From NCBI GenBank assembly GCA_029259715.1, contig JAJDEP010000004.1:17649-81648 (forward strand): a stretch of 64,000 nt of DNA, read 5' to 3'. A program made the translations under genes and the position numbers. Positions 1 through 64,000 of the stretch are shown here, in pieces; position 1 is the stretch's first letter, and each line of letters starts with the position of its first letter. The notes beneath the pieces were generated by a model that worked only from the letters and a program-made list of their open reading frames with translations, was not told the origin of the DNA and made no database searches. The DNA comes from Planctomycetota bacterium (GTDB lineage Bacteria > Planctomycetota > B15-G4).

Positions 1-2493
1 GCTGCTCTTGAAGATGGCGCGGATGGTCGCGTGGCCCAGAATCTTCTCGACGGTCTCGGGCGCGAGCTCGCCTTCGAGGGCCTTCTCCAGGTCTTCCGTC
101 AGCTCGTAGATGATGCTGTAGAGCTTGACGTCGACGCCGGTGCGCTCCGCCTCGCGGCGGGCCTTGGTGTCGGGCACCACTCCGAAGCCGATGATGAACG
201 CACTGCTGGCCTCCGAGAGCACCACGTCGTCCTCGGAGATCGCGCCGACGCCCGAACGGATGACCTTGAAGCGCACCTCGGGGTGGGCCAGGTCCTCGAT
301 CGTGCGCCGCAGCACCTCCAGGCTCGCCTGGGCATCCACCTTGAGCACCACGTTGATCTCGGTGACGTTCTGGTCGGCGATGGTGTCGAACAGGTTCTCG
401 AGGGTGACGGTGTCCACCGGCGCCTCGGTCTGCTCGGCCTCGCGCAAGGTCTCGACGCGCTCGCGCACGACGCCCTTGGCGGCGTTGGCGTCGGCCACCG
501 CCATGAAGGTGGCGCCGGCATGGGGCAGGTTCTCGAATCCGAAGACCTGCACCGGCATCGACGGCCCGGCTTCCTTGACCCGCTTGCCCTGGTCGTTGAC
601 CAGGTAGCGCACACGACCCGTGGTCATGCCCGCGAGCAGGTTGTCCTTGGCGCGCAGCGTGCCGTCGCTCACGACGACCGTCACCACGTTGCCCATGTCG
701 CGGTCCTTGCGGGCGTCGATGACGACGCCGCGGGCCGGGATGTGCGGGTCGGCCCCGAGCTCGAGGATCTCGGTCTCGAGGGCCAGCCGTTCGACGAGCT
801 CTTCGAGGCCGTCGCCGCGCGTCGCCGAACACTCGATCACGCCCACGTCTCCGCCGTAGTCCTCCACCATGACGCCGGCCGAGGCCAGCTGCTGGCGCAC
901 ACGCTGCGGGTTGCTGCCGGGGGTGTCGATCTTGTTGATCGCCACGACCATGGGCACACCGGCCGCGTTGGCGTGGTCGATGGCCTCCTGGGTCTGGGCC
1001 ATGACGCCGTCGTCGGCGGCCACCACGAGCACGGCCACGTCGGTGACCTCGGCCCCGCGGGCGCGCATCTCGGTGAAGGCCTTGTGGCCGGGCGTGTCGA
1101 GGAAGGTCACGGTGGCGCCCGACTTCGTGCTGACCTGGTAGGCGCTCGTCGTCTGGGTGATGCCGCCTGCTTCGCCGGCCGCGACCTTGGAATTGCGCAG
1201 CGCGTCGAGCAACGACGTCTTGCCGTGGTCGACGTGGCCCATGACGGCCACCACCGGCGGGCGCGGCAACACGCCCTTGGACATCGACCGGGCCCGCTCG
1301 TCCTCGGCGACCATGAGCTTGTCTTCCTCGGTCACCGCCTCGAGCACCGTGATCTCGCGGCTGAGCAGGACGCCCAACTCGATCAGGTGCTCTTCCAGCA
1401 GGATCGAGCTCTTGTCGCGAGGATCGAAGGTGTCGGGGAAGTAGCGCAGGATCTCGCGCGCCTTGAGCCCGAGGGTGTCGGCGAGGTCGCGCACACCGAT
1501 CGGAGCGCGCACCGAGACCGGATGGGTCGGCCGCTCCACGGGGCGCTTGGCCCGGCGCGAACCGGGCAGGTTGCGACGACGCGGGGGCGGACGACGCACG
1601 GGGGCCCGGCGACCGCCGAAGTGGCCGATGCGGATGGCCGAGAGGGTCGCGTTGTCCTCGGGATCGAAGACGAAGTCGCCTTCAGTCTGGCTGCCGTGCT
1701 TGCCGCCCTTGCCCTTGCCGCGGTGTCCGGCGCCTTCCTTGCCTTCGCGGCCCGGAGCAGCGGCCGGCTTCTTGGTCGGCATGGGCCGGGTCGGATCGAG
1801 CGGGTCGTATTCCGAGGGCCCGCCGCGCGGACGCTTGGTCTCGCTCGCGGGGAGCTCGATGCGGCCGAGGATCTTGGCGCCGCGGCGCTTGGGAGGAGCC
1901 TTGCCCGTGGTGGCGGCCGCCTCGTCCTTCGGCTTGGCCTCGGCGGGCTCGCCTTCGCCCTCCGCTTCCAGCACCTCGCCGGGGAGCGCCACCTCGCCAC
2001 CGATGGTCACGACCATCTTGTGCTGGCTGTCGTCGTCCTCGTCCGTCGGCTCGCCGGCGGGCGCCGTGCCCGTCGCCTCGGTCGGGGCCGGCGTCTCGGT
2101 CGGCGCTTCGGCCGTCGGCGCGGCGGGCACTTCGTCAGCAGGCGCCACCGTCTCGGCGGGCGCAGCCGACTCTTCGGCCACCGCGGCGGGCTCGACCACC
2201 TCCGGTTCGGCCGGCGGCTCGGGCGTGGCCGCCGGCGGCTCGGGCGCCGCGGCGGGCTTGCCGACGCTCACGCTGATGGAGACGGACGGGCCGCTGGCCT
2301 TGGCCGGCGTGGCCTTCGCGTCCTCCTCCTCCATGTCCGCGAGCTCTTCGGCCCATGCGGCCCGGAGGATGCCCTCGGCACCCTTGGGGATGTTCGAGGA
2401 GTGGCTCTTTACGCCAAGGTTGAGTTCCTTGGAGATGGAGAGGAGCACCTTGCTGTCGGCACCGATTTCCTTTGCCAGCTCATGCAGGCGCAC
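1..2493 (-). CDS. infB: Translation initiation factor IF-2 (3' end runs off the window)
   Basis: The minus strand reads [13 protein letters not shown] after a GAGGAG SD. It contains [26 protein letters not shown] and INKID GTPase motifs, lies directly downstream of nusA, and stays open to base 1. It is absent from the ORF track because there is no stop in the window. Confidence 0.96.
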
Positions 2494-2509
2494 TGTCGCT
2501 CACTCCTCG

Positions 2510-3685
2510 TCACTCCGAGCCCGACGAGTCTTGTTTGACCACGTCGCTCTCGGCTGGGGACGCTTCGGGTTCGCCGGCACCGGCCCCCAAAGTCGTCTCG
2601 GATTCTGTCGATCCTGCACCGTCCGTGCCGGCAGTGTCTGCCTCGGTGGTGCCTTCCCCCTTGTCCGCCTCGGCTGCTTGATTCGAAAGCGCGTGGGCTT
2701 CCGCGGCGGCCGCTTCGTTGATCAACGCGCCGGACTCGTCCCGCGCACTGTGGGGCATCTGGGTCACGCCCTCGATCTTGATGTCCCAACCGGTGAGCCG
2801 CGTGGCCAGGCGCACGTTCTGTCCCTTGCGCCCGATGGCCAGCGCCAACTGATCGTCAGGAACAACGACCCGCGCGATCTTGGTCTCGGGTTCGAGGGTG
2901 AGCGAGGCGAGCTGCGCGGGGCGCAGGGCGTTCGCGATCAGGTCCTCGTCACCCTCCGACCAGCGGATGATGTCGATCTTCTCGCCGTTGAGCTCGTCGG
3001 TGATGGCCTTGATGCGCGTCCCGCGGATGCCCACGCACGCGCCGACGCAATCGACCCGGGGGTCGTTGCTGTGCACGGCGATCTTGGTGCGGTAGCCGGG
3101 CTCGCGGGCGATGCGGCGGATCTCGATGACGCCCTCGTTGACCTCCGGCACCTCCAGCTCGAACAGGCGCTTGACCAGGTCGGGGGTCACGCGGCTGAGC
3201 AGGATCTTGACCCGCATGCCCACCTGCTTGACCTCGGTGATGATCCCGCGGATGCGGTCGCCCGGGCTGTACATCTCGCCGCGGACCCGCTCGGCCCGGG
3301 GGATGATGGCCTCGGCCTTGGAGATGTTCACGATCAGGGCGCCGCCCTCGATGCGCTGGACGGTGCCGAGCACGAGCTGGCCCACCCGTCCTTCGAACTC
3401 CGAGAAGACGACCTTGTTCTCGGCCTCGCGCAGCGACTGGATGATGACCTGCTTGGCCGTCTGGGCTGCGATGCGGCCGAGGTCGATGGCGCCGGTCTCG
3501 ACTTCGCTGGTGACGGCCATCTCGCCGCTGGAGCGATCGATGGTGCAGACGATGGGCACGTCTTCGCCCACCTTCTTCTGGATCGCCGCGACCATGGCAT
3601 TCTCGATGGTCTCGAAGATCAACTCGGTCTCGATGTCCTTCTCGAGGTGGATCGCTTCGATGATGCGCAGCAATTCGCCGTTCAT
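2510..3685 (-). CDS. nusA: Transcription termination/antitermination factor NusA
   Basis: MNGELLRIIE start; GRIAAQTAKQVI, S1 domain, KH motifs AREPGYRTKIAV, GACVGIRG and AIGRKGQNVRLA; acidic tail. Confidence 0.97.
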   Translation of the reverse strand: MNGELLRIIEAIHLEKDIETELIFETIENAMVAAIQKKVGEDVPIVCTIDRSSGEMAVTSEVETGAIDLGRIAAQTAKQVIIQSLREAENKVVFSEFEGRVGQLVLGTVQRIEGGALIVNISKAEAIIPRAERVRGEMYSPGDRIRGIITEVKQVGMRVKILLSRVTPDLVKRLFELEVPEVNEGVIEIRRIAREPGYRTKIAVHSNDPRVDCVGACVGIRGTRIKAITDELNGEKIDIIRWSEGDEDLIANALRPAQLASLTLEPETKIARVVVPDDQLALAIGRKGQNVRLATRLTGWDIKIEGVTQMPHSARDESGALINEAAAAEAHALSNQAAEADKGEGTTEADTAGTDGAGSTESETTLGAGAGEPEASPAESDVVKQDSSGSE

Positions 3686-3732
3686 TGTCGATCTCCTTCC
3701 TCGATTCGGACTTTTGTGACGGACGCGGGCAC

Positions 3733-3764
3733 AAACGAAAACAAGTGGGCCGAGGACCCACTTG
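3733..3764 (-). terminator. rimP-leader-like attenuator hairpin upstream of nusA-infB
   Basis: Minus strand CAAGTGGG-TCCTCGG-CCCACTTG followed by TTTTCGTTT. The GGG/CCC hairpin and its position match the described rimP/nusA leader. Confidence 0.7.
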
Positions 3765-3799
3765 CGTCCAGATCTGCTCGGTCCAGCCGTAGCCGCCCA

Positions 3800-3828
3800 T
3801 AAATAAGGCTCTGGCATGGGCTTGTCAA
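3800..3828 (-). promoter_or_regulatory. Putative sigma70 promoter of nusA-infB
   Basis: Minus strand TTGACA, 17 nt spacer, then TATTTA, upstream of the leader hairpin. Confidence 0.55.
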
Positions 3829-3933
3829 ACCCGGCGGGCCTCATGGGAGGCCCCCCTCGCCTTGACCGTGCCGCGCAGGCGCCCCTACGATTTCCGGGTT
3901 ATCAGCAGCTCCCCCGCCCCCTGGCAGCCCGCC

Positions 3934-5298
3934 ATGACGACCTCATCCTCGGGTCCCGCGACCGACCCTTCGACGCCCCCCGCCGGCGCGGCCTCCGCCG
4001 CCACCGGGTCGGGCCGGGCGCAGCTGCAGGTGGCCCTCGACTTCCTGATCCTGTCGCGCGCCCTGAAGGTGGCCGAAGAAGCCGTCGCCGGCGGGGCCGA
4101 CATCCTCGAGGTGGGCACGCCCCTGCTGAAGAGCGAGGGCCTCGATGCGGTGCGCGCCCTGCGTGAACGCTGGCCGCGCATCCCCATCGTCGCCGACACC
4201 AAGACCATGGACGCCGGTCGCACCGAGATGGAGATGGCCGCCAAGGCCGGCGCCACCCACGCCACCGTGCTCGCCGCCGCCTCCGACGCGACCATCCGCG
4301 AGTGCGTCGAGGTCGGCGCCAACTACGGCATCGAGGTGATCGTCGACCTCGTGGGCGTCGCCGATCCCGCCGAGCGGGCGCGCCAGGTCGCCGCCCTGGG
4401 TGCCCGCGCCGTGGGCGTCCACTGCGCCATCGACGAGCAGATGCTCGGCCGCGCGCCCTTCGAGGTGCTGAACGCCGTGCGCCGGGCCGTCGACATCAAG
4501 GTGCTGGTCGCCGGCGGCATCAACCTCGCCACGGCCGGCGCGGCCGCCGCCGCCGGCGCCGACGTGGTCATCGTGGGCGGCGCCATCTCCAAGTCGCCGG
4601 ACGCCCGAGGCGCCACCGCCGAACTGGTGGCCGCGCTCGCGAGTGGTGCGGCCGCGTCCACCGCCGACTTCATGCGCTACGACGAGGCGACCCTGCGCGA
4701 GGCCTTCCTCAAGGCCTCCACGCCCAACATCTCCGACGCGATGCACCGGGGCGGCGTGCTGCAGGGGCTGCCGGCCGTCGTCTCCGGCGTGAAGATGATC
4801 GGGCGGGCGGTCACCGTGCGCACCTATCCCGGCGACTGGGCCAAGCCGGTGGAGGCCATCGACATCGCCCAGGCCGGCGAGGTGCTCGTCATCGACGCGG
4901 GCGGACGCCCCCCCGCCATCTGGGGCGAGCTGGCCACCGAGTCGTGCTTGCAGCGCGGCATCTCCGGCGTGGTCATCGACGGGGCCATCCGCGACATCGA
5001 CACCATCCGCGAGAGCCGCTTCCCCGCCTTCGCCCGGCACATCTGCCCCAACGCCTGGGAGCCCAAGGGCTTCGGCGAGATCAACAAGCCCGTCACCGTG
5101 GGCGGGCAGTCCGTGCGCCCGGGCGACTGGATCGTGGGCGACGAATCGGGCGTGGTCTGCATCCCCGCTGAGCGGGCCGTCGAGATCGGCAACCGGGCCC
5201 TCGATGTGGCCGAGATGGAGAACCGCGTGCGCGGCGAGATCCGCGGCGGCTCGACCCTGTCGCAGGTGGCCGAGATCTATCGCTGGGAAAAGAAGTAG
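3934..5298 (+). CDS. 3-hexulose-6-phosphate synthase (OMPDC-like barrel) fused to an RraA/HMG-aldolase family domain
   Basis: N-half: LQVALD, EVGTPL, ADTKTMDAG, VAGGI. C-half: TPNISDAM, AIWGELA, VIDGAIRD, GDWIVGDESGVV. Confidence 0.9.
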   Translation: MTTSSSGPATDPSTPPAGAASAATGSGRAQLQVALDFLILSRALKVAEEAVAGGADILEVGTPLLKSEGLDAVRALRERWPRIPIVADTKTMDAGRTEMEMAAKAGATHATVLAAASDATIRECVEVGANYGIEVIVDLVGVADPAERARQVAALGARAVGVHCAIDEQMLGRAPFEVLNAVRRAVDIKVLVAGGINLATAGAAAAAGADVVIVGGAISKSPDARGATAELVAALASGAAASTADFMRYDEATLREAFLKASTPNISDAMHRGGVLQGLPAVVSGVKMIGRAVTVRTYPGDWAKPVEAIDIAQAGEVLVIDAGGRPPAIWGELATESCLQRGISGVVIDGAIRDIDTIRESRFPAFARHICPNAWEPKGFGEINKPVTVGGQSVRPGDWIVGDESGVVCIPAERAVEIGNRALDVAEMENRVRGEIRGGSTLSQVAEIYRWEKK

Positions 5299-5520
5299 GT
5301 GGACCACCCGCAGGACCGCATCGCGGTCACCGTGAACGGCGAGTCGCACGACGTGGACGCCGACCTCCACGTCTCCGGCCTGCTCGAGCACCTGGGCGTG
5401 AAGGCCACCGCCTGCGCCGTCGAGGTCAACCGCGAGATCGTCCCGCGCTCCGCCCACGCCGATCGACACTTGCGGCCGGGCGACGCCATCGAGATCGTGA
5501 GCTTCGTCGGCGGCGGCTAG
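5299..5520 (+). CDS. thiS: Sulfur carrier protein ThiS
   Basis: 73 aa, VNGE and AVEVNREIV motifs, C-terminal IVSFVGGG; next to thiG. Confidence 0.95.
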   Translation: MDHPQDRIAVTVNGESHDVDADLHVSGLLEHLGVKATACAVEVNREIVPRSAHADRHLRPGDAIEIVSFVGGG

Positions 5521-5538
5521 CCGCTAACAGCAGGACGC

Positions 5539-6369
5539 ATGGCGGGAGGCGAGGACAGCATGGACGCACACCACGATTCCGAGACGCAGCCCCACGACGA
5601 GCCCCTCGTCATCGGCGGACGCAGCTTCGGCTCGCGCCTCTTCGTGGGCACGGGCAAGTACAGCACCTTCCGGGTGATGCGCGCAGCCCACGAGGCCTCC
5701 GGCACCGAGTGCGTGACCCTCGCCGTGCGCCGGGTCGACATCTCCGGCGACGCCGAGTCCTTGCTCGATCACATCGATACCGAGCGCATCACCCTGCTGC
5801 CGAACACGGCCGGGTGCTTCAACGCCGACGACGCCGTGCGCACCTGCCGCCTGGCCCGCGAAGCCCTCGGCACCGACTTCGTGAAGCTCGAGGTGCTCGC
5901 CGACGCCGACACCCTGCTGCCCGATCCCATCGAGACCCTGGCCGCAGCGAAGACCCTGGTGGACGAGGGCTTCCAGGTGCTCGTCTACACCAACGACGAC
6001 CCGGTGGTGGCGCGACGCCTGCAGGACCTCGGCGTCGCGGCCGTGATGCCGCTGGGCTCGCCCATCGGTTCGGGGCTCGGGCTGCTCAACCCGCGCAACA
6101 TCGCCGCCATCAAGGCCGCCGCGACGGTACCCATCGTCGTCGACGCCGGAGTGGGCACGGCCTCCGACGTCGCCGTCGCCTTCGAGCTGGGCGTCGACGG
6201 CGTGCTGCTCAACACCGCCATCGCCCTGGCCGACGATCCGGTGCGCATGGCGAGCGCCATGAAGCACGCCGCATGGGCCGGGCGCGAGGCCTTCCTCGCG
6301 GGCCGCATGCCCCGCCGCGCCGAGGCCCACCCGAGCTCGCCCACCGGCGGCCTCATCGCAGCGAGCTGA
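5539..6369 (+). CDS. thiG: Thiazole synthase
   Basis: [41 protein letters not shown]. The start may be the ATG at 5560. Confidence 0.97.
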
Positions 6370-6376
6370 GCGTTCC

Positions 6377-7525
6377 ATGGCGTCGTCGCCCCCACGGCAG
6401 CCCCATCCACGTCGGCCCAGTCCTCTGCAGCCCAGTCCACGACAGCCCAGTCGACTCGGACGCACCGCCCTGCCACGGGAGGTGCTCGCGCAACGCACGG
6501 CCGCGACGTCGCTGCAGGCCCTGGGTTTCGAAGGGCTGACGCAGCTGTGCCGGGCCGAGACCGCCGCCCACGCGCCGGACCCCACCTCCGCCCTCGACCC
6601 GCGCACGGACCTGCCCGTGGCCTACAGCCCCGCGCGCGCCGGGCGCGCCGCGTCAGGCCACTGCGTCGTGTGTGACAGCGAGACCTGCCCGGCCGTGGAC
6701 GTGGCCGACTGGCCCGGCACACGCGCCGACGACGACGGACACGCCGACGCGGCCTGGCTCACCCCCAACCTCTTCCCCAACGTCTACCCCTTCACCCCCG
6801 AGGAGCAGGCGGGCGCGGAGCAGGGCATGCGCGGGATCCACCTCGTGCAGTGGACCAGCCGTCACCATGGTCGTCGCTTCTCGGACGCGGCGCGACTGAT
6901 CGTCGGACAGCTCGCCGCGGCGGAGGAGTTCCTGCTGCACAACGCGCCCGCCATCTACCCCGACACCGGCGACGGCCATCGCGGCCATGTCGGCATCATC
7001 AAGAATCGCGGCAGCCAGGTCGGGGGTTCGGTCGAGCATGATCACCAACAGATCCTGCTCACAAATGCCGAGCCGGCCGAGCCCCGGCGGGTCAGGGGTC
7101 TGGGCGCCGCCCTGCTGCGGGACGCGCCCGCGGAGCTCACCGTCGACACGGTGGACGGCCTCGCGACCACCATCGTGCCGCCCTTCATGTCGCGGCCGCT
7201 GCAGGCCTTCGTCGTGCCCGCCACCGCCACGCGCCCGCCCGATTCGGGTCACCTGCACCACCTCGCGCCCGATGTCCTCGACGCATTCGCGGTCGCCATC
7301 GGGCGACTCGCCGCCGCGGCCGACACCTGCATGTCGCACCGCGACGGCGGCGGCGAACCCGCCTGGAACCTGATCGTCCACACGGGACACCAATGCGGGC
7401 CGCTGGTCGAGCTGCGCCCCTTCACCCAGCCCCTCGGTGGCTATGAACACCTCGGGCTCTACGTGTGCGAAGAGCTGCCCTCCACCTCGGCGGCCCGTCT
7501 GCGCGAGGCCCTGCCTCAGAGCTGA
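6377..7525 (+). CDS. GalT-branch HIT-fold nucleotidyltransferase-like protein
   Basis: CxxC (CVVC), PNLFP, KNRGSQVGGSVEHDHQQI (HxHxQ motif) and GGYE near the C-terminus. Confidence 0.65.
   Translation: MASSPPRQPHPRRPSPLQPSPRQPSRLGRTALPREVLAQRTAATSLQALGFEGLTQLCRAETAAHAPDPTSALDPRTDLPVAYSPARAGRAASGHCVVCDSETCPAVDVADWPGTRADDDGHADAAWLTPNLFPNVYPFTPEEQAGAEQGMRGIHLVQWTSRHHGRRFSDAARLIVGQLAAAEEFLLHNAPAIYPDTGDGHRGHVGIIKNRGSQVGGSVEHDHQQILLTNAEPAEPRRVRGLGAALLRDAPAELTVDTVDGLATTIVPPFMSRPLQAFVVPATATRPPDSGHLHHLAPDVLDAFAVAIGRLAAAADTCMSHRDGGGEPAWNLIVHTGHQCGPLVELRPFTQPLGGYEHLGLYVCEELPSTSAARLREALPQS
6391..6455 (+). repeat. Imperfect 15-nt tandem repeat encoding PRQPH/PRRPS/PLQPS/PRQPS
   Basis: About four cagcccagtccacga-like units at the 5' end of the GalT-like ORF. 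Confidence 0.6.
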
Positions 7526-9433
7526 TCAGCGGGCCGAGCCGGACGTCTCGCGATGCGCCTGCTTGAGCCGTTTCAGCTCACGCTGCTTCAGGCTCTCGTC
7601 GTGCTGCCGGCCCTCGTGCTGCAGCTTGCGTTCGTGCAGCTCGCGCCTGTGCAACTCGTGGAAGTGGAGCTTCTCGAGGGCGCGTTGGGTGTCCTCGGCA
7701 CTGAGGCGTCCGCTCTCCCGCGCTGCGTTGAGCTTGAGCCGCGCCGCCTCGAGGTCGAAGGCCTTGCGGGTCTTGAGGAACACCCGCTCATCCTCCACCA
7801 ACAGGCCATCGCCGGCCGGATGCCGACCGGCCTCGACAGCAGCGAGCTGTTCGCGCAGCACCTCGAGGTTGCTGCCCAACTCGGCCAGCTTGATGGCGGC
7901 CGTGGCCTCGTCGAGGTGTTGGGCCTCGACGGCGAGGCGCACCTTGGACATGTGCTGCTCGAGCTCCTCGACTTTCTTGTGCATGGCCTTGGCCAACAAC
8001 GGTCCGTCGTCGATGCCGTGCCGGGCCTTCTCGATGCCGTGCCGCTCGCCGCCCGGCGCCGGCTTTCGGCGCAGGTGCAGGAGGTCGTCCTCGCCATCCA
8101 TGGAGTGCGCCCGGTGATGCTTGAGGTCGGCGAGGCGCTGCTTGCCCTGCGCCTCGGTCATCGAGCCGTTTTTGATGCCGGCCTTGACCTCTTCGTGGAG
8201 CTGCCGCAGTTCGGCGTGGAATTGACGCCGCTCGGCCGCGAGCTCGGCGGCATGGTAGACGGCATGCACCGGCGCGGGGTTGTCGGACACGCCGACCAGC
8301 ACCGCGAAGAGCAGGTCGTCCGCGATGCCCGCGGCCCGCATCTGCGCCAGCAGTTCGGCCGTCGCCGCATCGTGTTCGCCGACCACCTTCACGACGTCCA
8401 CGTCCGACAGGTCGAGCGGACGCCGGCGCTCCTGCTCGTCGTCGTTGCCTGAAAAACCGAGCGCCGAGACGCCGACGGTCAGCACCAGGGCGGCCAGGGC
8501 GGGCGCCATCCAGGCGCCGACGAAGCGTTCGCGCTCGTCGCGGACGCCGAGCAAGCGGGAAATGCGAAGCATGAGTGAACCTCCGGTAGCCGCCAGGGTC
8601 GGCGCCGACGAGACGCGCAGGGCGTCGAGGTCGGAGAGGGCCCGGGCGAAGGTGAGCGCATCGCCGCAGGTCTCCACGGCGACGTCGTCGCAGCAGCACT
8701 CGCGTTCGATGCGCATGCGATCCGAGAGCCACCAGACCGCGGGATGAAAGAAGAACAGCGACTCGCAAACGATCTGGCCCAGGTTGACGAGGGCGTCGTG
8801 GCGGCGGATGTGGGCCAACTCGTGCGCCAGCACGGCCCGCAACTGCTCCGACGAGAGCCCGGTGAGCGCGGAGGCGGGGACGAGCACGACAGGCTTGAGC
8901 CAACCCACCACCATGGGCACCGTGGCCCGGGCTGACAGGAAGGCCTCCACCGGCCGCCGCATCCCTATCGCCGCGCTGATCTCGGCCACCGCGGCACGCC
9001 AGCGCGGGGGCAGGCGACCCAGGCCCTCGCGACGCAGGGAGCGCGCCGCCATCAGCTGCAACACCAGGCGCACCTGCATGACCCCGAGACCGCCGACCCA
9101 GGCGAGCGTGACCCATGGCAGCGCGTCGCGCAGGACGACCTGCCAGGAACCCGTCACCAACTGCTGCAGTCCCGCGAAGGCCACGGCGGATCCGGGCGCC
9201 GGCCCCGCGCCCCGCCCGGCGACCAGCCCCACCGTCACGAGGAAGCCGACGAAGAGGGTCGCCAAACCGGCGCCGCAGACGACGTAGCGCAACTCGGCGC
9301 GCCGCTGTCCCACGAGGCGCAACAGCAGCGCCGTGACGCAGGCGACAACGGCGCCCTGCCACAGGAAGTGCAACAGCGACCAGCCCACGATCACGGCCGT
9401 CGCTTCCCAGCCCGTCGGAAGCGGCACGTTCAT
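7526..9433 (-). CDS. M56 family (BlaR1/MecR1-type) membrane metallopeptidase with a charged coiled-coil C-terminus
   Basis: GWSLLHFLWQG, PMVVGWLKP, HELAHIRRHD (HExxH), FFFHPAVWW, ERECCCDD. ATGA overlap with the upstream blaI-like gene. Confidence 0.92.
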   Translation of the reverse strand: MNVPLPTGWEATAVIVGWSLLHFLWQGAVVACVTALLLRLVGQRRAELRYVVCGAGLATLFVGFLVTVGLVAGRGAGPAPGSAVAFAGLQQLVTGSWQVVLRDALPWVTLAWVGGLGVMQVRLVLQLMAARSLRREGLGRLPPRWRAAVAEISAAIGMRRPVEAFLSARATVPMVVGWLKPVVLVPASALTGLSSEQLRAVLAHELAHIRRHDALVNLGQIVCESLFFFHPAVWWLSDRMRIERECCCDDVAVETCGDALTFARALSDLDALRVSSAPTLAATGGSLMLRISRLLGVRDERERFVGAWMAPALAALVLTVGVSALGFSGNDDEQERRRPLDLSDVDVVKVVGEHDAATAELLAQMRAAGIADDLLFAVLVGVSDNPAPVHAVYHAAELAAERRQFHAELRQLHEEVKAGIKNGSMTEAQGKQRLADLKHHRAHSMDGEDDLLHLRRKPAPGGERHGIEKARHGIDDGPLLAKAMHKKVEELEQHMSKVRLAVEAQHLDEATAAIKLAELGSNLEVLREQLAAVEAGRHPAGDGLLVEDERVFLKTRKAFDLEAARLKLNAARESGRLSAEDTQRALEKLHFHELHRRELHERKLQHEGRQHDESLKQRELKRLKQAHRETSGSAR

Positions 9434-9819
9434 CGTCTGCCCTTCTCGTGCCGATCGAGCAGCGCCTGGATCTTGCGGCGCTCCTCGGGCGACGTGCGTC
9501 GCGACGTGAGGGCTTGCAGCACGAGGTTGCCGGGCGACCCGTCGAAGGCCCGCTCGAGCAGGTCGGCTACCAGGGCCTTCTGGGTCTGGGCCTGGGTGCG
9601 CGAGGCCCGGAACACCTGGGGCCGCACCGACTCGTCGCGCTGCAGCAGGCCCTTCTCGGTCATGATCTGCATGACCTTCAGCACCGTGGTGTGCCCCATG
9701 TCGCGCTGTTGCGACAGGTGCTCGTGCACCTCCCGGACCGTGCCCGCCCCCAGTTCCCACAGGGCGTTGAGGATCTCGAGCTCGGTGTCGGTGGGCCGTT
9801 TGCTGGCAGGTCGCGCCAT
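9430..9819 (-). CDS. BlaI/MecI/CopY family transcriptional repressor
   Basis: PTDTELEILNALW, TVREVH, TTVLKVMQIMTEKG, AFDGS; coupled to the M56 gene. Confidence 0.93.
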   Translation of the reverse strand: MARPASKRPTDTELEILNALWELGAGTVREVHEHLSQQRDMGHTTVLKVMQIMTEKGLLQRDESVRPQVFRASRTQAQTQKALVADLLERAFDGSPGNLVLQALTSRRTSPEERRKIQALLDRHEKGRR

Positions 9820-9891
9820 GGCGTGTCTCCCCATCGGAGCGAGGCCGTGCGCAGCGTCGCGCACCGGCCCGTGCGAACACGTCCTTGTTAT

Positions 9892-9947
9892 ACGAATTCC
9901 TTCGTCATGTCGACCCCGTCGTCACGAAAGTTGACGAATTCCTTCGT
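9892..9947. promoter_or_regulatory. Two identical palindromic operators ACGAA-TTCC-TTCGT (9892-9905 and 9934-9947), probable BlaI sites
   Basis: Exact 14-bp direct repeat at 42-bp pitch, each copy an inverted repeat. The first abuts a minus-strand TATAAC (9887-9892) upstream of blaI. Confidence 0.75.
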
Positions 9948-10070
9948 ATTGACCGGAATCGAACGGATCGAAACCCGTCCCGGGCGCGGTCCGGGTCACT
10001 GTCCGGGTCACCGTCGGGCACCGCTTGTCACCGCCGGGCGCGACGTTCAGCGCCTCAGCGCGCCCGTTAC

Positions 10071-11174
10071 TCAGCGCTGGAAGATGGGCAGGTAACCCAA
10101 GGGCACCTGCAGCGTCAGCGACACGATGGCCGTGCCATAGACGAAGCCGTACTCGCCGTTGCGGAACGCACCGTCGTCACCCTGCAGCCGGATCGACTCG
10201 TTGAGGAAGGCGCCCCACCAGCGCTTGAACACACTCCGCTCGCGGTGGTGCCAGAAGGTCTGCGCCGCGTACAGCGACCCGTACTGCAGGAAGTTCTCCC
10301 ACCCCCGCTCATTGAGGTAGGGGTCGTCCCGCTGCAAGGCGTCGAAGCCCATGTCCATGCGATCACCGCCGTAGTCGCCCAGGGCGTTGAGCGTCGACAA
10401 GGCGGCCGCCGTGAGCGCCCAGGTCTCCTTGTCGTCGTTGATCGCGTAGCGGAACTTGCCGGTGGCCGGGTTCTGCGAGCGCCACAGATAGGTCTGCGCC
10501 CGCTCGATGACGGCGCTGTCCACCTGGAAGCCCGCATCCCGCGCCGCCCGCAGGGACTGGATCATGCACACGGTGATCGACCCCTCGTGCAGGTCCATGA
10601 TGCGCGGTTCGTAGTACCAGCCCCCCACGTGTCCCTGGGCCGACTCGATCAGCGCCACGCCCCGGGCGATGGCGTCGTGCAGGCGCTTCTGTTGCCCCGG
10701 GTCGCTGGCGTACATGCCGTAGGCCTGGGTCAGCGCCAGCACGGCATAACCCTGCCCGTGCATGCGTGAGACCTCGTCCCGCTCGGCGTAGAAGTAGCCC
10801 TTGTCGTCGCAGCGGTCGATGAGCCAGTCGACGGCCCGGGTCAGCGACCGTCCGTAGCGACCACGCTCGGCGTCCGGCGCGTGCCCGGCCGCCATGAAGG
10901 ACAGCGCGGCCAGCGACGTCACCGCGATGGGCGCCGAGCGGCTCGCCTGGCTGCGCACGATGTCGAAGGAGCCGTCGGCGTTCTGATGCGACAGCAGGAA
11001 GCGGTGCGAGAGTTCGACCATGCGCCGCACCTGCAAGAGCTGCAGCGGGTCGTCGCGGCTCCCGAGGCCCTCGTCGTCCTGCGCTCCGGAGCCGGCCGCC
11101 AGCGCCACCGTGACCAGCACCGCCGTGATCGACGCAGCGACGAACGACACAGCGGCGAGGATCCGCCCGGTCAT
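10071..11174 (-). CDS. Secreted prenyltransferase/squalene-cyclase-repeat (alpha/alpha toroid) protein
   Basis: Signal peptide; QW-like repeats QNADGSF, QGHVGGW, QGDDGAF; ends YLPIFQR; no DXDD motif. Confidence 0.85.
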   Translation of the reverse strand: MTGRILAAVSFVAASITAVLVTVALAAGSGAQDDEGLGSRDDPLQLLQVRRMVELSHRFLLSHQNADGSFDIVRSQASRSAPIAVTSLAALSFMAAGHAPDAERGRYGRSLTRAVDWLIDRCDDKGYFYAERDEVSRMHGQGYAVLALTQAYGMYASDPGQQKRLHDAIARGVALIESAQGHVGGWYYEPRIMDLHEGSITVCMIQSLRAARDAGFQVDSAVIERAQTYLWRSQNPATGKFRYAINDDKETWALTAAALSTLNALGDYGGDRMDMGFDALQRDDPYLNERGWENFLQYGSLYAAQTFWHHRERSVFKRWWGAFLNESIRLQGDDGAFRNGEYGFVYGTAIVSLTLQVPLGYLPIFQR

Positions 11175-11827
11175 CTCTGCTCGAGCTTCCGCATGGCCGT
11201 GATGTACGCGTCGAGCCAACCGCGGTAGCGATCGGGGACATCATCGACGTGCAGGTTGTTGAGCTGCTCCTGGACCTTGGGCGGCAACAAACCCCAGCGC
11301 CCGTCGGTGTCCTCACGGGTGAAGGGCAACACCTCGTCCGGCGGCGGCGGCGCGCCCTCCTTCTGTTGGCTGTCGGCGGAGCCGTCCTGGGGCTGCTCGG
11401 CGCCCTGCTGCTCGCCTTGCGTGTCCTGCTGTTGCGGTCCCTCGCTGCCCTCGGGTTCCGGCGCCTTGCCCGAATCCTGCTGGCTCCCGTCGCTGGCCTG
11501 GGGCTGGCTGGGCTGCTGCTGCGGCTTGCCGCCCGATGAGGAACTCGGACTGCCGCCGCCACCCGAGCTGTTCGGCGGCGGATTCTGGAACGAGTACTCG
11601 AGCTTCTGGATCAGCGCCTCGATGTCGCGGATGGCATCGAGGTGCAACCGGCGTGCCCGCGCCACCTGGTCGGTGACGGCATCGACCTCGACGGCTTCGA
11701 GCAAGGCCTCGTCCACCTCGCCCAGCGTCTGGCGGATGCGTCGCGAGAGCGCCTCGATGTCCGCCTGGGCGCCCATGTCCTCGAACTGCAGGACACACGT
11801 GAGGAACATGGCGATGAGCGGGGTCAC
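11171..11827 (-). CDS. Hypothetical coiled-coil protein with Q/S/G/P-rich linker and DUF4175-like C-terminal motif
   Basis: 4-nt overlaps at both ends; WGLLPPK...VPDRYRGWLDAY terminus. Confidence 0.75.
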   Translation of the reverse strand: MTPLIAMFLTCVLQFEDMGAQADIEALSRRIRQTLGEVDEALLEAVEVDAVTDQVARARRLHLDAIRDIEALIQKLEYSFQNPPPNSSGGGGSPSSSSGGKPQQQPSQPQASDGSQQDSGKAPEPEGSEGPQQQDTQGEQQGAEQPQDGSADSQQKEGAPPPPDEVLPFTREDTDGRWGLLPPKVQEQLNNLHVDDVPDRYRGWLDAYITAMRKLEQR

Positions 11828-14577
11828 TTGGGCTCCTCCTGCGGCGGTGTGTCGATCGAAGGGTCGTCCACCGGCGGATCGTCGACGGGCGGGTCGTCGC
11901 GCGGGGCCACCAGGTCGTTCTCGGCTTCCGGACCGGTCGGCGTCTCGGGCACCAGCTCGCGGAACAGCTCGGACACCCGGGAGTGCTCGTAGGCCCAGCG
12001 TTCGATCAGCTCCCGGTCCACCTCCGAGTAGCTGTCCTCGTCGAAGATCTCGGGGTTGAGCCGCTCGAAGTTCTCGAGGCGCGCGAGCGCCGACTGCTCG
12101 AGGCGTTGGATCAGGTAGAGCTCGGCCACCTTCGGCACGAGCGGCGAGACGGTGTTCTGGTTGGGGTCGCTGGGCTGGCTCTCCTGCTCGCCCTGCTGCT
12201 GCGACATGAAGGCGTCGCGGCGACGCTCGTCCTCCTTCTCGAGCACGACGATGAGGTCGTCGATGCGTCGGACGATGTCGCTCTGCACCGACTGCACGAG
12301 AAAGTCGGTGCGCTCCTCGGCGAGCAGCTCGGAGGAGCGCCCCATGTCACGGGCCACCTGATCGAGGGCGTAGACGAAGCTGACGGCCCCGTCCTCGGCC
12401 AGGGCGGCGCGCACCGCGCTCGTCTGCTGGACGAGGTCGCTCTGCGTCGCCGAGAGACGGCTCACGGAGCGGCGTTGGCTGCGACCCAGGCGGCTGCCGT
12501 CCTCGCGCCCCTCCTCGACGCCGAGCGTCTCGACGTTGATGGCCTCCTGCGACAGACGCATCGCGCCCAACTCCTCGGCGATCTTGAACAGGACCTCTTC
12601 CTGGCGCAGCTGTTCGTAGCGGTCGCGGTCCTCGGCCAGTTCCTTCTGGGCTTGCTCGAGCTCCTCCGCCGCCTCCTCCTCGCGCGTCTGGGCTTCGCCG
12701 GACTCACCGCTCTGCAACGACTCGGACGCCTGGTCCATCGCTTCGGCAGCACGCTCCATGGCCGGACGGAACTCCTGGTCCGGCAGTTCCGCGAGGCGGT
12801 CCATGAGCTGGCGCAGCTGCGCCTGCAGCTCCTCCTGCTGAGCGGCCAACTGGTCGAGCTGCTCCTGTTGCACCTCCGGTTGCTCGCTTGCTTCGGCGGC
12901 GCCCGAGCGCTGCTGCAGCATCTGCATCAAGGCGGCCAGGTCGATCGCGGCCTGCTGCTGACTCTCGGCAGCCTGCTCGGTGTCGCCCCGCTCGAGGGCC
13001 GGGGTCAACTCCGACAGCTCACGCAGCAGGTCGCGGGTCCGGTTGAGCAGCTCCGGTCCCTCCTCGGGCTGCAAGGCTTCCAGTCGCTCGGCCCGGTCCT
13101 CCAGCTGCTCGGCTTCGTTGCCCGCATCCCGGGATGTGGCGAGCGCCATGGACTGCTCGCGGTTGCGGGCGGCCGTCGCGGCCCGTTCGGCCTCGTCGAG
13201 CTGGGCGCGGACCTGCTCGAGTGCCTCGGCCGCCTCCGTCATCGCCTCGCGCGCTTCGGCCACCTCCGCCGAGTCGTCGGGGAAGGCGGGGGACTCCTCA
13301 GGGGACTCGCCCGCAGGATTGCTCTCGCCCGACGGGCCCTGCGACCCCGAGGGGTTCGGCTCGCCCGCGGAACCCTGCTCGCCGGCAGGGGACTGTTCAC
13401 CCGAATCGCTCGGCTCTCCGGCCGCACCCTGCTCACCGGACGGGCTTTGCTCGCCGGATGCGCCGGACTCGCTGGACTCACCGGTCTCGCTCGAAGCGCT
13501 TGGCTCACTCGATTCGCCCTGCTCACCCGACTCGCCCTGTGCTCCCGAGTCGCTCGGCTCTCCCGACTCGCCGGTGGTGCTCGACGGCCCACCGTCTCGA
13601 GGCTCACCGGCCTCGCTCGGCTGGCCTGATTCGCTCGGCTCTCCGGACGATCCGCTCTCAGCGGTTTCGAGCGCCTCCCGGGCAGCGGCCATGCGTTCGG
13701 CGGCCCGCGTCGCGGACTCGGCGGCCCGGGAACGCGCCGCCTCGGTGGCCTGGGCCAGCTCCCCGCGCCCGGCTTCCAACGGCGTCTCCAAGCGCTCGCG
13801 CAACATCTCGAGTTGCGCCTGGAGCAGCCCCTGGGCATCGGCATCGGGTGTGGTCTCGGCCGCCAGCGCGCGCTGTTGCCGCGCGAGCATGTCGGCCAGG
13901 CTCGCCTCGCCCAGCGCGCTCTCCACGGCCTCCAGCGTCTGCAGGGACGACTCCGCCGACTCGAGCTGCGCCTGCACTTCCTGTGCCAGCTCGAGCGCCT
14001 CGCTCAGGAGTTCGTCAGGCTGGTCGGTGAGCGCGCGCGTCTCGGACAGCAGGCGTCGCTGGCTCTCCGCCAGGAACCCGAGCTCGACCGCACCCTGGCG
14101 CGCGAGGGCGGACTGGTCCTCGAGGTCCTCGACATCCCGCCGATCGCGCAGCACGGAGTAGATGCCCTCGATGGACACCAGCAAGCGGTCCTGCAGCTCG
14201 ATGGTGGAGAGCTTCTTGTCCTCGAGGCTGCGCTCGACCTCCTTGACCAGCGGCAGCAACTCTTCGGAGTCGAAGCGATCGATGGCCTCGCGCAGGAGCG
14301 TCGCGTTGCGCGTACGCCCCTCGTCCTCGTAGCGGCTGGCGAGGCGCTCCATCTTCTCGCGCAGGGCCGGCAGGCGGCTCGAGACCCGCGACTGATCACG
14401 GCGGACCCGGGTGAACTCCGATTCGTCGTCAGGTTCCTGGGCCGCCGCCGACAGGGTCAGCATCGAAAGGGTCAGGCCCATGAGGGCGAAGCGCAGCACA
14501 GCTCCGGGCCGGATCATGGCGGACAACACGGTGAGACCGGCGAAACGCGAGCGACCATTCGGCGTCAACCTGGTCAT
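11824..14577 (-). CDS. Large exported coiled-coil protein (DUF4175-like) with a collagen-like insert
   Basis: Signal-peptide-like N-terminus ending SAAA-Q, long E/Q/A/R/L heptad regions, ATGA overlap with the upstream gene. Confidence 0.8.
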   Translation of the reverse strand: MTRLTPNGRSRFAGLTVLSAMIRPGAVLRFALMGLTLSMLTLSAAAQEPDDESEFTRVRRDQSRVSSRLPALREKMERLASRYEDEGRTRNATLLREAIDRFDSEELLPLVKEVERSLEDKKLSTIELQDRLLVSIEGIYSVLRDRRDVEDLEDQSALARQGAVELGFLAESQRRLLSETRALTDQPDELLSEALELAQEVQAQLESAESSLQTLEAVESALGEASLADMLARQQRALAAETTPDADAQGLLQAQLEMLRERLETPLEAGRGELAQATEAARSRAAESATRAAERMAAAREALETAESGSSGEPSESGQPSEAGEPRDGGPSSTTGESGEPSDSGAQGESGEQGESSEPSASSETGESSESGASGEQSPSGEQGAAGEPSDSGEQSPAGEQGSAGEPNPSGSQGPSGESNPAGESPEESPAFPDDSAEVAEAREAMTEAAEALEQVRAQLDEAERAATAARNREQSMALATSRDAGNEAEQLEDRAERLEALQPEEGPELLNRTRDLLRELSELTPALERGDTEQAAESQQQAAIDLAALMQMLQQRSGAAEASEQPEVQQEQLDQLAAQQEELQAQLRQLMDRLAELPDQEFRPAMERAAEAMDQASESLQSGESGEAQTREEEAAEELEQAQKELAEDRDRYEQLRQEEVLFKIAEELGAMRLSQEAINVETLGVEEGREDGSRLGRSQRRSVSRLSATQSDLVQQTSAVRAALAEDGAVSFVYALDQVARDMGRSSELLAEERTDFLVQSVQSDIVRRIDDLIVVLEKEDERRRDAFMSQQQGEQESQPSDPNQNTVSPLVPKVAELYLIQRLEQSALARLENFERLNPEIFDEDSYSEVDRELIERWAYEHSRVSELFRELVPETPTGPEAENDLVAPRDDPPVDDPPVDDPSIDTPPQEEPK
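13303..13653 (-). repeat. 39 consecutive (G/S)-X-Y triplets (degenerate collagen-like repeat)
   Basis: GSS GEP SES GQP ... GES NPA GES; the first position is Gly in 25 and Ser in 11 of 39 triplets. Confidence 0.8.
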
Positions 14578-16817
14578 GGCGTCTCCCTCTCCTCCCTCAG
14601 GGCATCCTCGGTCCGCTTGCGCAGCAATTCCTGGTCCTCGATCAGGGTCTTCACCAGCGAGAGCACCTCCTGGTAGTCCTCCCACTCGTCCATACGTCCG
14701 AGCAGGCGATCGAGGAGAGCCTCGATTTCCTGCTGACCGGCAGCGACCTCGGTCAGCAGCTCGGGCGAGGGCTCCGCCCGGGCCCGCGAGAGCGTCTCGT
14801 GCACCTTCGGTGAGAGCGTCTCACTCAGTTCGAGAGCCAGCGCGAGCATGTCCAGCAGACGTCCGATCTGATCGAGGCGGCCGAAGCGGCCGCCGGCGTA
14901 GTCGTCACTCAGCCCTTGCCACACCCCGGGAGTGAAGGGCTCGTCGACCGGCTGGGTCGACCAGTCGTCCAGGCGGCGCTGCAGCACCGACTCGGCTCCG
15001 GGACCCGCATCGAGACGATTGAAGACCGTGTCGTCGACGATGCTGGCCAACTCCCGCGCCTCACGGCGTAGCCGGACCGTGACCTGGTTCTGCGCGACGA
15101 CGGCCGCCACGAGGTCCGGATCCCCGGATCCCGGCGCCACCTCGAGCATCGCCACCACCGACTCGCTCACCCGTTGCTGGCGCTCACGCACCGAGCTGTA
15201 GGCCTCCTTCAGGCGCAGCTGCCGGTCGGCGAGCAGCCGCTGGACCTCCGCGGTTTCCACGATGTCGAGACGTCGGCCATCGACGCGGGCCGATTGCGGG
15301 CCCCGGTCAGGCAGGCTGCGTCCATCGGTGGCCATCACCGTGTACGTCGTGGGGATCGTGCCCGGTTCCACCTGGTCCGACAGCGCCCTGCCATCGGAGA
15401 CGGCCGCGCCCAGTCGCCCCGCATCCGTCGCGAGGTCGAGCACCCAGCGGAAGTGACCGGCCTCGTTGGCGTCGGCCGTGAAGGCCGGTCCCTCGGAGTC
15501 GTCATCCCACAGCAGCGCGACGTGATCGACGCCGTGATCGTCGTCGGCCACCACCGCGAAGGGCACCACCGCTCGGGGCGTGACCTTCACCGTCGAGCGG
15601 GACGGCGCGAAGACGCGCAGGGTCGGAGGACGGTCGGGCTGGACGAGCAAGGCGTGATGAGCCGGGTCGGGAGTCTGGAGCCCGTGGGGCCCCGTCAACA
15701 CGACCGCCAGCGACCCCGAGGCGTCGGCGGTGAACGCACCATCGACCCGGGGACGGTCGCCGGAGGTGTCGATCTCCAACGCTTGTTGCGCACCGGTGCC
15801 GAGCATCCAGAGCTCGGCCCGGGTGACCTGACCGCGCACCTCGCCGCCCACGCCGACCCGCGTGCCTTCGGGCACGACGAGGCCTTCGGGGCCCACCTCG
15901 GTGTCGGGGCGGCCGAGATACTCCGGCGGCTGGAGGCGGAAGCGCGGGCTCTCGAGACGCGGCGGCTCCATGACGCTGAGCACCCGGCGATTCTCGTCAC
16001 CGCGATCGTCACCGCCCCGCACCGACAGGCTCTCGTCGCCCGCCTGCACGGCGAAGTGTCCGCGCCAGATGCCGTCGATGACCGTCATACCCAGGACCCG
16101 CTCACCGCGATCGGTGTCGATGACGATCTCGGCCCCCGCCGGATCGAGCCCGTCCACCGCGGCGCGCACGTCGATGACTCCCCCCCGCGCCACCACCAAC
16201 GAGCTGTCCTCGAGGACGACATGGGCGGGGCCGCGTTCGGGCAGCATGATGTGCAGGTGCGTGTCGCGAGGCCAGGGCACATCCTGCAACGTCCACCGCT
16301 GCACGAAGACGCCGAGCGCAGGGTCCGCCGTCGCCACGAGGACGGCGCACAGGGCGACCACGCCGAGGGCCGACCAGACCACCCGCAGCGTGGGCTTGTT
16401 CGTGAGCACGCCGAGCAGGTCGGTTCGCCGGCAGACGTCCTCGGCCTCGCTCGCCATGCGACCGGCCATCGATCCGTCGGCACCGCCGCCCAGCTGGAGC
16501 GCCGCGATGAGGCGGCCCTCGAACTCGGGCACCGCGCCCTCGACGATGCGCGCCGCGTCGAGGCGTTCGGGCCCGCGGGTCAGCGGCCCCCAGAGGCAGC
16601 GCCGGAACTCACGCACGAGCAGCACCAACAACAGCAGGAGCGCGGCGGCGCGCACGGCAAGGGGCAGGTGCAACCAGCGGTCGATCGTGTAGGCCAGGAT
16701 CGCCACGCCGCCGATGGCGGCGACCAGGCGGGCGACGCCGGCCGTCAAATAGAGCCGACGGATACGACCCGCGACCCGGTCGAGCCCGGAGACCACGGCG
16801 GTAGGCGTCGGGTTCAT
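14574..16817 (-). CDS. Membrane-anchored DUF4175-like protein (N-terminal TM helices, Ig-like repeats, coiled coil)
   Basis: About three TM segments, RLIAALQL, PPEYLG, PEGT, DRPPT, A-DDHGV; ATGA overlaps. Confidence 0.78.
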   Translation of the reverse strand: MNPTPTAVVSGLDRVAGRIRRLYLTAGVARLVAAIGGVAILAYTIDRWLHLPLAVRAAALLLLLVLLVREFRRCLWGPLTRGPERLDAARIVEGAVPEFEGRLIAALQLGGGADGSMAGRMASEAEDVCRRTDLLGVLTNKPTLRVVWSALGVVALCAVLVATADPALGVFVQRWTLQDVPWPRDTHLHIMLPERGPAHVVLEDSSLVVARGGVIDVRAAVDGLDPAGAEIVIDTDRGERVLGMTVIDGIWRGHFAVQAGDESLSVRGGDDRGDENRRVLSVMEPPRLESPRFRLQPPEYLGRPDTEVGPEGLVVPEGTRVGVGGEVRGQVTRAELWMLGTGAQQALEIDTSGDRPRVDGAFTADASGSLAVVLTGPHGLQTPDPAHHALLVQPDRPPTLRVFAPSRSTVKVTPRAVVPFAVVADDDHGVDHVALLWDDDSEGPAFTADANEAGHFRWVLDLATDAGRLGAAVSDGRALSDQVEPGTIPTTYTVMATDGRSLPDRGPQSARVDGRRLDIVETAEVQRLLADRQLRLKEAYSSVRERQQRVSESVVAMLEVAPGSGDPDLVAAVVAQNQVTVRLRREARELASIVDDTVFNRLDAGPGAESVLQRRLDDWSTQPVDEPFTPGVWQGLSDDYAGGRFGRLDQIGRLLDMLALALELSETLSPKVHETLSRARAEPSPELLTEVAAGQQEIEALLDRLLGRMDEWEDYQEVLSLVKTLIEDQELLRKRTEDALREERETP

Positions 16818-18031
16818 CGCTGGAAGATCGGCAGATAGCCGTAGGGGATGGAGAGGATCACGGTGCCTACGGCCGTCGAGAAGGCCTCACCGGGTCCGAT
16901 GCGGCAGGGCAATGAGCCGTCGGGTTGCTGCGACTTGAGCAGTTCGGCGCGGATGCGCGGGAAGTACCAGTCCCAGGCCTTGCCGCCGATCACGTACAGC
17001 GCCTGCGTCGCGTAGTAGTGGCCGTACCAGTAGAAGTAGTGGTGCCGGTAATACTTCCCCGACACCAGGTCGTAGTGCCGCTTGAGGAAGTCGATGCTGT
17101 CGTCGAGGTCGATGCCCTCGTTCGCGTCGCTGTAGAGCCCGGCGTTGTGGAGCGCCGCCAGGCCCGCGGCGGTGAGCGCGAAGGACGAGCGGGTGTGCTG
17201 CTCCGCCTGGTACTTGAACGAGCCGCGACCGAGCCGGTAGTAGTCGGCCCAGAGGTCGGGGCTGTGGTCGTCGCGGACGTAGCTGCGCGCGACATAGCCG
17301 GCCGCGCGGTCGATGGTGCTGCGCGGCACGCGGATGCCGACGTTGCGCGCTCCTCTCAGGGCGTTGAGCTGACACACCGTGATCGACATGTCCGACTCGA
17401 CGGCGAACGGCACGTAGCGCCAGCTGCCCTCGGCGTTCTGGCACGCGACGATGTGGTTGACGGCCCGCTGCAGCTCGTCCTTCACGTCGCGGCTGTTGGT
17501 CATGCCGTAGACCTCCGCCAGGAACAGCGTGGCGAAGGCGTGGCTGTACATGCGCGTGCCGTTGGCGGTGATGTAGCCCTGATCGTTGACGCGCGAGACC
17601 ACGTAGCGGGTCGCGTCGCCGATGACCTTGCCGTAGAGGCCCCGGTCGGGCAGGTGCCCCGCCGACAGGAAGGCGATGCCGGCCAGCGCCGTCACGCCCA
17701 CGTGAGGCACCTCGTTGGCCGTGACCTTGTAGTCCTGGTTGAGCTTGAAGCCGACGGCGGCGTCCCAGCTCCCATTGGGGTTCTGAGCCCGCGACAACCA
17801 CTCGAGGGCGGCGTTGACGGCGGCCACGCTCTCGGGGGTGATGTCGTCGTTGAAGGCCGGCGCGGGCCGCGGCGCCGCGGGGGCGCCGGGAAACAGCGTC
17901 GCCACGACGGCCGGCGGGCCGGCCGGCAGCGGGTCGGTCGGCGGGGGCGCGCTCAGTGCCGGATCGCCCGGCACGGCGCACAGCAACAGCAGCGGCAGGC
18001 ACAGCCAGGGAGCGCTCAGCATCGATGTCAT
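16814..18031 (-). CDS. Secreted prenyltransferase/squalene-cyclase-repeat (alpha/alpha toroid) protein
   Basis: Signal peptide; QNPNGSW, QNAEGSWRY, QQPDGS; MYSHAFATLFLAE; ends YLPIFQR. Confidence 0.88.
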   Translation of the reverse strand: MTSMLSAPWLCLPLLLLCAVPGDPALSAPPPTDPLPAGPPAVVATLFPGAPAAPRPAPAFNDDITPESVAAVNAALEWLSRAQNPNGSWDAAVGFKLNQDYKVTANEVPHVGVTALAGIAFLSAGHLPDRGLYGKVIGDATRYVVSRVNDQGYITANGTRMYSHAFATLFLAEVYGMTNSRDVKDELQRAVNHIVACQNAEGSWRYVPFAVESDMSITVCQLNALRGARNVGIRVPRSTIDRAAGYVARSYVRDDHSPDLWADYYRLGRGSFKYQAEQHTRSSFALTAAGLAALHNAGLYSDANEGIDLDDSIDFLKRHYDLVSGKYYRHHYFYWYGHYYATQALYVIGGKAWDWYFPRIRAELLKSQQPDGSLPCRIGPGEAFSTAVGTVILSIPYGYLPIFQR

Positions 18032-21000
18032 CGTCCGCCGTCCTCGTCTGCAGGGTCCGTCGGGAGCACGGCGTCGGCGGGCTCCTGGTCTGCGCCCGTT
18101 CCGACCGGCCGACTCAGCACGGCCACCGACCCGCCCCGCGCCACGAGCAGGGCGCCGTCCACCAGGAGGATCTCGGAGCGGCCGTTCACGTTGAGCATCT
18201 GCACGTCGATACTGTAGCGCTGCGGGTCGTTGTCGCCACGCACCACCCAGACCTCGACGTCGGAGCGGGGATCGAGGGCCTCGGCCACCAGGACGAAGCC
18301 ATCGCGAGCCTGGAGCACCTGCAGCCCGCCCCCCGAGGGGGGCGGATCGAGGATCAGGCGCCGAGGCGTCCCGTTCGACCCCGGTTCGATCACGTGGAGC
18401 TCGCCGGGCGTGTCGCGATCGGTGAACACCATGTTGGGCTCGAAGGTGGTCGACACCGAGGCCACCAGCTCGAGCGAGGACCCCAGCACGAGCGGCTGCT
18501 CGGGTCCCGACGCCAGGTCGATGGGCACGAGCTGCAACGCATCATCCCGCAGGCGCGGCTCCGCCAGCAGCAGGCGCCCGGGCTCCGGGCGCGAGACCCG
18601 CAGCCGCCCGTCGTAGCGCGTCTCCGAACGATGCTCCCACAGCTGAATGCCCCGCTCGATGTCCCAACCGCTGAGTCGGGCCCCCTCCGTGTCCGCGCCG
18701 ACGAGGACGACCACCGGCAGGGAGTCGACCCACTTCAGGGCGGGACGCAGTCCGCCCTCCGGGAACTCGATCACCCGGCGGAAGCGGCCGGCCACCACGT
18801 CGAGCACCATCAGCCGCGTGCCGGCCTCGCCGGTGACGGAGAGCACCACATGCCCCCCCGCCCACAGCAATTCGCCGTCGCGGGCGCCGGAGACCTCGAG
18901 GTCGAGGCTGCGCGTGCCCGACATCTCGCCGTATCCCGTCAGCCGCAGCTGATCGCCGTAGGCCGTGAGGGCGAGGACCAGACCGTCGGCGTGCAGCACA
19001 TCGCGGTGCACGCCGCGCAGGAAGGTGTTCCAGTGCTCGCCCCCCTTGCGCAGGTCGAGCGAGACCAGCTCACTCCCGCCGCGCGCGAGCAGGCGGTCAC
19101 CCGACGCCATCAAGTCGACGTCGGTCGGGCGGGCGTAGGTGATGCCGCCGGGCAGGCTGCGGTCCCAGACGAGCTCGCCCGCCCGGGCATCGATGAAGTC
19201 GAGCATGCCGCGGCCGTTGATCGCCACCAACGCCTTGTCCGCCAGGTCCGGCGCGACGGCCCCGCGCACCGGCGGGAAGCTGACGCGATCGCGCTTGTCG
19301 ACGTACAGCACCGTGAGCGCGGCGTCGTCGCGCGGCAGCCGGGGCAGCTCCGGCACCGTGTCCCTGGTGGTGGTGCCGACGAGCGCGTTCGCGAAGCGCC
19401 GGTCGCCGAGAGAGGCGGCGGCGGCCGCGCGCAGCTCGCGGTGTTGTTCGCCGCCCGGCGTCGCGGCCAACTCGAGCAGCACGTCGCGGGCGCGCCCATC
19501 ATCGAGCCAACGTTGGAGTCGCAGGCGCCGCGCTTCGGCGACGACCTCGGCGTTGGGGAAGCGCGCCTCGATGCGCGCCAGGGCCCCGGCGTCCTCGGCC
19601 CGCGCCAGCTCCTCGGCCGCCATGTCGTCGAAGGCGGCGTAGACTTCGCGACCGTGGGCCTCGATCAACTCCGTGAGCCGCGTCGACGCCTCCTCGCGCA
19701 GTGTCCGCCCCTGCCAGAGGGTCGTCGGGTCGCTCAGGATGTGGCCCTGCAGACGCGCCACGGCTTCGGTGGGTGAATCGGTCGCGAGCCGACGCAGCGA
19801 CGCCACCAGCCGCAGCGGCGCGGCGCCGTCGGGCCAGACGGGTCCCAGGTCGAGCACGGCCTGCGGTTGCTCGGCGGCGAGGCGCGCCAGCCACTCGTCG
19901 ACCTGCGCATGCGCCCCGAGGCCGTGCAGCGCGGGCAAGGCCTCGGCGGCCACCGACAGGCGTTCGTCGGCGCGATCGGCGATGGCGAGCAGCCCCACCC
20001 AACCCTCGACATCGTCCCGCTGCCAGGCCAGGCGTCGCATGGCCTCGAGCCGGCCCGAACGGGCCCGTTCGGCGAGCACGGCATCGCCGCCATCGAGCAC
20101 TTCCTGGAAGCGGCGTCGGGCCTCGTCATGTCGCCCCCCGCTGAGCAGCAGCTCGGCCAACTCGAGACGGGCGGCGATGCCGTTGCCGCCCTGCTCCGTG
20201 GCCCGGTCCATCTCCTGCTGCACATCGAGGGCGGCGAACACCGAGAGGTTGTCGGTCATCACCAATACGCGCTCGGCCGCGACGACGCGCCGCACCAGGC
20301 TCGAACGCCACTCGAGGCGCTGCAACTCGGTGCCGTCCGCGACGTCGAGCACCAACAGTTCGTCGTACAGCGGGATCAGCAGGCGCGTGTCCGCCACCGT
20401 GACCGGACCGATGACCCGATTGAGTCGATCGATGGCCACCGGGTTGCGCCACACGAGCCCCAGGCTCGCGGCGTCGATGCGCTCGAGGGACTGTGGGCCG
20501 GAGATGACCACGGTGCCGTCGCCCACGCCCACCAGGTCGTGGCGATAGTCGCCCCGCACGCGCTGATCCCACGAGAGGATCGAATCGTCCTGGATGCGGC
20601 CCGTGACCGGATCGAGGACGAGCACCACCTCGCTGTCGAGGGGCGTGACGAACAAGCGTCCGCCTTCGAGCACCGGCGCGTGGTTGGTCCAGTTCACGGC
20701 GCGCGGGTTCTGTCGGTGCGGCGAACGGGAGGCCCGCCGCTTGGTCGGTTCGTAGCCGGTGAGCCAGCGCACCCGACCGGTCCACGCGTCGACACAGACG
20801 ACGAGCCCGAGGTTGGTGCAGGCGTACAGGTCGTCGCCCACGAGCAGCGGCGGCGAGACCACGTGCTCCTGGAAGGGGCGGTTGAACATGGTCAGGTCCT
20901 GCTGCCCCGAGCACAGCAGCGTGCGCCACTGCAGGACCCCCGTCTCGAGGTCGAAGGCGGCCATGTACGCGTTGATGGCGCCCTCGGTCACCGAGCCCAC

Positions 21001-22362
21001 GGCGTAGACGAGGCCCTCCCGCGCCAGCACCTGTCCGCCGATGTCGAAGCGGTTGGCGAAGGTCGCGGTGTCGTCGTCGCTCTCAACGCCCTGCTGCCAG
21101 CGCAGGTCGCCGGTGGACCGGTCGAGGGCCACGATGCGCCGCCTCGGCAGCGGCCAGTTGATCGGGATGGTGTCGAAGACGCGCAGTTCGTGGGAGGGCT
21201 CGGACACCTGCACCGTGGCCAGCACGGTGTCACCGACGACCGTGGGTGCGGCGTAGATGTAGGGCGAGATGGCGCGCTTGCGCTTGTTGCGCGCGTAGGT
21301 GCCCAGGTCGAAGCGCGGGGGCACGTCGCGGTTGTAGGTCGCGTCCTCCATGGGCCCGGCGTGGTGCCACAGCTCGCGCCCCGAATACAGGTCGAGGGCC
21401 GTCACAGAGAGCCCGTCGGACACGAACACGACCCCGTCCGAGACGGTGGGCACGATGGGCGCCACCGGCGCGTCGAAGGACTCGGGCTCGCGATCGAAGG
21501 TGTTGTAGGGGTGGTCGACGATGTCGGCGTGGCGCGCCATCCAGCGCGAGCCCCGCGTCGGCTGGGCCATCCAGTTGACCAGCCGGGTCATGGTGAGCCG
21601 CTCGGCCCAGTCGGGCACCAGCGAGTCGGGCAGCCGCAGGTCCGGCGGCGAGCGGGCCGACTCGGGCCCGGGCAACGAATCGATCAGCGCGAGCAGGCGC
21701 TCGGCCTGCCCCTGGTCGCGGGTCGAGGCCGCGGCGCGCAGGGCGGCGCGGCGCGCGGCCGCGTGTTCGCCCCGCTCGGCCAGCAGGCGCGCCGCCCGGT
21801 CGCCGGCCACCGCGGCCAGGGGCAGCCCGTCCCAACGACGGCTCAGGTCGAGCAGGCGCTCGGCGTCGCGCCACACCGTGGCGGCCTCGACGTTGCGCAC
21901 CCATTCCTCCGGCACGACCTCCCGCAATGCCGCGTCGCTGAGCGCGCGATCGAGGCGGTAGGCGGCCCACTCCCCGCTGCCCACCCAACGACCGAAGTCG
22001 CCCTCCACCTGCACGACGTGATTCGGGCGCCGCGAGAGGACATCGATGATGGCCTTCCCGGCCCGCGAGAGGTCGCCCTCCTCCACGGCCGTGGCGATGT
22101 CGTCGTAGGCCGTGCGCGCCTCCACCGATGAGGGCACGGAGAAGCCGAACAGGGGCCGGTCGTCGGGATCAAAGCGCCACTGCCCATCGACCATCTGCTC
22201 CCAGCCCGCGAAGCGGTCGATGGGACCCACGGGCCGGGCGTCGCTGACGCCCGCGTCTTGCGCCGCCAGAGCGGGCACCCCCACGGCGGCGACCAAGGCG
22301 AGGCCCAACGTCAGGCGCAGCGCCCGGGGTCCGACGACGGCGAGAGCGCGGGCCGCTGCCAT
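18028..22362 (-). CDS. Very large exported PQQ/BamB-like beta-propeller plus TPR-like helical protein
   Basis: Signal peptide (PALA-AQ); repeated ALDLYSGRELW, ALDRSTGDLRW, AFDLETGVLQW, VDAWTGRVRW blades; helical mid-section; second propeller at the C-terminus. Confidence 0.85.
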   Translation of the reverse strand: MAAARALAVVGPRALRLTLGLALVAAVGVPALAAQDAGVSDARPVGPIDRFAGWEQMVDGQWRFDPDDRPLFGFSVPSSVEARTAYDDIATAVEEGDLSRAGKAIIDVLSRRPNHVVQVEGDFGRWVGSGEWAAYRLDRALSDAALREVVPEEWVRNVEAATVWRDAERLLDLSRRWDGLPLAAVAGDRAARLLAERGEHAAARRAALRAAASTRDQGQAERLLALIDSLPGPESARSPPDLRLPDSLVPDWAERLTMTRLVNWMAQPTRGSRWMARHADIVDHPYNTFDREPESFDAPVAPIVPTVSDGVVFVSDGLSVTALDLYSGRELWHHAGPMEDATYNRDVPPRFDLGTYARNKRKRAISPYIYAAPTVVGDTVLATVQVSEPSHELRVFDTIPINWPLPRRRIVALDRSTGDLRWQQGVESDDDTATFANRFDIGGQVLAREGLVYAVGSVTEGAINAYMAAFDLETGVLQWRTLLCSGQQDLTMFNRPFQEHVVSPPLLVGDDLYACTNLGLVVCVDAWTGRVRWLTGYEPTKRRASRSPHRQNPRAVNWTNHAPVLEGGRLFVTPLDSEVVLVLDPVTGRIQDDSILSWDQRVRGDYRHDLVGVGDGTVVISGPQSLERIDAASLGLVWRNPVAIDRLNRVIGPVTVADTRLLIPLYDELLVLDVADGTELQRLEWRSSLVRRVVAAERVLVMTDNLSVFAALDVQQEMDRATEQGGNGIAARLELAELLLSGGRHDEARRRFQEVLDGGDAVLAERARSGRLEAMRRLAWQRDDVEGWVGLLAIADRADERLSVAAEALPALHGLGAHAQVDEWLARLAAEQPQAVLDLGPVWPDGAAPLRLVASLRRLATDSPTEAVARLQGHILSDPTTLWQGRTLREEASTRLTELIEAHGREVYAAFDDMAAEELARAEDAGALARIEARFPNAEVVAEARRLRLQRWLDDGRARDVLLELAATPGGEQHRELRAAAAASLGDRRFANALVGTTTRDTVPELPRLPRDDAALTVLYVDKRDRVSFPPVRGAVAPDLADKALVAINGRGMLDFIDARAGELVWDRSLPGGITYARPTDVDLMASGDRLLARGGSELVSLDLRKGGEHWNTFLRGVHRDVLHADGLVLALTAYGDQLRLTGYGEMSGTRSLDLEVSGARDGELLWAGGHVVLSVTGEAGTRLMVLDVVAGRFRRVIEFPEGGLRPALKWVDSLPVVVLVGADTEGARLSGWDIERGIQLWEHRSETRYDGRLRVSRPEPGRLLLAEPRLRDDALQLVPIDLASGPEQPLVLGSSLELVASVSTTFEPNMVFTDRDTPGELHVIEPGSNGTPRRLILDPPPSGGGLQVLQARDGFVLVAEALDPRSDVEVWVVRGDNDPQRYSIDVQMLNVNGRSEILLVDGALLVARGGSVAVLSRPVGTGADQEPADAVLPTDPADEDGGR

Positions 22363-22367
22363 GGGGC

Positions 22368-24716
22368 CTACACCAGGTTGTTCCGCTTGCGCAGGATCCA
22401 CTCGCTGGCCAGGAGCAACACGAGCAGGCCCAGCTGCCAGGGTCCCGACCACAACTCTTCGCGCTCGGGCTCGTCGAGCGGGCGCTCGCGCACCGGGTCG
22501 TCGAGGTCGTCGAGCAGATCGCTCACCCCGTCGAGCCGCACGTAGCGACCGCCCGTGCGGGCCGTCACGGTGCGCAACAACGCCTCGTCGAGCACCGGGT
22601 CGTCCTGCTCCGCCGAAGGCACCGTCACGTTGATCACCCGCGGCGACTTGGGCTCGTTGGCGGGGTCGTCCGGGTCCTCGAGCCAGAGGCGATAGGGTCC
22701 GGCCTCGTCGGCCACCAACGATCCCGAGAACACGCCCGGCTCCTCGCCGGGCAGCCGCAACTCGTCACGGCGACCGTCGGGATGCACCACGACGACGGGG
22801 AACTCGTCCGCCGTCAGCGGATCGAGGGTCTTGGGATCGGAGACCCGCGCCGTGACCAGCACACGCTCTCCGATGTCGTACCCGGAGCGATCCGTCGAGA
22901 GGTCGAAGCCGTAGTCGGAGCGGCGCAAGCGATTGAGCGCGAGGAAGCGCACGAGTCCGCGCCAGAAGGGCTCGCGATAGGTCTCGCCGTGGAAGAAGCG
23001 CCAGCGCCACGTCTCGTCGGTGCCGAGGAAGGCCGTGCGCCCCTGCGGGTGGTACATGGTCGCGAGCAGCGGGTGCGGCCCATGGGCGTTGCTGCTGCGC
23101 GGATGGACGAGCAGCACGTCAGCCGTCGTGCGCGCCTTGAAGACCGGGTAGTACCAGGTCAGCGGCGCCAGGCCGCCTTCCTCGCTCCACAGCTCCTCGT
23201 TGCGCTCGGCGTCGTTGTGCAGGCTCACGATCTCGTGCGGATCGCGGGGCCGCGTCAACACCGGCCGGAAGGCGTCACCAGGCAGGACCATGTTCCCCTT
23301 TTCGGTCTCCAGGTCGCCCAGCAGCACCGGCAACAGATCCTCGATGGGCGTACCCACGTATTCCCGCGGGGAATAGAGGTTTCCGGCCTGCATCAGGAAT
23401 CCGCCGCCGGCCTCCACGAAGGCCTTGATGTGCTCGAGGGTGGCCTCGTTGTCGGGCCCGAGCCGTGCATGGTGCGGGTCGACGTCTCCGAAGATCACCA
23501 CGTGGTACTCGAGCAGCGCGTCGAGGGTCGGCGGGAAGCGCGTGAGCGCCGGGACGCCGCTGGTCGACTCCTGGATGAACTCGTCGTCGGCCGACAACAG
23601 CAGGCACTGCACCTCCATGTTGCCGGCGCGAAGCAGCGAGTTCTTCAGGAAGCGGTACTCGTAGCGCGGGTAGCCGTCGACGTAGAGCACCTTGATGCGA
23701 CCGGGCTCGACGCGCAGCAGGCGGCGCTCGGCGTTGTTGGCCGTGTCGCGCTCGCCCGACAGCGGGGTGAGCGTCACGGTCAGGTCGAGGTCGCCCTCCC
23801 TGTCGGGCACGAAGCCCACGCGCACGACCTGCTCGGTGATGCCCTCGTCGTCCGCCAGGGTGAAGGCCTGGCGCGAGAGCTCGCGGCCGCCGTCGGTCTC
23901 GCGCACGACGACGTCGGTGTAGGCGCCGCCGAAGCCCCGCGCGGCGACGGCCACCTCCAACGTGACCGTGTCGCCGGCGAGCGCGACCTCCGGCGCGGTG
24001 ATGGCGCCGATGCGCAGGTCGGCCGGCACGTCGGGATCACCGACCCCCACCGCGTTGACGGGGATGCCCCGGGCGATGAGCGGGCCCAGCGCGGCGGCGA
24101 CGTCCCGACCGGCGTTGGCGCGTCCGTCGCTGACCAGCACCACCTGCGACACGTCCCGGCCGCGGGTCTCGGCGCCGAGAGCGGCCAGGGCATCGCCCAG
24201 ACGGGTCGAGCCGTCCTGGGCCACCAGGTCGGACAGCCCCCCGACCGCGTGGAGCGAGTCACCGAAGGCGAAGGTGAGCACCTCGTACTTCTCGCGCCAC
24301 CTGTCGACGGGAGCGCGCAGCGCGGAGCGCACCACATCGATGCGGGGCGACGACGCCGGCAGCGACAGGTCTTCGGCCAGGTCGCCGATGTCGCGTTCAC
24401 GCATGGAGGCCGAGTCGTCGACGAGCAGCACGCCCACCGGCCGCTCGATGCGCACCCGCTGCTCGAGGCGCACCGGGCGCATGAGCGCCAGCGCGACGAG
24501 CACGAAGACGAGGGCGCGCGCGGCGGCCATGGGCCAGCGACCCCGGCCGTCGATGGGCTCGCGGCGGTAGATCCAGCGCACCGCCAGGAGGATGCTCGGC
24601 GCGAGCACGAGCACCAGCACCCACACCGGCGGCACGGCGAGCCACTCGATGCGGCTGGTGGTGACGACGTCCGCGAGGGCCGCGGGCGGTGTGGGCAGCA
24701 ACGTCGATATGTTCAT
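22368..24716 (-). CDS. Membrane protein with vWA, Ig-like and class I glutamine-amidotransferase-like domains
   Basis: Two N-terminal TMs, LVDDSASM and VSDG MIDAS, KVLYVDGYPRYEYRFL, ETWRWR, C-terminal TM ending EWILRKR. Confidence 0.87.
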   Translation of the reverse strand: MNISTLLPTPPAALADVVTTSRIEWLAVPPVWVLVLVLAPSILLAVRWIYRREPIDGRGRWPMAAARALVFVLVALALMRPVRLEQRVRIERPVGVLLVDDSASMRERDIGDLAEDLSLPASSPRIDVVRSALRAPVDRWREKYEVLTFAFGDSLHAVGGLSDLVAQDGSTRLGDALAALGAETRGRDVSQVVLVSDGRANAGRDVAAALGPLIARGIPVNAVGVGDPDVPADLRIGAITAPEVALAGDTVTLEVAVAARGFGGAYTDVVVRETDGGRELSRQAFTLADDEGITEQVVRVGFVPDREGDLDLTVTLTPLSGERDTANNAERRLLRVEPGRIKVLYVDGYPRYEYRFLKNSLLRAGNMEVQCLLLSADDEFIQESTSGVPALTRFPPTLDALLEYHVVIFGDVDPHHARLGPDNEATLEHIKAFVEAGGGFLMQAGNLYSPREYVGTPIEDLLPVLLGDLETEKGNMVLPGDAFRPVLTRPRDPHEIVSLHNDAERNEELWSEEGGLAPLTWYYPVFKARTTADVLLVHPRSSNAHGPHPLLATMYHPQGRTAFLGTDETWRWRFFHGETYREPFWRGLVRFLALNRLRRSDYGFDLSTDRSGYDIGERVLVTARVSDPKTLDPLTADEFPVVVVHPDGRRDELRLPGEEPGVFSGSLVADEAGPYRLWLEDPDDPANEPKSPRVINVTVPSAEQDDPVLDEALLRTVTARTGGRYVRLDGVSDLLDDLDDPVRERPLDEPEREELWSGPWQLGLLVLLLASEWILRKRNNLV

Positions 24717-26914
24717 CGCCCCTTCCCCATCCAGCGCGCGAGCAACGACTCGGAGACCAGCAACACCAGCAGAGTCCACAGCAAGGCGATCGCCAGGCCG
24801 CCGTCGCCCGCCTCGCGCCCCAGGTCGGCGTCCTCGTCGTCGGCCTCACCGATGACGAAGTCGATGCCGGTCAGCAGCGGGTCGAGGGCGCCGACGTCGA
24901 TGCGATCGAGGTCGCCTTCGCGGGCCTCCGGCAGCGCTGCCAGGGCGAGGGTCTGGCGACCCTGGGCGGTGTCGATGTCGAGGTCGTAGGCGCCCGCTTC
25001 CACCAACGGCGTGGCGTCGAGGGACAGCAGGCTGCGCGAGCCCGCGCGCTCGTATTCCGGCCGCGCGATCTCGTGCATGGCGCCCGACGGCAGGGTCAGC
25101 TGCACCCGCTGCGGCACGCCCTCCACGGTGAGCGAGGGGCTCTGCCCCACCGGCACGTTGGTGGCCGCCGGATCAGGGGCGGTGAGGTCGGAGAGCAGTT
25201 CGTGGATCAGCGGCACCCAGGTCGCCGGGAAGCGCGGCAGCAACGACCACGAGTCGTCGGCGCTGGTGGCCACCAGCACGATGCGGCCGCGCTCGAGCGC
25301 GCCCTCCACGATGGCCGGCGTGGTCTTGCCCAGGGCGCTGGCAAAGGACGCGAGCACCTCGGCGCCCTCGTCGGGAATCAACTCGCGCCACGCGAGCACG
25401 GGGACCTGCAGCAGCACGGCGAGTCGCGGATCCCCGAACAAGGCCAGCGGACGCGGCGCCGGCTCGGACAGCACGAGGGTCACGTAGTCCTCGCCGCCCC
25501 GGCCGCCGGGATCGCCCTGCAGGGCGCCGATGCGCGCCGGAATGAGGCCGCGTGCGTGCAGGCTCTCGTTGTAGAGAGCGGGCTCCACCTCCGAACCGAG
25601 GAACCACAGCAACGGTGTGCCCGAGCGGGCGGCCTCGACGAGCGCGTCGGCGGCGGCCTCGGTCATGCCGCCCACGTTGGTCAGCGCGATGGCGTCGAAG
25701 CCGGCGAGATCGGAGGCGCTCTGCTCGAACACCGACAGCGGGCGCACCTCGGTGCGGAAGCGCACGCCCGCCGTGAGATTCCCGGGATCGAGGGCCAGGG
25801 CCAGGAACCCGCTCCCGCTCTCGAGCGGGTCACCGCCGGCCGGGAGGCCGTCGACGATGAGCACGCTCACGGCGGGACGCACGTCGAGGGCGAGGGAGCG
25901 CTTGTCGTCGAACGGCAGGTCGTCGCCCTCGAGCGCGAACGAGATGTGGTGCGCACCGGGCGAGTCGATGCGCAGGCGCATGGTCACGGGCACCGGCCGG
26001 TCGGGCGGCACCTCGAGGGACACGCGCTGACGCAGCTCACCGTCGAGGTAGAAGCCGCCCTCGACAGCCATGCGCGCCGACGCGCCGTGGTTGCGGATCA
26101 CGGCGGTGAAGCCCAGGGGCTCGCCCGCCAGGGCCAGCGGCTGATCCGCGCTCAACGACTCGACGCCCAGGTTGACGGGCGTGCGCAGGGCCTCGTCGTC
26201 GCCGAAGGGCACGAGGCGCATGCGCCCGTTGCCGCGGTCGAGGATGGTGGCGAGCAGCTCCCCGAACGACGCGCTCAGACTGCCCCAGGTGAGCGTCTGC
26301 ATGTCGGTGAAGACTTCGAGGTCGATGCGTCCGGGGCGCAACGGGCGCACGCGCTCGGCCACGAAGCGCACCGCGGCCACGACGTCGGCCACGCCACCCG
26401 GCGGGGGCAGGTCCTCCTCGAGGGCCTGCAGCGCCACGGAGGGCGGCGAACCGATGGGCGCCGCGAGGGTCGTGGCACTGCCCATGATCACGACGGTCAC
26501 GCCGTCGCCGCGCTCGTCCGAGAGCCGGCGGATGCGCGCGCGCGCCGCGTCGAGCACGCGGTCGTCCAGCGACGCGCCGGGCGTCGTCTGACGGCCCATG
26601 CTCCCCGAGCGGTCGATCAGCAGCACGATGTCCCGGGGCCCCGAGCTCACCAGCGCCAGCGGGTTGTCGGAGGTGACGAAGGGCAGGGCCATGGCGAGTG
26701 CGGCCACCAACACCAGCAGGCACCGCAACAGGAGCAGCAGCAGCGACTCGAGCCGCAGTCGCTTGCGCCGCTCCTCGAAGGCCTGCCGCAGGAAGCGGAT
26801 CGCCGCGAAGTCGCGCACGACGAAGCGCCGCCGGTTGAGGATGTGGATCACGATCGGCACCGCCACCAACAGCGCACCCCACATCATCAACGGTGCGCCG
26901 AAGGCGGGGATCAT
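24713..26914 (-). CDS. BatA-domain/vWA membrane protein
   Basis: PIVIHILNRRR...FAAIRFL...LLLLLRCL (BatA N-terminus), IDRSGSM MIDAS, DDLPFDD, C-terminal TM. Confidence 0.9.
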   Translation of the reverse strand: MIPAFGAPLMMWGALLVAVPIVIHILNRRRFVVRDFAAIRFLRQAFEERRKRLRLESLLLLLLRCLLVLVAALAMALPFVTSDNPLALVSSGPRDIVLLIDRSGSMGRQTTPGASLDDRVLDAARARIRRLSDERGDGVTVVIMGSATTLAAPIGSPPSVALQALEEDLPPPGGVADVVAAVRFVAERVRPLRPGRIDLEVFTDMQTLTWGSLSASFGELLATILDRGNGRMRLVPFGDDEALRTPVNLGVESLSADQPLALAGEPLGFTAVIRNHGASARMAVEGGFYLDGELRQRVSLEVPPDRPVPVTMRLRIDSPGAHHISFALEGDDLPFDDKRSLALDVRPAVSVLIVDGLPAGGDPLESGSGFLALALDPGNLTAGVRFRTEVRPLSVFEQSASDLAGFDAIALTNVGGMTEAAADALVEAARSGTPLLWFLGSEVEPALYNESLHARGLIPARIGALQGDPGGRGGEDYVTLVLSEPAPRPLALFGDPRLAVLLQVPVLAWRELIPDEGAEVLASFASALGKTTPAIVEGALERGRIVLVATSADDSWSLLPRFPATWVPLIHELLSDLTAPDPAATNVPVGQSPSLTVEGVPQRVQLTLPSGAMHEIARPEYERAGSRSLLSLDATPLVEAGAYDLDIDTAQGRQTLALAALPEAREGDLDRIDVGALDPLLTGIDFVIGEADDEDADLGREAGDGGLAIALLWTLLVLLVSESLLARWMGKGR

Positions 26915-27855
26915 CGCCGCTGCCCACGCCGCGCCATGCGACTGCCCAGGAAGGCGGACAGGCTGTACTGCAGCGGTGTGCCGGTGTCGAGCAGGCAGTA
27001 GTCGATGTTGCGGCCGTGGCACAGCCGGCGGATGTCCGCACGCCAGCGCTCGACCACGCCGAGGTAGCTGGTGCGCAGGGCCGCGGCATCCACCAGCAGG
27101 CGCTCCTCGGTCTCCATGCCCTCGAAGCGCGTCAGGCTGTCGAAGGGGAACTCCAGCTCATCGGGATGCATGACGTGCAACACGATGCTGTCGTGCCCGC
27201 GCGTGCACAGCCGGTCGAGTCCGCGGGCCACCGTATCGAGGTCGCCGAACAGGTCCGACACGAGCACGACGATGCCCGGCCGGGCAATGCGGTCGGACAA
27301 GCGGCCCAGCACCGACTCAAAGTCGGTCTCGCCCTCGGGCTCGCGCCCGGCCAGCGAGGTCAGGATGGGCACCATGTGCCCCTGGCTCGTGGAGGCCTGC
27401 AGCACGCGGTCGAGCTTCTCGTCGAACAACGCCATGGCGGCGCCGTCGCGGTCGCGCAAGACCAGATGGGCCAGGCTCGCGGCGATCTGGCAGGCGTAGT
27501 CGTACTTGCTGACCCCGTCGCCCTTGTCCGCGCCGTAACCCATCGAGCCGCTGGCGTCGACGATCATCGTTGCTTCGAGGTTGGTCTCCTCCTCGTAGCG
27601 CTTGATGGCCAGCCGGTCGTTGCGCGCATAGGCGCGCCAGTCGAGGTGGCGCAGGTCGTCACCCTGCACGTAGGGGCGTCGGTCGACGAACTCGACGGAC
27701 ACGCCGTTGTGCGGGCTGCGGTGGCGCCCGGCGAGGAAGCCGTCCACGGTCTTGGCCGCCACCAGCGACAGGTGCTGGACGCGTTCGGCGACCCGTGGGT
27801 CGAGCTCGACCCGCCGCGGCCGCGACGGTGAGCCGGATGAAGACGAGGAGGCCAA
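26911..27855 (-). CDS. DUF58 domain (vWA-like) protein
   Basis: GRHRSPHNGVSVEF, RPYVQGDDLRHLDW, YEEETN, DASGSM. Start uncertain (TTG 27855; the ORF extends to 27900). Confidence 0.92.
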   Translation of the reverse strand: MASSSSSGSPSRPRRVELDPRVAERVQHLSLVAAKTVDGFLAGRHRSPHNGVSVEFVDRRPYVQGDDLRHLDWRAYARNDRLAIKRYEEETNLEATMIVDASGSMGYGADKGDGVSKYDYACQIAASLAHLVLRDRDGAAMALFDEKLDRVLQASTSQGHMVPILTSLAGREPEGETDFESVLGRLSDRIARPGIVVLVSDLFGDLDTVARGLDRLCTRGHDSIVLHVMHPDELEFPFDSLTRFEGMETEERLLVDAAALRTSYLGVVERWRADIRRLCHGRNIDYCLLDTGTPLQYSLSAFLGSRMARRGQRR

Positions 27856-27856
27856 C

Positions 27857-28909
<1,053 letters not shown>

Positions 28910-28979
28910 CGTTGTCCTCTTTCTCTACTGTCTCTGCGGTGAAAGGCGTCTCGGCGAGCGAGCGAGGGCTCGATTCAGC

Positions 28980-31031
28980 CTAGGGGCGCTGCTCCCAACA
29001 CTCCACTTTCATTTGGCGCATGCCGGTCGGGGAGAGCGCGATGAGCCCGCCTCGAACGGCATGGACGGCCACGACGGGCTCGGACGCCGCCGGCCGGCTC
29101 AAGAGCACCGGGTCGGCGGCCAGATCGAGCACACTGTACGCCCGGACGCCCGCCGACGTGGGCACGAACACATGGCCGTCCAGTCCACCTGTGAGCAGGG
29201 GCCGCGTGGGCAACGGCTGGCGCAGGGTCCCGGTCACGTCGACCCGCTCGCCGGGCGGGAGCGCCGGGCTGGCGGCGAGCTGGCGACCGTCGGGTCCGAT
29301 CAGCACCAGGCGGAAGACGCCGTTGCGCAATTCGGTGAGCAGGATCGACGGCGAAGCCCGTTCCCACGGGTCGGGCAGCAGGCCCACGACATGCCTCCGC
29401 CACATGCGCTCGATGGGGTCGTCGAGGATCACGTGGCCGGCCACCCCCAACTCCCGGGAGAGGACATAGAGGTAGCGGGAGTCCGAGGGCGCCACGACGA
29501 TCCGGTCGTCCCAGACCCGCACGGGCTCGTGGTCCCATCCGCCGGTGTCCACGAGGTAGGCGTGGTCGTAGGTGTCGGGATCGAGGGGGAACAGCCGGTC
29601 GTAGAGGAAGGTGAAGCGGGGCCGCCCGGTGAAGGCGTCGACGGCAGCCACCGCGCCGAAGCCCGTGCAGGCGTAGAGGATGCCGTCCTGCTCGGCCACG
29701 GCGGCCTCCCGGGCCCGTTTGTCGAGGTTCCACCAGTCGGAGGTCGCCTGACGGCTGGCGAAGCGCTCCACCGCGGCCCCGCGCACCAGGGGCGTCTCGA
29801 ACAGGCGCTCCCCCGTCTCCAGCGAGGCGCACACCAACGAGACCTCGGTGGTGAGCCCGCTGCGGAACAGCAGGGCGAACACCCGCCCGCCGCGCACCAG
29901 CGGCGGCCCGAAGGCGCTGCTCGAGTTCGTAGCGGACGCCCACGGCTCCTCGTCGCCGCGCAGCACCCAGGCCACCTCCTCGGCGCCCCCTGCGAGATCC
30001 ACCGCGTCGAGGTCGACCGCAGCGAGGTGGGCGTCGCGAGGATGATGGGCCCGCGGCTCGGGCTCGTTGCCGGGGATCACGTTGAGCGGTACGACGAGCC
30101 GGTCGCCACGACGGGCCAGGGCCATACGACGCGGCTGGGGCAGCCCGGCCGCGCGGAGGCCGATGCGCAGCGACGGCAGCGGCCAGGGCCGGTCGGTGAG
30201 CGTGGTCTCGACCCAGCCCATGCGGCCATCGCCGAGGTCCGCCCGTCGCGATCGACCCGTCGGTCCGGTGTCGACGACCGGGTCACCGCGCGAGACACCG
30301 AACAAGCCGATGCCGCGCAGGATCAAGAGCTCGTCGTCGCGCCCCTCGGTGACCAGGGGCCAGCTGTCGGACGACCACGAGTGCCAGCTCTCGAAGGAGA
30401 AGCGCCACTCCAGCCGGCGGGGATCGAGAACGGGGTCCCCGCCTTCACCGGGGCGACGCTCGGCGGCCGCCCGGGCGAGCGCCGCGGCGCCGGTCAGGTC
30501 GCCGGCCCGGCCGGCGAGGGCCTCGGCCGCCCACCACTCGCCCCGCTCGAAATAAAGTCGCGCCGCCGCCAGGGCGCCGACGCGGGTGGCCGTCAGGCTC
30601 AGGGGCCCGGCGGCCGCTTCCAACAAGGCGTCGAGGTCCCGGTCGCGCCGGGCCAGATCCACGCGCTGCCCCGCCTCCGCCTCGATCCGCTGCGCCACCA
30701 CGCCGGTGGGATCCAGGAGAGCCAGGTGCAGGGCCCGATCGAGCACCGGCACATGGGTCCTCGGCCCGAACGGCACGAGATCGGTCGCGGGCGAGGCGCG
30801 CAGGTCGCGCACCACCGTCATCACGGCGTCGGCATCGCCCAGGGCGAGGCCCTCTCGGAGCTGATTCAGCGACCGCCGCGCCTCGGCTCCGCCCTCGAGG
30901 GGCAACGTCGACCCGTTGTGGTAGTCGCTGCCCTCGGGCACGAGGAACTGGGCGGACGACGGGGACGCGCCGAGCGCCGCGAGCAGCAACATCCAACCGG
31001 CGACGACGAGCGCGGACCCGCGTGGCCTCAA
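28980..31031 (-). CDS. Exported beta-propeller (PQQ-like repeat) protein
   Basis: Signal peptide (SSA-Q); ASLETGERLF and AVDAFTGRPRF blades; TTGA overlap with the upstream gene. Alternative ATG at 30992. Confidence 0.75.
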   Translation of the reverse strand: MRPRGSALVVAGWMLLLAALGASPSSAQFLVPEGSDYHNGSTLPLEGGAEARRSLNQLREGLALGDADAVMTVVRDLRASPATDLVPFGPRTHVPVLDRALHLALLDPTGVVAQRIEAEAGQRVDLARRDRDLDALLEAAAGPLSLTATRVGALAAARLYFERGEWWAAEALAGRAGDLTGAAALARAAAERRPGEGGDPVLDPRRLEWRFSFESWHSWSSDSWPLVTEGRDDELLILRGIGLFGVSRGDPVVDTGPTGRSRRADLGDGRMGWVETTLTDRPWPLPSLRIGLRAAGLPQPRRMALARRGDRLVVPLNVIPGNEPEPRAHHPRDAHLAAVDLDAVDLAGGAEEVAWVLRGDEEPWASATNSSSAFGPPLVRGGRVFALLFRSGLTTEVSLVCASLETGERLFETPLVRGAAVERFASRQATSDWWNLDKRAREAAVAEQDGILYACTGFGAVAAVDAFTGRPRFTFLYDRLFPLDPDTYDHAYLVDTGGWDHEPVRVWDDRIVVAPSDSRYLYVLSRELGVAGHVILDDPIERMWRRHVVGLLPDPWERASPSILLTELRNGVFRLVLIGPDGRQLAASPALPPGERVDVTGTLRQPLPTRPLLTGGLDGHVFVPTSAGVRAYSVLDLAADPVLLSRPAASEPVVAVHAVRGGLIALSPTGMRQMKVECWEQRP

Positions 31032-31354
31032 CGGCCGCCCGGCTGGGCCTCCTCGCCGTCGTCCTGATCCGGCGTGATCACGATGGGACCGGGGATCGCC
31101 GGCGAGAGTCGTTCGAGCTCGGCGACGCGCACGCGCAGCAAGGGATCGTGCTGGATCGCCTCGGCGTAGGATTCGAGTCGCGAACTCTCCTGGCGCCGAG
31201 CCTGCACGTGGGCTTCCTTCTCCAGGAGAGCCGATCGGACTCGCTCCTTCTGTTCGATGGCGGGCAGCGTCGAGCGCACGAGAATCCAGGCCATCGCGGC
31301 CGTGAGCAGCAGCGCGAGACCGTAACGACCCAGCATCCCCGACCGTCCCTCCAT
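31028..31354 (-). CDS. FtsB/DivIC-like bitopic coiled-coil protein
   Basis: Short N-terminal tail, one TM, heptad coiled coil ending in a DP motif; sits directly downstream of eno, as in eno-ftsB synteny. Confidence 0.6.
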   Translation of the reverse strand: MEGRSGMLGRYGLALLLTAAMAWILVRSTLPAIEQKERVRSALLEKEAHVQARRQESSRLESYAEAIQHDPLLRVRVAELERLSPAIPGPIVITPDQDDGEEAQPGGR

Positions 31355-31500
31355 GACTCACGGACGTTACGCCAAGGGGAACGTGCCCCCGAAGGAAAAC
31401 CGGAGGCGCGGAGCGAAAACGGCGCCGGGCCTCGGCGTGTTAGGGAGAAGTCAGGTTCCGGTCGCGCGATCCGGGCCCGATCGGGTCGCGCGCCGACGGA

Positions 31501-32805
<1,305 letters not shown>

Positions 32806-32896
32806 TTACGCCGCGCCCCCATCGGGCGGAAGAGCGGCCGACCGGTTCGTCAGGCCCGAGACATCCCCGGACTCCTCACCGGATGTCGCGGAGCAG

Positions 32897-34786
32897 CTAC
32901 TGCGTCGTCAGGCGCATCGCGTTGGTGAGCGACACCCCGCCGGGAGCCGTCGGGTCGACCACCGCCGTGTGGGCCCACATGTTCGTGCCGACCGGGAAGC
33001 TGAAGTTCCAGTTGAACGGCAGTGTCAACTCGCCGGCGCCGTCGGTGATGAGCAGGATCTGCGACGCGAAGGGGAAGGCCTTGAGCGTGCCGGCCATGAA
33101 CGGCACCGGCGTCGACGAGAACGCAACGAACATCACGGTCACGGCGCTCGGCGGTGTGTTGGTCAGGTACATCTCGCCCGTCGTGCCGAACTGCAGCGGC
33201 CCGGTGCCGTCGAGGCTCGGCGGGCCGAGCGCCCCCGCGATGGAGCAGCCTTCGTCGGTCCACGGCGCGGGCGGCAGGTTGCCCACCGCGGCGCCCATGT
33301 TCGGGAACGGACCGATGTTGCCGCCGAAGCCGGTCTGCGCCAGCCCCGTCGTCACGAGCTGCGTGCGCATCTCGATCGAGTCGAAGCGTCGCTGCAGCTT
33401 CTGCTCGACCTTCTGCTGCAACATCAACGCCGCCGAGGCGACGAAGGGCGAGGCACTGCTCGTCCCGCTGAAGAAGCCGGTGTAGCGCTGGTTCTTGTCG
33501 CCGCCGTACTCGGCGAACGCCCCGTATCCGGTGGTGAAGACGCTCTCTCCCCACCCCTGCACGTCGACCCGCGAACCGTGACTCGAGAAGCTGAGCTTCT
33601 GATGCGTGGTGTCGGCACTACCGGCGCCCACGATCAGCGCCCCGCTGTCGCCCAGCCCGAGCCAGGCCGCGAAACCCGGACCGTCGAGGTCCTGGTTCCC
33701 GTTGCCCGCGGCGCCGACCACGATGACGCCGGCATCCGTGCCCGCCTTCACGACGATCCACATGGAGGCTTCGGACTCGACCGGCGCGCCTGATCCTGAT
33801 TGCATCTCGAGCAGCACCACGTCACCGGCGTCGGCGGCGGCGACCGCATTCGTCACGCAGGTGAGTCGGCGCAATCCCTGCTCCAGCGACCACTCGGTGT
33901 AGGCGTGGACCTCGGCGTCAGGCGCCATGCCGGTGATGCCGTAGGCGTTGGCCGTGGCGGCGATCTCGCCCAGCACCGCGGTGCCGTGCTCGTCCCAGGT
34001 GTTGATCGCCACCTGCGGATGGACCGTCTGCCCCGGCTCGGTCTGGACCCCGATGTCCTCGAGGTCTTCGTGGGTCAGCACCCACCCGTATTCGCAATCG
34101 AAGAGGCGGATGCCCGCGCCGGTCAGCCCGGTGCTCGCGGCCCAGTCCGAGTTGAGGCCGGGGTTGGGCCCGCGATATCCCTGCTGGAATTCGAGGTTGG
34201 GCGTGACGGGCGAGATGTCGCCGGGCGGCGGCGCGCCGAGGGTCTGGATCTCGGCGAACTCGACGCTCTCGAAGGCGGTCAGGCGATCACCCAACGCCTC
34301 GAGGCGCGCGAGGTCGGCCGCGACACCATCGGCGCCGGGGACATGGACGCGCAACATCCCGGCCAGGTCGGGCTGGGCGACTCCCGAGCGGCGGGCCGCC
34401 CGTTGCTCGAGTCCGGCCAGTGTCTCTTCGGGCAGGCGGATCAGCGGTGAGAACGTCACGCCGACCTCGAGAGCCCACGCAGCGACGTCGGTGAGATCTT
34501 GTCCGCCGCGGGACACCGGTCGCCCGTCCTCGGCGCGCACCCGGGCCGCATCGACGAACTTCACCATCAGACGACGCTCGTAGGGAATCGGACTGGGCAG
34601 CAGGTCGGCCGCGAGGAGGGCCCGCACGGGCGCCTTCGGCACCGGCCGTCGCGCGAGCAGGCCGGCCTCCCCGCCAACGGGCACGACGGCAGCGGTGTCC
34701 TGCGGACCAGAGGTCGCGGACGTCCCGGCGGGAGCCAGGACGAGGATCGCCACCGCGGCGACAGAGAAGGCGAGGGCGATGCGCAT
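32897..34786 (-). CDS. Secreted S8 (subtilisin-like) serine peptidase with prodomain and C-terminal beta domain
   Basis: Signal peptide; catalytic D (FDCEYGW), H (EHGTAVLG), oxyanion N (AAGNG), S (SGTSSASP). Confidence 0.9.
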   Translation of the reverse strand: MRIALAFSVAAVAILVLAPAGTSATSGPQDTAAVVPVGGEAGLLARRPVPKAPVRALLAADLLPSPIPYERRLMVKFVDAARVRAEDGRPVSRGGQDLTDVAAWALEVGVTFSPLIRLPEETLAGLEQRAARRSGVAQPDLAGMLRVHVPGADGVAADLARLEALGDRLTAFESVEFAEIQTLGAPPPGDISPVTPNLEFQQGYRGPNPGLNSDWAASTGLTGAGIRLFDCEYGWVLTHEDLEDIGVQTEPGQTVHPQVAINTWDEHGTAVLGEIAATANAYGITGMAPDAEVHAYTEWSLEQGLRRLTCVTNAVAAADAGDVVLLEMQSGSGAPVESEASMWIVVKAGTDAGVIVVGAAGNGNQDLDGPGFAAWLGLGDSGALIVGAGSADTTHQKLSFSSHGSRVDVQGWGESVFTTGYGAFAEYGGDKNQRYTGFFSGTSSASPFVASAALMLQQKVEQKLQRRFDSIEMRTQLVTTGLAQTGFGGNIGPFPNMGAAVGNLPPAPWTDEGCSIAGALGPPSLDGTGPLQFGTTGEMYLTNTPPSAVTVMFVAFSSTPVPFMAGTLKAFPFASQILLITDGAGELTLPFNWNFSFPVGTNMWAHTAVVDPTAPGGVSLTNAMRLTTQ

Positions 34787-35080
34787 CAAGCGGCGTCTCA
34801 GCAGGCTCGGTGAGGAGGATCCGGCGGCGCCCCGCCCCAGCGGGCGATTCGGGTCGGGCGGCCTTCGGGTGGGGTCGGGACGGAGGTGACGGCGGCGCCG
34901 AGCACGTCGAGGCACCTCGCGCACCCTCAGTCTACGACAAGATCGCCCCCACGGGACCGGCCGCCGGCCGCCGGCCGAAACCGGTCGATCGGGCACGCAG
35001 GGGGGGCAGCACACGCTTCCGGGCGCCTCCAGGGGCGTGGCCCGTGCGGCCCCCGCCTCCAGGCGTTACCTTCTCCGGCC

Positions 35081-35743
35081 ATGCGCTGGCCCTTCACGAC
35101 CTACGCCACGGGCACCCTGCTCGCCTTCACCCTGCCGCTGCTGGCCCTCACGGTGGTGCTCAAGCGGACGGCGCCGGGAGTCTGGTGGCTGCTGCCCCTG
35201 GCCCTGGCCCTCTTCGTGTTCTCGTTCTTCCGCGACCCCCAGCGCTCGGCGCCGGGCGGCGAGGACGAGCTGGCCTCCCCCGCCGACGGCCTGGTGAGCG
35301 ACATCGTCACCCTCGAGGATCCCGCCCTCGGGCGCTCCAGCGTGCGCATCGGCATCTTCCTCTCGGTCTTCGACGTGCACGTCAACCGCGTGCCCTGCTC
35401 GGGAACCATCGTGCGCGTCGATCACCGTGAGGGCGGCTTCCACGACGCCCGCGACGATCGCGCCATCGCAGAGAACCAGGCCGCCACCATCGTCATCGAA
35501 CGGCCCGACGGTCGGCAGGTCGGCGTACGCCAGATCACCGGACTCATCGCGCGCCGCATCATCTGCCCCGTGCAACCGGGCGATCCCGTGGTGCGCGGCG
35601 ACCGCTACGGCATGATCCGCTTCGGCTCGCGCACCGAGCTCATCATCGACGTCGACGACCTCGACGAGGTGCTGGTGAGCGTCGGCGATCGTGTGCGCGG
35701 CGGCGAGACCATCCTGGCCCGGATGCAGGCGGCGGCCCGGTGA
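35081..35743 (+). CDS. psd: Phosphatidylserine decarboxylase proenzyme
   Basis: FFRDP, SPADG, IFLSVFDVHVNR, FGSRT autocleavage motif; coupled to pssA. Confidence 0.95.
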   Translation: MRWPFTTYATGTLLAFTLPLLALTVVLKRTAPGVWWLLPLALALFVFSFFRDPQRSAPGGEDELASPADGLVSDIVTLEDPALGRSSVRIGIFLSVFDVHVNRVPCSGTIVRVDHREGGFHDARDDRAIAENQAATIVIERPDGRQVGVRQITGLIARRIICPVQPGDPVVRGDRYGMIRFGSRTELIIDVDDLDEVLVSVGDRVRGGETILARMQAAAR

Positions 35744-36693
35744 ACCTCGGCGGCGAGACCCGCGTCCCCCTGTTGCCGACGCTGTTCACGCTGGGCAACC
35801 TGCTGTGCGGCTTCATCGCCATCGCCAAGGCCATCGACGCGCTGCAGTCGTCGACCGGCGACGGCGTCCTCGACCCGGCCTTCGCCACCGAGCTCACCAA
35901 GGGCTGCTGGTTCGTGGTGGCCGCGATGATCTTCGACGCGCTCGACGGACGCATCGCGCGCATGACCGGGCAGCAGTCGCCCTTCGGGGCCATGCTCGAC
36001 TCGCTCTCCGACCTGGTCACCTTCGGCGTCGCGCCCGCGTTCATCGCCAAGGTCGGCTACGAGCACACCATGGATGCGCTGGGCCAGCGCTATCGCCCGA
36101 GCGTGGTGACCGGTTTCTGTGCGCTCTACTTGATCTGCGCCGCGCTGCGCCTGGCGCGCTTCAATGCCGACAGCGGCGAGGACGAGTCGGAGCACCACAC
36201 CTTCAGCGGACTGCCGTCTCCGGCCGCGGCCGGATTCGTCGTGGCCTGCTGCTTCTTCATCTTCGGCGGCACCAGCGAGATCGGCCTGAGTGACGCCGCG
36301 GCCGCGTCCGTCGGCGCCGCCCTGCTCCGCGCCCTGCCCTACCTCGCCGCCGGCCTCGGCGTGCTGATGATCTCCCGCGTTCCGTACGTCCACGTGTTCC
36401 AGCGCTACGTCGGCCTGCGCCTCCGCGCCAGCATGATGGTGCGGCTGGTGCTGATCATCTGGGTGGCCGTGCAATGGCACGAATGGGCCCTGTTCCTGCT
36501 GATCAGCGTGTACGTGCTGGGCGGCCTGTTCCTCGGGCTGCGCGCCTCGCGGGCAGGCCGCTCCCCCGTCGAGGACCTGCCGGTGCCGCCCGGCGATGGC
36601 ACCCTGCCCGAGCCCCGCCACACCCCGCCTCAGGGCTCTCCGCCGGACGACTCCCCACCGCACGCATCCGGGCCCACGGGAGGCGCGACGTGA
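35740..36693 (+). CDS. pssA: CDP-diacylglycerol--serine O-phosphatidyltransferase
   Basis: DALDGRIAR...FGAMLDSLSD CDP-alcohol motif, LRLARFN, FSGLPSP. Confidence 0.92.
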   Translation: MNLGGETRVPLLPTLFTLGNLLCGFIAIAKAIDALQSSTGDGVLDPAFATELTKGCWFVVAAMIFDALDGRIARMTGQQSPFGAMLDSLSDLVTFGVAPAFIAKVGYEHTMDALGQRYRPSVVTGFCALYLICAALRLARFNADSGEDESEHHTFSGLPSPAAAGFVVACCFFIFGGTSEIGLSDAAAASVGAALLRALPYLAAGLGVLMISRVPYVHVFQRYVGLRLRASMMVRLVLIIWVAVQWHEWALFLLISVYVLGGLFLGLRASRAGRSPVEDLPVPPGDGTLPEPRHTPPQGSPPDDSPPHASGPTGGAT

Positions 36694-37196
36694 TCACCGC
36701 GGTGATCGCCCTCGGCTCCAATCTCGGGCGACGTCAAGACACGCTCATGGCCGCCGTGCGGGCCATCGCGCGTCTGCCCGACACGCGCCTGGTGGCGACC
36801 TCGCGTCTGCGCGAGACCGACCCGGTGCTGTGCGCCGCCGGCGCGCCCGACTTCCTCAACGGCGCCTGCCGCATCGAGACGGGGCTCACCGCGCGGCAGC
36901 TGCTCGACGCGTTGCTCGCCATCGAGGCCGACCACGGTCGCACGCGGGCGGCCCCGAATGCCGACCGCACCCTCGACCTCGACCTGATCCTCTTCGGCGA
37001 CGCCGTCATCGACGAGCCCGGCCTGCGCGTCCCTCACCCGCATGCGCACGAGCGGTTGTTCGTCCTCGACGCGGCGGCCGACGTCGCGCCCGAGGCGCTG
37101 CACCCGGAACTCGGCCGGACGCTGGCCGACCTGCGCGATGCCTGGACAGCGCCCGCAGACGATCGGGGAGCGGCCGCCGGGAGCCCCTCGGGTTGA
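36690..37196 (+). CDS. folK: 2-amino-4-hydroxy-6-hydroxymethyldihydropteridine diphosphokinase
   Basis: IALGSNLG, FLN, RTLDLDL, VPHP, ERLFV; GTGA overlap. Confidence 0.95.
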   Translation: MITAVIALGSNLGRRQDTLMAAVRAIARLPDTRLVATSRLRETDPVLCAAGAPDFLNGACRIETGLTARQLLDALLAIEADHGRTRAAPNADRTLDLDLILFGDAVIDEPGLRVPHPHAHERLFVLDAAADVAPEALHPELGRTLADLRDAWTAPADDRGAAAGSPSG

Positions 37197-38080
37197 GCGA
37201 CAGCGCGGGACCCCGCGTGCACCGCACCCTGTCCGATGTGTCGGCGGCGTGCGAGGACGCGCGCCGCCGCGGCTCGCTCGGCTTCGTGCCCACCATGGGC
37301 GCACTCCACGAGGGGCACCTCTCGCTCGTGCATGCGGCCCGCGAAGCCTGCACGACCGTGGCCGTGTCCCTCTTCGTGAACCCCCTGCAGTTCGGTGCCG
37401 GCGAGGACTTCGAGGCCTACCCGCGTGACGAGGCCGGCGACGCCGAGCGACTCGCCGAGGCGGGCGCCGACCTGCTGCTGATCCTGACGCCCGAGGAGAT
37501 GTACCCGCCGGGCTTCACTACGCGGGTCGACCTCACCAGCCTGGTGCACGTCTTCGAAGGCGCGGCCCGCCCGGGTCACTTCAGCGGCGTCTGCACCGTG
37601 GTCGCCAAGTTGCTCAACCTCGTCCGCCCGACGGCCAGCTTCTTCGGACGCAAGGACTACCAGCAGACCGTGGTGGTGCGCCGCATGGTCGCCGACCTGG
37701 CCCTGCCCGGCGACGTGGTGGTCTGCGACACCGTGCGTGCGGCGGACGGCCTGGCTCTCTCAAGCCGCAACGCCTACCTCGACGCTGCCGAACGCCGCCA
37801 GGGCCTCGGCCTCGTGAACGCCCTGCAACACGTCGAGGCGCTCTTCGCCGGCGGTGAAGACGACGTGACACGCCTCGAGCAGGCGCTGCGCGAACGGCTG
37901 CAGGAGGCCGTCGGCGCCGCCCCCGACTATGCCGCCATCGTCGACCCCGACGACCTGTCCACCCCGGCGCGCGCCCGGCCCGGCGACGTCGCCCTGGTCG
38001 CCGCACCCGTGGGCCCGGCGCGACTGCTCGACAACCATGTCCTCGGTGCTAGACTCGGCCCCTTTGCCACCAGCCCCTGA
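37193..38080 (+). CDS. panC: Pantoate--beta-alanine ligase
   Basis: FVPTMGALHEGH, FVNPLQF, RPGHF, FGRKDYQQ, GLALSSRN, RLLDN. Confidence 0.96.
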   Translation: MSDSAGPRVHRTLSDVSAACEDARRRGSLGFVPTMGALHEGHLSLVHAAREACTTVAVSLFVNPLQFGAGEDFEAYPRDEAGDAERLAEAGADLLLILTPEEMYPPGFTTRVDLTSLVHVFEGAARPGHFSGVCTVVAKLLNLVRPTASFFGRKDYQQTVVVRRMVADLALPGDVVVCDTVRAADGLALSSRNAYLDAAERRQGLGLVNALQHVEALFAGGEDDVTRLEQALRERLQEAVGAAPDYAAIVDPDDLSTPARARPGDVALVAAPVGPARLLDNHVLGARLGPFATSP

Positions 38081-38158
38081 AGAACGAGTGCGCCGACACG
38101 TCTCGCGGATGGCCCCGCGGACCACGACGCGCTGAGACGCCGAACGAGAGGTGACGAC

Positions 38159-38518
38159 GTGCAGCGGTTCATGATGAAGTCCAAGCTCCACGGTGCCACC
38201 GTGACCCAGTGTGAACTCGGTTACGTCGGCAGCCTGACCATGGACCGCAACCTGATGGAGGTTGCCGACCTGATCCCCAACGAACGCATCCAGGTGGTCA
38301 ACCTCAACAACGGCGAGCGCTTCGACACCTACGTCATCGAGGGCGAGGCCGGCACGGGCATCATCGGCGCCAACGGCGGGGCCGCGCGCCTGTGCCAGGC
38401 GGGCGACCAGGTGCTGATCATCGCCTACACGAGTCTCGACGACGAGGCGGCCCGCAACCACGAGCCGAAGGTGATCATCCTCGACGAGACCAACCAGCCG
38501 GTCGACCCGGCCGGTTGA
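38159..38518 (+). CDS. panD: Aspartate 1-decarboxylase
   Basis: [14 protein letters not shown] cleavage site, [14 protein letters not shown]. Confidence 0.97.
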
Positions 38519-38551
38519 TCGCGTTCCGTTGACTCCGGGGGAACGCGCGGC

Positions 38552-39478
38552 GTGACGTCCGACGTCCTGCGCCTCGACGCACCCGCCAAGGTGAACCTGC
38601 ACCTCGCCGTGGCGGGACGCCGCCCCGACGGATACCACGAGCTCGTCACCGTGCTCCAGACCATCGACCTGGCCGACACCCTTGAGGTGTCGCTCCGGGA
38701 CCCGCGGCCCGACCGGCCCCTGCCGGACGTGTCCCTCACTGTCGAATCCGACGGGGGCGAGGCGCCGGCCGACGACAGCAACCTCGCCGTGGCGGCGACG
38801 CGGCGCCTGCTCATGACGCTCGGCAACACCGCCGTGGGCGTCGACCTGCACCTGACCAAGCGCATCCCTGCGGGCGGCGGTCTCGGCGGCGGCAGCAGCG
38901 ACGCCGCCGCGGCCCTGCTGGCCGTCGACCGACTCCTGGGCGAACCCGCGGGAATGGGCGTCAGGGCCCGCGTGGCCGCCGAATTGGGCAGCGACATCCC
39001 CTTCTTCGTGGTGGCCGGCGGGCTCGGCGACGAGCCGGGCGGCACGGGCCTCTGCACCGGCCGCGGAGAGATCGTCGAGCCCCTCGCCGCCCCCGAGCCC
39101 TTCGGCCTGGACCTGCTCCTGCCGTCTTTCGGCCTCTCGACCGCCGACGTCTACGGCGCCCTCAACGCTCCGCTGCTCGAAACGGTCCGACGCGAACCGC
39201 CCAACCCTTCCCTGCGCGACGTCCAGGGCGCCGACGTCTCCACGCTGCGGCGGTTGTTCCGCAACGACCTCACGCCGGCCGCGCGTGCGGTGGAGCCGCG
39301 GCTCGATCCGCTGCTCGACCGCGACGACATCTACCTGAGCGGCAGCGGATCGACCCTCTTCCGGTTCCGGTCCGCCGACGACGCGCCCGGCGACGCTGCG
39401 GGCCTCGAATGTGGAGTTGAGTTGATGGGTTTTGTCACGTGCCGCTCAAGAAATGGCTCTCGCGCACCGTTCTCTTGA
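38552..39478 (+). CDS. ispE: 4-diphosphocytidyl-2-C-methyl-D-erythritol kinase
   Basis: APAKVNL, DGYHEL, KRIPAGGGLGGGSSDAA, LGSDIPF, GRGE, SGSGST. Confidence 0.95.
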   Translation: MTSDVLRLDAPAKVNLHLAVAGRRPDGYHELVTVLQTIDLADTLEVSLRDPRPDRPLPDVSLTVESDGGEAPADDSNLAVAATRRLLMTLGNTAVGVDLHLTKRIPAGGGLGGGSSDAAAALLAVDRLLGEPAGMGVRARVAAELGSDIPFFVVAGGLGDEPGGTGLCTGRGEIVEPLAAPEPFGLDLLLPSFGLSTADVYGALNAPLLETVRREPPNPSLRDVQGADVSTLRRLFRNDLTPAARAVEPRLDPLLDRDDIYLSGSGSTLFRFRSADDAPGDAAGLECGVELMGFVTCRSRNGSRAPFS

Positions 39479-39525
39479 GTGAAGATCACTCGTGACGGTC
39501 AACAGGGGCATGTGGGGAGAGCGTC

Positions 39526-40065
39526 TTGGACATCTCCGAGATCCGCGTGAAGCTCGTCGAGAATCCGCGGGAACGGTTGCTGGCGTTCTGCACGGTGACG
39601 TTTCGCCGGGAGTTCGTCGTCCGCGACGTGAAGATCATCGACGGCCCCCGAGGTCCCTTCGTCGCCATGCCCTCGCGCAAGGTGATGGATCGCTGCAAGC
39701 GCTGCGGCGGCAAGAACCACCTGCGCTCCTCGTTCTGCAACGAGTGCGGCGGCGCGCTCGATCGTGATCGCGCACCCAAGGACGCCCGCGGGCGGCCGCG
39801 GCTCCACGTCGACGTCGCCCACCCGATCAACCAGGACTGCCGTTCCAACCTCGAGTCGCAGGTCATCGCCTCCTATCACGAAGAGCTGGAGCGAGCGAGC
39901 CAGCCGGGCTACGTGGCTCCCGACCTCGAGGACAACCTCGACGACTACGTGTTCGAGGTGGAGTCGGTCCCGGGGGTGAACGCCGTGGAGAAGCGGGGCG
40001 CTGCCGACAAGCCGGCCGGTCGGTCCGTCGAGGCCGGCGGCGAGAGCCACTTCCAGGCCGAGTGA
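39526..40065 (+). CDS. spoVG: SpoVG family nucleic-acid-binding protein with zinc-ribbon insertion
   Basis: ISEIRVK, FVVRDVKII, FVAMPSRK, DVAHPIN; insert CKRC...CNEC. Confidence 0.9.
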   Translation: MDISEIRVKLVENPRERLLAFCTVTFRREFVVRDVKIIDGPRGPFVAMPSRKVMDRCKRCGGKNHLRSSFCNECGGALDRDRAPKDARGRPRLHVDVAHPINQDCRSNLESQVIASYHEELERASQPGYVAPDLEDNLDDYVFEVESVPGVNAVEKRGAADKPAGRSVEAGGESHFQAE

Positions 40066-40066
40066 G

Positions 40067-41005
40067 GTGGTCCCCGACCTGCCACGGGACGGCCCCGCGG
40101 GTCACGGCCGACGTCTCTTCGTCGCCGGTGCCGGAGCCGCCGGCACGACCCTCGCGCTGGCCCTGGTCCGACACGGGCACGGCGCCTGGACTCCCGCGGA
40201 GATCGCCTGCCGCACCCACGCCCGGGCGCAATCCCGCCGCGATCTGATCGGGAGCGGCGAGGCCGTGACCCTCGAGGCCCTCGCGGATCCGCGGCGACCG
40301 AGCGGACCGGGGCCCGCCCTGCTGCTGATCGCCGTCCCCGATCGCGCCATCGGCCCGGTGGCCGAGCAACTCGCCGCGCGCCCCTGGCCCGATACATGCG
40401 TTGCATTGCATCTGTCGGGCTCCGTGGAGATCGAGGCCCTCGCCCCTCTCGCCCGGGCCAGGCTGTCCATCGGGGGCCTGCACCCCCTCAAGAGCTTCGT
40501 CGATCCCGACCGCGACGCCGATGGCCTGGCCGGCACCGTCATGGCCCTCGAGGGTGACGCCGAGGCCCTCGCGGAGGGCCGGCGCATCGCCGCCGCCCTG
40601 GTCGCCCGGCCCTTCGAGCTGGCCCCCGGCCGCCGGGCCGCCTGGCACGCCGGCGCCGCCCACGCCTGCAACCACTTCGTCGCGCTGGTCGATCAGGCCC
40701 TCGATCTGCTCGAGCTCGCGGGGCTGCCCCGGGACGCGGGCCGGGCCGCGTTGGTGCCCTTGCTGGCCGGCACCCTCGAACACCTCGCTGACCTTCCGCC
40801 CGCGCAGGCCTTGACGGGCCCGGTCGTTCGCGGTGACCTGCAGGCCGTGGAACGCCACCTGAAGGTCCTCGCCGATGAACCGGCAGACGTCAACGCCGCC
40901 TATCGGGCCCTCGCCCGCCGGGCCACCGAGCTCGCCGCCGCGCAGCGGGGTCTGCCGGACGACGTGGCCGCAGCGTTGCGCCGCACCCTGGAGAACGACC
41001 GTTGA
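40067..41005 (+). CDS. Rossmann-like/DUF2520 oxidoreductase (PanG-type ketopantoate reductase candidate)
   Basis: GAGAAG, IAVPD, HLSGS, HPLKSF, ACN, LTGPVVRGD; near panC and panD. Confidence 0.85.
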   Translation: MVPDLPRDGPAGHGRRLFVAGAGAAGTTLALALVRHGHGAWTPAEIACRTHARAQSRRDLIGSGEAVTLEALADPRRPSGPGPALLLIAVPDRAIGPVAEQLAARPWPDTCVALHLSGSVEIEALAPLARARLSIGGLHPLKSFVDPDRDADGLAGTVMALEGDAEALAEGRRIAAALVARPFELAPGRRAAWHAGAAHACNHFVALVDQALDLLELAGLPRDAGRAALVPLLAGTLEHLADLPPAQALTGPVVRGDLQAVERHLKVLADEPADVNAAYRALARRATELAAAQRGLPDDVAAALRRTLENDR

Positions 41006-42462
41006 GCACGCGACTCGTCGCCACCGCCATGCCCCCGACGCCCGCGGCCGTGGCCCGTCTGCTGGTGGAACCACCCCAGGGCGTCGACTTCGTGGAGCTG
41101 CGCCTCGATGCGCTCGACGAACCCACCGAAGCCACCGTGAAGCAACTCTTCGCCCTGCCGCGCAGCGTGCCGGTGCTGGCGGCCGCCCGCGCCTGTCCGG
41201 ACAAGCTCGACGACAAGCAGCGCCTGGCCCTGCTCGCCGTGGCCGGCGAGTGCGGCGCCGACATCATCGATGTCGACGACAGCCTGCTCGCCGACTTCCC
41301 CAAGTCGGTGCCGGGCGACCGGCTGGCGTCCGCGCACGTGTCGCGCTTCGTGCCGCGCCTCGAGGCCCTGGCCGAGCGCGTGGCCGGCGCCGACGCGCGC
41401 TTCAAGAAGCTCGCCATCCCCGCCAACTCCCCGGTGCAGCTCGCCGAACTGCTCGACTTGCAGGACCAGCACGGGGGCGACTTCGCCATGGTCACCACCG
41501 GACGACTCAGCGAAGCGGGCCGGGTCATGGCCGCCGGGCGAGGCGCGCCGCTGTGCTACGCCGCAGCTGATGCCCAGGCCCCCGGACACGCCGACCAGCC
41601 GTCGGCGGACCGTCTGCACTGCATTTATCATGTCGGCACCGTCGGCCCCGGCACGCGCTTCTTCGCGGTGGTGGGACATCCCATCGCCCACTCCATGTCG
41701 CCCACGTATCACAACACCATCTTCCGCCGCACCGGTCTCGACGTCCGGCTCGTGACCCTCGATGTCGACGACATGCGCGAGCTGCTGGCCATGTCCGACG
41801 CCTTGCGCATCGACGGGCTCTCGATCACGCATCCGTTCAAGCGCGAGGCCTTGTCGATGGCGTCCACCGCCCTGCCCGGCGCCTTGTCCACCGGCGCGGC
41901 CAACACGCTCATGCGCACACCCACCGGATGGCAGGCGCGCAACACCGACTGGAAGGCCGCGTGCGACCTGCTGCCCAAGCTGCTGCGACGCTGGCGCAAG
42001 GCCCACGCCGGCGACGTGCCCGAGGTGCTCTTGCTGGGCGCCGGCGGCGCCGCCCGGGCGCTGGCCATCGCGCTCATGGAGCAGGGCGCCGACATCTCCA
42101 TCTGGTCGCGGCACGATGAGAACGCGGTCGACCTCGCCGAGGAGCTGGACACCCGCGCCGTCTCCGAGCTGGCCGGCACCGGCTGGGACTTCATCATCAA
42201 CTGCACGCCCGTGGGCATGGACGGCGTCCCCGCCGACGGACTGCCCGTCGCGGCCGACAACTTCCGCGCGGGCGCCCTCGCCCTCGACCTGACCTACGGT
42301 GACGGCCCCTCGTGCTTCCGCGACGCGGTCGCCGCGAGCGGGGCCACGCTCACGACGGGCGAGGAGTTCTTCGCCCTGCAGGCCCGGCGTCAGGCCGAGC
42401 TGTTCTCGGGTGGTCCCATCAGCGCCGAGTTGCACAAGGAGTCCGTCGCCGCGTTGAGCTGA
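41002..42462 (+). CDS. aroDE: Bifunctional type I 3-dehydroquinate dehydratase/shikimate dehydrogenase
   Basis: N-half: VELRLD, SAH, KLA. C-half: GHPIAHSMSP, THPFK, NTD, GAGGAARA, INCTPVGM. Confidence 0.92.
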   Translation: MSTRLVATAMPPTPAAVARLLVEPPQGVDFVELRLDALDEPTEATVKQLFALPRSVPVLAAARACPDKLDDKQRLALLAVAGECGADIIDVDDSLLADFPKSVPGDRLASAHVSRFVPRLEALAERVAGADARFKKLAIPANSPVQLAELLDLQDQHGGDFAMVTTGRLSEAGRVMAAGRGAPLCYAAADAQAPGHADQPSADRLHCIYHVGTVGPGTRFFAVVGHPIAHSMSPTYHNTIFRRTGLDVRLVTLDVDDMRELLAMSDALRIDGLSITHPFKREALSMASTALPGALSTGAANTLMRTPTGWQARNTDWKAACDLLPKLLRRWRKAHAGDVPEVLLLGAGGAARALAIALMEQGADISIWSRHDENAVDLAEELDTRAVSELAGTGWDFIINCTPVGMDGVPADGLPVAADNFRAGALALDLTYGDGPSCFRDAVAASGATLTTGEEFFALQARRQAELFSGGPISAELHKESVAALS

Positions 42463-42485
42463 CGCGGACACCGGCGGAGGCGGTC

Positions 42486-45044
42486 GTGGACGACGAAGCA
42501 AGCAGCGCCGGAGCAACGCAGCCCCTCGAGCGGTTCCCCTGCCTGATCGTGGGGGCCACCGTGGCGCTGCTGTTCACCGCCCTGCCCCGGGGGGTGTTGC
42601 TGCCGGCCGTCGACCGCACCGTCCCGTGGGCCGTCGGTCTGGTGGTGCAGGCCGGGGCCTTCGCCCTGGGTCTGGCGGCGGCCCGCTCAGTGGCCCGCAG
42701 CCGACGCCGACTGCTGCTGGTGGCCGCGGCCACCCTGGCCGGCGGACTGCTGGCCTCGGCGCTGTGCGACTGGCTGCGCCCCTCGCTCGTGATCTGGTTG
42801 CTGGGCGACTCGCCCTTCTACGGACTCATCGTGGCGGCCAGCGCCGCGGTGAGCCTGCCCCTGGCGCTGCCCCTGGGCGCGCTGGCCGGCATCCCCCTGG
42901 CGTCGGGCGGGCGCGGGGCGGCCTGGCTGCTGCTCGGCGCGGCGGCGGGCTTCGTGGCCGCCCCGATCCTGTGCGAGATGCTCCTCGGCTGGTCGGTGAG
43001 CCTGCAGGCCTGCGCCCTCGTCGGCGCGGCGGGCGCCATCGGGATGGCCCGCCACCCGCCGCGGCCGCCCCCGGCGGCGCGACTCGCCCCCGGCGCCGCG
43101 GTGAGCCTCGCCGTGGGCGGCGCCGCGACCATGGCGGCCTACGGCCAGCTCGACGGACACCTCGACCTGGGCAACCTCGGCGGACCGTGGTTCGCGGCGT
43201 GCGCCTGCTTCGCCGGATCGCTGTGGGTGCGCTTCCCTCCGCCGCCGCGGGCGATCCACATGCCCTTGCTGGTCATCGCCTGGACCTTGCTGCTCCCGCT
43301 GTTGCTGCCGGTCGAGCCGGCGGTCTGGTCCGACGCCCACGGAGACCCGCGCCAGGGCGTGCTGCTCATCGCCCTGATCGGTCTGCCGGCCGGCCTGCTC
43401 CTCGGCGGCTTGCTGGGCCAACGCTCGGCGTCCGAGGTGCGCGGGGTGCCGCTGGCCTTGTCGCCGCTGCTCATCGTCGTGCTCCTGCCCCTCGTGCTCT
43501 GGCGCCTGCTCCCGACCTGGGACGTGCGCGGCGCGAGTTGGGCCCTCGCCCTGGTCGGCGTGGTGGGCGATTGGGTCAGTCACCGCCGCGGCAACCATGC
43601 CTGGCGTCAGGCCCTCGTGCTCCTGCTCGCCTTCGGCGGCCTGTCCCTGCTCGGGGTCGGACGGCCGCTGCCCGACGGGGCCCTGCCGAGCATCGAATCG
43701 TGGCAGACGGCCGAGGGCCCGGCCGCCGTTGTCGTCGATCCCGACTCGGGCGAGGAGCTGCTGGCCGTCAACGGCGCGGCGGCGCTCGGGCGCTCGGCGC
43801 GGCAGCGCCGCCGGCTCGCGCACCTGCCGCTGCTGGTCCACGGCGCGCCGCGCTCGGTGCTGCTCTCGGCCTCGAGCCACGGCGAGGAAGCCCGCGCCGC
43901 CATGCAACACGACCTCGACAGCCTGGTGTGGATCGAGCCCTTCTCCGATCGCAGCGCCATCGTCGACACGAGCACCACCGGCGCCTACCTGGTGCGCAAG
44001 ACGGGCAGCGAACGCATGCTCATCGCCGGGCGGCCCGAACGCTACGACGTGATCGTCATGGCGCCCGACCCGCTGGCCTCGACCCGCGCTCCGCTCGTGG
44101 GCACGGTGGAGTTCTTCGAGGTCGCCCGCGGCCGCCTGGCGGACGACGGCCTGCTGTGCCAGTGGTGGGACCTCTTCACTACCCACATCACCGAGTTCAA
44201 GGCGGTGGCCGCCAGCGCGGCCCAGGTCTTCGACCATGTCTACGTGATCATGGACCACCCGCGCAGCCGCCGCATGCAACTGGCCGTGATCGCCTCGCAA
44301 CGACCGCTGGAAATTGACGTCGAGCTCATGGAGAACTTCCTCTTCGAGCACCCGGCCATCCGCGACGACCTCGAGCAGGTGGGCATCAACGGGATCATGG
44401 TGGCGTCGCTGATCATGGCCGACCGCGGCACGCTGCAACTGCTGGCGCCGCAGCACGCCGCCCTGCGGGACGCCCGCCCGGTGCTCGGCGTGCGCGGTCC
44501 GGCCCGGGCCCTGTGGTCGCCCACGCCGCCCACCGCCGTCCACAACACCCTGCTCGTGCGGCGCCGCGGCGCCCTCGATTGGATCGCCGGCGCCGACGAC
44601 GACGCGGCCGTCGCCGCCCGGGCCCGGGACATCTACGCAGGTTGGCAGCAGATCATCGGCGGGGCCGCGCAGGTCGTGGCCGCCCACGGGCGCCGCGCGC
44701 CGTCCTTCGAGAGCGAGGCCTCCGGATCGGGTTCCCCCGAGGAGTACGACGCCTTCATCGCGGCGCTGCCGGACCTGCACGACTGGCCCTACCTCGACGG
44801 ACTCGTGCTCGGGGCCGCCCACTCACTGCGCAAGCAACGTGAATTCGACGCGGCCGAGACGTACCTGCGCCGCGCCATCGCCAACAAGCCCTGGTCGGCC
44901 CCCTTCCGCTACGCCCTCGCGCGGCTCGTGGAGGAGCGCGGGGACGCCGCGCTGGCCCGCGAGCTCTACGGCACCGTGGTGGCCTTCGACGCCGAGCACG
45001 CCGAGGCCCTCGACGCCCTGCGGCGACTCACCTCCGACGGCTAG
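42486..45044 (+). CDS. Polytopic membrane protein fused to a spermidine-synthase-like domain and C-terminal TPR
   Basis: About 12 TMs, then LAHLPLLVH, YDVIV, TVEFF, RLADDGLLCQW; helical TPR-like tail. Start approximate. Confidence 0.78.
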   Translation: MDDEASSAGATQPLERFPCLIVGATVALLFTALPRGVLLPAVDRTVPWAVGLVVQAGAFALGLAAARSVARSRRRLLLVAAATLAGGLLASALCDWLRPSLVIWLLGDSPFYGLIVAASAAVSLPLALPLGALAGIPLASGGRGAAWLLLGAAAGFVAAPILCEMLLGWSVSLQACALVGAAGAIGMARHPPRPPPAARLAPGAAVSLAVGGAATMAAYGQLDGHLDLGNLGGPWFAACACFAGSLWVRFPPPPRAIHMPLLVIAWTLLLPLLLPVEPAVWSDAHGDPRQGVLLIALIGLPAGLLLGGLLGQRSASEVRGVPLALSPLLIVVLLPLVLWRLLPTWDVRGASWALALVGVVGDWVSHRRGNHAWRQALVLLLAFGGLSLLGVGRPLPDGALPSIESWQTAEGPAAVVVDPDSGEELLAVNGAAALGRSARQRRRLAHLPLLVHGAPRSVLLSASSHGEEARAAMQHDLDSLVWIEPFSDRSAIVDTSTTGAYLVRKTGSERMLIAGRPERYDVIVMAPDPLASTRAPLVGTVEFFEVARGRLADDGLLCQWWDLFTTHITEFKAVAASAAQVFDHVYVIMDHPRSRRMQLAVIASQRPLEIDVELMENFLFEHPAIRDDLEQVGINGIMVASLIMADRGTLQLLAPQHAALRDARPVLGVRGPARALWSPTPPTAVHNTLLVRRRGALDWIAGADDDAAVAARARDIYAGWQQIIGGAAQVVAAHGRRAPSFESEASGSGSPEEYDAFIAALPDLHDWPYLDGLVLGAAHSLRKQREFDAAETYLRRAIANKPWSAPFRYALARLVEERGDAALARELYGTVVAFDAEHAEALDALRRLTSDG

Positions 45045-46105
45045 TCCGCCGCGTCGGTCCACACGGGGATGCCGAGCAGGCGCCAGGTCGTCGTGCCCGG
45101 CTCGCGGTTGCGCGCCACCAGGCCGGCCACCCACCAGTCGGTCTCGCTCTCCGCGGCGGTGTCCTCCCACCCGCCCCACAGCGGGCCCACGTAGTGCCAG
45201 CCGCCGTCCGCGTCGGCCATGTTCATGTAGACCGGGAAGAACCACTCGCGCACGAACGGATCGTCGTCGTCCCGCCCGCGCCAGCTGCGGAAGAGCGAGA
45301 CGGGCTCGCTGCTCGCCAGGGTCAGGAAGCGCACCTCGCGCCGGTCGCCCACATCGTCGTAGGCGAAGAGGGTCAGCAGGCCGAGGACGTCGAGCACCTC
45401 GATGGCCCGACTGCTCTCACGCCCCAGCGCGCCCACCGTCTCGCCCTCGGCGGGCAGCCCGGTGCTGGCGCTGAACCCGGTCACCAGACCGAGCAGCGAC
45501 AGGAAGGCCATGTCGTCGCGACCGGCGCGGTGGGTCCAGTCGTAGAGCAGCAGGAAGCCCGAACGCCAGTAGTCCTCGGTCTTGCTGACCTCGCGGAAGA
45601 ACAGCGGCGCCAGGATGTGGTCGCGGCGCAGCTCGTCGCTCTCCTTGTAGCCGTAGAGGAACGAGTAGAATTCCATGCGCTCGAGCGGTGACGTGCGCGA
45701 GAAGTAGAACGGGAAGACCAGCGTCTGCTCGCGGAACGGCGGCGCCGAGAAGTTCCAGTAGAACGGCAGCACGCGGAAGTGCCGCCGATCGCTCTCGACG
45801 TCCTCGCCCACCATCCAGAAGCAGGCGTTCCAACCGTAGGAGCTGCCGTCCTCGCTGCTCTCGGACGAGTAGAACGGCGGCACGAACACATCGCTGTGCC
45901 GCACCTGGTAGGGCTGGTCGAGCAGCCGCGTCGTGCACGCCGAGAGGGTCGAGAGCAGCGCCAGACCCAGGAGCGATAAGCCCAGGCGCGCGCATCCGCC
46001 CCGCACCGGACTCGCCACGCCGTGACGCGGGCATTCCACGCCGCGCGGGGTCGCCGATCGGCGTCGGCGCGAGACGAGGGAGCGCTGCGGGTGAGGAGGG
46101 CTCAT
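45041..46105 (-). CDS. Hypothetical lipoprotein with aromatic xPFY/xPLF beta repeats
   Basis: Lipobox LSAC after a hydrophobic stretch; VPPFY, LPFYW, FPFYF, APLFF, FPVY, GPLW repeats. Confidence 0.7.
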   Translation of the reverse strand: MSPPHPQRSLVSRRRRSATPRGVECPRHGVASPVRGGCARLGLSLLGLALLSTLSACTTRLLDQPYQVRHSDVFVPPFYSSESSEDGSSYGWNACFWMVGEDVESDRRHFRVLPFYWNFSAPPFREQTLVFPFYFSRTSPLERMEFYSFLYGYKESDELRRDHILAPLFFREVSKTEDYWRSGFLLLYDWTHRAGRDDMAFLSLLGLVTGFSASTGLPAEGETVGALGRESSRAIEVLDVLGLLTLFAYDDVGDRREVRFLTLASSEPVSLFRSWRGRDDDDPFVREWFFPVYMNMADADGGWHYVGPLWGGWEDTAAESETDWWVAGLVARNREPGTTTWRLLGIPVWTDAAD

Positions 46106-46122
46106 CGGGGGCGCATGATAGG

Positions 46123-47724
46123 TCACCGGCCGCGCCGTCCGAAGGGCAGCTTGTCGGTGAAGCGGGCCAGGGCGGCCTTGTCCTCCGGCCGCAGGAATCC
46201 GCCGAACCACAACAGCAGGGGCGCCGCCACCAGGGCGCCGGCCCGCGTGGCCAGACCGACCCAGGTGTCGTCCGCCGGCGCGAAGCGTCCCACCACCGCG
46301 GCGCCGCCGATGAACACCAGTACGAGCCCCCCCAGGCGTCCCCACTCCCACCGATGGGGATACACGCGTTCGCTCAAGGCCAGCGTGAAGACGAGCATGA
46401 AGGCGTAGCTCACGGTGGTGGCCCAGGCCGCGCCCACCCCGCCATAGGCCGGGATCCACCAGAGATTGAGGCCGAGGTTGAGCACGGCGGCCGAGCACAC
46501 CGAGACCGCCAGCCACCCGTTGCGGGCCCGGATCGAGAAGCCCACCCGCGCCACGTCGTTGAGCCCGTAGCAGACGTAACCGATGACCAGGATCCCGATC
46601 ATGGACGCGGCCCCCTCGAATTCGCCGGTCGTGTCGGTGATGCGCGCGAACATGCGCGCGAACAGGCCCCCGGGCAGGTCGCCGCTCGTGTCGAGCAGTC
46701 GCGCCAGGGGTGCACCGAGCATGGCCAGCGCGAAGCCCGCGGACGCCGCCACCGCCGCGAACGCCGTCGCCACCCGCGCGAACTGCTTCTGGGCGTCGGG
46801 CTCCTTGGCGATGTTGAAGAACACGGCCGGCCACATCATGCCCATGGGCGCGACCAGGGCGATCTCGACGATGCGCGCGAACTTGTCGCCGTAGGCATAG
46901 AGGCCGCCGCCCTGCTCGAAGCCGAGCTGGTTGAGCAGCACCCGGTCGGTGGTCGCCAGGATGTTGAAGGCGATCGCCATGGGCATCAGCGGCAGGCCGT
47001 AGGCCACCAGCTTGCGGATCAACGCCCCGTCCAACGCCGGGCGGCGCATCTCGGGCACGTAGACGAACGCCAGCGCGAGCCGGAAGGCCGCCGCCACCAG
47101 CGCCGCCCACGCGATGCCGAGGACGCCCATGTCGAGCACCGTCACGGCGACGATGTTGCCGATCACCGCCACCAGGAACTCGCCGAAGCTCATGATCGCC
47201 ACGGGCATGGTGCGGAAGCGCACCTTCAGGATGCCCTCGGCCGGATAGGTCATGTCGCGCAGACCCTGGGCCGCCACGAACAGCGCCATGGTCAGGGCGT
47301 GGGCGCCGGTGTTCGTCGCCAGGCGGCCCAGCGGCGCGGCGAAGGCGATGGCCCCGCCGCAGATCACGGCCGCCGCCAGGATCGCCCAGCCCGCCGTGAC
47401 CGAGACGATGCGGCTCTTCTCGGCGTCGTCCGGTTCGCGCTCCTGCTCGCCGTCCCGCGCGGCGCCCGTCTTGAGCGCCCAGATCATCGACGAGGTCATG
47501 CCGTGCGACGCCACCAGACTCACCACGGTGGCCACGTTCAGGATGGCCTCCATGTAGCTGAAGTCGCGGGCGAGCAGGACGCCCGTGTAGATCGGCAGCA
47601 GGATGAAGCCCACGCCGCGGGTCAGCAGGTTGCCCACGAGCAGGATGCCCGAGTGCTTGGCGAGCTGGCCGAGGTGGCCGCCTCCCGATGCCGAGGACTC
47701 CGGGCTGTTCGCCGCGTCGCTCAA
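46123..47724 (-). CDS. Wzx-type oligosaccharide/polysaccharide flippase
   Basis: FILLPIYT, YGLPL, TDR, GLYAYG, IPAYGGVGAAWAT; about 14 TMs. Confidence 0.88.
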   Translation of the reverse strand: MSDAANSPESSASGGGHLGQLAKHSGILLVGNLLTRGVGFILLPIYTGVLLARDFSYMEAILNVATVVSLVASHGMTSSMIWALKTGAARDGEQEREPDDAEKSRIVSVTAGWAILAAAVICGGAIAFAAPLGRLATNTGAHALTMALFVAAQGLRDMTYPAEGILKVRFRTMPVAIMSFGEFLVAVIGNIVAVTVLDMGVLGIAWAALVAAAFRLALAFVYVPEMRRPALDGALIRKLVAYGLPLMPMAIAFNILATTDRVLLNQLGFEQGGGLYAYGDKFARIVEIALVAPMGMMWPAVFFNIAKEPDAQKQFARVATAFAAVAASAGFALAMLGAPLARLLDTSGDLPGGLFARMFARITDTTGEFEGAASMIGILVIGYVCYGLNDVARVGFSIRARNGWLAVSVCSAAVLNLGLNLWWIPAYGGVGAAWATTVSYAFMLVFTLALSERVYPHRWEWGRLGGLVLVFIGGAAVVGRFAPADDTWVGLATRAGALVAAPLLLWFGGFLRPEDKAALARFTDKLPFGRRGR

Positions 47725-47954
47725 GGGGACGGTCTTGCTCCTCGGGGTCGGCGGCCGGCCGGACAGACGCCGGCCGGCCCGGTGGGCGCCGGTTCTCGCC
47801 GCCGGACAGCATAGAGGGGCGCAGGACCCGTTCGAAGGGCGCCTCGGAACGCTGATCGGGCCCCGCTCGCCCTCAAGCGAGTCGGCCTGCCCTGCCGAAG
47901 AAGGCCTCGGTCGTCACCCACGACCGGAGCAGAGAGAGAGGAGGCCACAGGCCG

Positions 47955-48524
47955 ATGGAAACCCACGACGCCGGCACCATCAACGAGGTCACCACGCCGA
48001 ACAAGCGCTCGGCCAGCCCCGGGCTGCTGGAGGCGCTCGTGGCCCTCTCCATCGTCGTGAGCCTGTCGGGCGTCGTCATGCCCGTGGTGGGCAGCGAGCT
48101 CTCCAAGGGCCGCATGACGGACGCCTGGGCAGACATGCAGACCATCGCCGAGGGCCTCAACGGCTACACCCGCGACACGCTCTACCTGCCCACGGGCATC
48201 CAGGGCCGCACGAACGTGACCTGGCTCTACGGCGCCGGCGCCATCCCCATCGGCAACACCTTCGACGCCAACGGCGAGGGCCGCGCCCTCGAGGACGCCC
48301 TGCTCACCGACGAGCTCGGCGGCCCGCGCTGGAGCGGCCCCTACAGCAGCACCGACGTCCTCGGCCCCGATCCGTGGGGGCAGGCCTACATCGTCAATGC
48401 CGACGGCTGGATCAGCGGCCATCGCAACCCCTACGTCATCAGCGCGGGCCCCGACGGCCGCCTGCAGACCTCGCCCTTCGATCGCGAAGCGGCCGGCGAC
48501 GACCTGCTCTACATGCTGCCCTAG
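47955..48524 (+). CDS. GspG-like pseudopilin with an atypical N-terminus
   Basis: LLEALVALSIVVSL hydrophobic helix, WSGPY, DPWGQAY, ISAGPDG, GDD. Confidence 0.8.
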   Translation: METHDAGTINEVTTPNKRSASPGLLEALVALSIVVSLSGVVMPVVGSELSKGRMTDAWADMQTIAEGLNGYTRDTLYLPTGIQGRTNVTWLYGAGAIPIGNTFDANGEGRALEDALLTDELGGPRWSGPYSSTDVLGPDPWGQAYIVNADGWISGHRNPYVISAGPDGRLQTSPFDREAAGDDLLYMLP

Positions 48525-48607
48525 GCGGCGGCCCTCCCAGCCGGGGCTGTGACCCCACGCGAGGATCGGCATACTGATCCCCCGACGTCCGCCGGGAGAT
48601 CCCTCCG

Positions 48608-49093
48608 ATGCCGCGCCCCCCAGACCAGACCCCTCGCTCGCGTTCGCGAGCCGCCGGCCTCACGGCGCTGACCAGTTGGATCGGCGCCGCCCTGCTCGTG
48701 CTGACGGGCACCGCCTGCCAACAACTCTGGTCGACGGGCCCGACCCGGTCGCCTTCCGCGCCGCTCGCGCCCTCGGCCGTCGGGCACGACTACACCGTCA
48801 CCCACGCCGTCATGTTCGGCGGCACGCCCTCCGGCTACGTGATCGAGTTCATGGCCGTGCCCACCGGCATCATCGACCAGCGCGACTTCGTCCCCGGCAC
48901 CTGGCTGGTCGAGGACAGCGAGTTCCAACTGGTGGGCTTCATCTCGGCCCACGACCGGGCCTGGCGCTTCGACCGCGACGGTCGCGCCCTCGATCAGGGC
49001 CGCGGCGATCGCGACGGGGCCGTGGCGCACCTGCTCGGCCGCACGGGCAAGCCCGAGTATCGCGAGACCAACCTCGGCGTGCCCCGGGGCTGA
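48608..49093 (+). CDS. Hypothetical lipoprotein
   Basis: Arg-rich N-terminus, hydrophobic stretch, GTAC lipobox; GC-skewed third codon positions. Confidence 0.65.
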   Translation: MPRPPDQTPRSRSRAAGLTALTSWIGAALLVLTGTACQQLWSTGPTRSPSAPLAPSAVGHDYTVTHAVMFGGTPSGYVIEFMAVPTGIIDQRDFVPGTWLVEDSEFQLVGFISAHDRAWRFDRDGRALDQGRGDRDGAVAHLLGRTGKPEYRETNLGVPRG

Positions 49094-49139
49094 CTTCTGG
49101 GGCTGGCCCCCGCGGCTGACCCCTGCGACTGACCCTGCG
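49089..49139 (+). repeat. Imperfect 13-nt tandem repeat x4 (GCTGACCCCTGCG-like)
   Basis: gctgacttctggg / gctggcccccgcg / gctgacccctgcg / actgaccctgcg, beginning at the lipoprotein stop codon. Confidence 0.6.
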
Positions 49140-49171
49140 GTCCGCGACGACCGCCTGGATCCGCGACGCCT

Positions 49172-50986
49172 CTAGCGACTCTGACGCAGACGCCGCTGTC
49201 CCGCGTCGCGCAACGCCCGCCGCAGGCTCGGCGGATCGCTCACGTCCGCTACATCGAGAGCGGTGAACACGTAGGCCATGGCCCGCCCGGTACTGGGGAT
49301 GCCCAGGCGGTGCAGGTGACCCGCATCCATGACCGGGTCGAGACGTTGCACCACCCGTGACGGCAGGTAGGTGGCCGACGCGGCATCGAGCAGGGCGCCG
49401 GCATCGAGGTCGCCCTCGCCCCCCACCACGACCACGTGCAACGGCGGGTGCAGCAACAGCTCGACGCTGCGACCGTAGGCCGTCATCGACCAGCCGAAGC
49501 GCAGGAAGTCCGCCGCGTGGCGCTCCAACGCCCGGCGGGCGATGCCCTCGAGCTCTGTGCGGCCGGTGTAAAGGGCGCCGCGCAGCAACACCTCGGCCGC
49601 CACCGCACCGTCGAGGAAGGCCCGTTCGTCCCGGCGAACGTCACGGCCGCGGCTCACGTCGGCGAGATCGGCGAAGTCACCATCCGGCCCCACGAACTGG
49701 GTGGCGATCAGGCGCAGCAGGTCGTCGAGGGCAGGGCCGAAGGAGCGCTCGTCGGTGTACTGCAGCAGCCGCAGCAGGGCCCGGGCCGTCTCGGCCTGGT
49801 CGCGCAGCCGGCCGGGGAGCTTGGGCCCGGTGCCGTCGTCGAAGTGGAACATGCCGCGCCCCGGGCGCCAGAGGCGCTCGAGCAGGCGCCGCATGACGGC
49901 TCCGGCCGTTCCCGTCAGCCCCGGACGTCCGAGCACGGCCCCCGCCTTCAGCAGCGCGGACACCGCCCGGGCGTTGGCGTCCGCGAGGAAGCGGCCGTCG
50001 TGGCGCGGCGGCGTGCGCGTGCGGCGGGCGGGGCCGTCGAAGGCATAGTAGTCGTCGGCGGGCTCGATCCCCGACGCGAACAACCCGGCGTCGGCATCGA
50101 AGAAGTCGCGCAGCATGGCGTCGACGGTGCGCCCGCCATAGGTCAGGAAGTCGGCCCGCCCCATCACCTGCCCGGCCTCGAGATAGTTGCGGGCCAGGCC
50201 GGCGTTGCTGCTCAGCGACTTCTCGGTGTTCGGGCGGGTCCAGTCGCGCCCCTCGGTAAAGCGGAAGAAGCCGCCCGCCACCGCGTCCTGCAAGTCGCCG
50301 TCGGCCATCTGGCTGAGGGTCTTCTCGATCACGCCCTGCAGGCGCGGGCTGGCGTCGCCGGCGAAGCGCAGGATGGCGTAGTCGAGCGCTTCGGGGTGCG
50401 GGAACTTGGCGCCCGTGCCGAAGCCGCCGTGACGTTCGTCGAAGTTCGCCAGCAGCGCGGCCTCGATGGCCGGCAGCAGCGCGTCATCGAGTTGTGGCGG
50501 CCGCGGCCCGGCGTGCGCCGCCGCGCGCGGAGCGCCCGCGGCGCCTGTGTCTCTGGTCGCGGAGGCGGCCCCGTCGGTGGTCGTGCGGGTGCGGGCGTCG
50601 GCGTCGGCGTCGGTGGTTGCCGCAGCGGCGGCCGGCGACTCACCGCGCAGCGTCGTCACGGCGGCGTCGACGCGGGCCAACAGGTCGGGCCCGTCGATCC
50701 AGGTGCCGGCATCGAGCAGCGCGCCCCCGGCGTCGAGCAGGGCCAGGCTGGGCCAGGCGCCCTGTCCGTAGAGGGCGGCCAGTTGCGGGTGGCGGTCCTT
50801 GTCGGCGCGCACCGCGATGACCCGGTCGGCCAGGGCCGCCGCCACATCGGCTTGCTCGAGCACCTCACGCTGGAAGCGACGGCTGCGACGACTCCATCCG
50901 GCGACGAGCAGCAGCAACACGGGGCGCCGCTCCTCGCGGGCCACCGCGAGCACCTCGTCGTTCCAGTCGTGCCAATGCAGTGCCAT
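49172..50986 (-). CDS. YyaL/SSP411 (DUF255 thioredoxin-like plus alpha/alpha barrel) family protein
   Basis: WHDWNDE, GAWP, FDERHGGFGTGAKFP, GGFFRF, W-PNTEK. Confidence 0.87.
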   Translation of the reverse strand: MALHWHDWNDEVLAVAREERRPVLLLLVAGWSRRSRRFQREVLEQADVAAALADRVIAVRADKDRHPQLAALYGQGAWPSLALLDAGGALLDAGTWIDGPDLLARVDAAVTTLRGESPAAAAATTDADADARTRTTTDGAASATRDTGAAGAPRAAAHAGPRPPQLDDALLPAIEAALLANFDERHGGFGTGAKFPHPEALDYAILRFAGDASPRLQGVIEKTLSQMADGDLQDAVAGGFFRFTEGRDWTRPNTEKSLSSNAGLARNYLEAGQVMGRADFLTYGGRTVDAMLRDFFDADAGLFASGIEPADDYYAFDGPARRTRTPPRHDGRFLADANARAVSALLKAGAVLGRPGLTGTAGAVMRRLLERLWRPGRGMFHFDDGTGPKLPGRLRDQAETARALLRLLQYTDERSFGPALDDLLRLIATQFVGPDGDFADLADVSRGRDVRRDERAFLDGAVAAEVLLRGALYTGRTELEGIARRALERHAADFLRFGWSMTAYGRSVELLLHPPLHVVVVGGEGDLDAGALLDAASATYLPSRVVQRLDPVMDAGHLHRLGIPSTGRAMAYVFTALDVADVSDPPSLRRALRDAGQRRLRQSR

Positions 50987-51084
50987 GTCATGGTCCTCAT
51001 CGGCCGCTGCGGCGGGCGATCCGCGCACGACTTCGCAAAAGGCGCGCGAAGCGGCCGGGACGGCCGCAAGGGGCCGCAGGAAGA

Positions 51085-51927
51085 CTAGTCCAGGATCGGG
51101 AAGCGGCCAGCCAGCCGGGCCGCCACCTCCGCGGCGCTGGCGCCGTTGGTGGCCGCGAGGCCCCGACGCAGGTTCAGGTGTGGCCCGCCGTAATCGAGGG
51201 GCTGCCCGTCGAGATCGATGCAGGCTCCCCCCGCCGCGACCAGGATCGCCTCGGGGCCGCAGGTGTCCCACAGGGAGATGTGGTTGGTGGTGGCCAGGTA
51301 GAGGTCGGCCTCGTCGGCGCAGATCTTGCCGACCTTGTAGCCGACGCTGCCCACCGAGAAGGTCTCGGCCGGCGACAACACCGCGATGGCCTCCTCGAGC
51401 CGCGCATCGCGGTGGGCGATGGACGCGATTACCCGCAGCTCCTCGGGGCGGGCCCGGGCGCTCACCGTGAGGGTGCGCCGCTCGCCGCCCGACTCCTCCT
51501 CGGCCCCGTCTCCGACGACGCCCAGGAACAGTCGCTGCGCCTTGGGGATGGCCACGGCGCCGAGGGCGGGACGGCCGTCGACGAGCAGGCCGATCATGAC
51601 CGCGAAGCCTTCACGCCCCTTGACGAAGTCGGAGGTGCCGTCAAGCGGGTCGACGATCCAGCAGCGACGGTTACGCCGCCACAGGTCGTCGGTGACCGGG
51701 GTCTCTTCGGCCAGGATCGCGTCGTCGGGGAAGCGCGCCGCCAACTCGCGGGTGATCAGCTCGTTGCTGTCGCGGTCGGCGTTCGTGACCGGCTGGCCGG
51801 CCTTGTCGTCGACGGTGTAGTCGGCGCCCTCGGCCCCGAAGTAGCCCATGACCACATCGGCGCCGCGCAGCGCCAACTCCCGCGCGAAGGCCAGCTCGGC
51901 GGAGAGGTCGTGCGGCCCGCCCGCCAT
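51085..51927 (-). CDS. cysQ: Inositol monophosphatase family protein, CysQ-like 3'(2'),5'-bisphosphate nucleotidase
   Basis: PVTNAD, LAEE, WIVDPLDGT, WDTCG. Confidence 0.85.
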   Translation of the reverse strand: MAGGPHDLSAELAFARELALRGADVVMGYFGAEGADYTVDDKAGQPVTNADRDSNELITRELAARFPDDAILAEETPVTDDLWRRNRRCWIVDPLDGTSDFVKGREGFAVMIGLLVDGRPALGAVAIPKAQRLFLGVVGDGAEEESGGERRTLTVSARARPEELRVIASIAHRDARLEEAIAVLSPAETFSVGSVGYKVGKICADEADLYLATTNHISLWDTCGPEAILVAAGGACIDLDGQPLDYGGPHLNLRRGLAATNGASAAEVAARLAGRFPILD

Positions 51928-52294
51928 CAGGCGGCCTCGCCTTCCCCTTCCAAGCTGATCTCGGGCACGTCGGCCCAGACCGCGTCGAGGTCGTAGTGGC
52001 GCCGCCCCTCCTCGTCGAAGAGGTGCAGCACGACATCGTCGTAGTCGTACAGCGACCAGCGTCCTTCGGGATCCTCACTGGCGCGATCGGGCACGCCGGC
52101 GCCGATGGCCTTGCACTCGAGCCGGATGGCATCGCGCACCGCACGGGCCTGACGGCTGTTGTTCACCGTCGCCAGCACGAAGTACTCGGCGATGCCCAGG
52201 CGGTCGCCCACGAAGAGCAACCGCACGTCTCTGCAACTCCTCTCCTGAGCGACACGCGCGCAGGTCAGGCCGACGTCTCGGGCGCTGGTCGTGA

Positions 52295-54319
<2,025 letters not shown>

Positions 54320-54368
54320 GGTTCAGAGCGGTCCCGGAGAGCTGTATTTCCCGAAAATCGAGCGGAGC

Positions 54369-54397
54369 AGAATAGGTGCGCTGGGTACCTGACACAA
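54369..54397 (-). promoter_or_regulatory. Putative sigma70 promoter for hppA-rsfS-cysQ
   Basis: Minus strand TTGTGT, 17 nt spacer, then TATTCT, about 50 nt upstream of the hppA ATG. Confidence 0.4.
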
Positions 54398-54586
54398 GGG
54401 GCCGGCCCTCTCGAGCGCCCTGTTTCCGGGCCTTTCGCGGGCTTTTCGGTGCCCGGCCCCGCCGCAGGCCGCGGGACCCACCACGGGGAGTGGTCGGGCG
54501 CTCCCGAGCGGCCGGCCCCTGAACGGCTGAACCGCACGCGGGCGGCCCCCAAGAGGCGGGGCTCCGAGAGGCGGGGTTCCGCCGCC

Positions 54587-56638
54587 CTAGAAGTAGACCG
54601 TCCGCCGCAGCCGGACGACTCCCTCTCGGATGCGCGCGAGATCGACGCGCTCGAGGCTGCGCTCGAAGAACCGCCGCGAGCGCGGGCTGTCCACGCGGGC
54701 CTTCAGGCGTGCGTTGCCCACCGCCTCCTCGGCGCGGACGTAGGCGTAGAGCGCGTCCTCGAGGCGCCCCTCGGCGTCGGCCAGCCGAGCCGCCCAGAAC
54801 CAGGCCCAGGCGTGATCGGGTTCGATGGCCACCAGCGCCGCGAAGTGCGCGTCGCGGGACGCGGGATCCCCGTCCTCGTGGGCCCACTGGGCCAACAACA
54901 GGCGGCTCTCGACATCGAGGGGGTCGACCGCCAGCAGGCCGTCGAGCCGGTCGATGGAGCGCGCGCGCTGGTCATCGGCCCCCGGGAACGCGGCCAGGCG
55001 CCGGGCCAGCAGCCGGTGCAGGTGCGCGCTGCGTCGGCGCCACTCCACGTGCTCGTAGCGGGGACGGAAGGCGATCAACTCCGCCCACTCCAGCTTGCCG
55101 AGCGCCAACGTCCAGCGCGCGCGGTCGACGAGCATGCGTGCGTCCTCAGCGACCCGGTCCGGCCCCGCGGCCGGCGCCGCCATCAGCTCCGCCGGACGGT
55201 GGGCCTCGAGCAGTGCCCGCACCACACTCTCCTCGAACTGCACCCGTCGCGAGGTGAGCCGCGGGTCGGACAGCGCCCGCTCGCCCAGCGCGTCGAAGGC
55301 GTCGCGCACGGCGGCGTCGTCGGCCCGGCCCTGCCCATGCGCGGCCATCACCGCGTCGATGGCCAGCACCGCTGCCTGACCCTGACGGTAGTGCGCCCAC
55401 TCGCCGCCCAACCACGCCGCCGCCGCCAGCGCTCCCACCGCCGCCCAGCGTCCCGACACGCGCCACCCCGCCTGCGGCCGCGTCACCCGCGCCAGCGCCA
55501 CCGCGAGCAGCAGCAGGAAGACTGAGAACACCACGCGGTTCTGCTCGGTGCCGTCGACCTGCATCTCGACGAACAGGACGGCGGCGCCGAGCAGGGCGCC
55601 CTGGCGCAGGGGGTCGCCAGGGCGACGCGGCCAGAACCGCGCGGTGGCCCAGGCCGTGAGCGCGAGGACCGCCGCCAGGGCCGCCCAGCCCCACTCGACC
55701 CCGAGGGTCAGGAAGACGTTGTGGGTCAGGCCCACCGCATGGCGCTGGTGCAGCAGCCACGGGAAGTCCGGGTCCAGGGCGTGGGCCGGGAACACCGACC
55801 CGTAGTTGCCCGGACCGAGACCGAAGGGATGTTCGAGCCCGATGGACGCCGCCGTGCTCCACAGGAACGGCCGCGAGTAGACGTGGCTCGTCTGCAAGGC
55901 GAAGGCCCGCTCGCTGAGCGGGTTGGGGATCACCAGCAACAGCACGACGCCGCCGGCCGCCAGGGCCAGCGCCTTCCAGCCCACCCGCCGCCACAGGAAC
56001 ACGAAGCCCACCAGGCCCGTGGCGAGCACGGCGCCCCGGGAGCGGGTGGCGAGCACGGCGAGCCCGAGCGCGACGCAGATCGTCACGGCCCTCCCGCGCC
56101 CACCGGCGAACGCCGCCAGCGCGAGGGCCGTCGCCCCCAGCAGGGCGCCCAGGGCGTTGGGGTTGCCCAGGGTCCCGCTCGGGCGGCCCGAGGCCTCCGC
56201 GCTTCCGGCGCCGACGATCATGAACGCCACCTGGCCCAGGGCCAGCACCGCCAGCACCGCGATCAGGGCGCGGCGCGTCGCCGATCGGTGCTCGTCCGGC
56301 GCGTCACGGTCGGGCGCCATGCCGAGACAAGCGAGGAAGAACAGGGCATGGGCCGCGCCGACCACCGCCATCGAACGCATGCCCTCGACGGCAAAGTCGG
56401 TGCGGTTGGCGTTCATGGCCGCGACCAGGGAGATCAGGGCCGCCAGCGTGGCCAGGAACGGCGCCCCGATGCGGACGCGCGGTCCCTTCCACAGGGCGCA
56501 CGCCGCGCACACGGCGGCGAGGATCACCGCCCCGACATGGGCCTCCCACAGCACGCCGGTGTAGGTGCCGAGCAGGGGCCAGACCCCCACCCACCCCAGC
56601 ACGACCCACCAGAACAGGCTCCGGCCCACCCGGCTCAA
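54587..56638 (-). CDS. O-antigen ligase (Wzy_C) family protein with C-terminal TPR
   Basis: GTLGNPN, TRSRGA, R--LW, HPFGLGPGNY, THNVFL; multiple TMs; TTGA overlap. Confidence 0.88.
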   Translation of the reverse strand: MSRVGRSLFWWVVLGWVGVWPLLGTYTGVLWEAHVGAVILAAVCAACALWKGPRVRIGAPFLATLAALISLVAAMNANRTDFAVEGMRSMAVVGAAHALFFLACLGMAPDRDAPDEHRSATRRALIAVLAVLALGQVAFMIVGAGSAEASGRPSGTLGNPNALGALLGATALALAAFAGGRGRAVTICVALGLAVLATRSRGAVLATGLVGFVFLWRRVGWKALALAAGGVVLLLVIPNPLSERAFALQTSHVYSRPFLWSTAASIGLEHPFGLGPGNYGSVFPAHALDPDFPWLLHQRHAVGLTHNVFLTLGVEWGWAALAAVLALTAWATARFWPRRPGDPLRQGALLGAAVLFVEMQVDGTEQNRVVFSVFLLLLAVALARVTRPQAGWRVSGRWAAVGALAAAAWLGGEWAHYRQGQAAVLAIDAVMAAHGQGRADDAAVRDAFDALGERALSDPRLTSRRVQFEESVVRALLEAHRPAELMAAPAAGPDRVAEDARMLVDRARWTLALGKLEWAELIAFRPRYEHVEWRRRSAHLHRLLARRLAAFPGADDQRARSIDRLDGLLAVDPLDVESRLLLAQWAHEDGDPASRDAHFAALVAIEPDHAWAWFWAARLADAEGRLEDALYAYVRAEEAVGNARLKARVDSPRSRRFFERSLERVDLARIREGVVRLRRTVYF

Positions 56639-58503
56639 CGGACCACCATCGAGAGGATCACGCCGTGTCCGCCGCCCGCTTCGGCATCCGCACCGGCCGC
56701 AGCAACGTCGTCGGGGAACACCGCCAGCACTTCCAGACGCCCCAACAGCCAGCGGCGACCGATCAACGACCCGTCCGGAGCGCTCTCCGCTTCGGTCGCG
56801 TCGAGCCATCCGTCACCGGCCATGGTGATCACGGCCACCACGTCGGGGTGGCGGACCAGCAGGGCCTCCAGAGCCGTCCCGCCGAGGGGCGTGCCGGCGC
56901 CGAGCGGGAGGCTCACCAACTCCGGGTCGTCCCAGGCCAGCAGCCCGACCGGGGCGATGACCGTGCCACCGGGTCCGCCGCCCAACGTCAGCAGGTGCTC
57001 GCGGGCCGCCCTCAGCGCCCGCGCAACGGCGACCTCGCGCACCTCTGTCTGCTGATCGAAGAAATCCGGCGCCAGCGCGTTGCCGTGATAGGTGGTGTGG
57101 GGCGGCGTGAGCATGACCGCGGCCGTCACGAGCACGGCGAGCGGGAGTCCGCTCGGGATCAGCGGCAGTGCGACGCCGCCCCGGGGCCGCCGGGCTTGGG
57201 CCGCGCCGGCGCGCAGGCGCAGCAGCATCGGCGCCGCGTAGAGCGCGAGCCCGAGCAGGGCCATCTGCATCCAGCGTTGGGGCCGCGCCAGCGGACTGTC
57301 ACCGAGATCGTCGAGGGTCAGCGCCAACAGCCCGAGCCAGGCCAGCAGGCCGATCCACAGGCCCAGGCGCTCGCCGCGACCCGGCACCCGCAGCAGTCGA
57401 CTCAGGGCCAGCGCCGTCACCAACGGCAACATGGTGACGACGTAGCGCAGCTTCGTCGCCGGCCACACCACCGCGACCGCCACCAGCGCGAGCAGCGCCA
57501 GCCACGCCGCCAGTCGGCGCCGGTCGCCCGTCGCGAGACCCAGGCGCAGACCCGGCAGGCACCCCGCGGCCACGATGCCCAGGGTCATGGGGAACACGAT
57601 CAGGCCCGTGTTGAACAGGTACAGCAGGTTGGGCGCGACCTGGGCGCGCAGCGCTCCCACCAGCTGCCCCGCCGACAAGTCGCCGAGGAAGCGGGCCACC
57701 GGCACGCCCTGCTCGATGGACAGCTGCGGCTCCAGTCCCAGCCGGTGCAACAGGTACAGCCCGTTGACCGAGTGCAGCGGGTCGCCGAACACCGCGATGT
57801 TGCGCCACCACCACGGCACCAGCACCAGCAGGGCCACCGCCACGGCCAGGACGCCTCCCACGGCCGCCCTGCCCCGCTCTCCCCGCGACGCCCCGAGGAC
57901 GCCCACCACCACCGGCAGCGGCAGCAACACCAGGCACTGATGATTGAGCAGCAACAGGGCGCCGAGGATCAGCCCCACCGCGACGGGCGCCGGACGCGGC
58001 CGGCCCAGCCGGTCGACGAGCAGCAACACGCCGCAGGCCTGGGCGGCATACAGAGCGCCGCTGGCCGAGAAATCGATGGCGAGGAAACTCAGCGCCACCA
58101 GCGCCGCGGCCAGCAGCCCGACGCCGTCGGGCACCTGGCCGATATCCTCGGTAAGACGGTCGGCCAACCGCAGCGTGAGCGCCAGCAGCAACACGCCGCA
58201 CAGCAGCGACATCACCTGCAGCGCCGTGAAGGGGGCGCCGGTGAGCGCCGCCAGCGGGGCCGCCAGCAACGGCCACAGCGGGGCGTGCTGGTCGGCGTGC
58301 CCGGGCGGCGGCAACGGGTCGTCGCCCCGCACCAGCTCGGTGCCCCGGTCGAATCCGGACGCGAAGCCCTGCCCGGCCGCCAGGCTGCGGGTCACGCCCA
58401 CGTCGAGCACCACGTCGCCGCGCGGATGGTCGTGCAGCTCCATCGCAACGATGCGCAGACCGATGCCGAGCACCACCGCCAGCAGACACAGGCGCCGGGT
58501 CAC
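56635..58503 (-). CDS. GT-C fold (ArnT/PMT-like) membrane glycosyltransferase
   Basis: First loop PRGD, HAPLWPLL, PWWWRN--VFGDP, RY; polytopic; GTGA overlap. Confidence 0.75.
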   Translation of the reverse strand: MTRRLCLLAVVLGIGLRIVAMELHDHPRGDVVLDVGVTRSLAAGQGFASGFDRGTELVRGDDPLPPPGHADQHAPLWPLLAAPLAALTGAPFTALQVMSLLCGVLLLALTLRLADRLTEDIGQVPDGVGLLAAALVALSFLAIDFSASGALYAAQACGVLLLVDRLGRPRPAPVAVGLILGALLLLNHQCLVLLPLPVVVGVLGASRGERGRAAVGGVLAVAVALLVLVPWWWRNIAVFGDPLHSVNGLYLLHRLGLEPQLSIEQGVPVARFLGDLSAGQLVGALRAQVAPNLLYLFNTGLIVFPMTLGIVAAGCLPGLRLGLATGDRRRLAAWLALLALVAVAVVWPATKLRYVVTMLPLVTALALSRLLRVPGRGERLGLWIGLLAWLGLLALTLDDLGDSPLARPQRWMQMALLGLALYAAPMLLRLRAGAAQARRPRGGVALPLIPSGLPLAVLVTAAVMLTPPHTTYHGNALAPDFFDQQTEVREVAVARALRAAREHLLTLGGGPGGTVIAPVGLLAWDDPELVSLPLGAGTPLGGTALEALLVRHPDVVAVITMAGDGWLDATEAESAPDGSLIGRRWLLGRLEVLAVFPDDVAAAGADAEAGGGHGVILSMVVR

Positions 58504-59234
58504 AGCGACTCCTCCTCGAGGCTGTCGCGCAACGCCTCGATCACCTGGCGCTCCTCCGAGTTCTCGCCGATGGACTGCAGCAGGGCGTCGGCCTCCTCGA
58601 GGTCCCGGCGGGCGCGCCAGGGATCGCTGCGCACCTCCACCTCGCGCAGTCCGCGGCGGACGAGCAGACTCGCGAGCAGCAGGCGGTCGTCGGGCGAATC
58701 GGTCGCATGGCGCAGCACGTCGATGGCCATCTCCTCGGGGCTCTCGCTCCAATACTGCTCGACCACGGCCCCGAACCAAGGGTCGACCAGCGAACGCGCG
58801 GTGAGCAATCGGGCCAGCGGGCCGCTCAGCTCCTCGCCGCCTTCCCGCTCGAGGCCTTCCTGCAGCACCTGCAGGCCGCGGATCACCGCCACCCGGTGAC
58901 GCAGGCGGTCGGGCGCCCGGGTGGCCTGGGTCACGGCGAATTCGAACGAGAGGTACTCGCGCACGGCCCCGAGATCGGGATGCAGCCGCAGCAGCGCCTC
59001 GGCCACCACCTGGGCCCGCTCGGTGCGGCCGAGCTGACCCTGCCGCAGCAGATCGGTCCAGAGCATGGAGCTGATCACCGCCTTGATCGGACCCAGCGGC
59101 GCCAGCGAACGCGAAAGCGGATCGGCGTCGACGCCGTCGCCGGACGTCCGGGGCGGAGCGAGCGCCCCCGCCGCCACGATGAGGGTCAGGCCGAGGGTCA
59201 CCCGCAGCAAGGTCTGCCGGGCCGTCCGCGTCAT
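58500..59234 (-). CDS. Hypothetical single-TM helical (TPR-like) protein, ABC-transporter associated
   Basis: 4-nt overlaps on both sides; N-terminal TM, SSMLW...LLRLHP...YL helical region. Confidence 0.7.
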   Translation of the reverse strand: MTRTARQTLLRVTLGLTLIVAAGALAPPRTSGDGVDADPLSRSLAPLGPIKAVISSMLWTDLLRQGQLGRTERAQVVAEALLRLHPDLGAVREYLSFEFAVTQATRAPDRLRHRVAVIRGLQVLQEGLEREGGEELSGPLARLLTARSLVDPWFGAVVEQYWSESPEEMAIDVLRHATDSPDDRLLLASLLVRRGLREVEVRSDPWRARRDLEEADALLQSIGENSEERQVIEALRDSLEEESL

Positions 59235-60190
59235 GGCATGGCCTGCCGACGGGTGAGGGCCGTGCCCAGGATCGCCATGACCACGAGCAGGCCGCCGGCG
59301 ATGACGGTGGTCTCGACGGGCGGGTCGCGCACGGTGATCGCCAGCAGCCCCGCGAGGCAGGCGGTCTCGAAGTGGAAGGCGCAGGCCGCCGCCACCGCCG
59401 CCAGCAGCCCGAGCAGCAGCCGCCGCAGCGAGCCGGCCTCGAGGCGCCGCGTGGCGAGGGACTGGGTGCCCACGTTCAACGTGGGCGCCCGGGGCGAGAG
59501 GATCATCCCCGGGCCGGCGTGCAGCGTGACGAAGAGGTCGCCCTCGGCGGGCGACAGGTCCGGCAGCGAGAGGGTCAGCGAACGCTGGGGGCGCACGGGC
59601 CGCTCGACGCTCGTGGTGAACTCGCCCCGCCGGACCTCGGCGCGCACCGACGACGTCCCGCCGTAGAGCAGCAGCGTCCCCACCTGCAGGTCGAAGGGTC
59701 CGGCGTCGCCATCCGGGACGACGAAGCGCCATTGGTGACCGTCGTTGGCCGCCGGGCGCGGCACCACCGACGAGACCAGGGAGCCGGACACGTTGCGGGG
59801 CACGGCCGTGGGCCCGGACACCACCCGCGCCGAGATCTGCAGCACGACGACCAGCACCACCGCGCCGGCGAGGGCCCCGAGACAACGCCCCAGCCCCCAC
59901 GACGCCGACGACACGGCGCGCACGGCCACCAGCCCCTCGAAGCCCCCGCGCCGGTCGTTGGCGGGCAACCCGGCGCCGAGCGGCAAGAGGAACACGGCCG
60001 AGAGCGCCACCAGCAGCGTGGTGAAGGCCTCGCCGGCCACCTCGCCGGACGGGATCCCGCGCACGAGCAACCCCACACCGGCGCCGGCGACGACGGCGAC
60101 GAGCAGGTGCCGGCGCGACACCATGCGCAGGCAGGTCGCGAGGCTCACCGCCACGGAGGAGGCCAGCATGGTCCGCACCGCCCCCATCAC
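59231..60190 (-). CDS. ABC-2-like permease with extracytoplasmic beta insert
   Basis: DRRGG...VRAVS...GR permease-type loop, four TMs plus insert plus TMs; coupled to the ATPase. Confidence 0.68.
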   Translation of the reverse strand: MMGAVRTMLASSVAVSLATCLRMVSRRHLLVAVVAGAGVGLLVRGIPSGEVAGEAFTTLLVALSAVFLLPLGAGLPANDRRGGFEGLVAVRAVSSASWGLGRCLGALAGAVVLVVVLQISARVVSGPTAVPRNVSGSLVSSVVPRPAANDGHQWRFVVPDGDAGPFDLQVGTLLLYGGTSSVRAEVRRGEFTTSVERPVRPQRSLTLSLPDLSPAEGDLFVTLHAGPGMILSPRAPTLNVGTQSLATRRLEAGSLRRLLLGLLAAVAAACAFHFETACLAGLLAITVRDPPVETTVIAGGLLVVMAILGTALTRRQAMP

Positions 60191-60918
60191 GGGCTCTCCG
60201 TGGGCGCGCCGAGCAGCTGCACCAGGCCGTCGCGGCCGCGGGCGTCGGCCAGCAACGCCTCGGCGGTGCCGGTGCGCACCACGCGCCCCTCGCGCAGCAC
60301 GGTCAGGTGCGTGCACAGGCTGGCGATGTCCTCGATGCGATGGGACGTGAGCACGATGGCGGCGCCGGCCTCGCGGCGCTGCTTGAGGTCCTCGGTCAGG
60401 TCGTGGATGACGAGCGAGTCGAGCGCCGAGAAGGGCTCGTCGAGCAGCAGCAGCGGCGGGTCGTCGAGCAGCGCCTGGGCCAGCACGACGCGCCGCGCCT
60501 GGCCCATGGAGAGAGTCGAGAAGCGGCGGTCGAGCAGGTCGCTGATGCCCGTGAGCCCGGCGACGCGGCCGATGCGGTCGTGGATGCCCTTGAGCGATGT
60601 GAGCGCGGCCAGCTCGCGCAGCGCTCCCAACACGGTGAGGTGGGCCGGCCAGCGCAAGGTCTCGGGCACGTAGCCGGTGGCGGCCCGGGCCGCGCGACTG
60701 CCGACGGCGTGGCCCGCCACGGCCACCTCGCCGGTGCGTGGCAGGGCCAGCCCGGCGAGAATGCGCAGCAGCGTCGACTTCCCGGACCCGTTGGGGCCTA
60801 CGAGGCCGAGACATTCGCCTCCCGATACCTCCACGTCCACGCCGACCAGGGAGGTCAGGCGATGCCCGGGGAAGCGCCGGTACGCGTGGCTGAGTTTTCG
60901 CGCGACCAGCAACGCCAT
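60187..60918 (-). CDS. ABC transporter ATP-binding protein
   Basis: GPNGSGKST, LSMGQ, LLLLDEP, TSH. Confidence 0.95.
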   Translation of the reverse strand: MALLVARKLSHAYRRFPGHRLTSLVGVDVEVSGGECLGLVGPNGSGKSTLLRILAGLALPRTGEVAVAGHAVGSRAARAATGYVPETLRWPAHLTVLGALRELAALTSLKGIHDRIGRVAGLTGISDLLDRRFSTLSMGQARRVVLAQALLDDPPLLLLDEPFSALDSLVIHDLTEDLKQRREAGAAIVLTSHRIEDIASLCTHLTVLREGRVVRTGTAEALLADARGRDGLVQLLGAPTESP

Positions 60919-60953
60919 CCCGGGCAGTCTACCCGTGCGGTAAGGTGCGGCGT

Positions 60954-61568
60954 ATGTGGCGCTTGGTCACGGCGAAGGGGAAGAGCATCGTCGTCCGTCG
61001 ACTTCCGGCGCAGGTCGGGTCCGATCGGGGCGGGGATGTGGTCCTGCCGCATGCATCCATCGCCCCTCGGCATGCCCGGCTCACCCAGGACGGGCCCGGC
61101 AGCCTGATGGTCGAGGCCCTCGACGAGGCCGTGGTGGGCGTGGGCGGCAAGCGCGTCCGCCGGGGCCGGCTGACCGACGGCACGGTGCTGGTCCTGGGCA
61201 CGGTGCGCCTGACGGTCCAGGCTCCCTCGGCGGCGAACGCCGGCGGCAAGGCGCCCCTCCCGGACGCTGCGGCGGCCCCGACCCGCCGGCCGGCCCGGCC
61301 TCCGGCGCAGGGCCGCACCACCCCCCGCCGCACCGCGCAGGGCACGAGTGCGCCGCGGGGAAGATCCCGGCGGTCCGCCGCGGGCCCCCAACGGTCACGA
61401 CCGGCGGGCGTGCCGCTGCGATCGGCCCGACACGACGAAGGTGCCGAAGGCTGGACGGGAACCGACCTGTCGCAAGTCTCGGCATCGATGCGTCTGCTGA
61501 TCTATGCCGGGCTGGCCGTCCTCGGCGGATCGGTGATCTGGGGCCTGATGGTCCTCGTCGGCGGCTGA
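60954..61568 (+). CDS. FHA-like domain protein with basic linker and C-terminal TM
   Basis: VGS---DVVL---SIAPRHARL...LTDG-VL-LG; R/P/A-rich linker; terminal TM. Confidence 0.72.
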   Translation: MWRLVTAKGKSIVVRRLPAQVGSDRGGDVVLPHASIAPRHARLTQDGPGSLMVEALDEAVVGVGGKRVRRGRLTDGTVLVLGTVRLTVQAPSAANAGGKAPLPDAAAAPTRRPARPPAQGRTTPRRTAQGTSAPRGRSRRSAAGPQRSRPAGVPLRSARHDEGAEGWTGTDLSQVSASMRLLIYAGLAVLGGSVIWGLMVLVGG

Positions 61569-61672
61569 CGGCGCCGCTCCCCCGCCCGCGCTAACATGCT
61601 CCCCACCCGATCTCGTTCAGCCTCACCCCAACGAGCCGCGCCCTCCGAGCACTGCCCCTTCAGGCCTCACCC

Positions 61673-62959
61673 ATGAAGTCCCTCGCACTGCTGACCCTCG
61701 GGCTGACCACGCTCGTCTCGCCTGCCCTCGACGAGAGCGACCTCGCGCGCCCTCACTGGAAGTTCGACGGGCGCGATTCGAGCGAGGGCTTCGCCGCGGC
61801 GGCCGCCGGCGCCGACGACGTCGACGCCGATGGCTTCGCCGACGTGATCATCGGCGCCCCCGAGGCCCTCGAGGGACGCGGCATGGCCCGCGTCTTCTCG
61901 GGACGCGAAGGCAGCCAGTTGCTCGAGCTGCAGGGCGCCTCGGACGGCGACCGCTTCGGCGCCTCGGTGGCGGCTGCCGGCGATGTCGACAACGACGGCT
62001 TCGGCGATGTCGTCGTGGGAGCGCCGGGCAACGACGAACGCCCCGGCGCCGCCTATGTCTACTCGGGCAAGACCGGTGCCTTGCTGCTGACCTTCACGGG
62101 CGGGCAGCCGGGCGAACGCTTCGGCCACGCCGTGAGCGGGCTCGGCGACGTCAACGGTGACGGCAGCAGCGACATCGTGGTGGGCGCGCCCTCCGCCGCC
62201 CGCAAGAAGGATCCGGACGTCGGCCGCTTCGCCGTCTACTCCGGCAAGGACGGCGAGGAGCTCTGGTCGGTGACCGGCAAGCGTCCCGGCGCGCGCCTGG
62301 GCTGGTCGGTGGCCAATGCCGGTGACGCCAACAACGACAGCTTCGCCGACGTCCTCGTCGGCGCGCCCCACGGCGGCAAGAAGAAGACCACCAACGAGGG
62401 CGCCGCCTACCTGTACAACGGCAAGAAGGGCAAGCTCATGGAGACCTTCGTCGGCGCGGCCGACGACGATCGCTTCGGTTGGACCGTGCGCGGCGCCGGG
62501 GACGCCACCGGCGACGGCGCCTCCGACCTGCTCATCGGCAGCCATGGATCGAAGGGCTACGCCCGCCTGTACGACGGCAAGAAGGGCAAGCTGTTGCAGG
62601 ACTTCGTCGGGGTCGACGAGGGCGGATTCTTCGGCGCGACGCTGGGCGGCGCCCTGCCCGGCCGCCCGGCCTTCGACTTCGACGCCGACGGCCTGGCCGA
62701 CGTGATCATCGGCGCCCCGGGCAGCAGCGACGCGGTCGACGCGCCCGAGCGCCCCGTGCCGACGGTGCGCATCTACTCCGGCAAGACCGGTGATCTGCTC
62801 ACCAAGGTCGAGGGCCTGACACCCGCCGACCACTTCGGCGGGGCCCTCGCCGGCGCCGGCGACGTCAACAACGACGGCTTCGACGACGTGCTGGTGGGCG
62901 ACGACGGCTTCGGCGGTCGCAAGGGTTGGGCCCGGGTCTACCTCGGCGGCTCGCCGTAG
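61673..62959 (+). CDS. Secreted FG-GAP/integrin-alpha-like beta-propeller protein
   Basis: Seven FG...GD(V)NxDGxxDxxxGAP repeats; signal peptide. Confidence 0.92.
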   Translation: MKSLALLTLGLTTLVSPALDESDLARPHWKFDGRDSSEGFAAAAAGADDVDADGFADVIIGAPEALEGRGMARVFSGREGSQLLELQGASDGDRFGASVAAAGDVDNDGFGDVVVGAPGNDERPGAAYVYSGKTGALLLTFTGGQPGERFGHAVSGLGDVNGDGSSDIVVGAPSAARKKDPDVGRFAVYSGKDGEELWSVTGKRPGARLGWSVANAGDANNDSFADVLVGAPHGGKKKTTNEGAAYLYNGKKGKLMETFVGAADDDRFGWTVRGAGDATGDGASDLLIGSHGSKGYARLYDGKKGKLLQDFVGVDEGGFFGATLGGALPGRPAFDFDADGLADVIIGAPGSSDAVDAPERPVPTVRIYSGKTGDLLTKVEGLTPADHFGGALAGAGDVNNDGFDDVLVGDDGFGGRKGWARVYLGGSP

Positions 62960-62962
62960 GGC

Positions 62963-64000
62963 TCAGCCGGCCGCGGCCGCCCAGACCTGTTCGAGCGTCT
63001 CGGCCGATCGGTCCCACGACCAGCGCGCGGCCGCTGTCCGGCCGGCGACGATGAGCTCGTCGCGAGCGTCTCCCCGCAACACGGCCGCGGCCAACGCGGC
63101 CCCGAAGGCCCACGCGTCGCCCGGAGCCACCAGTCGCCCGCCCGGCCCCACCACTTCGGGCAGGGCCCCGGCGTCGACGGCCACCACCGGGATGCCGCGC
63201 GCCTGGGCATCGACCACCGGGATCGAGAAGCCCTCGTCGCGGCCGGCGACGGCGAGGGCGTCGGCCCCGGCCAGCACCACATCCAGTTCGGCTTCCGTGA
63301 GCAGCCCCACCACGCGCACGTGATCGGCCAGGCCCATGGACGCCGCCCGGCGCAGCAGCGGCAGGGTGCGCTGGGCATCGGCGCGCCCGGCGAACACGAG
63401 CCCGAGGTCGTCGGCCCCCTGGGCGTGGGCCGCCGCCAGCGCCGCCAGCAGGTGTCCCGGCGCCTTGTGCGGCCGCACCGGACCGAGGGCCAGGACATAG
63501 CGTCGGTTCAGGTCGGCCCGCCGCCGGAAGGCGCCCATGTCGAGGGCATCGATGGGTCCGCCCAGGGACGGCGTGGGTGCATTGGGCACGACCACGATGC
63601 GGTCGGCGCCGGCGAGTCCCCGAGCGATGAGCCCGTCCGCCGTGCTGCGCGACACGGTGACGATGCGCGCGGCCCGCGCCAGGTTGCCGACCAGCCGCCG
63701 CGACGCCCACAGGCGCCGCAGTGGGGACGCCCGCTCGTCGAGGAAGCGCAGGTCGTGCAGCGTGAGCACGACGGGCCCGCCGGTCACCCGCGGCAGGGGC
63801 AGGGCTCCCGCGTGGAGCAAGGCGGCGTCGCACTCGCGCATCGCGGCGTCCAGGCGACGGCCGGCCAGAGCCCGGCGCACCGGCGTCGTCGCCCCGGCGA
63901 AGGGCCGCACGGCGAGTCCCTCCAGCGCATCGACGTCCGGTCGCACGAGGTGTACGACCTCCATGGCGCCGCGGCGGGCGTGCGCGGCGCCCAGGGCCTG
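62963..64000 (-). CDS. Glycosyltransferase family 4 (5' end probably beyond the window)
   Basis: TLHDL, TVS, PHK, EGFSIPVVDA, WSW. The frame is open to base 64000; internal ATG at 63964. Confidence 0.9.
   Translation of the reverse strand, partial: QALGAAHARRGAMEVVHLVRPDVDALEGLAVRPFAGATTPVRRALAGRRLDAAMRECDAALLHAGALPLPRVTGGPVVLTLHDLRFLDERASPLRRLWASRRLVGNLARAARIVTVSRSTADGLIARGLAGADRIVVVPNAPTPSLGGPIDALDMGAFRRRADLNRRYVLALGPVRPHKAPGHLLAALAAAHAQGADDLGLVFAGRADAQRTLPLLRRAASMGLADHVRVVGLLTEAELDVVLAGADALAVAGRDEGFSIPVVDAQARGIPVVAVDAGALPEVVGPGGRLVAPGDAWAFGAALAAAVLRGDARDELIVAGRTAAARWSWDRSAETLEQVWAAAAG

Follow-up and report, generated by a model that had tools for sequence, protein, structure and literature searches.

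The window, a stretch of 64,000 nucleotides from a Planctomycetota bacterium, contains a block of 12 co-oriented open reading frames, named g1 to g12 here, that fill positions 10071 to 31354 and all lie on the minus strand (Table 1). Eight of the 11 junctions are 4-nt start/stop overlaps, namely, TTGA at g1/g2, GTGA at g10/g11, and ATGA at g4/g5, g5/g6, g7/g8, g8/g9, g9/g10, and g11/g12. At the remaining three, about 70 nt (g2/g3), 1 nt (g3/g4), and 5 nt (g6/g7) separate the genes. This reading of frames and junctions agrees with the packing described in an earlier, sequence-only reading of the same DNA. Its genome carries one copy of the cluster.

Table 1. The 12 genes of the block, with coordinates in the window
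Gene	Product	Length (aa)	Coordinates	Strand	Basis
g1	Protein with N-terminal TM helix and helical region with 'DP' motif	108	31028..31354	-	FtsB/DivIC-like architecture
g2	Secreted, probable PQQ/BamB-like beta-propeller	683	28980..31031	-	Sub-threshold PQQ_2, signal-peptide-like N-terminus
g3	MoxR AAA+ ATPase	350	27857..28909	-	AAA_3, AAA_lid_2
g4	DUF58, soluble vWA-like	314	26911..27855	-	DUF58 match
g5	BatA-type inner-membrane protein	733	24713..26914	-	BatA, TIGR02226
g6	Second membrane vWA protein	782	22368..24716	-	Weak VWA and GATase1_like matches
g7	Secreted giant, PQQ/BamB-type beta-propeller repeats	1444	18028..22362	-	PQQ_2, signal-peptide-like N-terminus
g8	Toroid 1, secreted (alpha/alpha)6, terpene-cyclase superfamily	405	16814..18031	-	AF2 model, Foldseek, VIA
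g9	3-TM inner-membrane protein	747	14574..16817	-	AF2 model, hhalign to DUF4175
g10	Secreted, very acidic	917	11824..14577	-	Signal-peptide-like N-terminus, orthologue DUF4175 matches
g11	Gln/Gly/Glu-rich	218	11171..11827	-	Pfam/NCBIfam without match
g12	Toroid 2, secreted (alpha/alpha)6	367	10071..11174	-	Paralogue of g8

Four consecutive genes, g3 to g6, make up a MoxR–DUF58–BatA–vWA core. By domain search, g3 matches AAA_3 (203.6 bits, 1.2e-60) and AAA_lid_2 (6e-18); its Walker A (GVPGLAKT, residue 52) and Walker B (LLADE, residue 116) motifs are intact, and it is 62 to 80% identical to the MoxR of related loci. g4 matches DUF58 (148.1 bits, 2.8e-43), and a hydrophobicity scan found no hydrophobic or transmembrane (TM) segments in either protein. 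g5 matches the BatA N-domain (55.1 bits, 1e-14) and TIGR02226 (68.6 bits, 4e-19), with weak matches to VWA_2 and Glyco_hydro_42M. g6 has a BatA-type layout with two N-terminal TM segments, a GATase1-like region, and, as read from the translation, a hydrophobic anchor at its C-terminus; tblastn against Rhizobium, Shinella, Methylobacterium, and Gemmatirosa loci shows it to be homologous to gene four of the four-gene operon of Alphaproteobacteria. Domain matches therefore sustain the four core assignments of the sequence-only reading, the vWA matches in g5 and g6 being sub-threshold. The three intact DxSxS motifs that it listed are also present, and where alignments span the site, a motif of this type is kept in every related locus: DASGS at residue 100 of g4 (37/37 loci), DRSGS at residue 101 of g5 (66/66), and DDSAS at residue 100 of g6 (70/70), each a MIDAS motif.

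In g5, the order of segments is TM1, a basic loop, TM2, the vWA domain, the GATase1-like region, and a C-terminal TM segment with a basic tail, and the positive-inside pattern predicts that the large vWA-bearing part faces the periplasm. The layout matches that of BB0173, a BatA/B-type protein mapped experimentally as a 3-TM protein with a periplasmic vWA domain, as described in PMC5700661. The pattern of g6 is ambiguous, with basic residues on both sides of TM2.

Downstream of toroid 1, g9 gives a confident AF2 model (pLDDT 91.3) in which a 3-TM N-terminus precedes three to four periplasmic Ig-like domains at residues 186-520, with a helical bundle following at 522-745; its structure matches are generic tandem-Ig. 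The g9 family aligns with canonical DUF4175 in hhalign (91.8%, E 7e-7), and 6 of 32 members match PF13779. These profile comparisons relate g9 to the N-terminal and central part, or first half, of DUF4175. In g10, an extended region of low complexity is made up of Gly/Glu/Ser/Pro. Matches to DUF4175 positions ~634-803 in 5 of 13 orthologues (one above the cut-off) suggest that g10 probably represents the C-terminal half of a DUF4175 split in two; the hhalign match is weak (9%). Collagen and Scl matches in g10 were rejected as low-complexity artefacts. g11 has a short, signal-like N-terminus, clearer in its orthologues, and a conserved C-terminal motif (...P.RYR.W..AY...). It has no Pfam or NCBIfam match and falls in no known family, and none of nine g11 orthologues matches DUF4175. 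The earlier label of three DUF4175-like coiled-coil proteins was over-stated: a link to DUF4175 is seen for the g9 family and some g10 orthologues only, and the window's own g9, g10, and g11 do not match the DUF4175 model.

The beta-propeller claim is firm for g7, which matches PQQ_2 across five stretches (125.8 bits, 2.7e-36) and BamB models below threshold. g2 is less certain; its PQQ_2 score of 18.9 bits falls short of the 27.6-bit cut-off, and this sub-threshold match and a similarity to g7 orthologues suggest that it is probably a PQQ/BamB-like propeller paralogous to part of g7. A g2 orthologue lies upstream of MoxR in related loci L003-L007, and propeller-like matches occupy this position in genomes G182, G053, G033, and G190, with none found there in G119 and G160. 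The gene immediately upstream of g1 encodes enolase (31501-32772), and small ORFs resembling g1 follow eno in six of the seven related loci holding eno. DivIC (PF04977) is sub-threshold in three of seven g1 orthologues, and a profile search gave no DivIC match for the window's own g1; only architecture and position speak for the "FtsB-like" label, which was over-stated.

Topology predictions place MoxR and DUF58 in the cytoplasm and g5, g6, and g9 in the inner membrane and would have g2, g7, g8, g10, g11, and g12 exported. The cytoplasmic parts of g5, g6, and g9 would then consist of short basic loops, short tails, and, in g9, a conserved helical segment of ~77 aa, with the large parts in the periplasm. 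Because MoxR and DUF58 lack TM segments, g5 and g6 are BatA-type, g9 has a modelled 3-TM N-terminus, and the rest carry signal-peptide-like N-termini, a cytoplasmic ATPase beside a set of membrane and periplasmic proteins appears to be a fair description of the block. The arrangement envisaged by the sequence-only reading stands to this extent, the ambiguous g6 apart.

As that reading expected, similar clusters with co-conserved components occur in other planctomycetes. The gene order recurs in seven close loci; MoxR, DUF58, BatA, vWA, propeller, toroid 1, g9, and g10 are kept in all 10 chosen distant Planctomycetota genomes (toroid 2 in 7 and g11 in 5 of the same 10); and the order is found in most of 79 further loci. 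Counted only over those of the 79 loci with enough flank, g9 lies downstream of toroid 1 in 76/76 and toroid 2 downstream in 51/51, while g7 lies upstream of toroid 1, between it and g6, in 68/73; g6 is present in 58/64, g5 in 57/60, and g10 in 51/58. The small and divergent g11 was detected in 31/53 loci, where misses may reflect sensitivity. Of 201 genomes from the phylum, 169 have a toroid 1 match at E<=1e-40, and toroid 1 lies within 6 kb of g9 in 67 of the 94 genomes with both among the matches listed. In deeper lineages, the order is partly rearranged. These queries recovered neither g9 nor toroid 1 from some of the phylum's families; none of the genomes listed for family f33 yielded toroid 1, and g9 had no match in G032 and G062 and weak ones (E about 1e-4) in G087, G112, and G132. 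The flanking genes are not syntenic: g12 is the final gene of the syntenic block, and the downstream BlaR1-like gene has no match in any related locus. The system is conserved across much of Planctomycetota, with synteny beyond chance.

On balance, we lean toward reading the block as one conserved envelope system, in which a widespread, poorly understood MoxR–DUF58–BatA–vWA module of the Bat or RL3499-RL3502 type has undergone a Planctomycetota-specific expansion. In line with the sequence-only reading, we found no function assigned to the complete architecture in the literature searched. A 2011 study by Vanderlinde reportedly, going by its title, concerns an envelope phenotype of the core module. 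Among Tn-seq rows in PMC5118466, RL3499 and RL3500 are listed as growth-impaired on TY medium.

Alternatively, the block could be two independent neighbors, an ordinary core and a periplasmic module of propeller, toroids, and DUF4175-like proteins that has its own function without energy coupling to MoxR. Three alphaproteobacterial records (Rhizobium, Shinella, and Methylobacterium) contain the four-gene core without the extra parts, and in Shinella, a canonical DUF4175 lies 1.2 Mb away from it. Within the phylum, G070 and G041 show the toroid by itself in the 30 kb examined, G176 has only a propeller beside it, and inserts of 2 to 6 kb split toroid 1 from g9 in 16 genomes. However, the supposed boundary is a 5-nt spacer flanked by 4-nt overlaps (g5/g6 and g7/g8), g7 nearly always bridges g6 and toroid 1, and the toroid remains beside the core despite reshuffled order in G156, G190, and G001. 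Moreover, the gene immediately after the core is DUF4175-like both on Planctomyces plasmid pPL62-3 and in Gemmatirosa, where the vWA gene sits apart upstream. We regard a division into two modules as unlikely.

A second possibility is that, like the Bacteroides Bat operon, the block serves in stress resistance or aerotolerance, furnishing or managing reducing power or protecting the envelope against oxidative and heat stress. Its BatA N-domain, DUF58, MoxR, and vWA content would suit such a role, as would the PQQ-type repeats in g7 and g2, and according to PMC11834572, MoxR and batA affect survival of heat and oxidative stress in Riemerella anatipestifer. Nevertheless, deletion of all bat genes in Leptospira biflexa left growth, morphology, and oxidative-stress behavior normal (PMC3557215), indicating that the core module can be dispensable in the laboratory. 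Also, at E<=0.01 the 12 proteins gave no match to BatD or to the TPR families BatC/BatE, PQQ_2 is described as a family of BamB-type scaffolds, PQQ dehydrogenase models score far below their cut-offs, and the added parts include no recognizable redox enzyme. A stress function seems improbable to us.

The secreted alpha/alpha toroids of the sequence-only reading are well supported, as evidenced by an AF2 model of g8 (pLDDT 86.2), an (alpha/alpha)6 barrel matching squalene-hopene cyclase (SHC) at a VIA Z of 26.4. SHC, GH76, MmpH, and AprG have this fold in common (Z 23-26), and the toroid profile finds SHC in the PDB at 3.5e-19. An alignment of the two paralogues reveals that both keep an acidic residue ahead of a conserved 'S-I-T-V' motif. 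No DxDD motif was found in g8, where the residues aligned with the SHC DxDD site include no acid cluster, and the DLDD of the window's own toroid is not conserved among orthologues. That the toroids are enzymes of the terpenoid cyclase or glycoside hydrolase/lyase type, in a cluster processing envelope lipid or polysaccharide with MoxR–vWA as a maturation chaperone, would suit the fold, the SHC relationship, and the acidic residue but is very improbable in view of the missing acid cluster, a toroid identity of 6-20% to any enzyme in structure comparisons, and a block without cyclase substrate-supply genes.

Returning to a single envelope system, we infer its physical coupling and function by analogy with other MoxR/vWA pairs. 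Through its MIDAS site, DUF58 would dock the MoxR hexamer to the handles that the membrane proteins expose in the cytoplasm, and ATP hydrolysis would drive the assembly or remodeling of a periplasmic scaffold. In this scaffold, the metal sites of the two periplasmic vWA domains could serve to bind acidic partners, with the very acidic g10 and g11 as candidates, and g9, with its Ig stalk and helical bundle, may combine with g10, the other DUF4175 half, to form an elongated strut. Rather than acting as class II cyclases, the toroids, which lack DxDD, might serve as binding platforms, as might the propellers. Its role is likely to be the building or maintenance of envelope structure (integrity or morphogenesis) and not metabolism.

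The toroids also bear a common signature. g8 contains QW-type motifs and ends in ...YLPIFQR, as does g12, which is ~31% identical to it, and in their own genome, the LPIFQR C-terminus occurs on these two operon toroids only.

The twelve-gene block downstream of eno is a known but poorly understood kind of module in a new form. Operons that combine a MoxR ATPase, a DUF58 protein, a BatA-type protein, and a further vWA protein are widespread, and reports on them disagree: some link them to aerotolerance, to stress, or to the integrity of the envelope, and others find no phenotype. Here, this core is joined to a defined and conserved set of partner proteins in the membrane and periplasm, in a phylum that has an unusual envelope and no FtsZ, and no description of the full architecture was found in the literature searched. 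We lean, with modest conviction, toward viewing the block as one system that builds or maintains the envelope, and we hold any single mechanistic step to be much less secure than this whole.

An ORF check returned the gene count and the coordinates that a sequence-only reading of the window, which has a G+C content of about 70%, had first claimed for the block. The junction sequences bear out its claim of 4-nt overlaps as well: of the 11 junctions, 8 have start and stop codons overlapping in this way, six as ATGA and one each as TTGA and GTGA, and at the remaining three the genes are separated by about 70, 1, and 5 nt. Scans for sigma-70 promoters and terminators over 9000-12000 and 27500-33500 were uninformative in DNA of 70% G+C. 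On the whole, that earlier reading was largely right in what it observed and is partly supported in how it interpreted those observations.

Genes of the block, the neighboring enolase gene, and orthologues of g1 in related loci. The last column gives the share of loci from the toroid-alignment scan that hold the component, with only loci of enough flank as denominator.
Feature	Position	Strand	Length (aa)	Assignment	Scanned loci
Block, g1 to g12	10071-31354	minus		twelve ORFs	
eno	31501-32772			enolase; just upstream of the block	
g1	31028-31354	minus	108	no family; TM helix, coiled coil, 'DP' motif; directly downstream of eno	
g2		minus	683	sub-threshold PQQ_2 match; likeness to part of g7	
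g3		minus	350	MoxR ATPase, AAA_3 type; AAA_3 203.6 bits (cut-off 27)	
g4		minus	314	DUF58 (PF01882), 148.1 bits (cut-off 23.4)	47/57
g5		minus	733	BatA / TIGR02226 double-TM N-domain, then weak vWA and GATase1-like matches	57/60
g6		minus	782	layout as g5; weak VWA and GATase1_like matches	58/64
g7		minus	1444	PQQ_2 (BamB-type) repeats, 125.8 bits	68/73
g8, toroid 1		minus	405	weak squalene-cyclase/prenyltransferase matches	
g9		minus	747	no family by domain search	76/76
g10		minus	917	only low-complexity collagen-like matches	51/58
g11		minus	218	no family	31/53
g12, toroid 2		minus	367	weak squalene-cyclase/prenyltransferase matches	51/51
g1 orthologue	L003:833-1174				
g1 orthologue	L004:1011-1331				
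g1 orthologue	L008:18418-18810				
g1 orthologue	L012:18391-18777				
g1 orthologue	L014:14489-14857				
g1 orthologue	L024:5430-5741				

The core starts with the MoxR ATPase g3, in which AAA_lid_2 scores 64.8 bits (cut-off 22.7) and the Walker A and Walker B motifs, as these are generally defined, are both intact (GVPGLAKT at residue 52 and LLADEINR at residue 116). A vWA/MIDAS partner adjoins it: the gene for the DUF58 protein g4, which bears a vWA-type DASGS motif at residue 100, begins 1 nt past the MoxR stop. The DxSxS motifs that had been described as intact in three vWA-type proteins are kept in every aligned locus, for g4 (37/37), g5 (66/66), and g6 (70/70) alike. The N-terminal domain of g5 matches both PF07584 (55.1 bits; cut-off 25.9) and TIGR02226 (68.6 bits; cut-off 23.05), whereas g6 has a similar layout of transmembrane (TM) segments yet matches neither family. 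Hydropathy and charge patterns indicate no TM segment in MoxR or DUF58. In g5, the order is TM1, a basic loop, TM2, a long domain, and a C-terminal TM segment with a basic tail, a pattern by which the large part that bears the vWA domain would lie outside the cytoplasm; the topology of g6, as predicted from its sequence, appears similar and is less clear. A three-TM inner-membrane topology with a periplasmic vWA domain has been mapped experimentally for the BatA/B-like protein BB0173 of Borrelia (PMC5700661). Two further MoxR paralogues (43 to 45% identical) lie elsewhere in the window's genome, at C13:772545-773483 and C13:733641-734549, and one of them has a DUF58-like neighbor.

The block was first read as encoding three DUF4175-like proteins; this holds for g9 by family-level homology, less certainly for g10, and not for g11. 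None of the three window proteins matches the DUF4175 profile (PF13779; cut-off 27.3 bits) at an E value of 0.01 or lower, g9 has no match at an E value of 1 or lower, and a six-frame search of the genome likewise gave no PF13779 match for any of them. Across the g9 family, 6 of 32 members match the profile, the best at 2.1e-11. Two of ten distant g9 orthologues match profile positions ~188-431, one of them above the cut-off (L041, 30.2 bits); 5 of 13 g10 orthologues match positions ~634-803, in the C-terminal third of DUF4175, again one above the cut-off (L044, 35.0 bits); and none of nine g11 orthologues matches. By hhalign, the g9-family alignment aligned with the canonical 866-aa DUF4175 protein of Shinella at 91.8% (E value, 7e-7) over the Ig-like region, and the g10 alignment reached 9% only. 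Because the orthologues match separate regions of the profile, and given the hhalign results, g9 and g10 each appear, as judged from sequence comparison, to correspond to one half of a DUF4175 that has been split, with less certainty for g10. In Gemmatirosa and Shinella, one open frame encodes DUF4175, whereas the planctomycete block has two genes. Neighbors of g9 in the ESM Atlas include a Verrucomicrobiota DUF4175 cluster of ~1169 aa (rank 21, score 0.94).

A structural model of g9, based on a 32-sequence alignment (pLDDT 91.3), consists of a TM hairpin, a cytoplasmic-side helical segment of ~77 aa (predicted cytoplasmic part, residues 69-145), another TM helix, three or four Ig-like sandwiches (residues 186-520), and a helical bundle (residues 522-745). 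Canonical DUF4175 proteins also have TM helices near the N terminus, as in g9, and the model returned only generic tandem-Ig matches in Foldseek. From the block, DUF4175 gains a genomic partner and a description of its structure as a TM hairpin, an Ig stalk, and a helical bundle. For g10, identification as a collagen or Scl adhesin was rejected, as the matches are low-complexity artefacts. The small Gln/Gly/Glu-rich protein g11 has a short signal-peptide-like stretch at its N terminus that is clearer in its orthologues.

The two secreted alpha/alpha toroids that had been proposed are well founded. Toroid 1 (g8) is modeled as an (alpha/alpha)6 barrel (pLDDT 86.2), g12 is its paralogue, and both have signal-peptide-like N termini, as do g2, g7, and g10. 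The best structural matches of toroid 1 are squalene-hopene cyclase (SHC) and single-domain cyclase-like proteins (Z 24-26; rmsd ~3 Å over ~285 residues), with glycoside hydrolases of the same fold close behind, and a profile of the two toroids matches SHC at 3.5e-19. The class II terpene cyclase fold with QW repeats is present in the toroids, which share the (alpha/alpha)6 barrel and QW-type repeats with 8paj/8pak, MstE, AprG, and SHC. They differ from those cyclases in being secreted, in being encoded in an envelope cluster, in a family-specific C terminus, and in having no catalytic DxDD: the 'DVDDT' of SHC aligns with a stretch of the toroid profile that is free of acid clusters, and the DLDD of the window's g8 is not kept in orthologues. 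Both paralogues end in ...YLPIFQR throughout the phylum, and in the window's genome this ending occurs in these two proteins only. The block defines, then, a specific secreted family of terpene-cyclase fold ending in ...LPIFQR. A predicted complex of g9 (165-747) with toroid 1 (62-405) scored 0.00 with controls absent and counts neither way. In two distant genomes, toroid 1 is duplicated in tandem upstream of g9 (G053:C62:58239-60497 and G074:C20:6005-8265).

As to the two beta-propellers of the sequence-only reading, g7 is confirmed by its PQQ_2 repeats, and g2 matches below threshold only. A 1182-aa protein with PQQ_2 and toroid regions (P0049), which came from a search for longer toroid forms, was set aside as a gene-call artefact because it contains an internal Arg/Pro-rich stretch resembling out-of-frame read-through; it has no real similarity to g7.

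The expectation that co-conserved clusters would exist in other planctomycetes is borne out, as the gene order recurs across much of the phylum. It is kept in seven close Planctomycetota MAG loci wherever the contig reaches. Relatives of g9 were found in 167 of 201 sampled genomes of the phylum and toroid 1 (E value of 1e-40 or lower) in 169 of 201. Among the matches listed, 94 genomes have both, and the distance between the two genes is at most 300 bp in 50 of them and at most 6 kb in another 17; contig breaks, paralogues, or matches beyond those listed may account for the other 27. Ten distant genomes, a biased choice that favored long contigs and full-length g9 matches, all keep MoxR-DUF58-BatA-vWA-propeller-toroid 1-g9-g10 (10/10), with toroid 2 in seven, g11 in five, and eno upstream in five. 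The component counts in the table derive from the 80 loci that best matched the toroid alignment, nearly all titled Planctomycetota, and refer to the 79 new ones (L002 was already included); being best matches, these loci lean toward relatives. A record titled MAG: Glaciecola sp. (L105), which is a gammaproteobacterial label, has full planctomycete-type synteny at its toroid locus, and this contig is probably mis-binned.

The pattern is looser in six deeper genomes. G156 has the order toroid-MoxR-DUF58-BatA-…-vWA-g9, and G190 has propeller-MoxR-DUF58-BatA-vWA-g9-…-toroid. In G001, the core is followed by a toroid 4 kb on, G176 has the propeller and toroid only, and in G070 and G041 the toroid stands by itself. 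With these queries, neither g9 nor toroid 1 was matched in genomes G032, G062, G039, and G115 from families f33 and f40, which are 90 to 100% complete; G087, G112, and G132, also from f33, have no toroid 1 and weak g9 matches (E value, ~1e-4). These missing matches suggest that some lineages are without the system. Separately, the 81-kb plasmid pPL62-3 of Planctomyces sp. SH-PL62 (L051) carries, at 1-10143, another copy of the module, which has no toroid and runs in the order BatA, VWA, then g9-like and g10-like genes. Its DUF58 is annotated as two pieces, and the MoxR similarity, which runs from the very start of the record, is in two pieces too.

Outside the phylum, the sample was tiny, comprising records from Rhizobium leguminosarum, Shinella, Methylobacterium, and Gemmatirosa, and other phyla could hold propeller or toroid additions. 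The first three have only MoxR-DUF58-(DUF4159 protein)-(g6 homologue), of the RL3499-RL3502 type, with none of g2 and g7 to g12 seen at these loci, and the canonical DUF4175 of Shinella lies 1.2 Mb away from the core. In Gemmatirosa, MoxR-DUF58-BatA is followed by a single DUF4175-like open frame, and the vWA gene that resembles g6 stands ~4.6 kb upstream of MoxR. The RL3499-RL3502 genes of R. leguminosarum were reportedly described by Vanderlinde et al. in 2011 as a 'broadly conserved operon'. Their four genes and gene order are shared with g3 to g6 (MoxR, DUF58, then two membrane proteins, a large one of BatA/DUF4159 type and a g6-like one), over ~7 kb versus ~21 kb for the planctomycete block. 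By tblastn, MoxR is 48%, DUF58 28%, and the g6 homologue (the fourth gene) 23% identical; g5 had no match to the Rhizobium DUF4159 protein at 1e-3 and a weak match in Shinella. Tn-seq rows for these genes appear in PMC5118466.

Two other known systems resemble the core. The Bacteroides aerotolerance (Bat) operon and its spirochaete homologues (BB0170-BB0176 and Leptospira bat) have MoxR, DUF58, and then BatA-domain membrane vWA proteins, as here. Where the Bat operon has BatD and the TPR/SH3 proteins BatC and BatE, as listed in PMC5700661, the planctomycete block has propellers, toroids, and the putative split DUF4175; BatD, TPR (BatC/BatE), and SH3 families were not found among the 12 block proteins at an E value of 0.01 or lower. 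Also, g5 and g6 have roughly double the length of BB0173 and include GATase1-like regions. RavA-ViaA, as described in PMC3893208 and PMC10585395, similarly places an AAA+ MoxR ATPase beside a soluble vWA/MIDAS partner, which in such pairs is thought to target the ATPase to membrane complexes. However, g3 is unlike RavA, scoring 203.6 bits against AAA_3 and 22.9 bits against the RavA model (cut-off 681), and the block differs in having three MIDAS proteins, of which two are probably periplasmic, and no evident respiratory-complex client.

The gene content, order, and packing of the block, its conservation, the intact ATPase and MIDAS motifs, and the folds stand as results. In the working that we propose for an envelope system, MoxR and DUF58 would be cytoplasmic, and the membrane proteins would offer them few handles there, namely the loops of BatA type, the tails at the C termini, and the conserved segment of g9. 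If the system works as other MoxR/vWA pairs do, DUF58 could dock the MoxR hexamer onto these handles, and ATP hydrolysis might, again by analogy, drive the assembly or remodeling of a periplasmic scaffold. This scaffold would comprise both membrane vWA proteins, an Ig/helical strut formed by g9 together with g10, the protein g11, and the non-cyclase toroids and the propellers, which would serve as binding platforms. Phenotypes reported for the core module point to envelope or stress, inconsistently. The block offers candidate clients and a topology for a cytoplasmic AAA+ ATPase acting on periplasmic proteins. MoxR, BatA, vWA, and DUF58 are unmentioned in the main text of the P. limnophila essential-gene paper (PMC10632474), whose supplementary tables may list orthologues. 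Should the cluster turn out to be important to how a tractable planctomycete grows or keeps its shape, it would open a way into the envelope biology of planctomycetes.

A bolder reading, which we consider improbable, would make the block a Planctomycetota-specific, periplasm-spanning, ATP-controlled machine with a part in envelope morphogenesis or in division without FtsZ. Its first gene, cryptic and FtsB-like, would occupy the ancestral position downstream of eno. MoxR-DUF58 would transmit work across the inner membrane via the BatA-type and DUF4175-type proteins, loosely as in FtsEX, to a strut of Ig, helical-bundle, toroid, and propeller parts. The hints are a small, g1-like TM and coiled-coil gene between eno and the cluster in 6 of the 7 Planctomycetota loci that hold eno, and the DUF4175 label in common with AdvA, an essential division protein. 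This label, which is a Pfam label, is the sole tie of AdvA to g9 and g10. The description of g1 as FtsB-like stands for its architecture and location, in that g1 has the single N-terminal TM helix, the coiled coil, and the position immediately downstream of eno that are FtsB/DivIC traits; eno-ftsB adjacency is common in other bacteria. Homology to the FtsB/DivIC family may or may not exist. The window protein has no match to DivIC (PF04977), in the genome search included, and 3 of 7 orthologues match at E values of 0.0031-0.13, all under the 28.9-bit cut-off. An hhalign comparison with E. coli FtsB gave 2.9%, and a PDB profile search with g1 returned generic coiled coils only. According to two published papers, all planctomycetes have lost ftsB.

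MoxR-vWA ternary conflict systems also have a MoxR, vWA, and beta-propeller neighborhood, and their description (Kaur et al. 2020, PMC7159879) portrays them as mobile systems, often in several copies, whose variable effector domains are displaced rapidly and which have a VMAP/iSTAND-type third component; the block is single-copy in the window's genome and has a stable phylum-wide architecture, and this identity was rejected. Further, g3 matches Pfam bpMoxR at 45.5 bits and AAA_3 far better (203.6 bits), no effector-type Pfam domain was found among the block proteins, and the block is membrane/periplasmic, unlike those systems.

The genes flanking the block, BlaR1-like downstream and S8-like beyond eno, have no match in any related locus. 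In the spacer between g12 and the BlaR1/M56-like gene, GACGAAGGAATTCGT occurs twice, at 9892-9906 and 9934-9948, one copy having a single mismatch. No such pair was expected by chance (100 shuffles), and it is possibly a BlaI-type operator.
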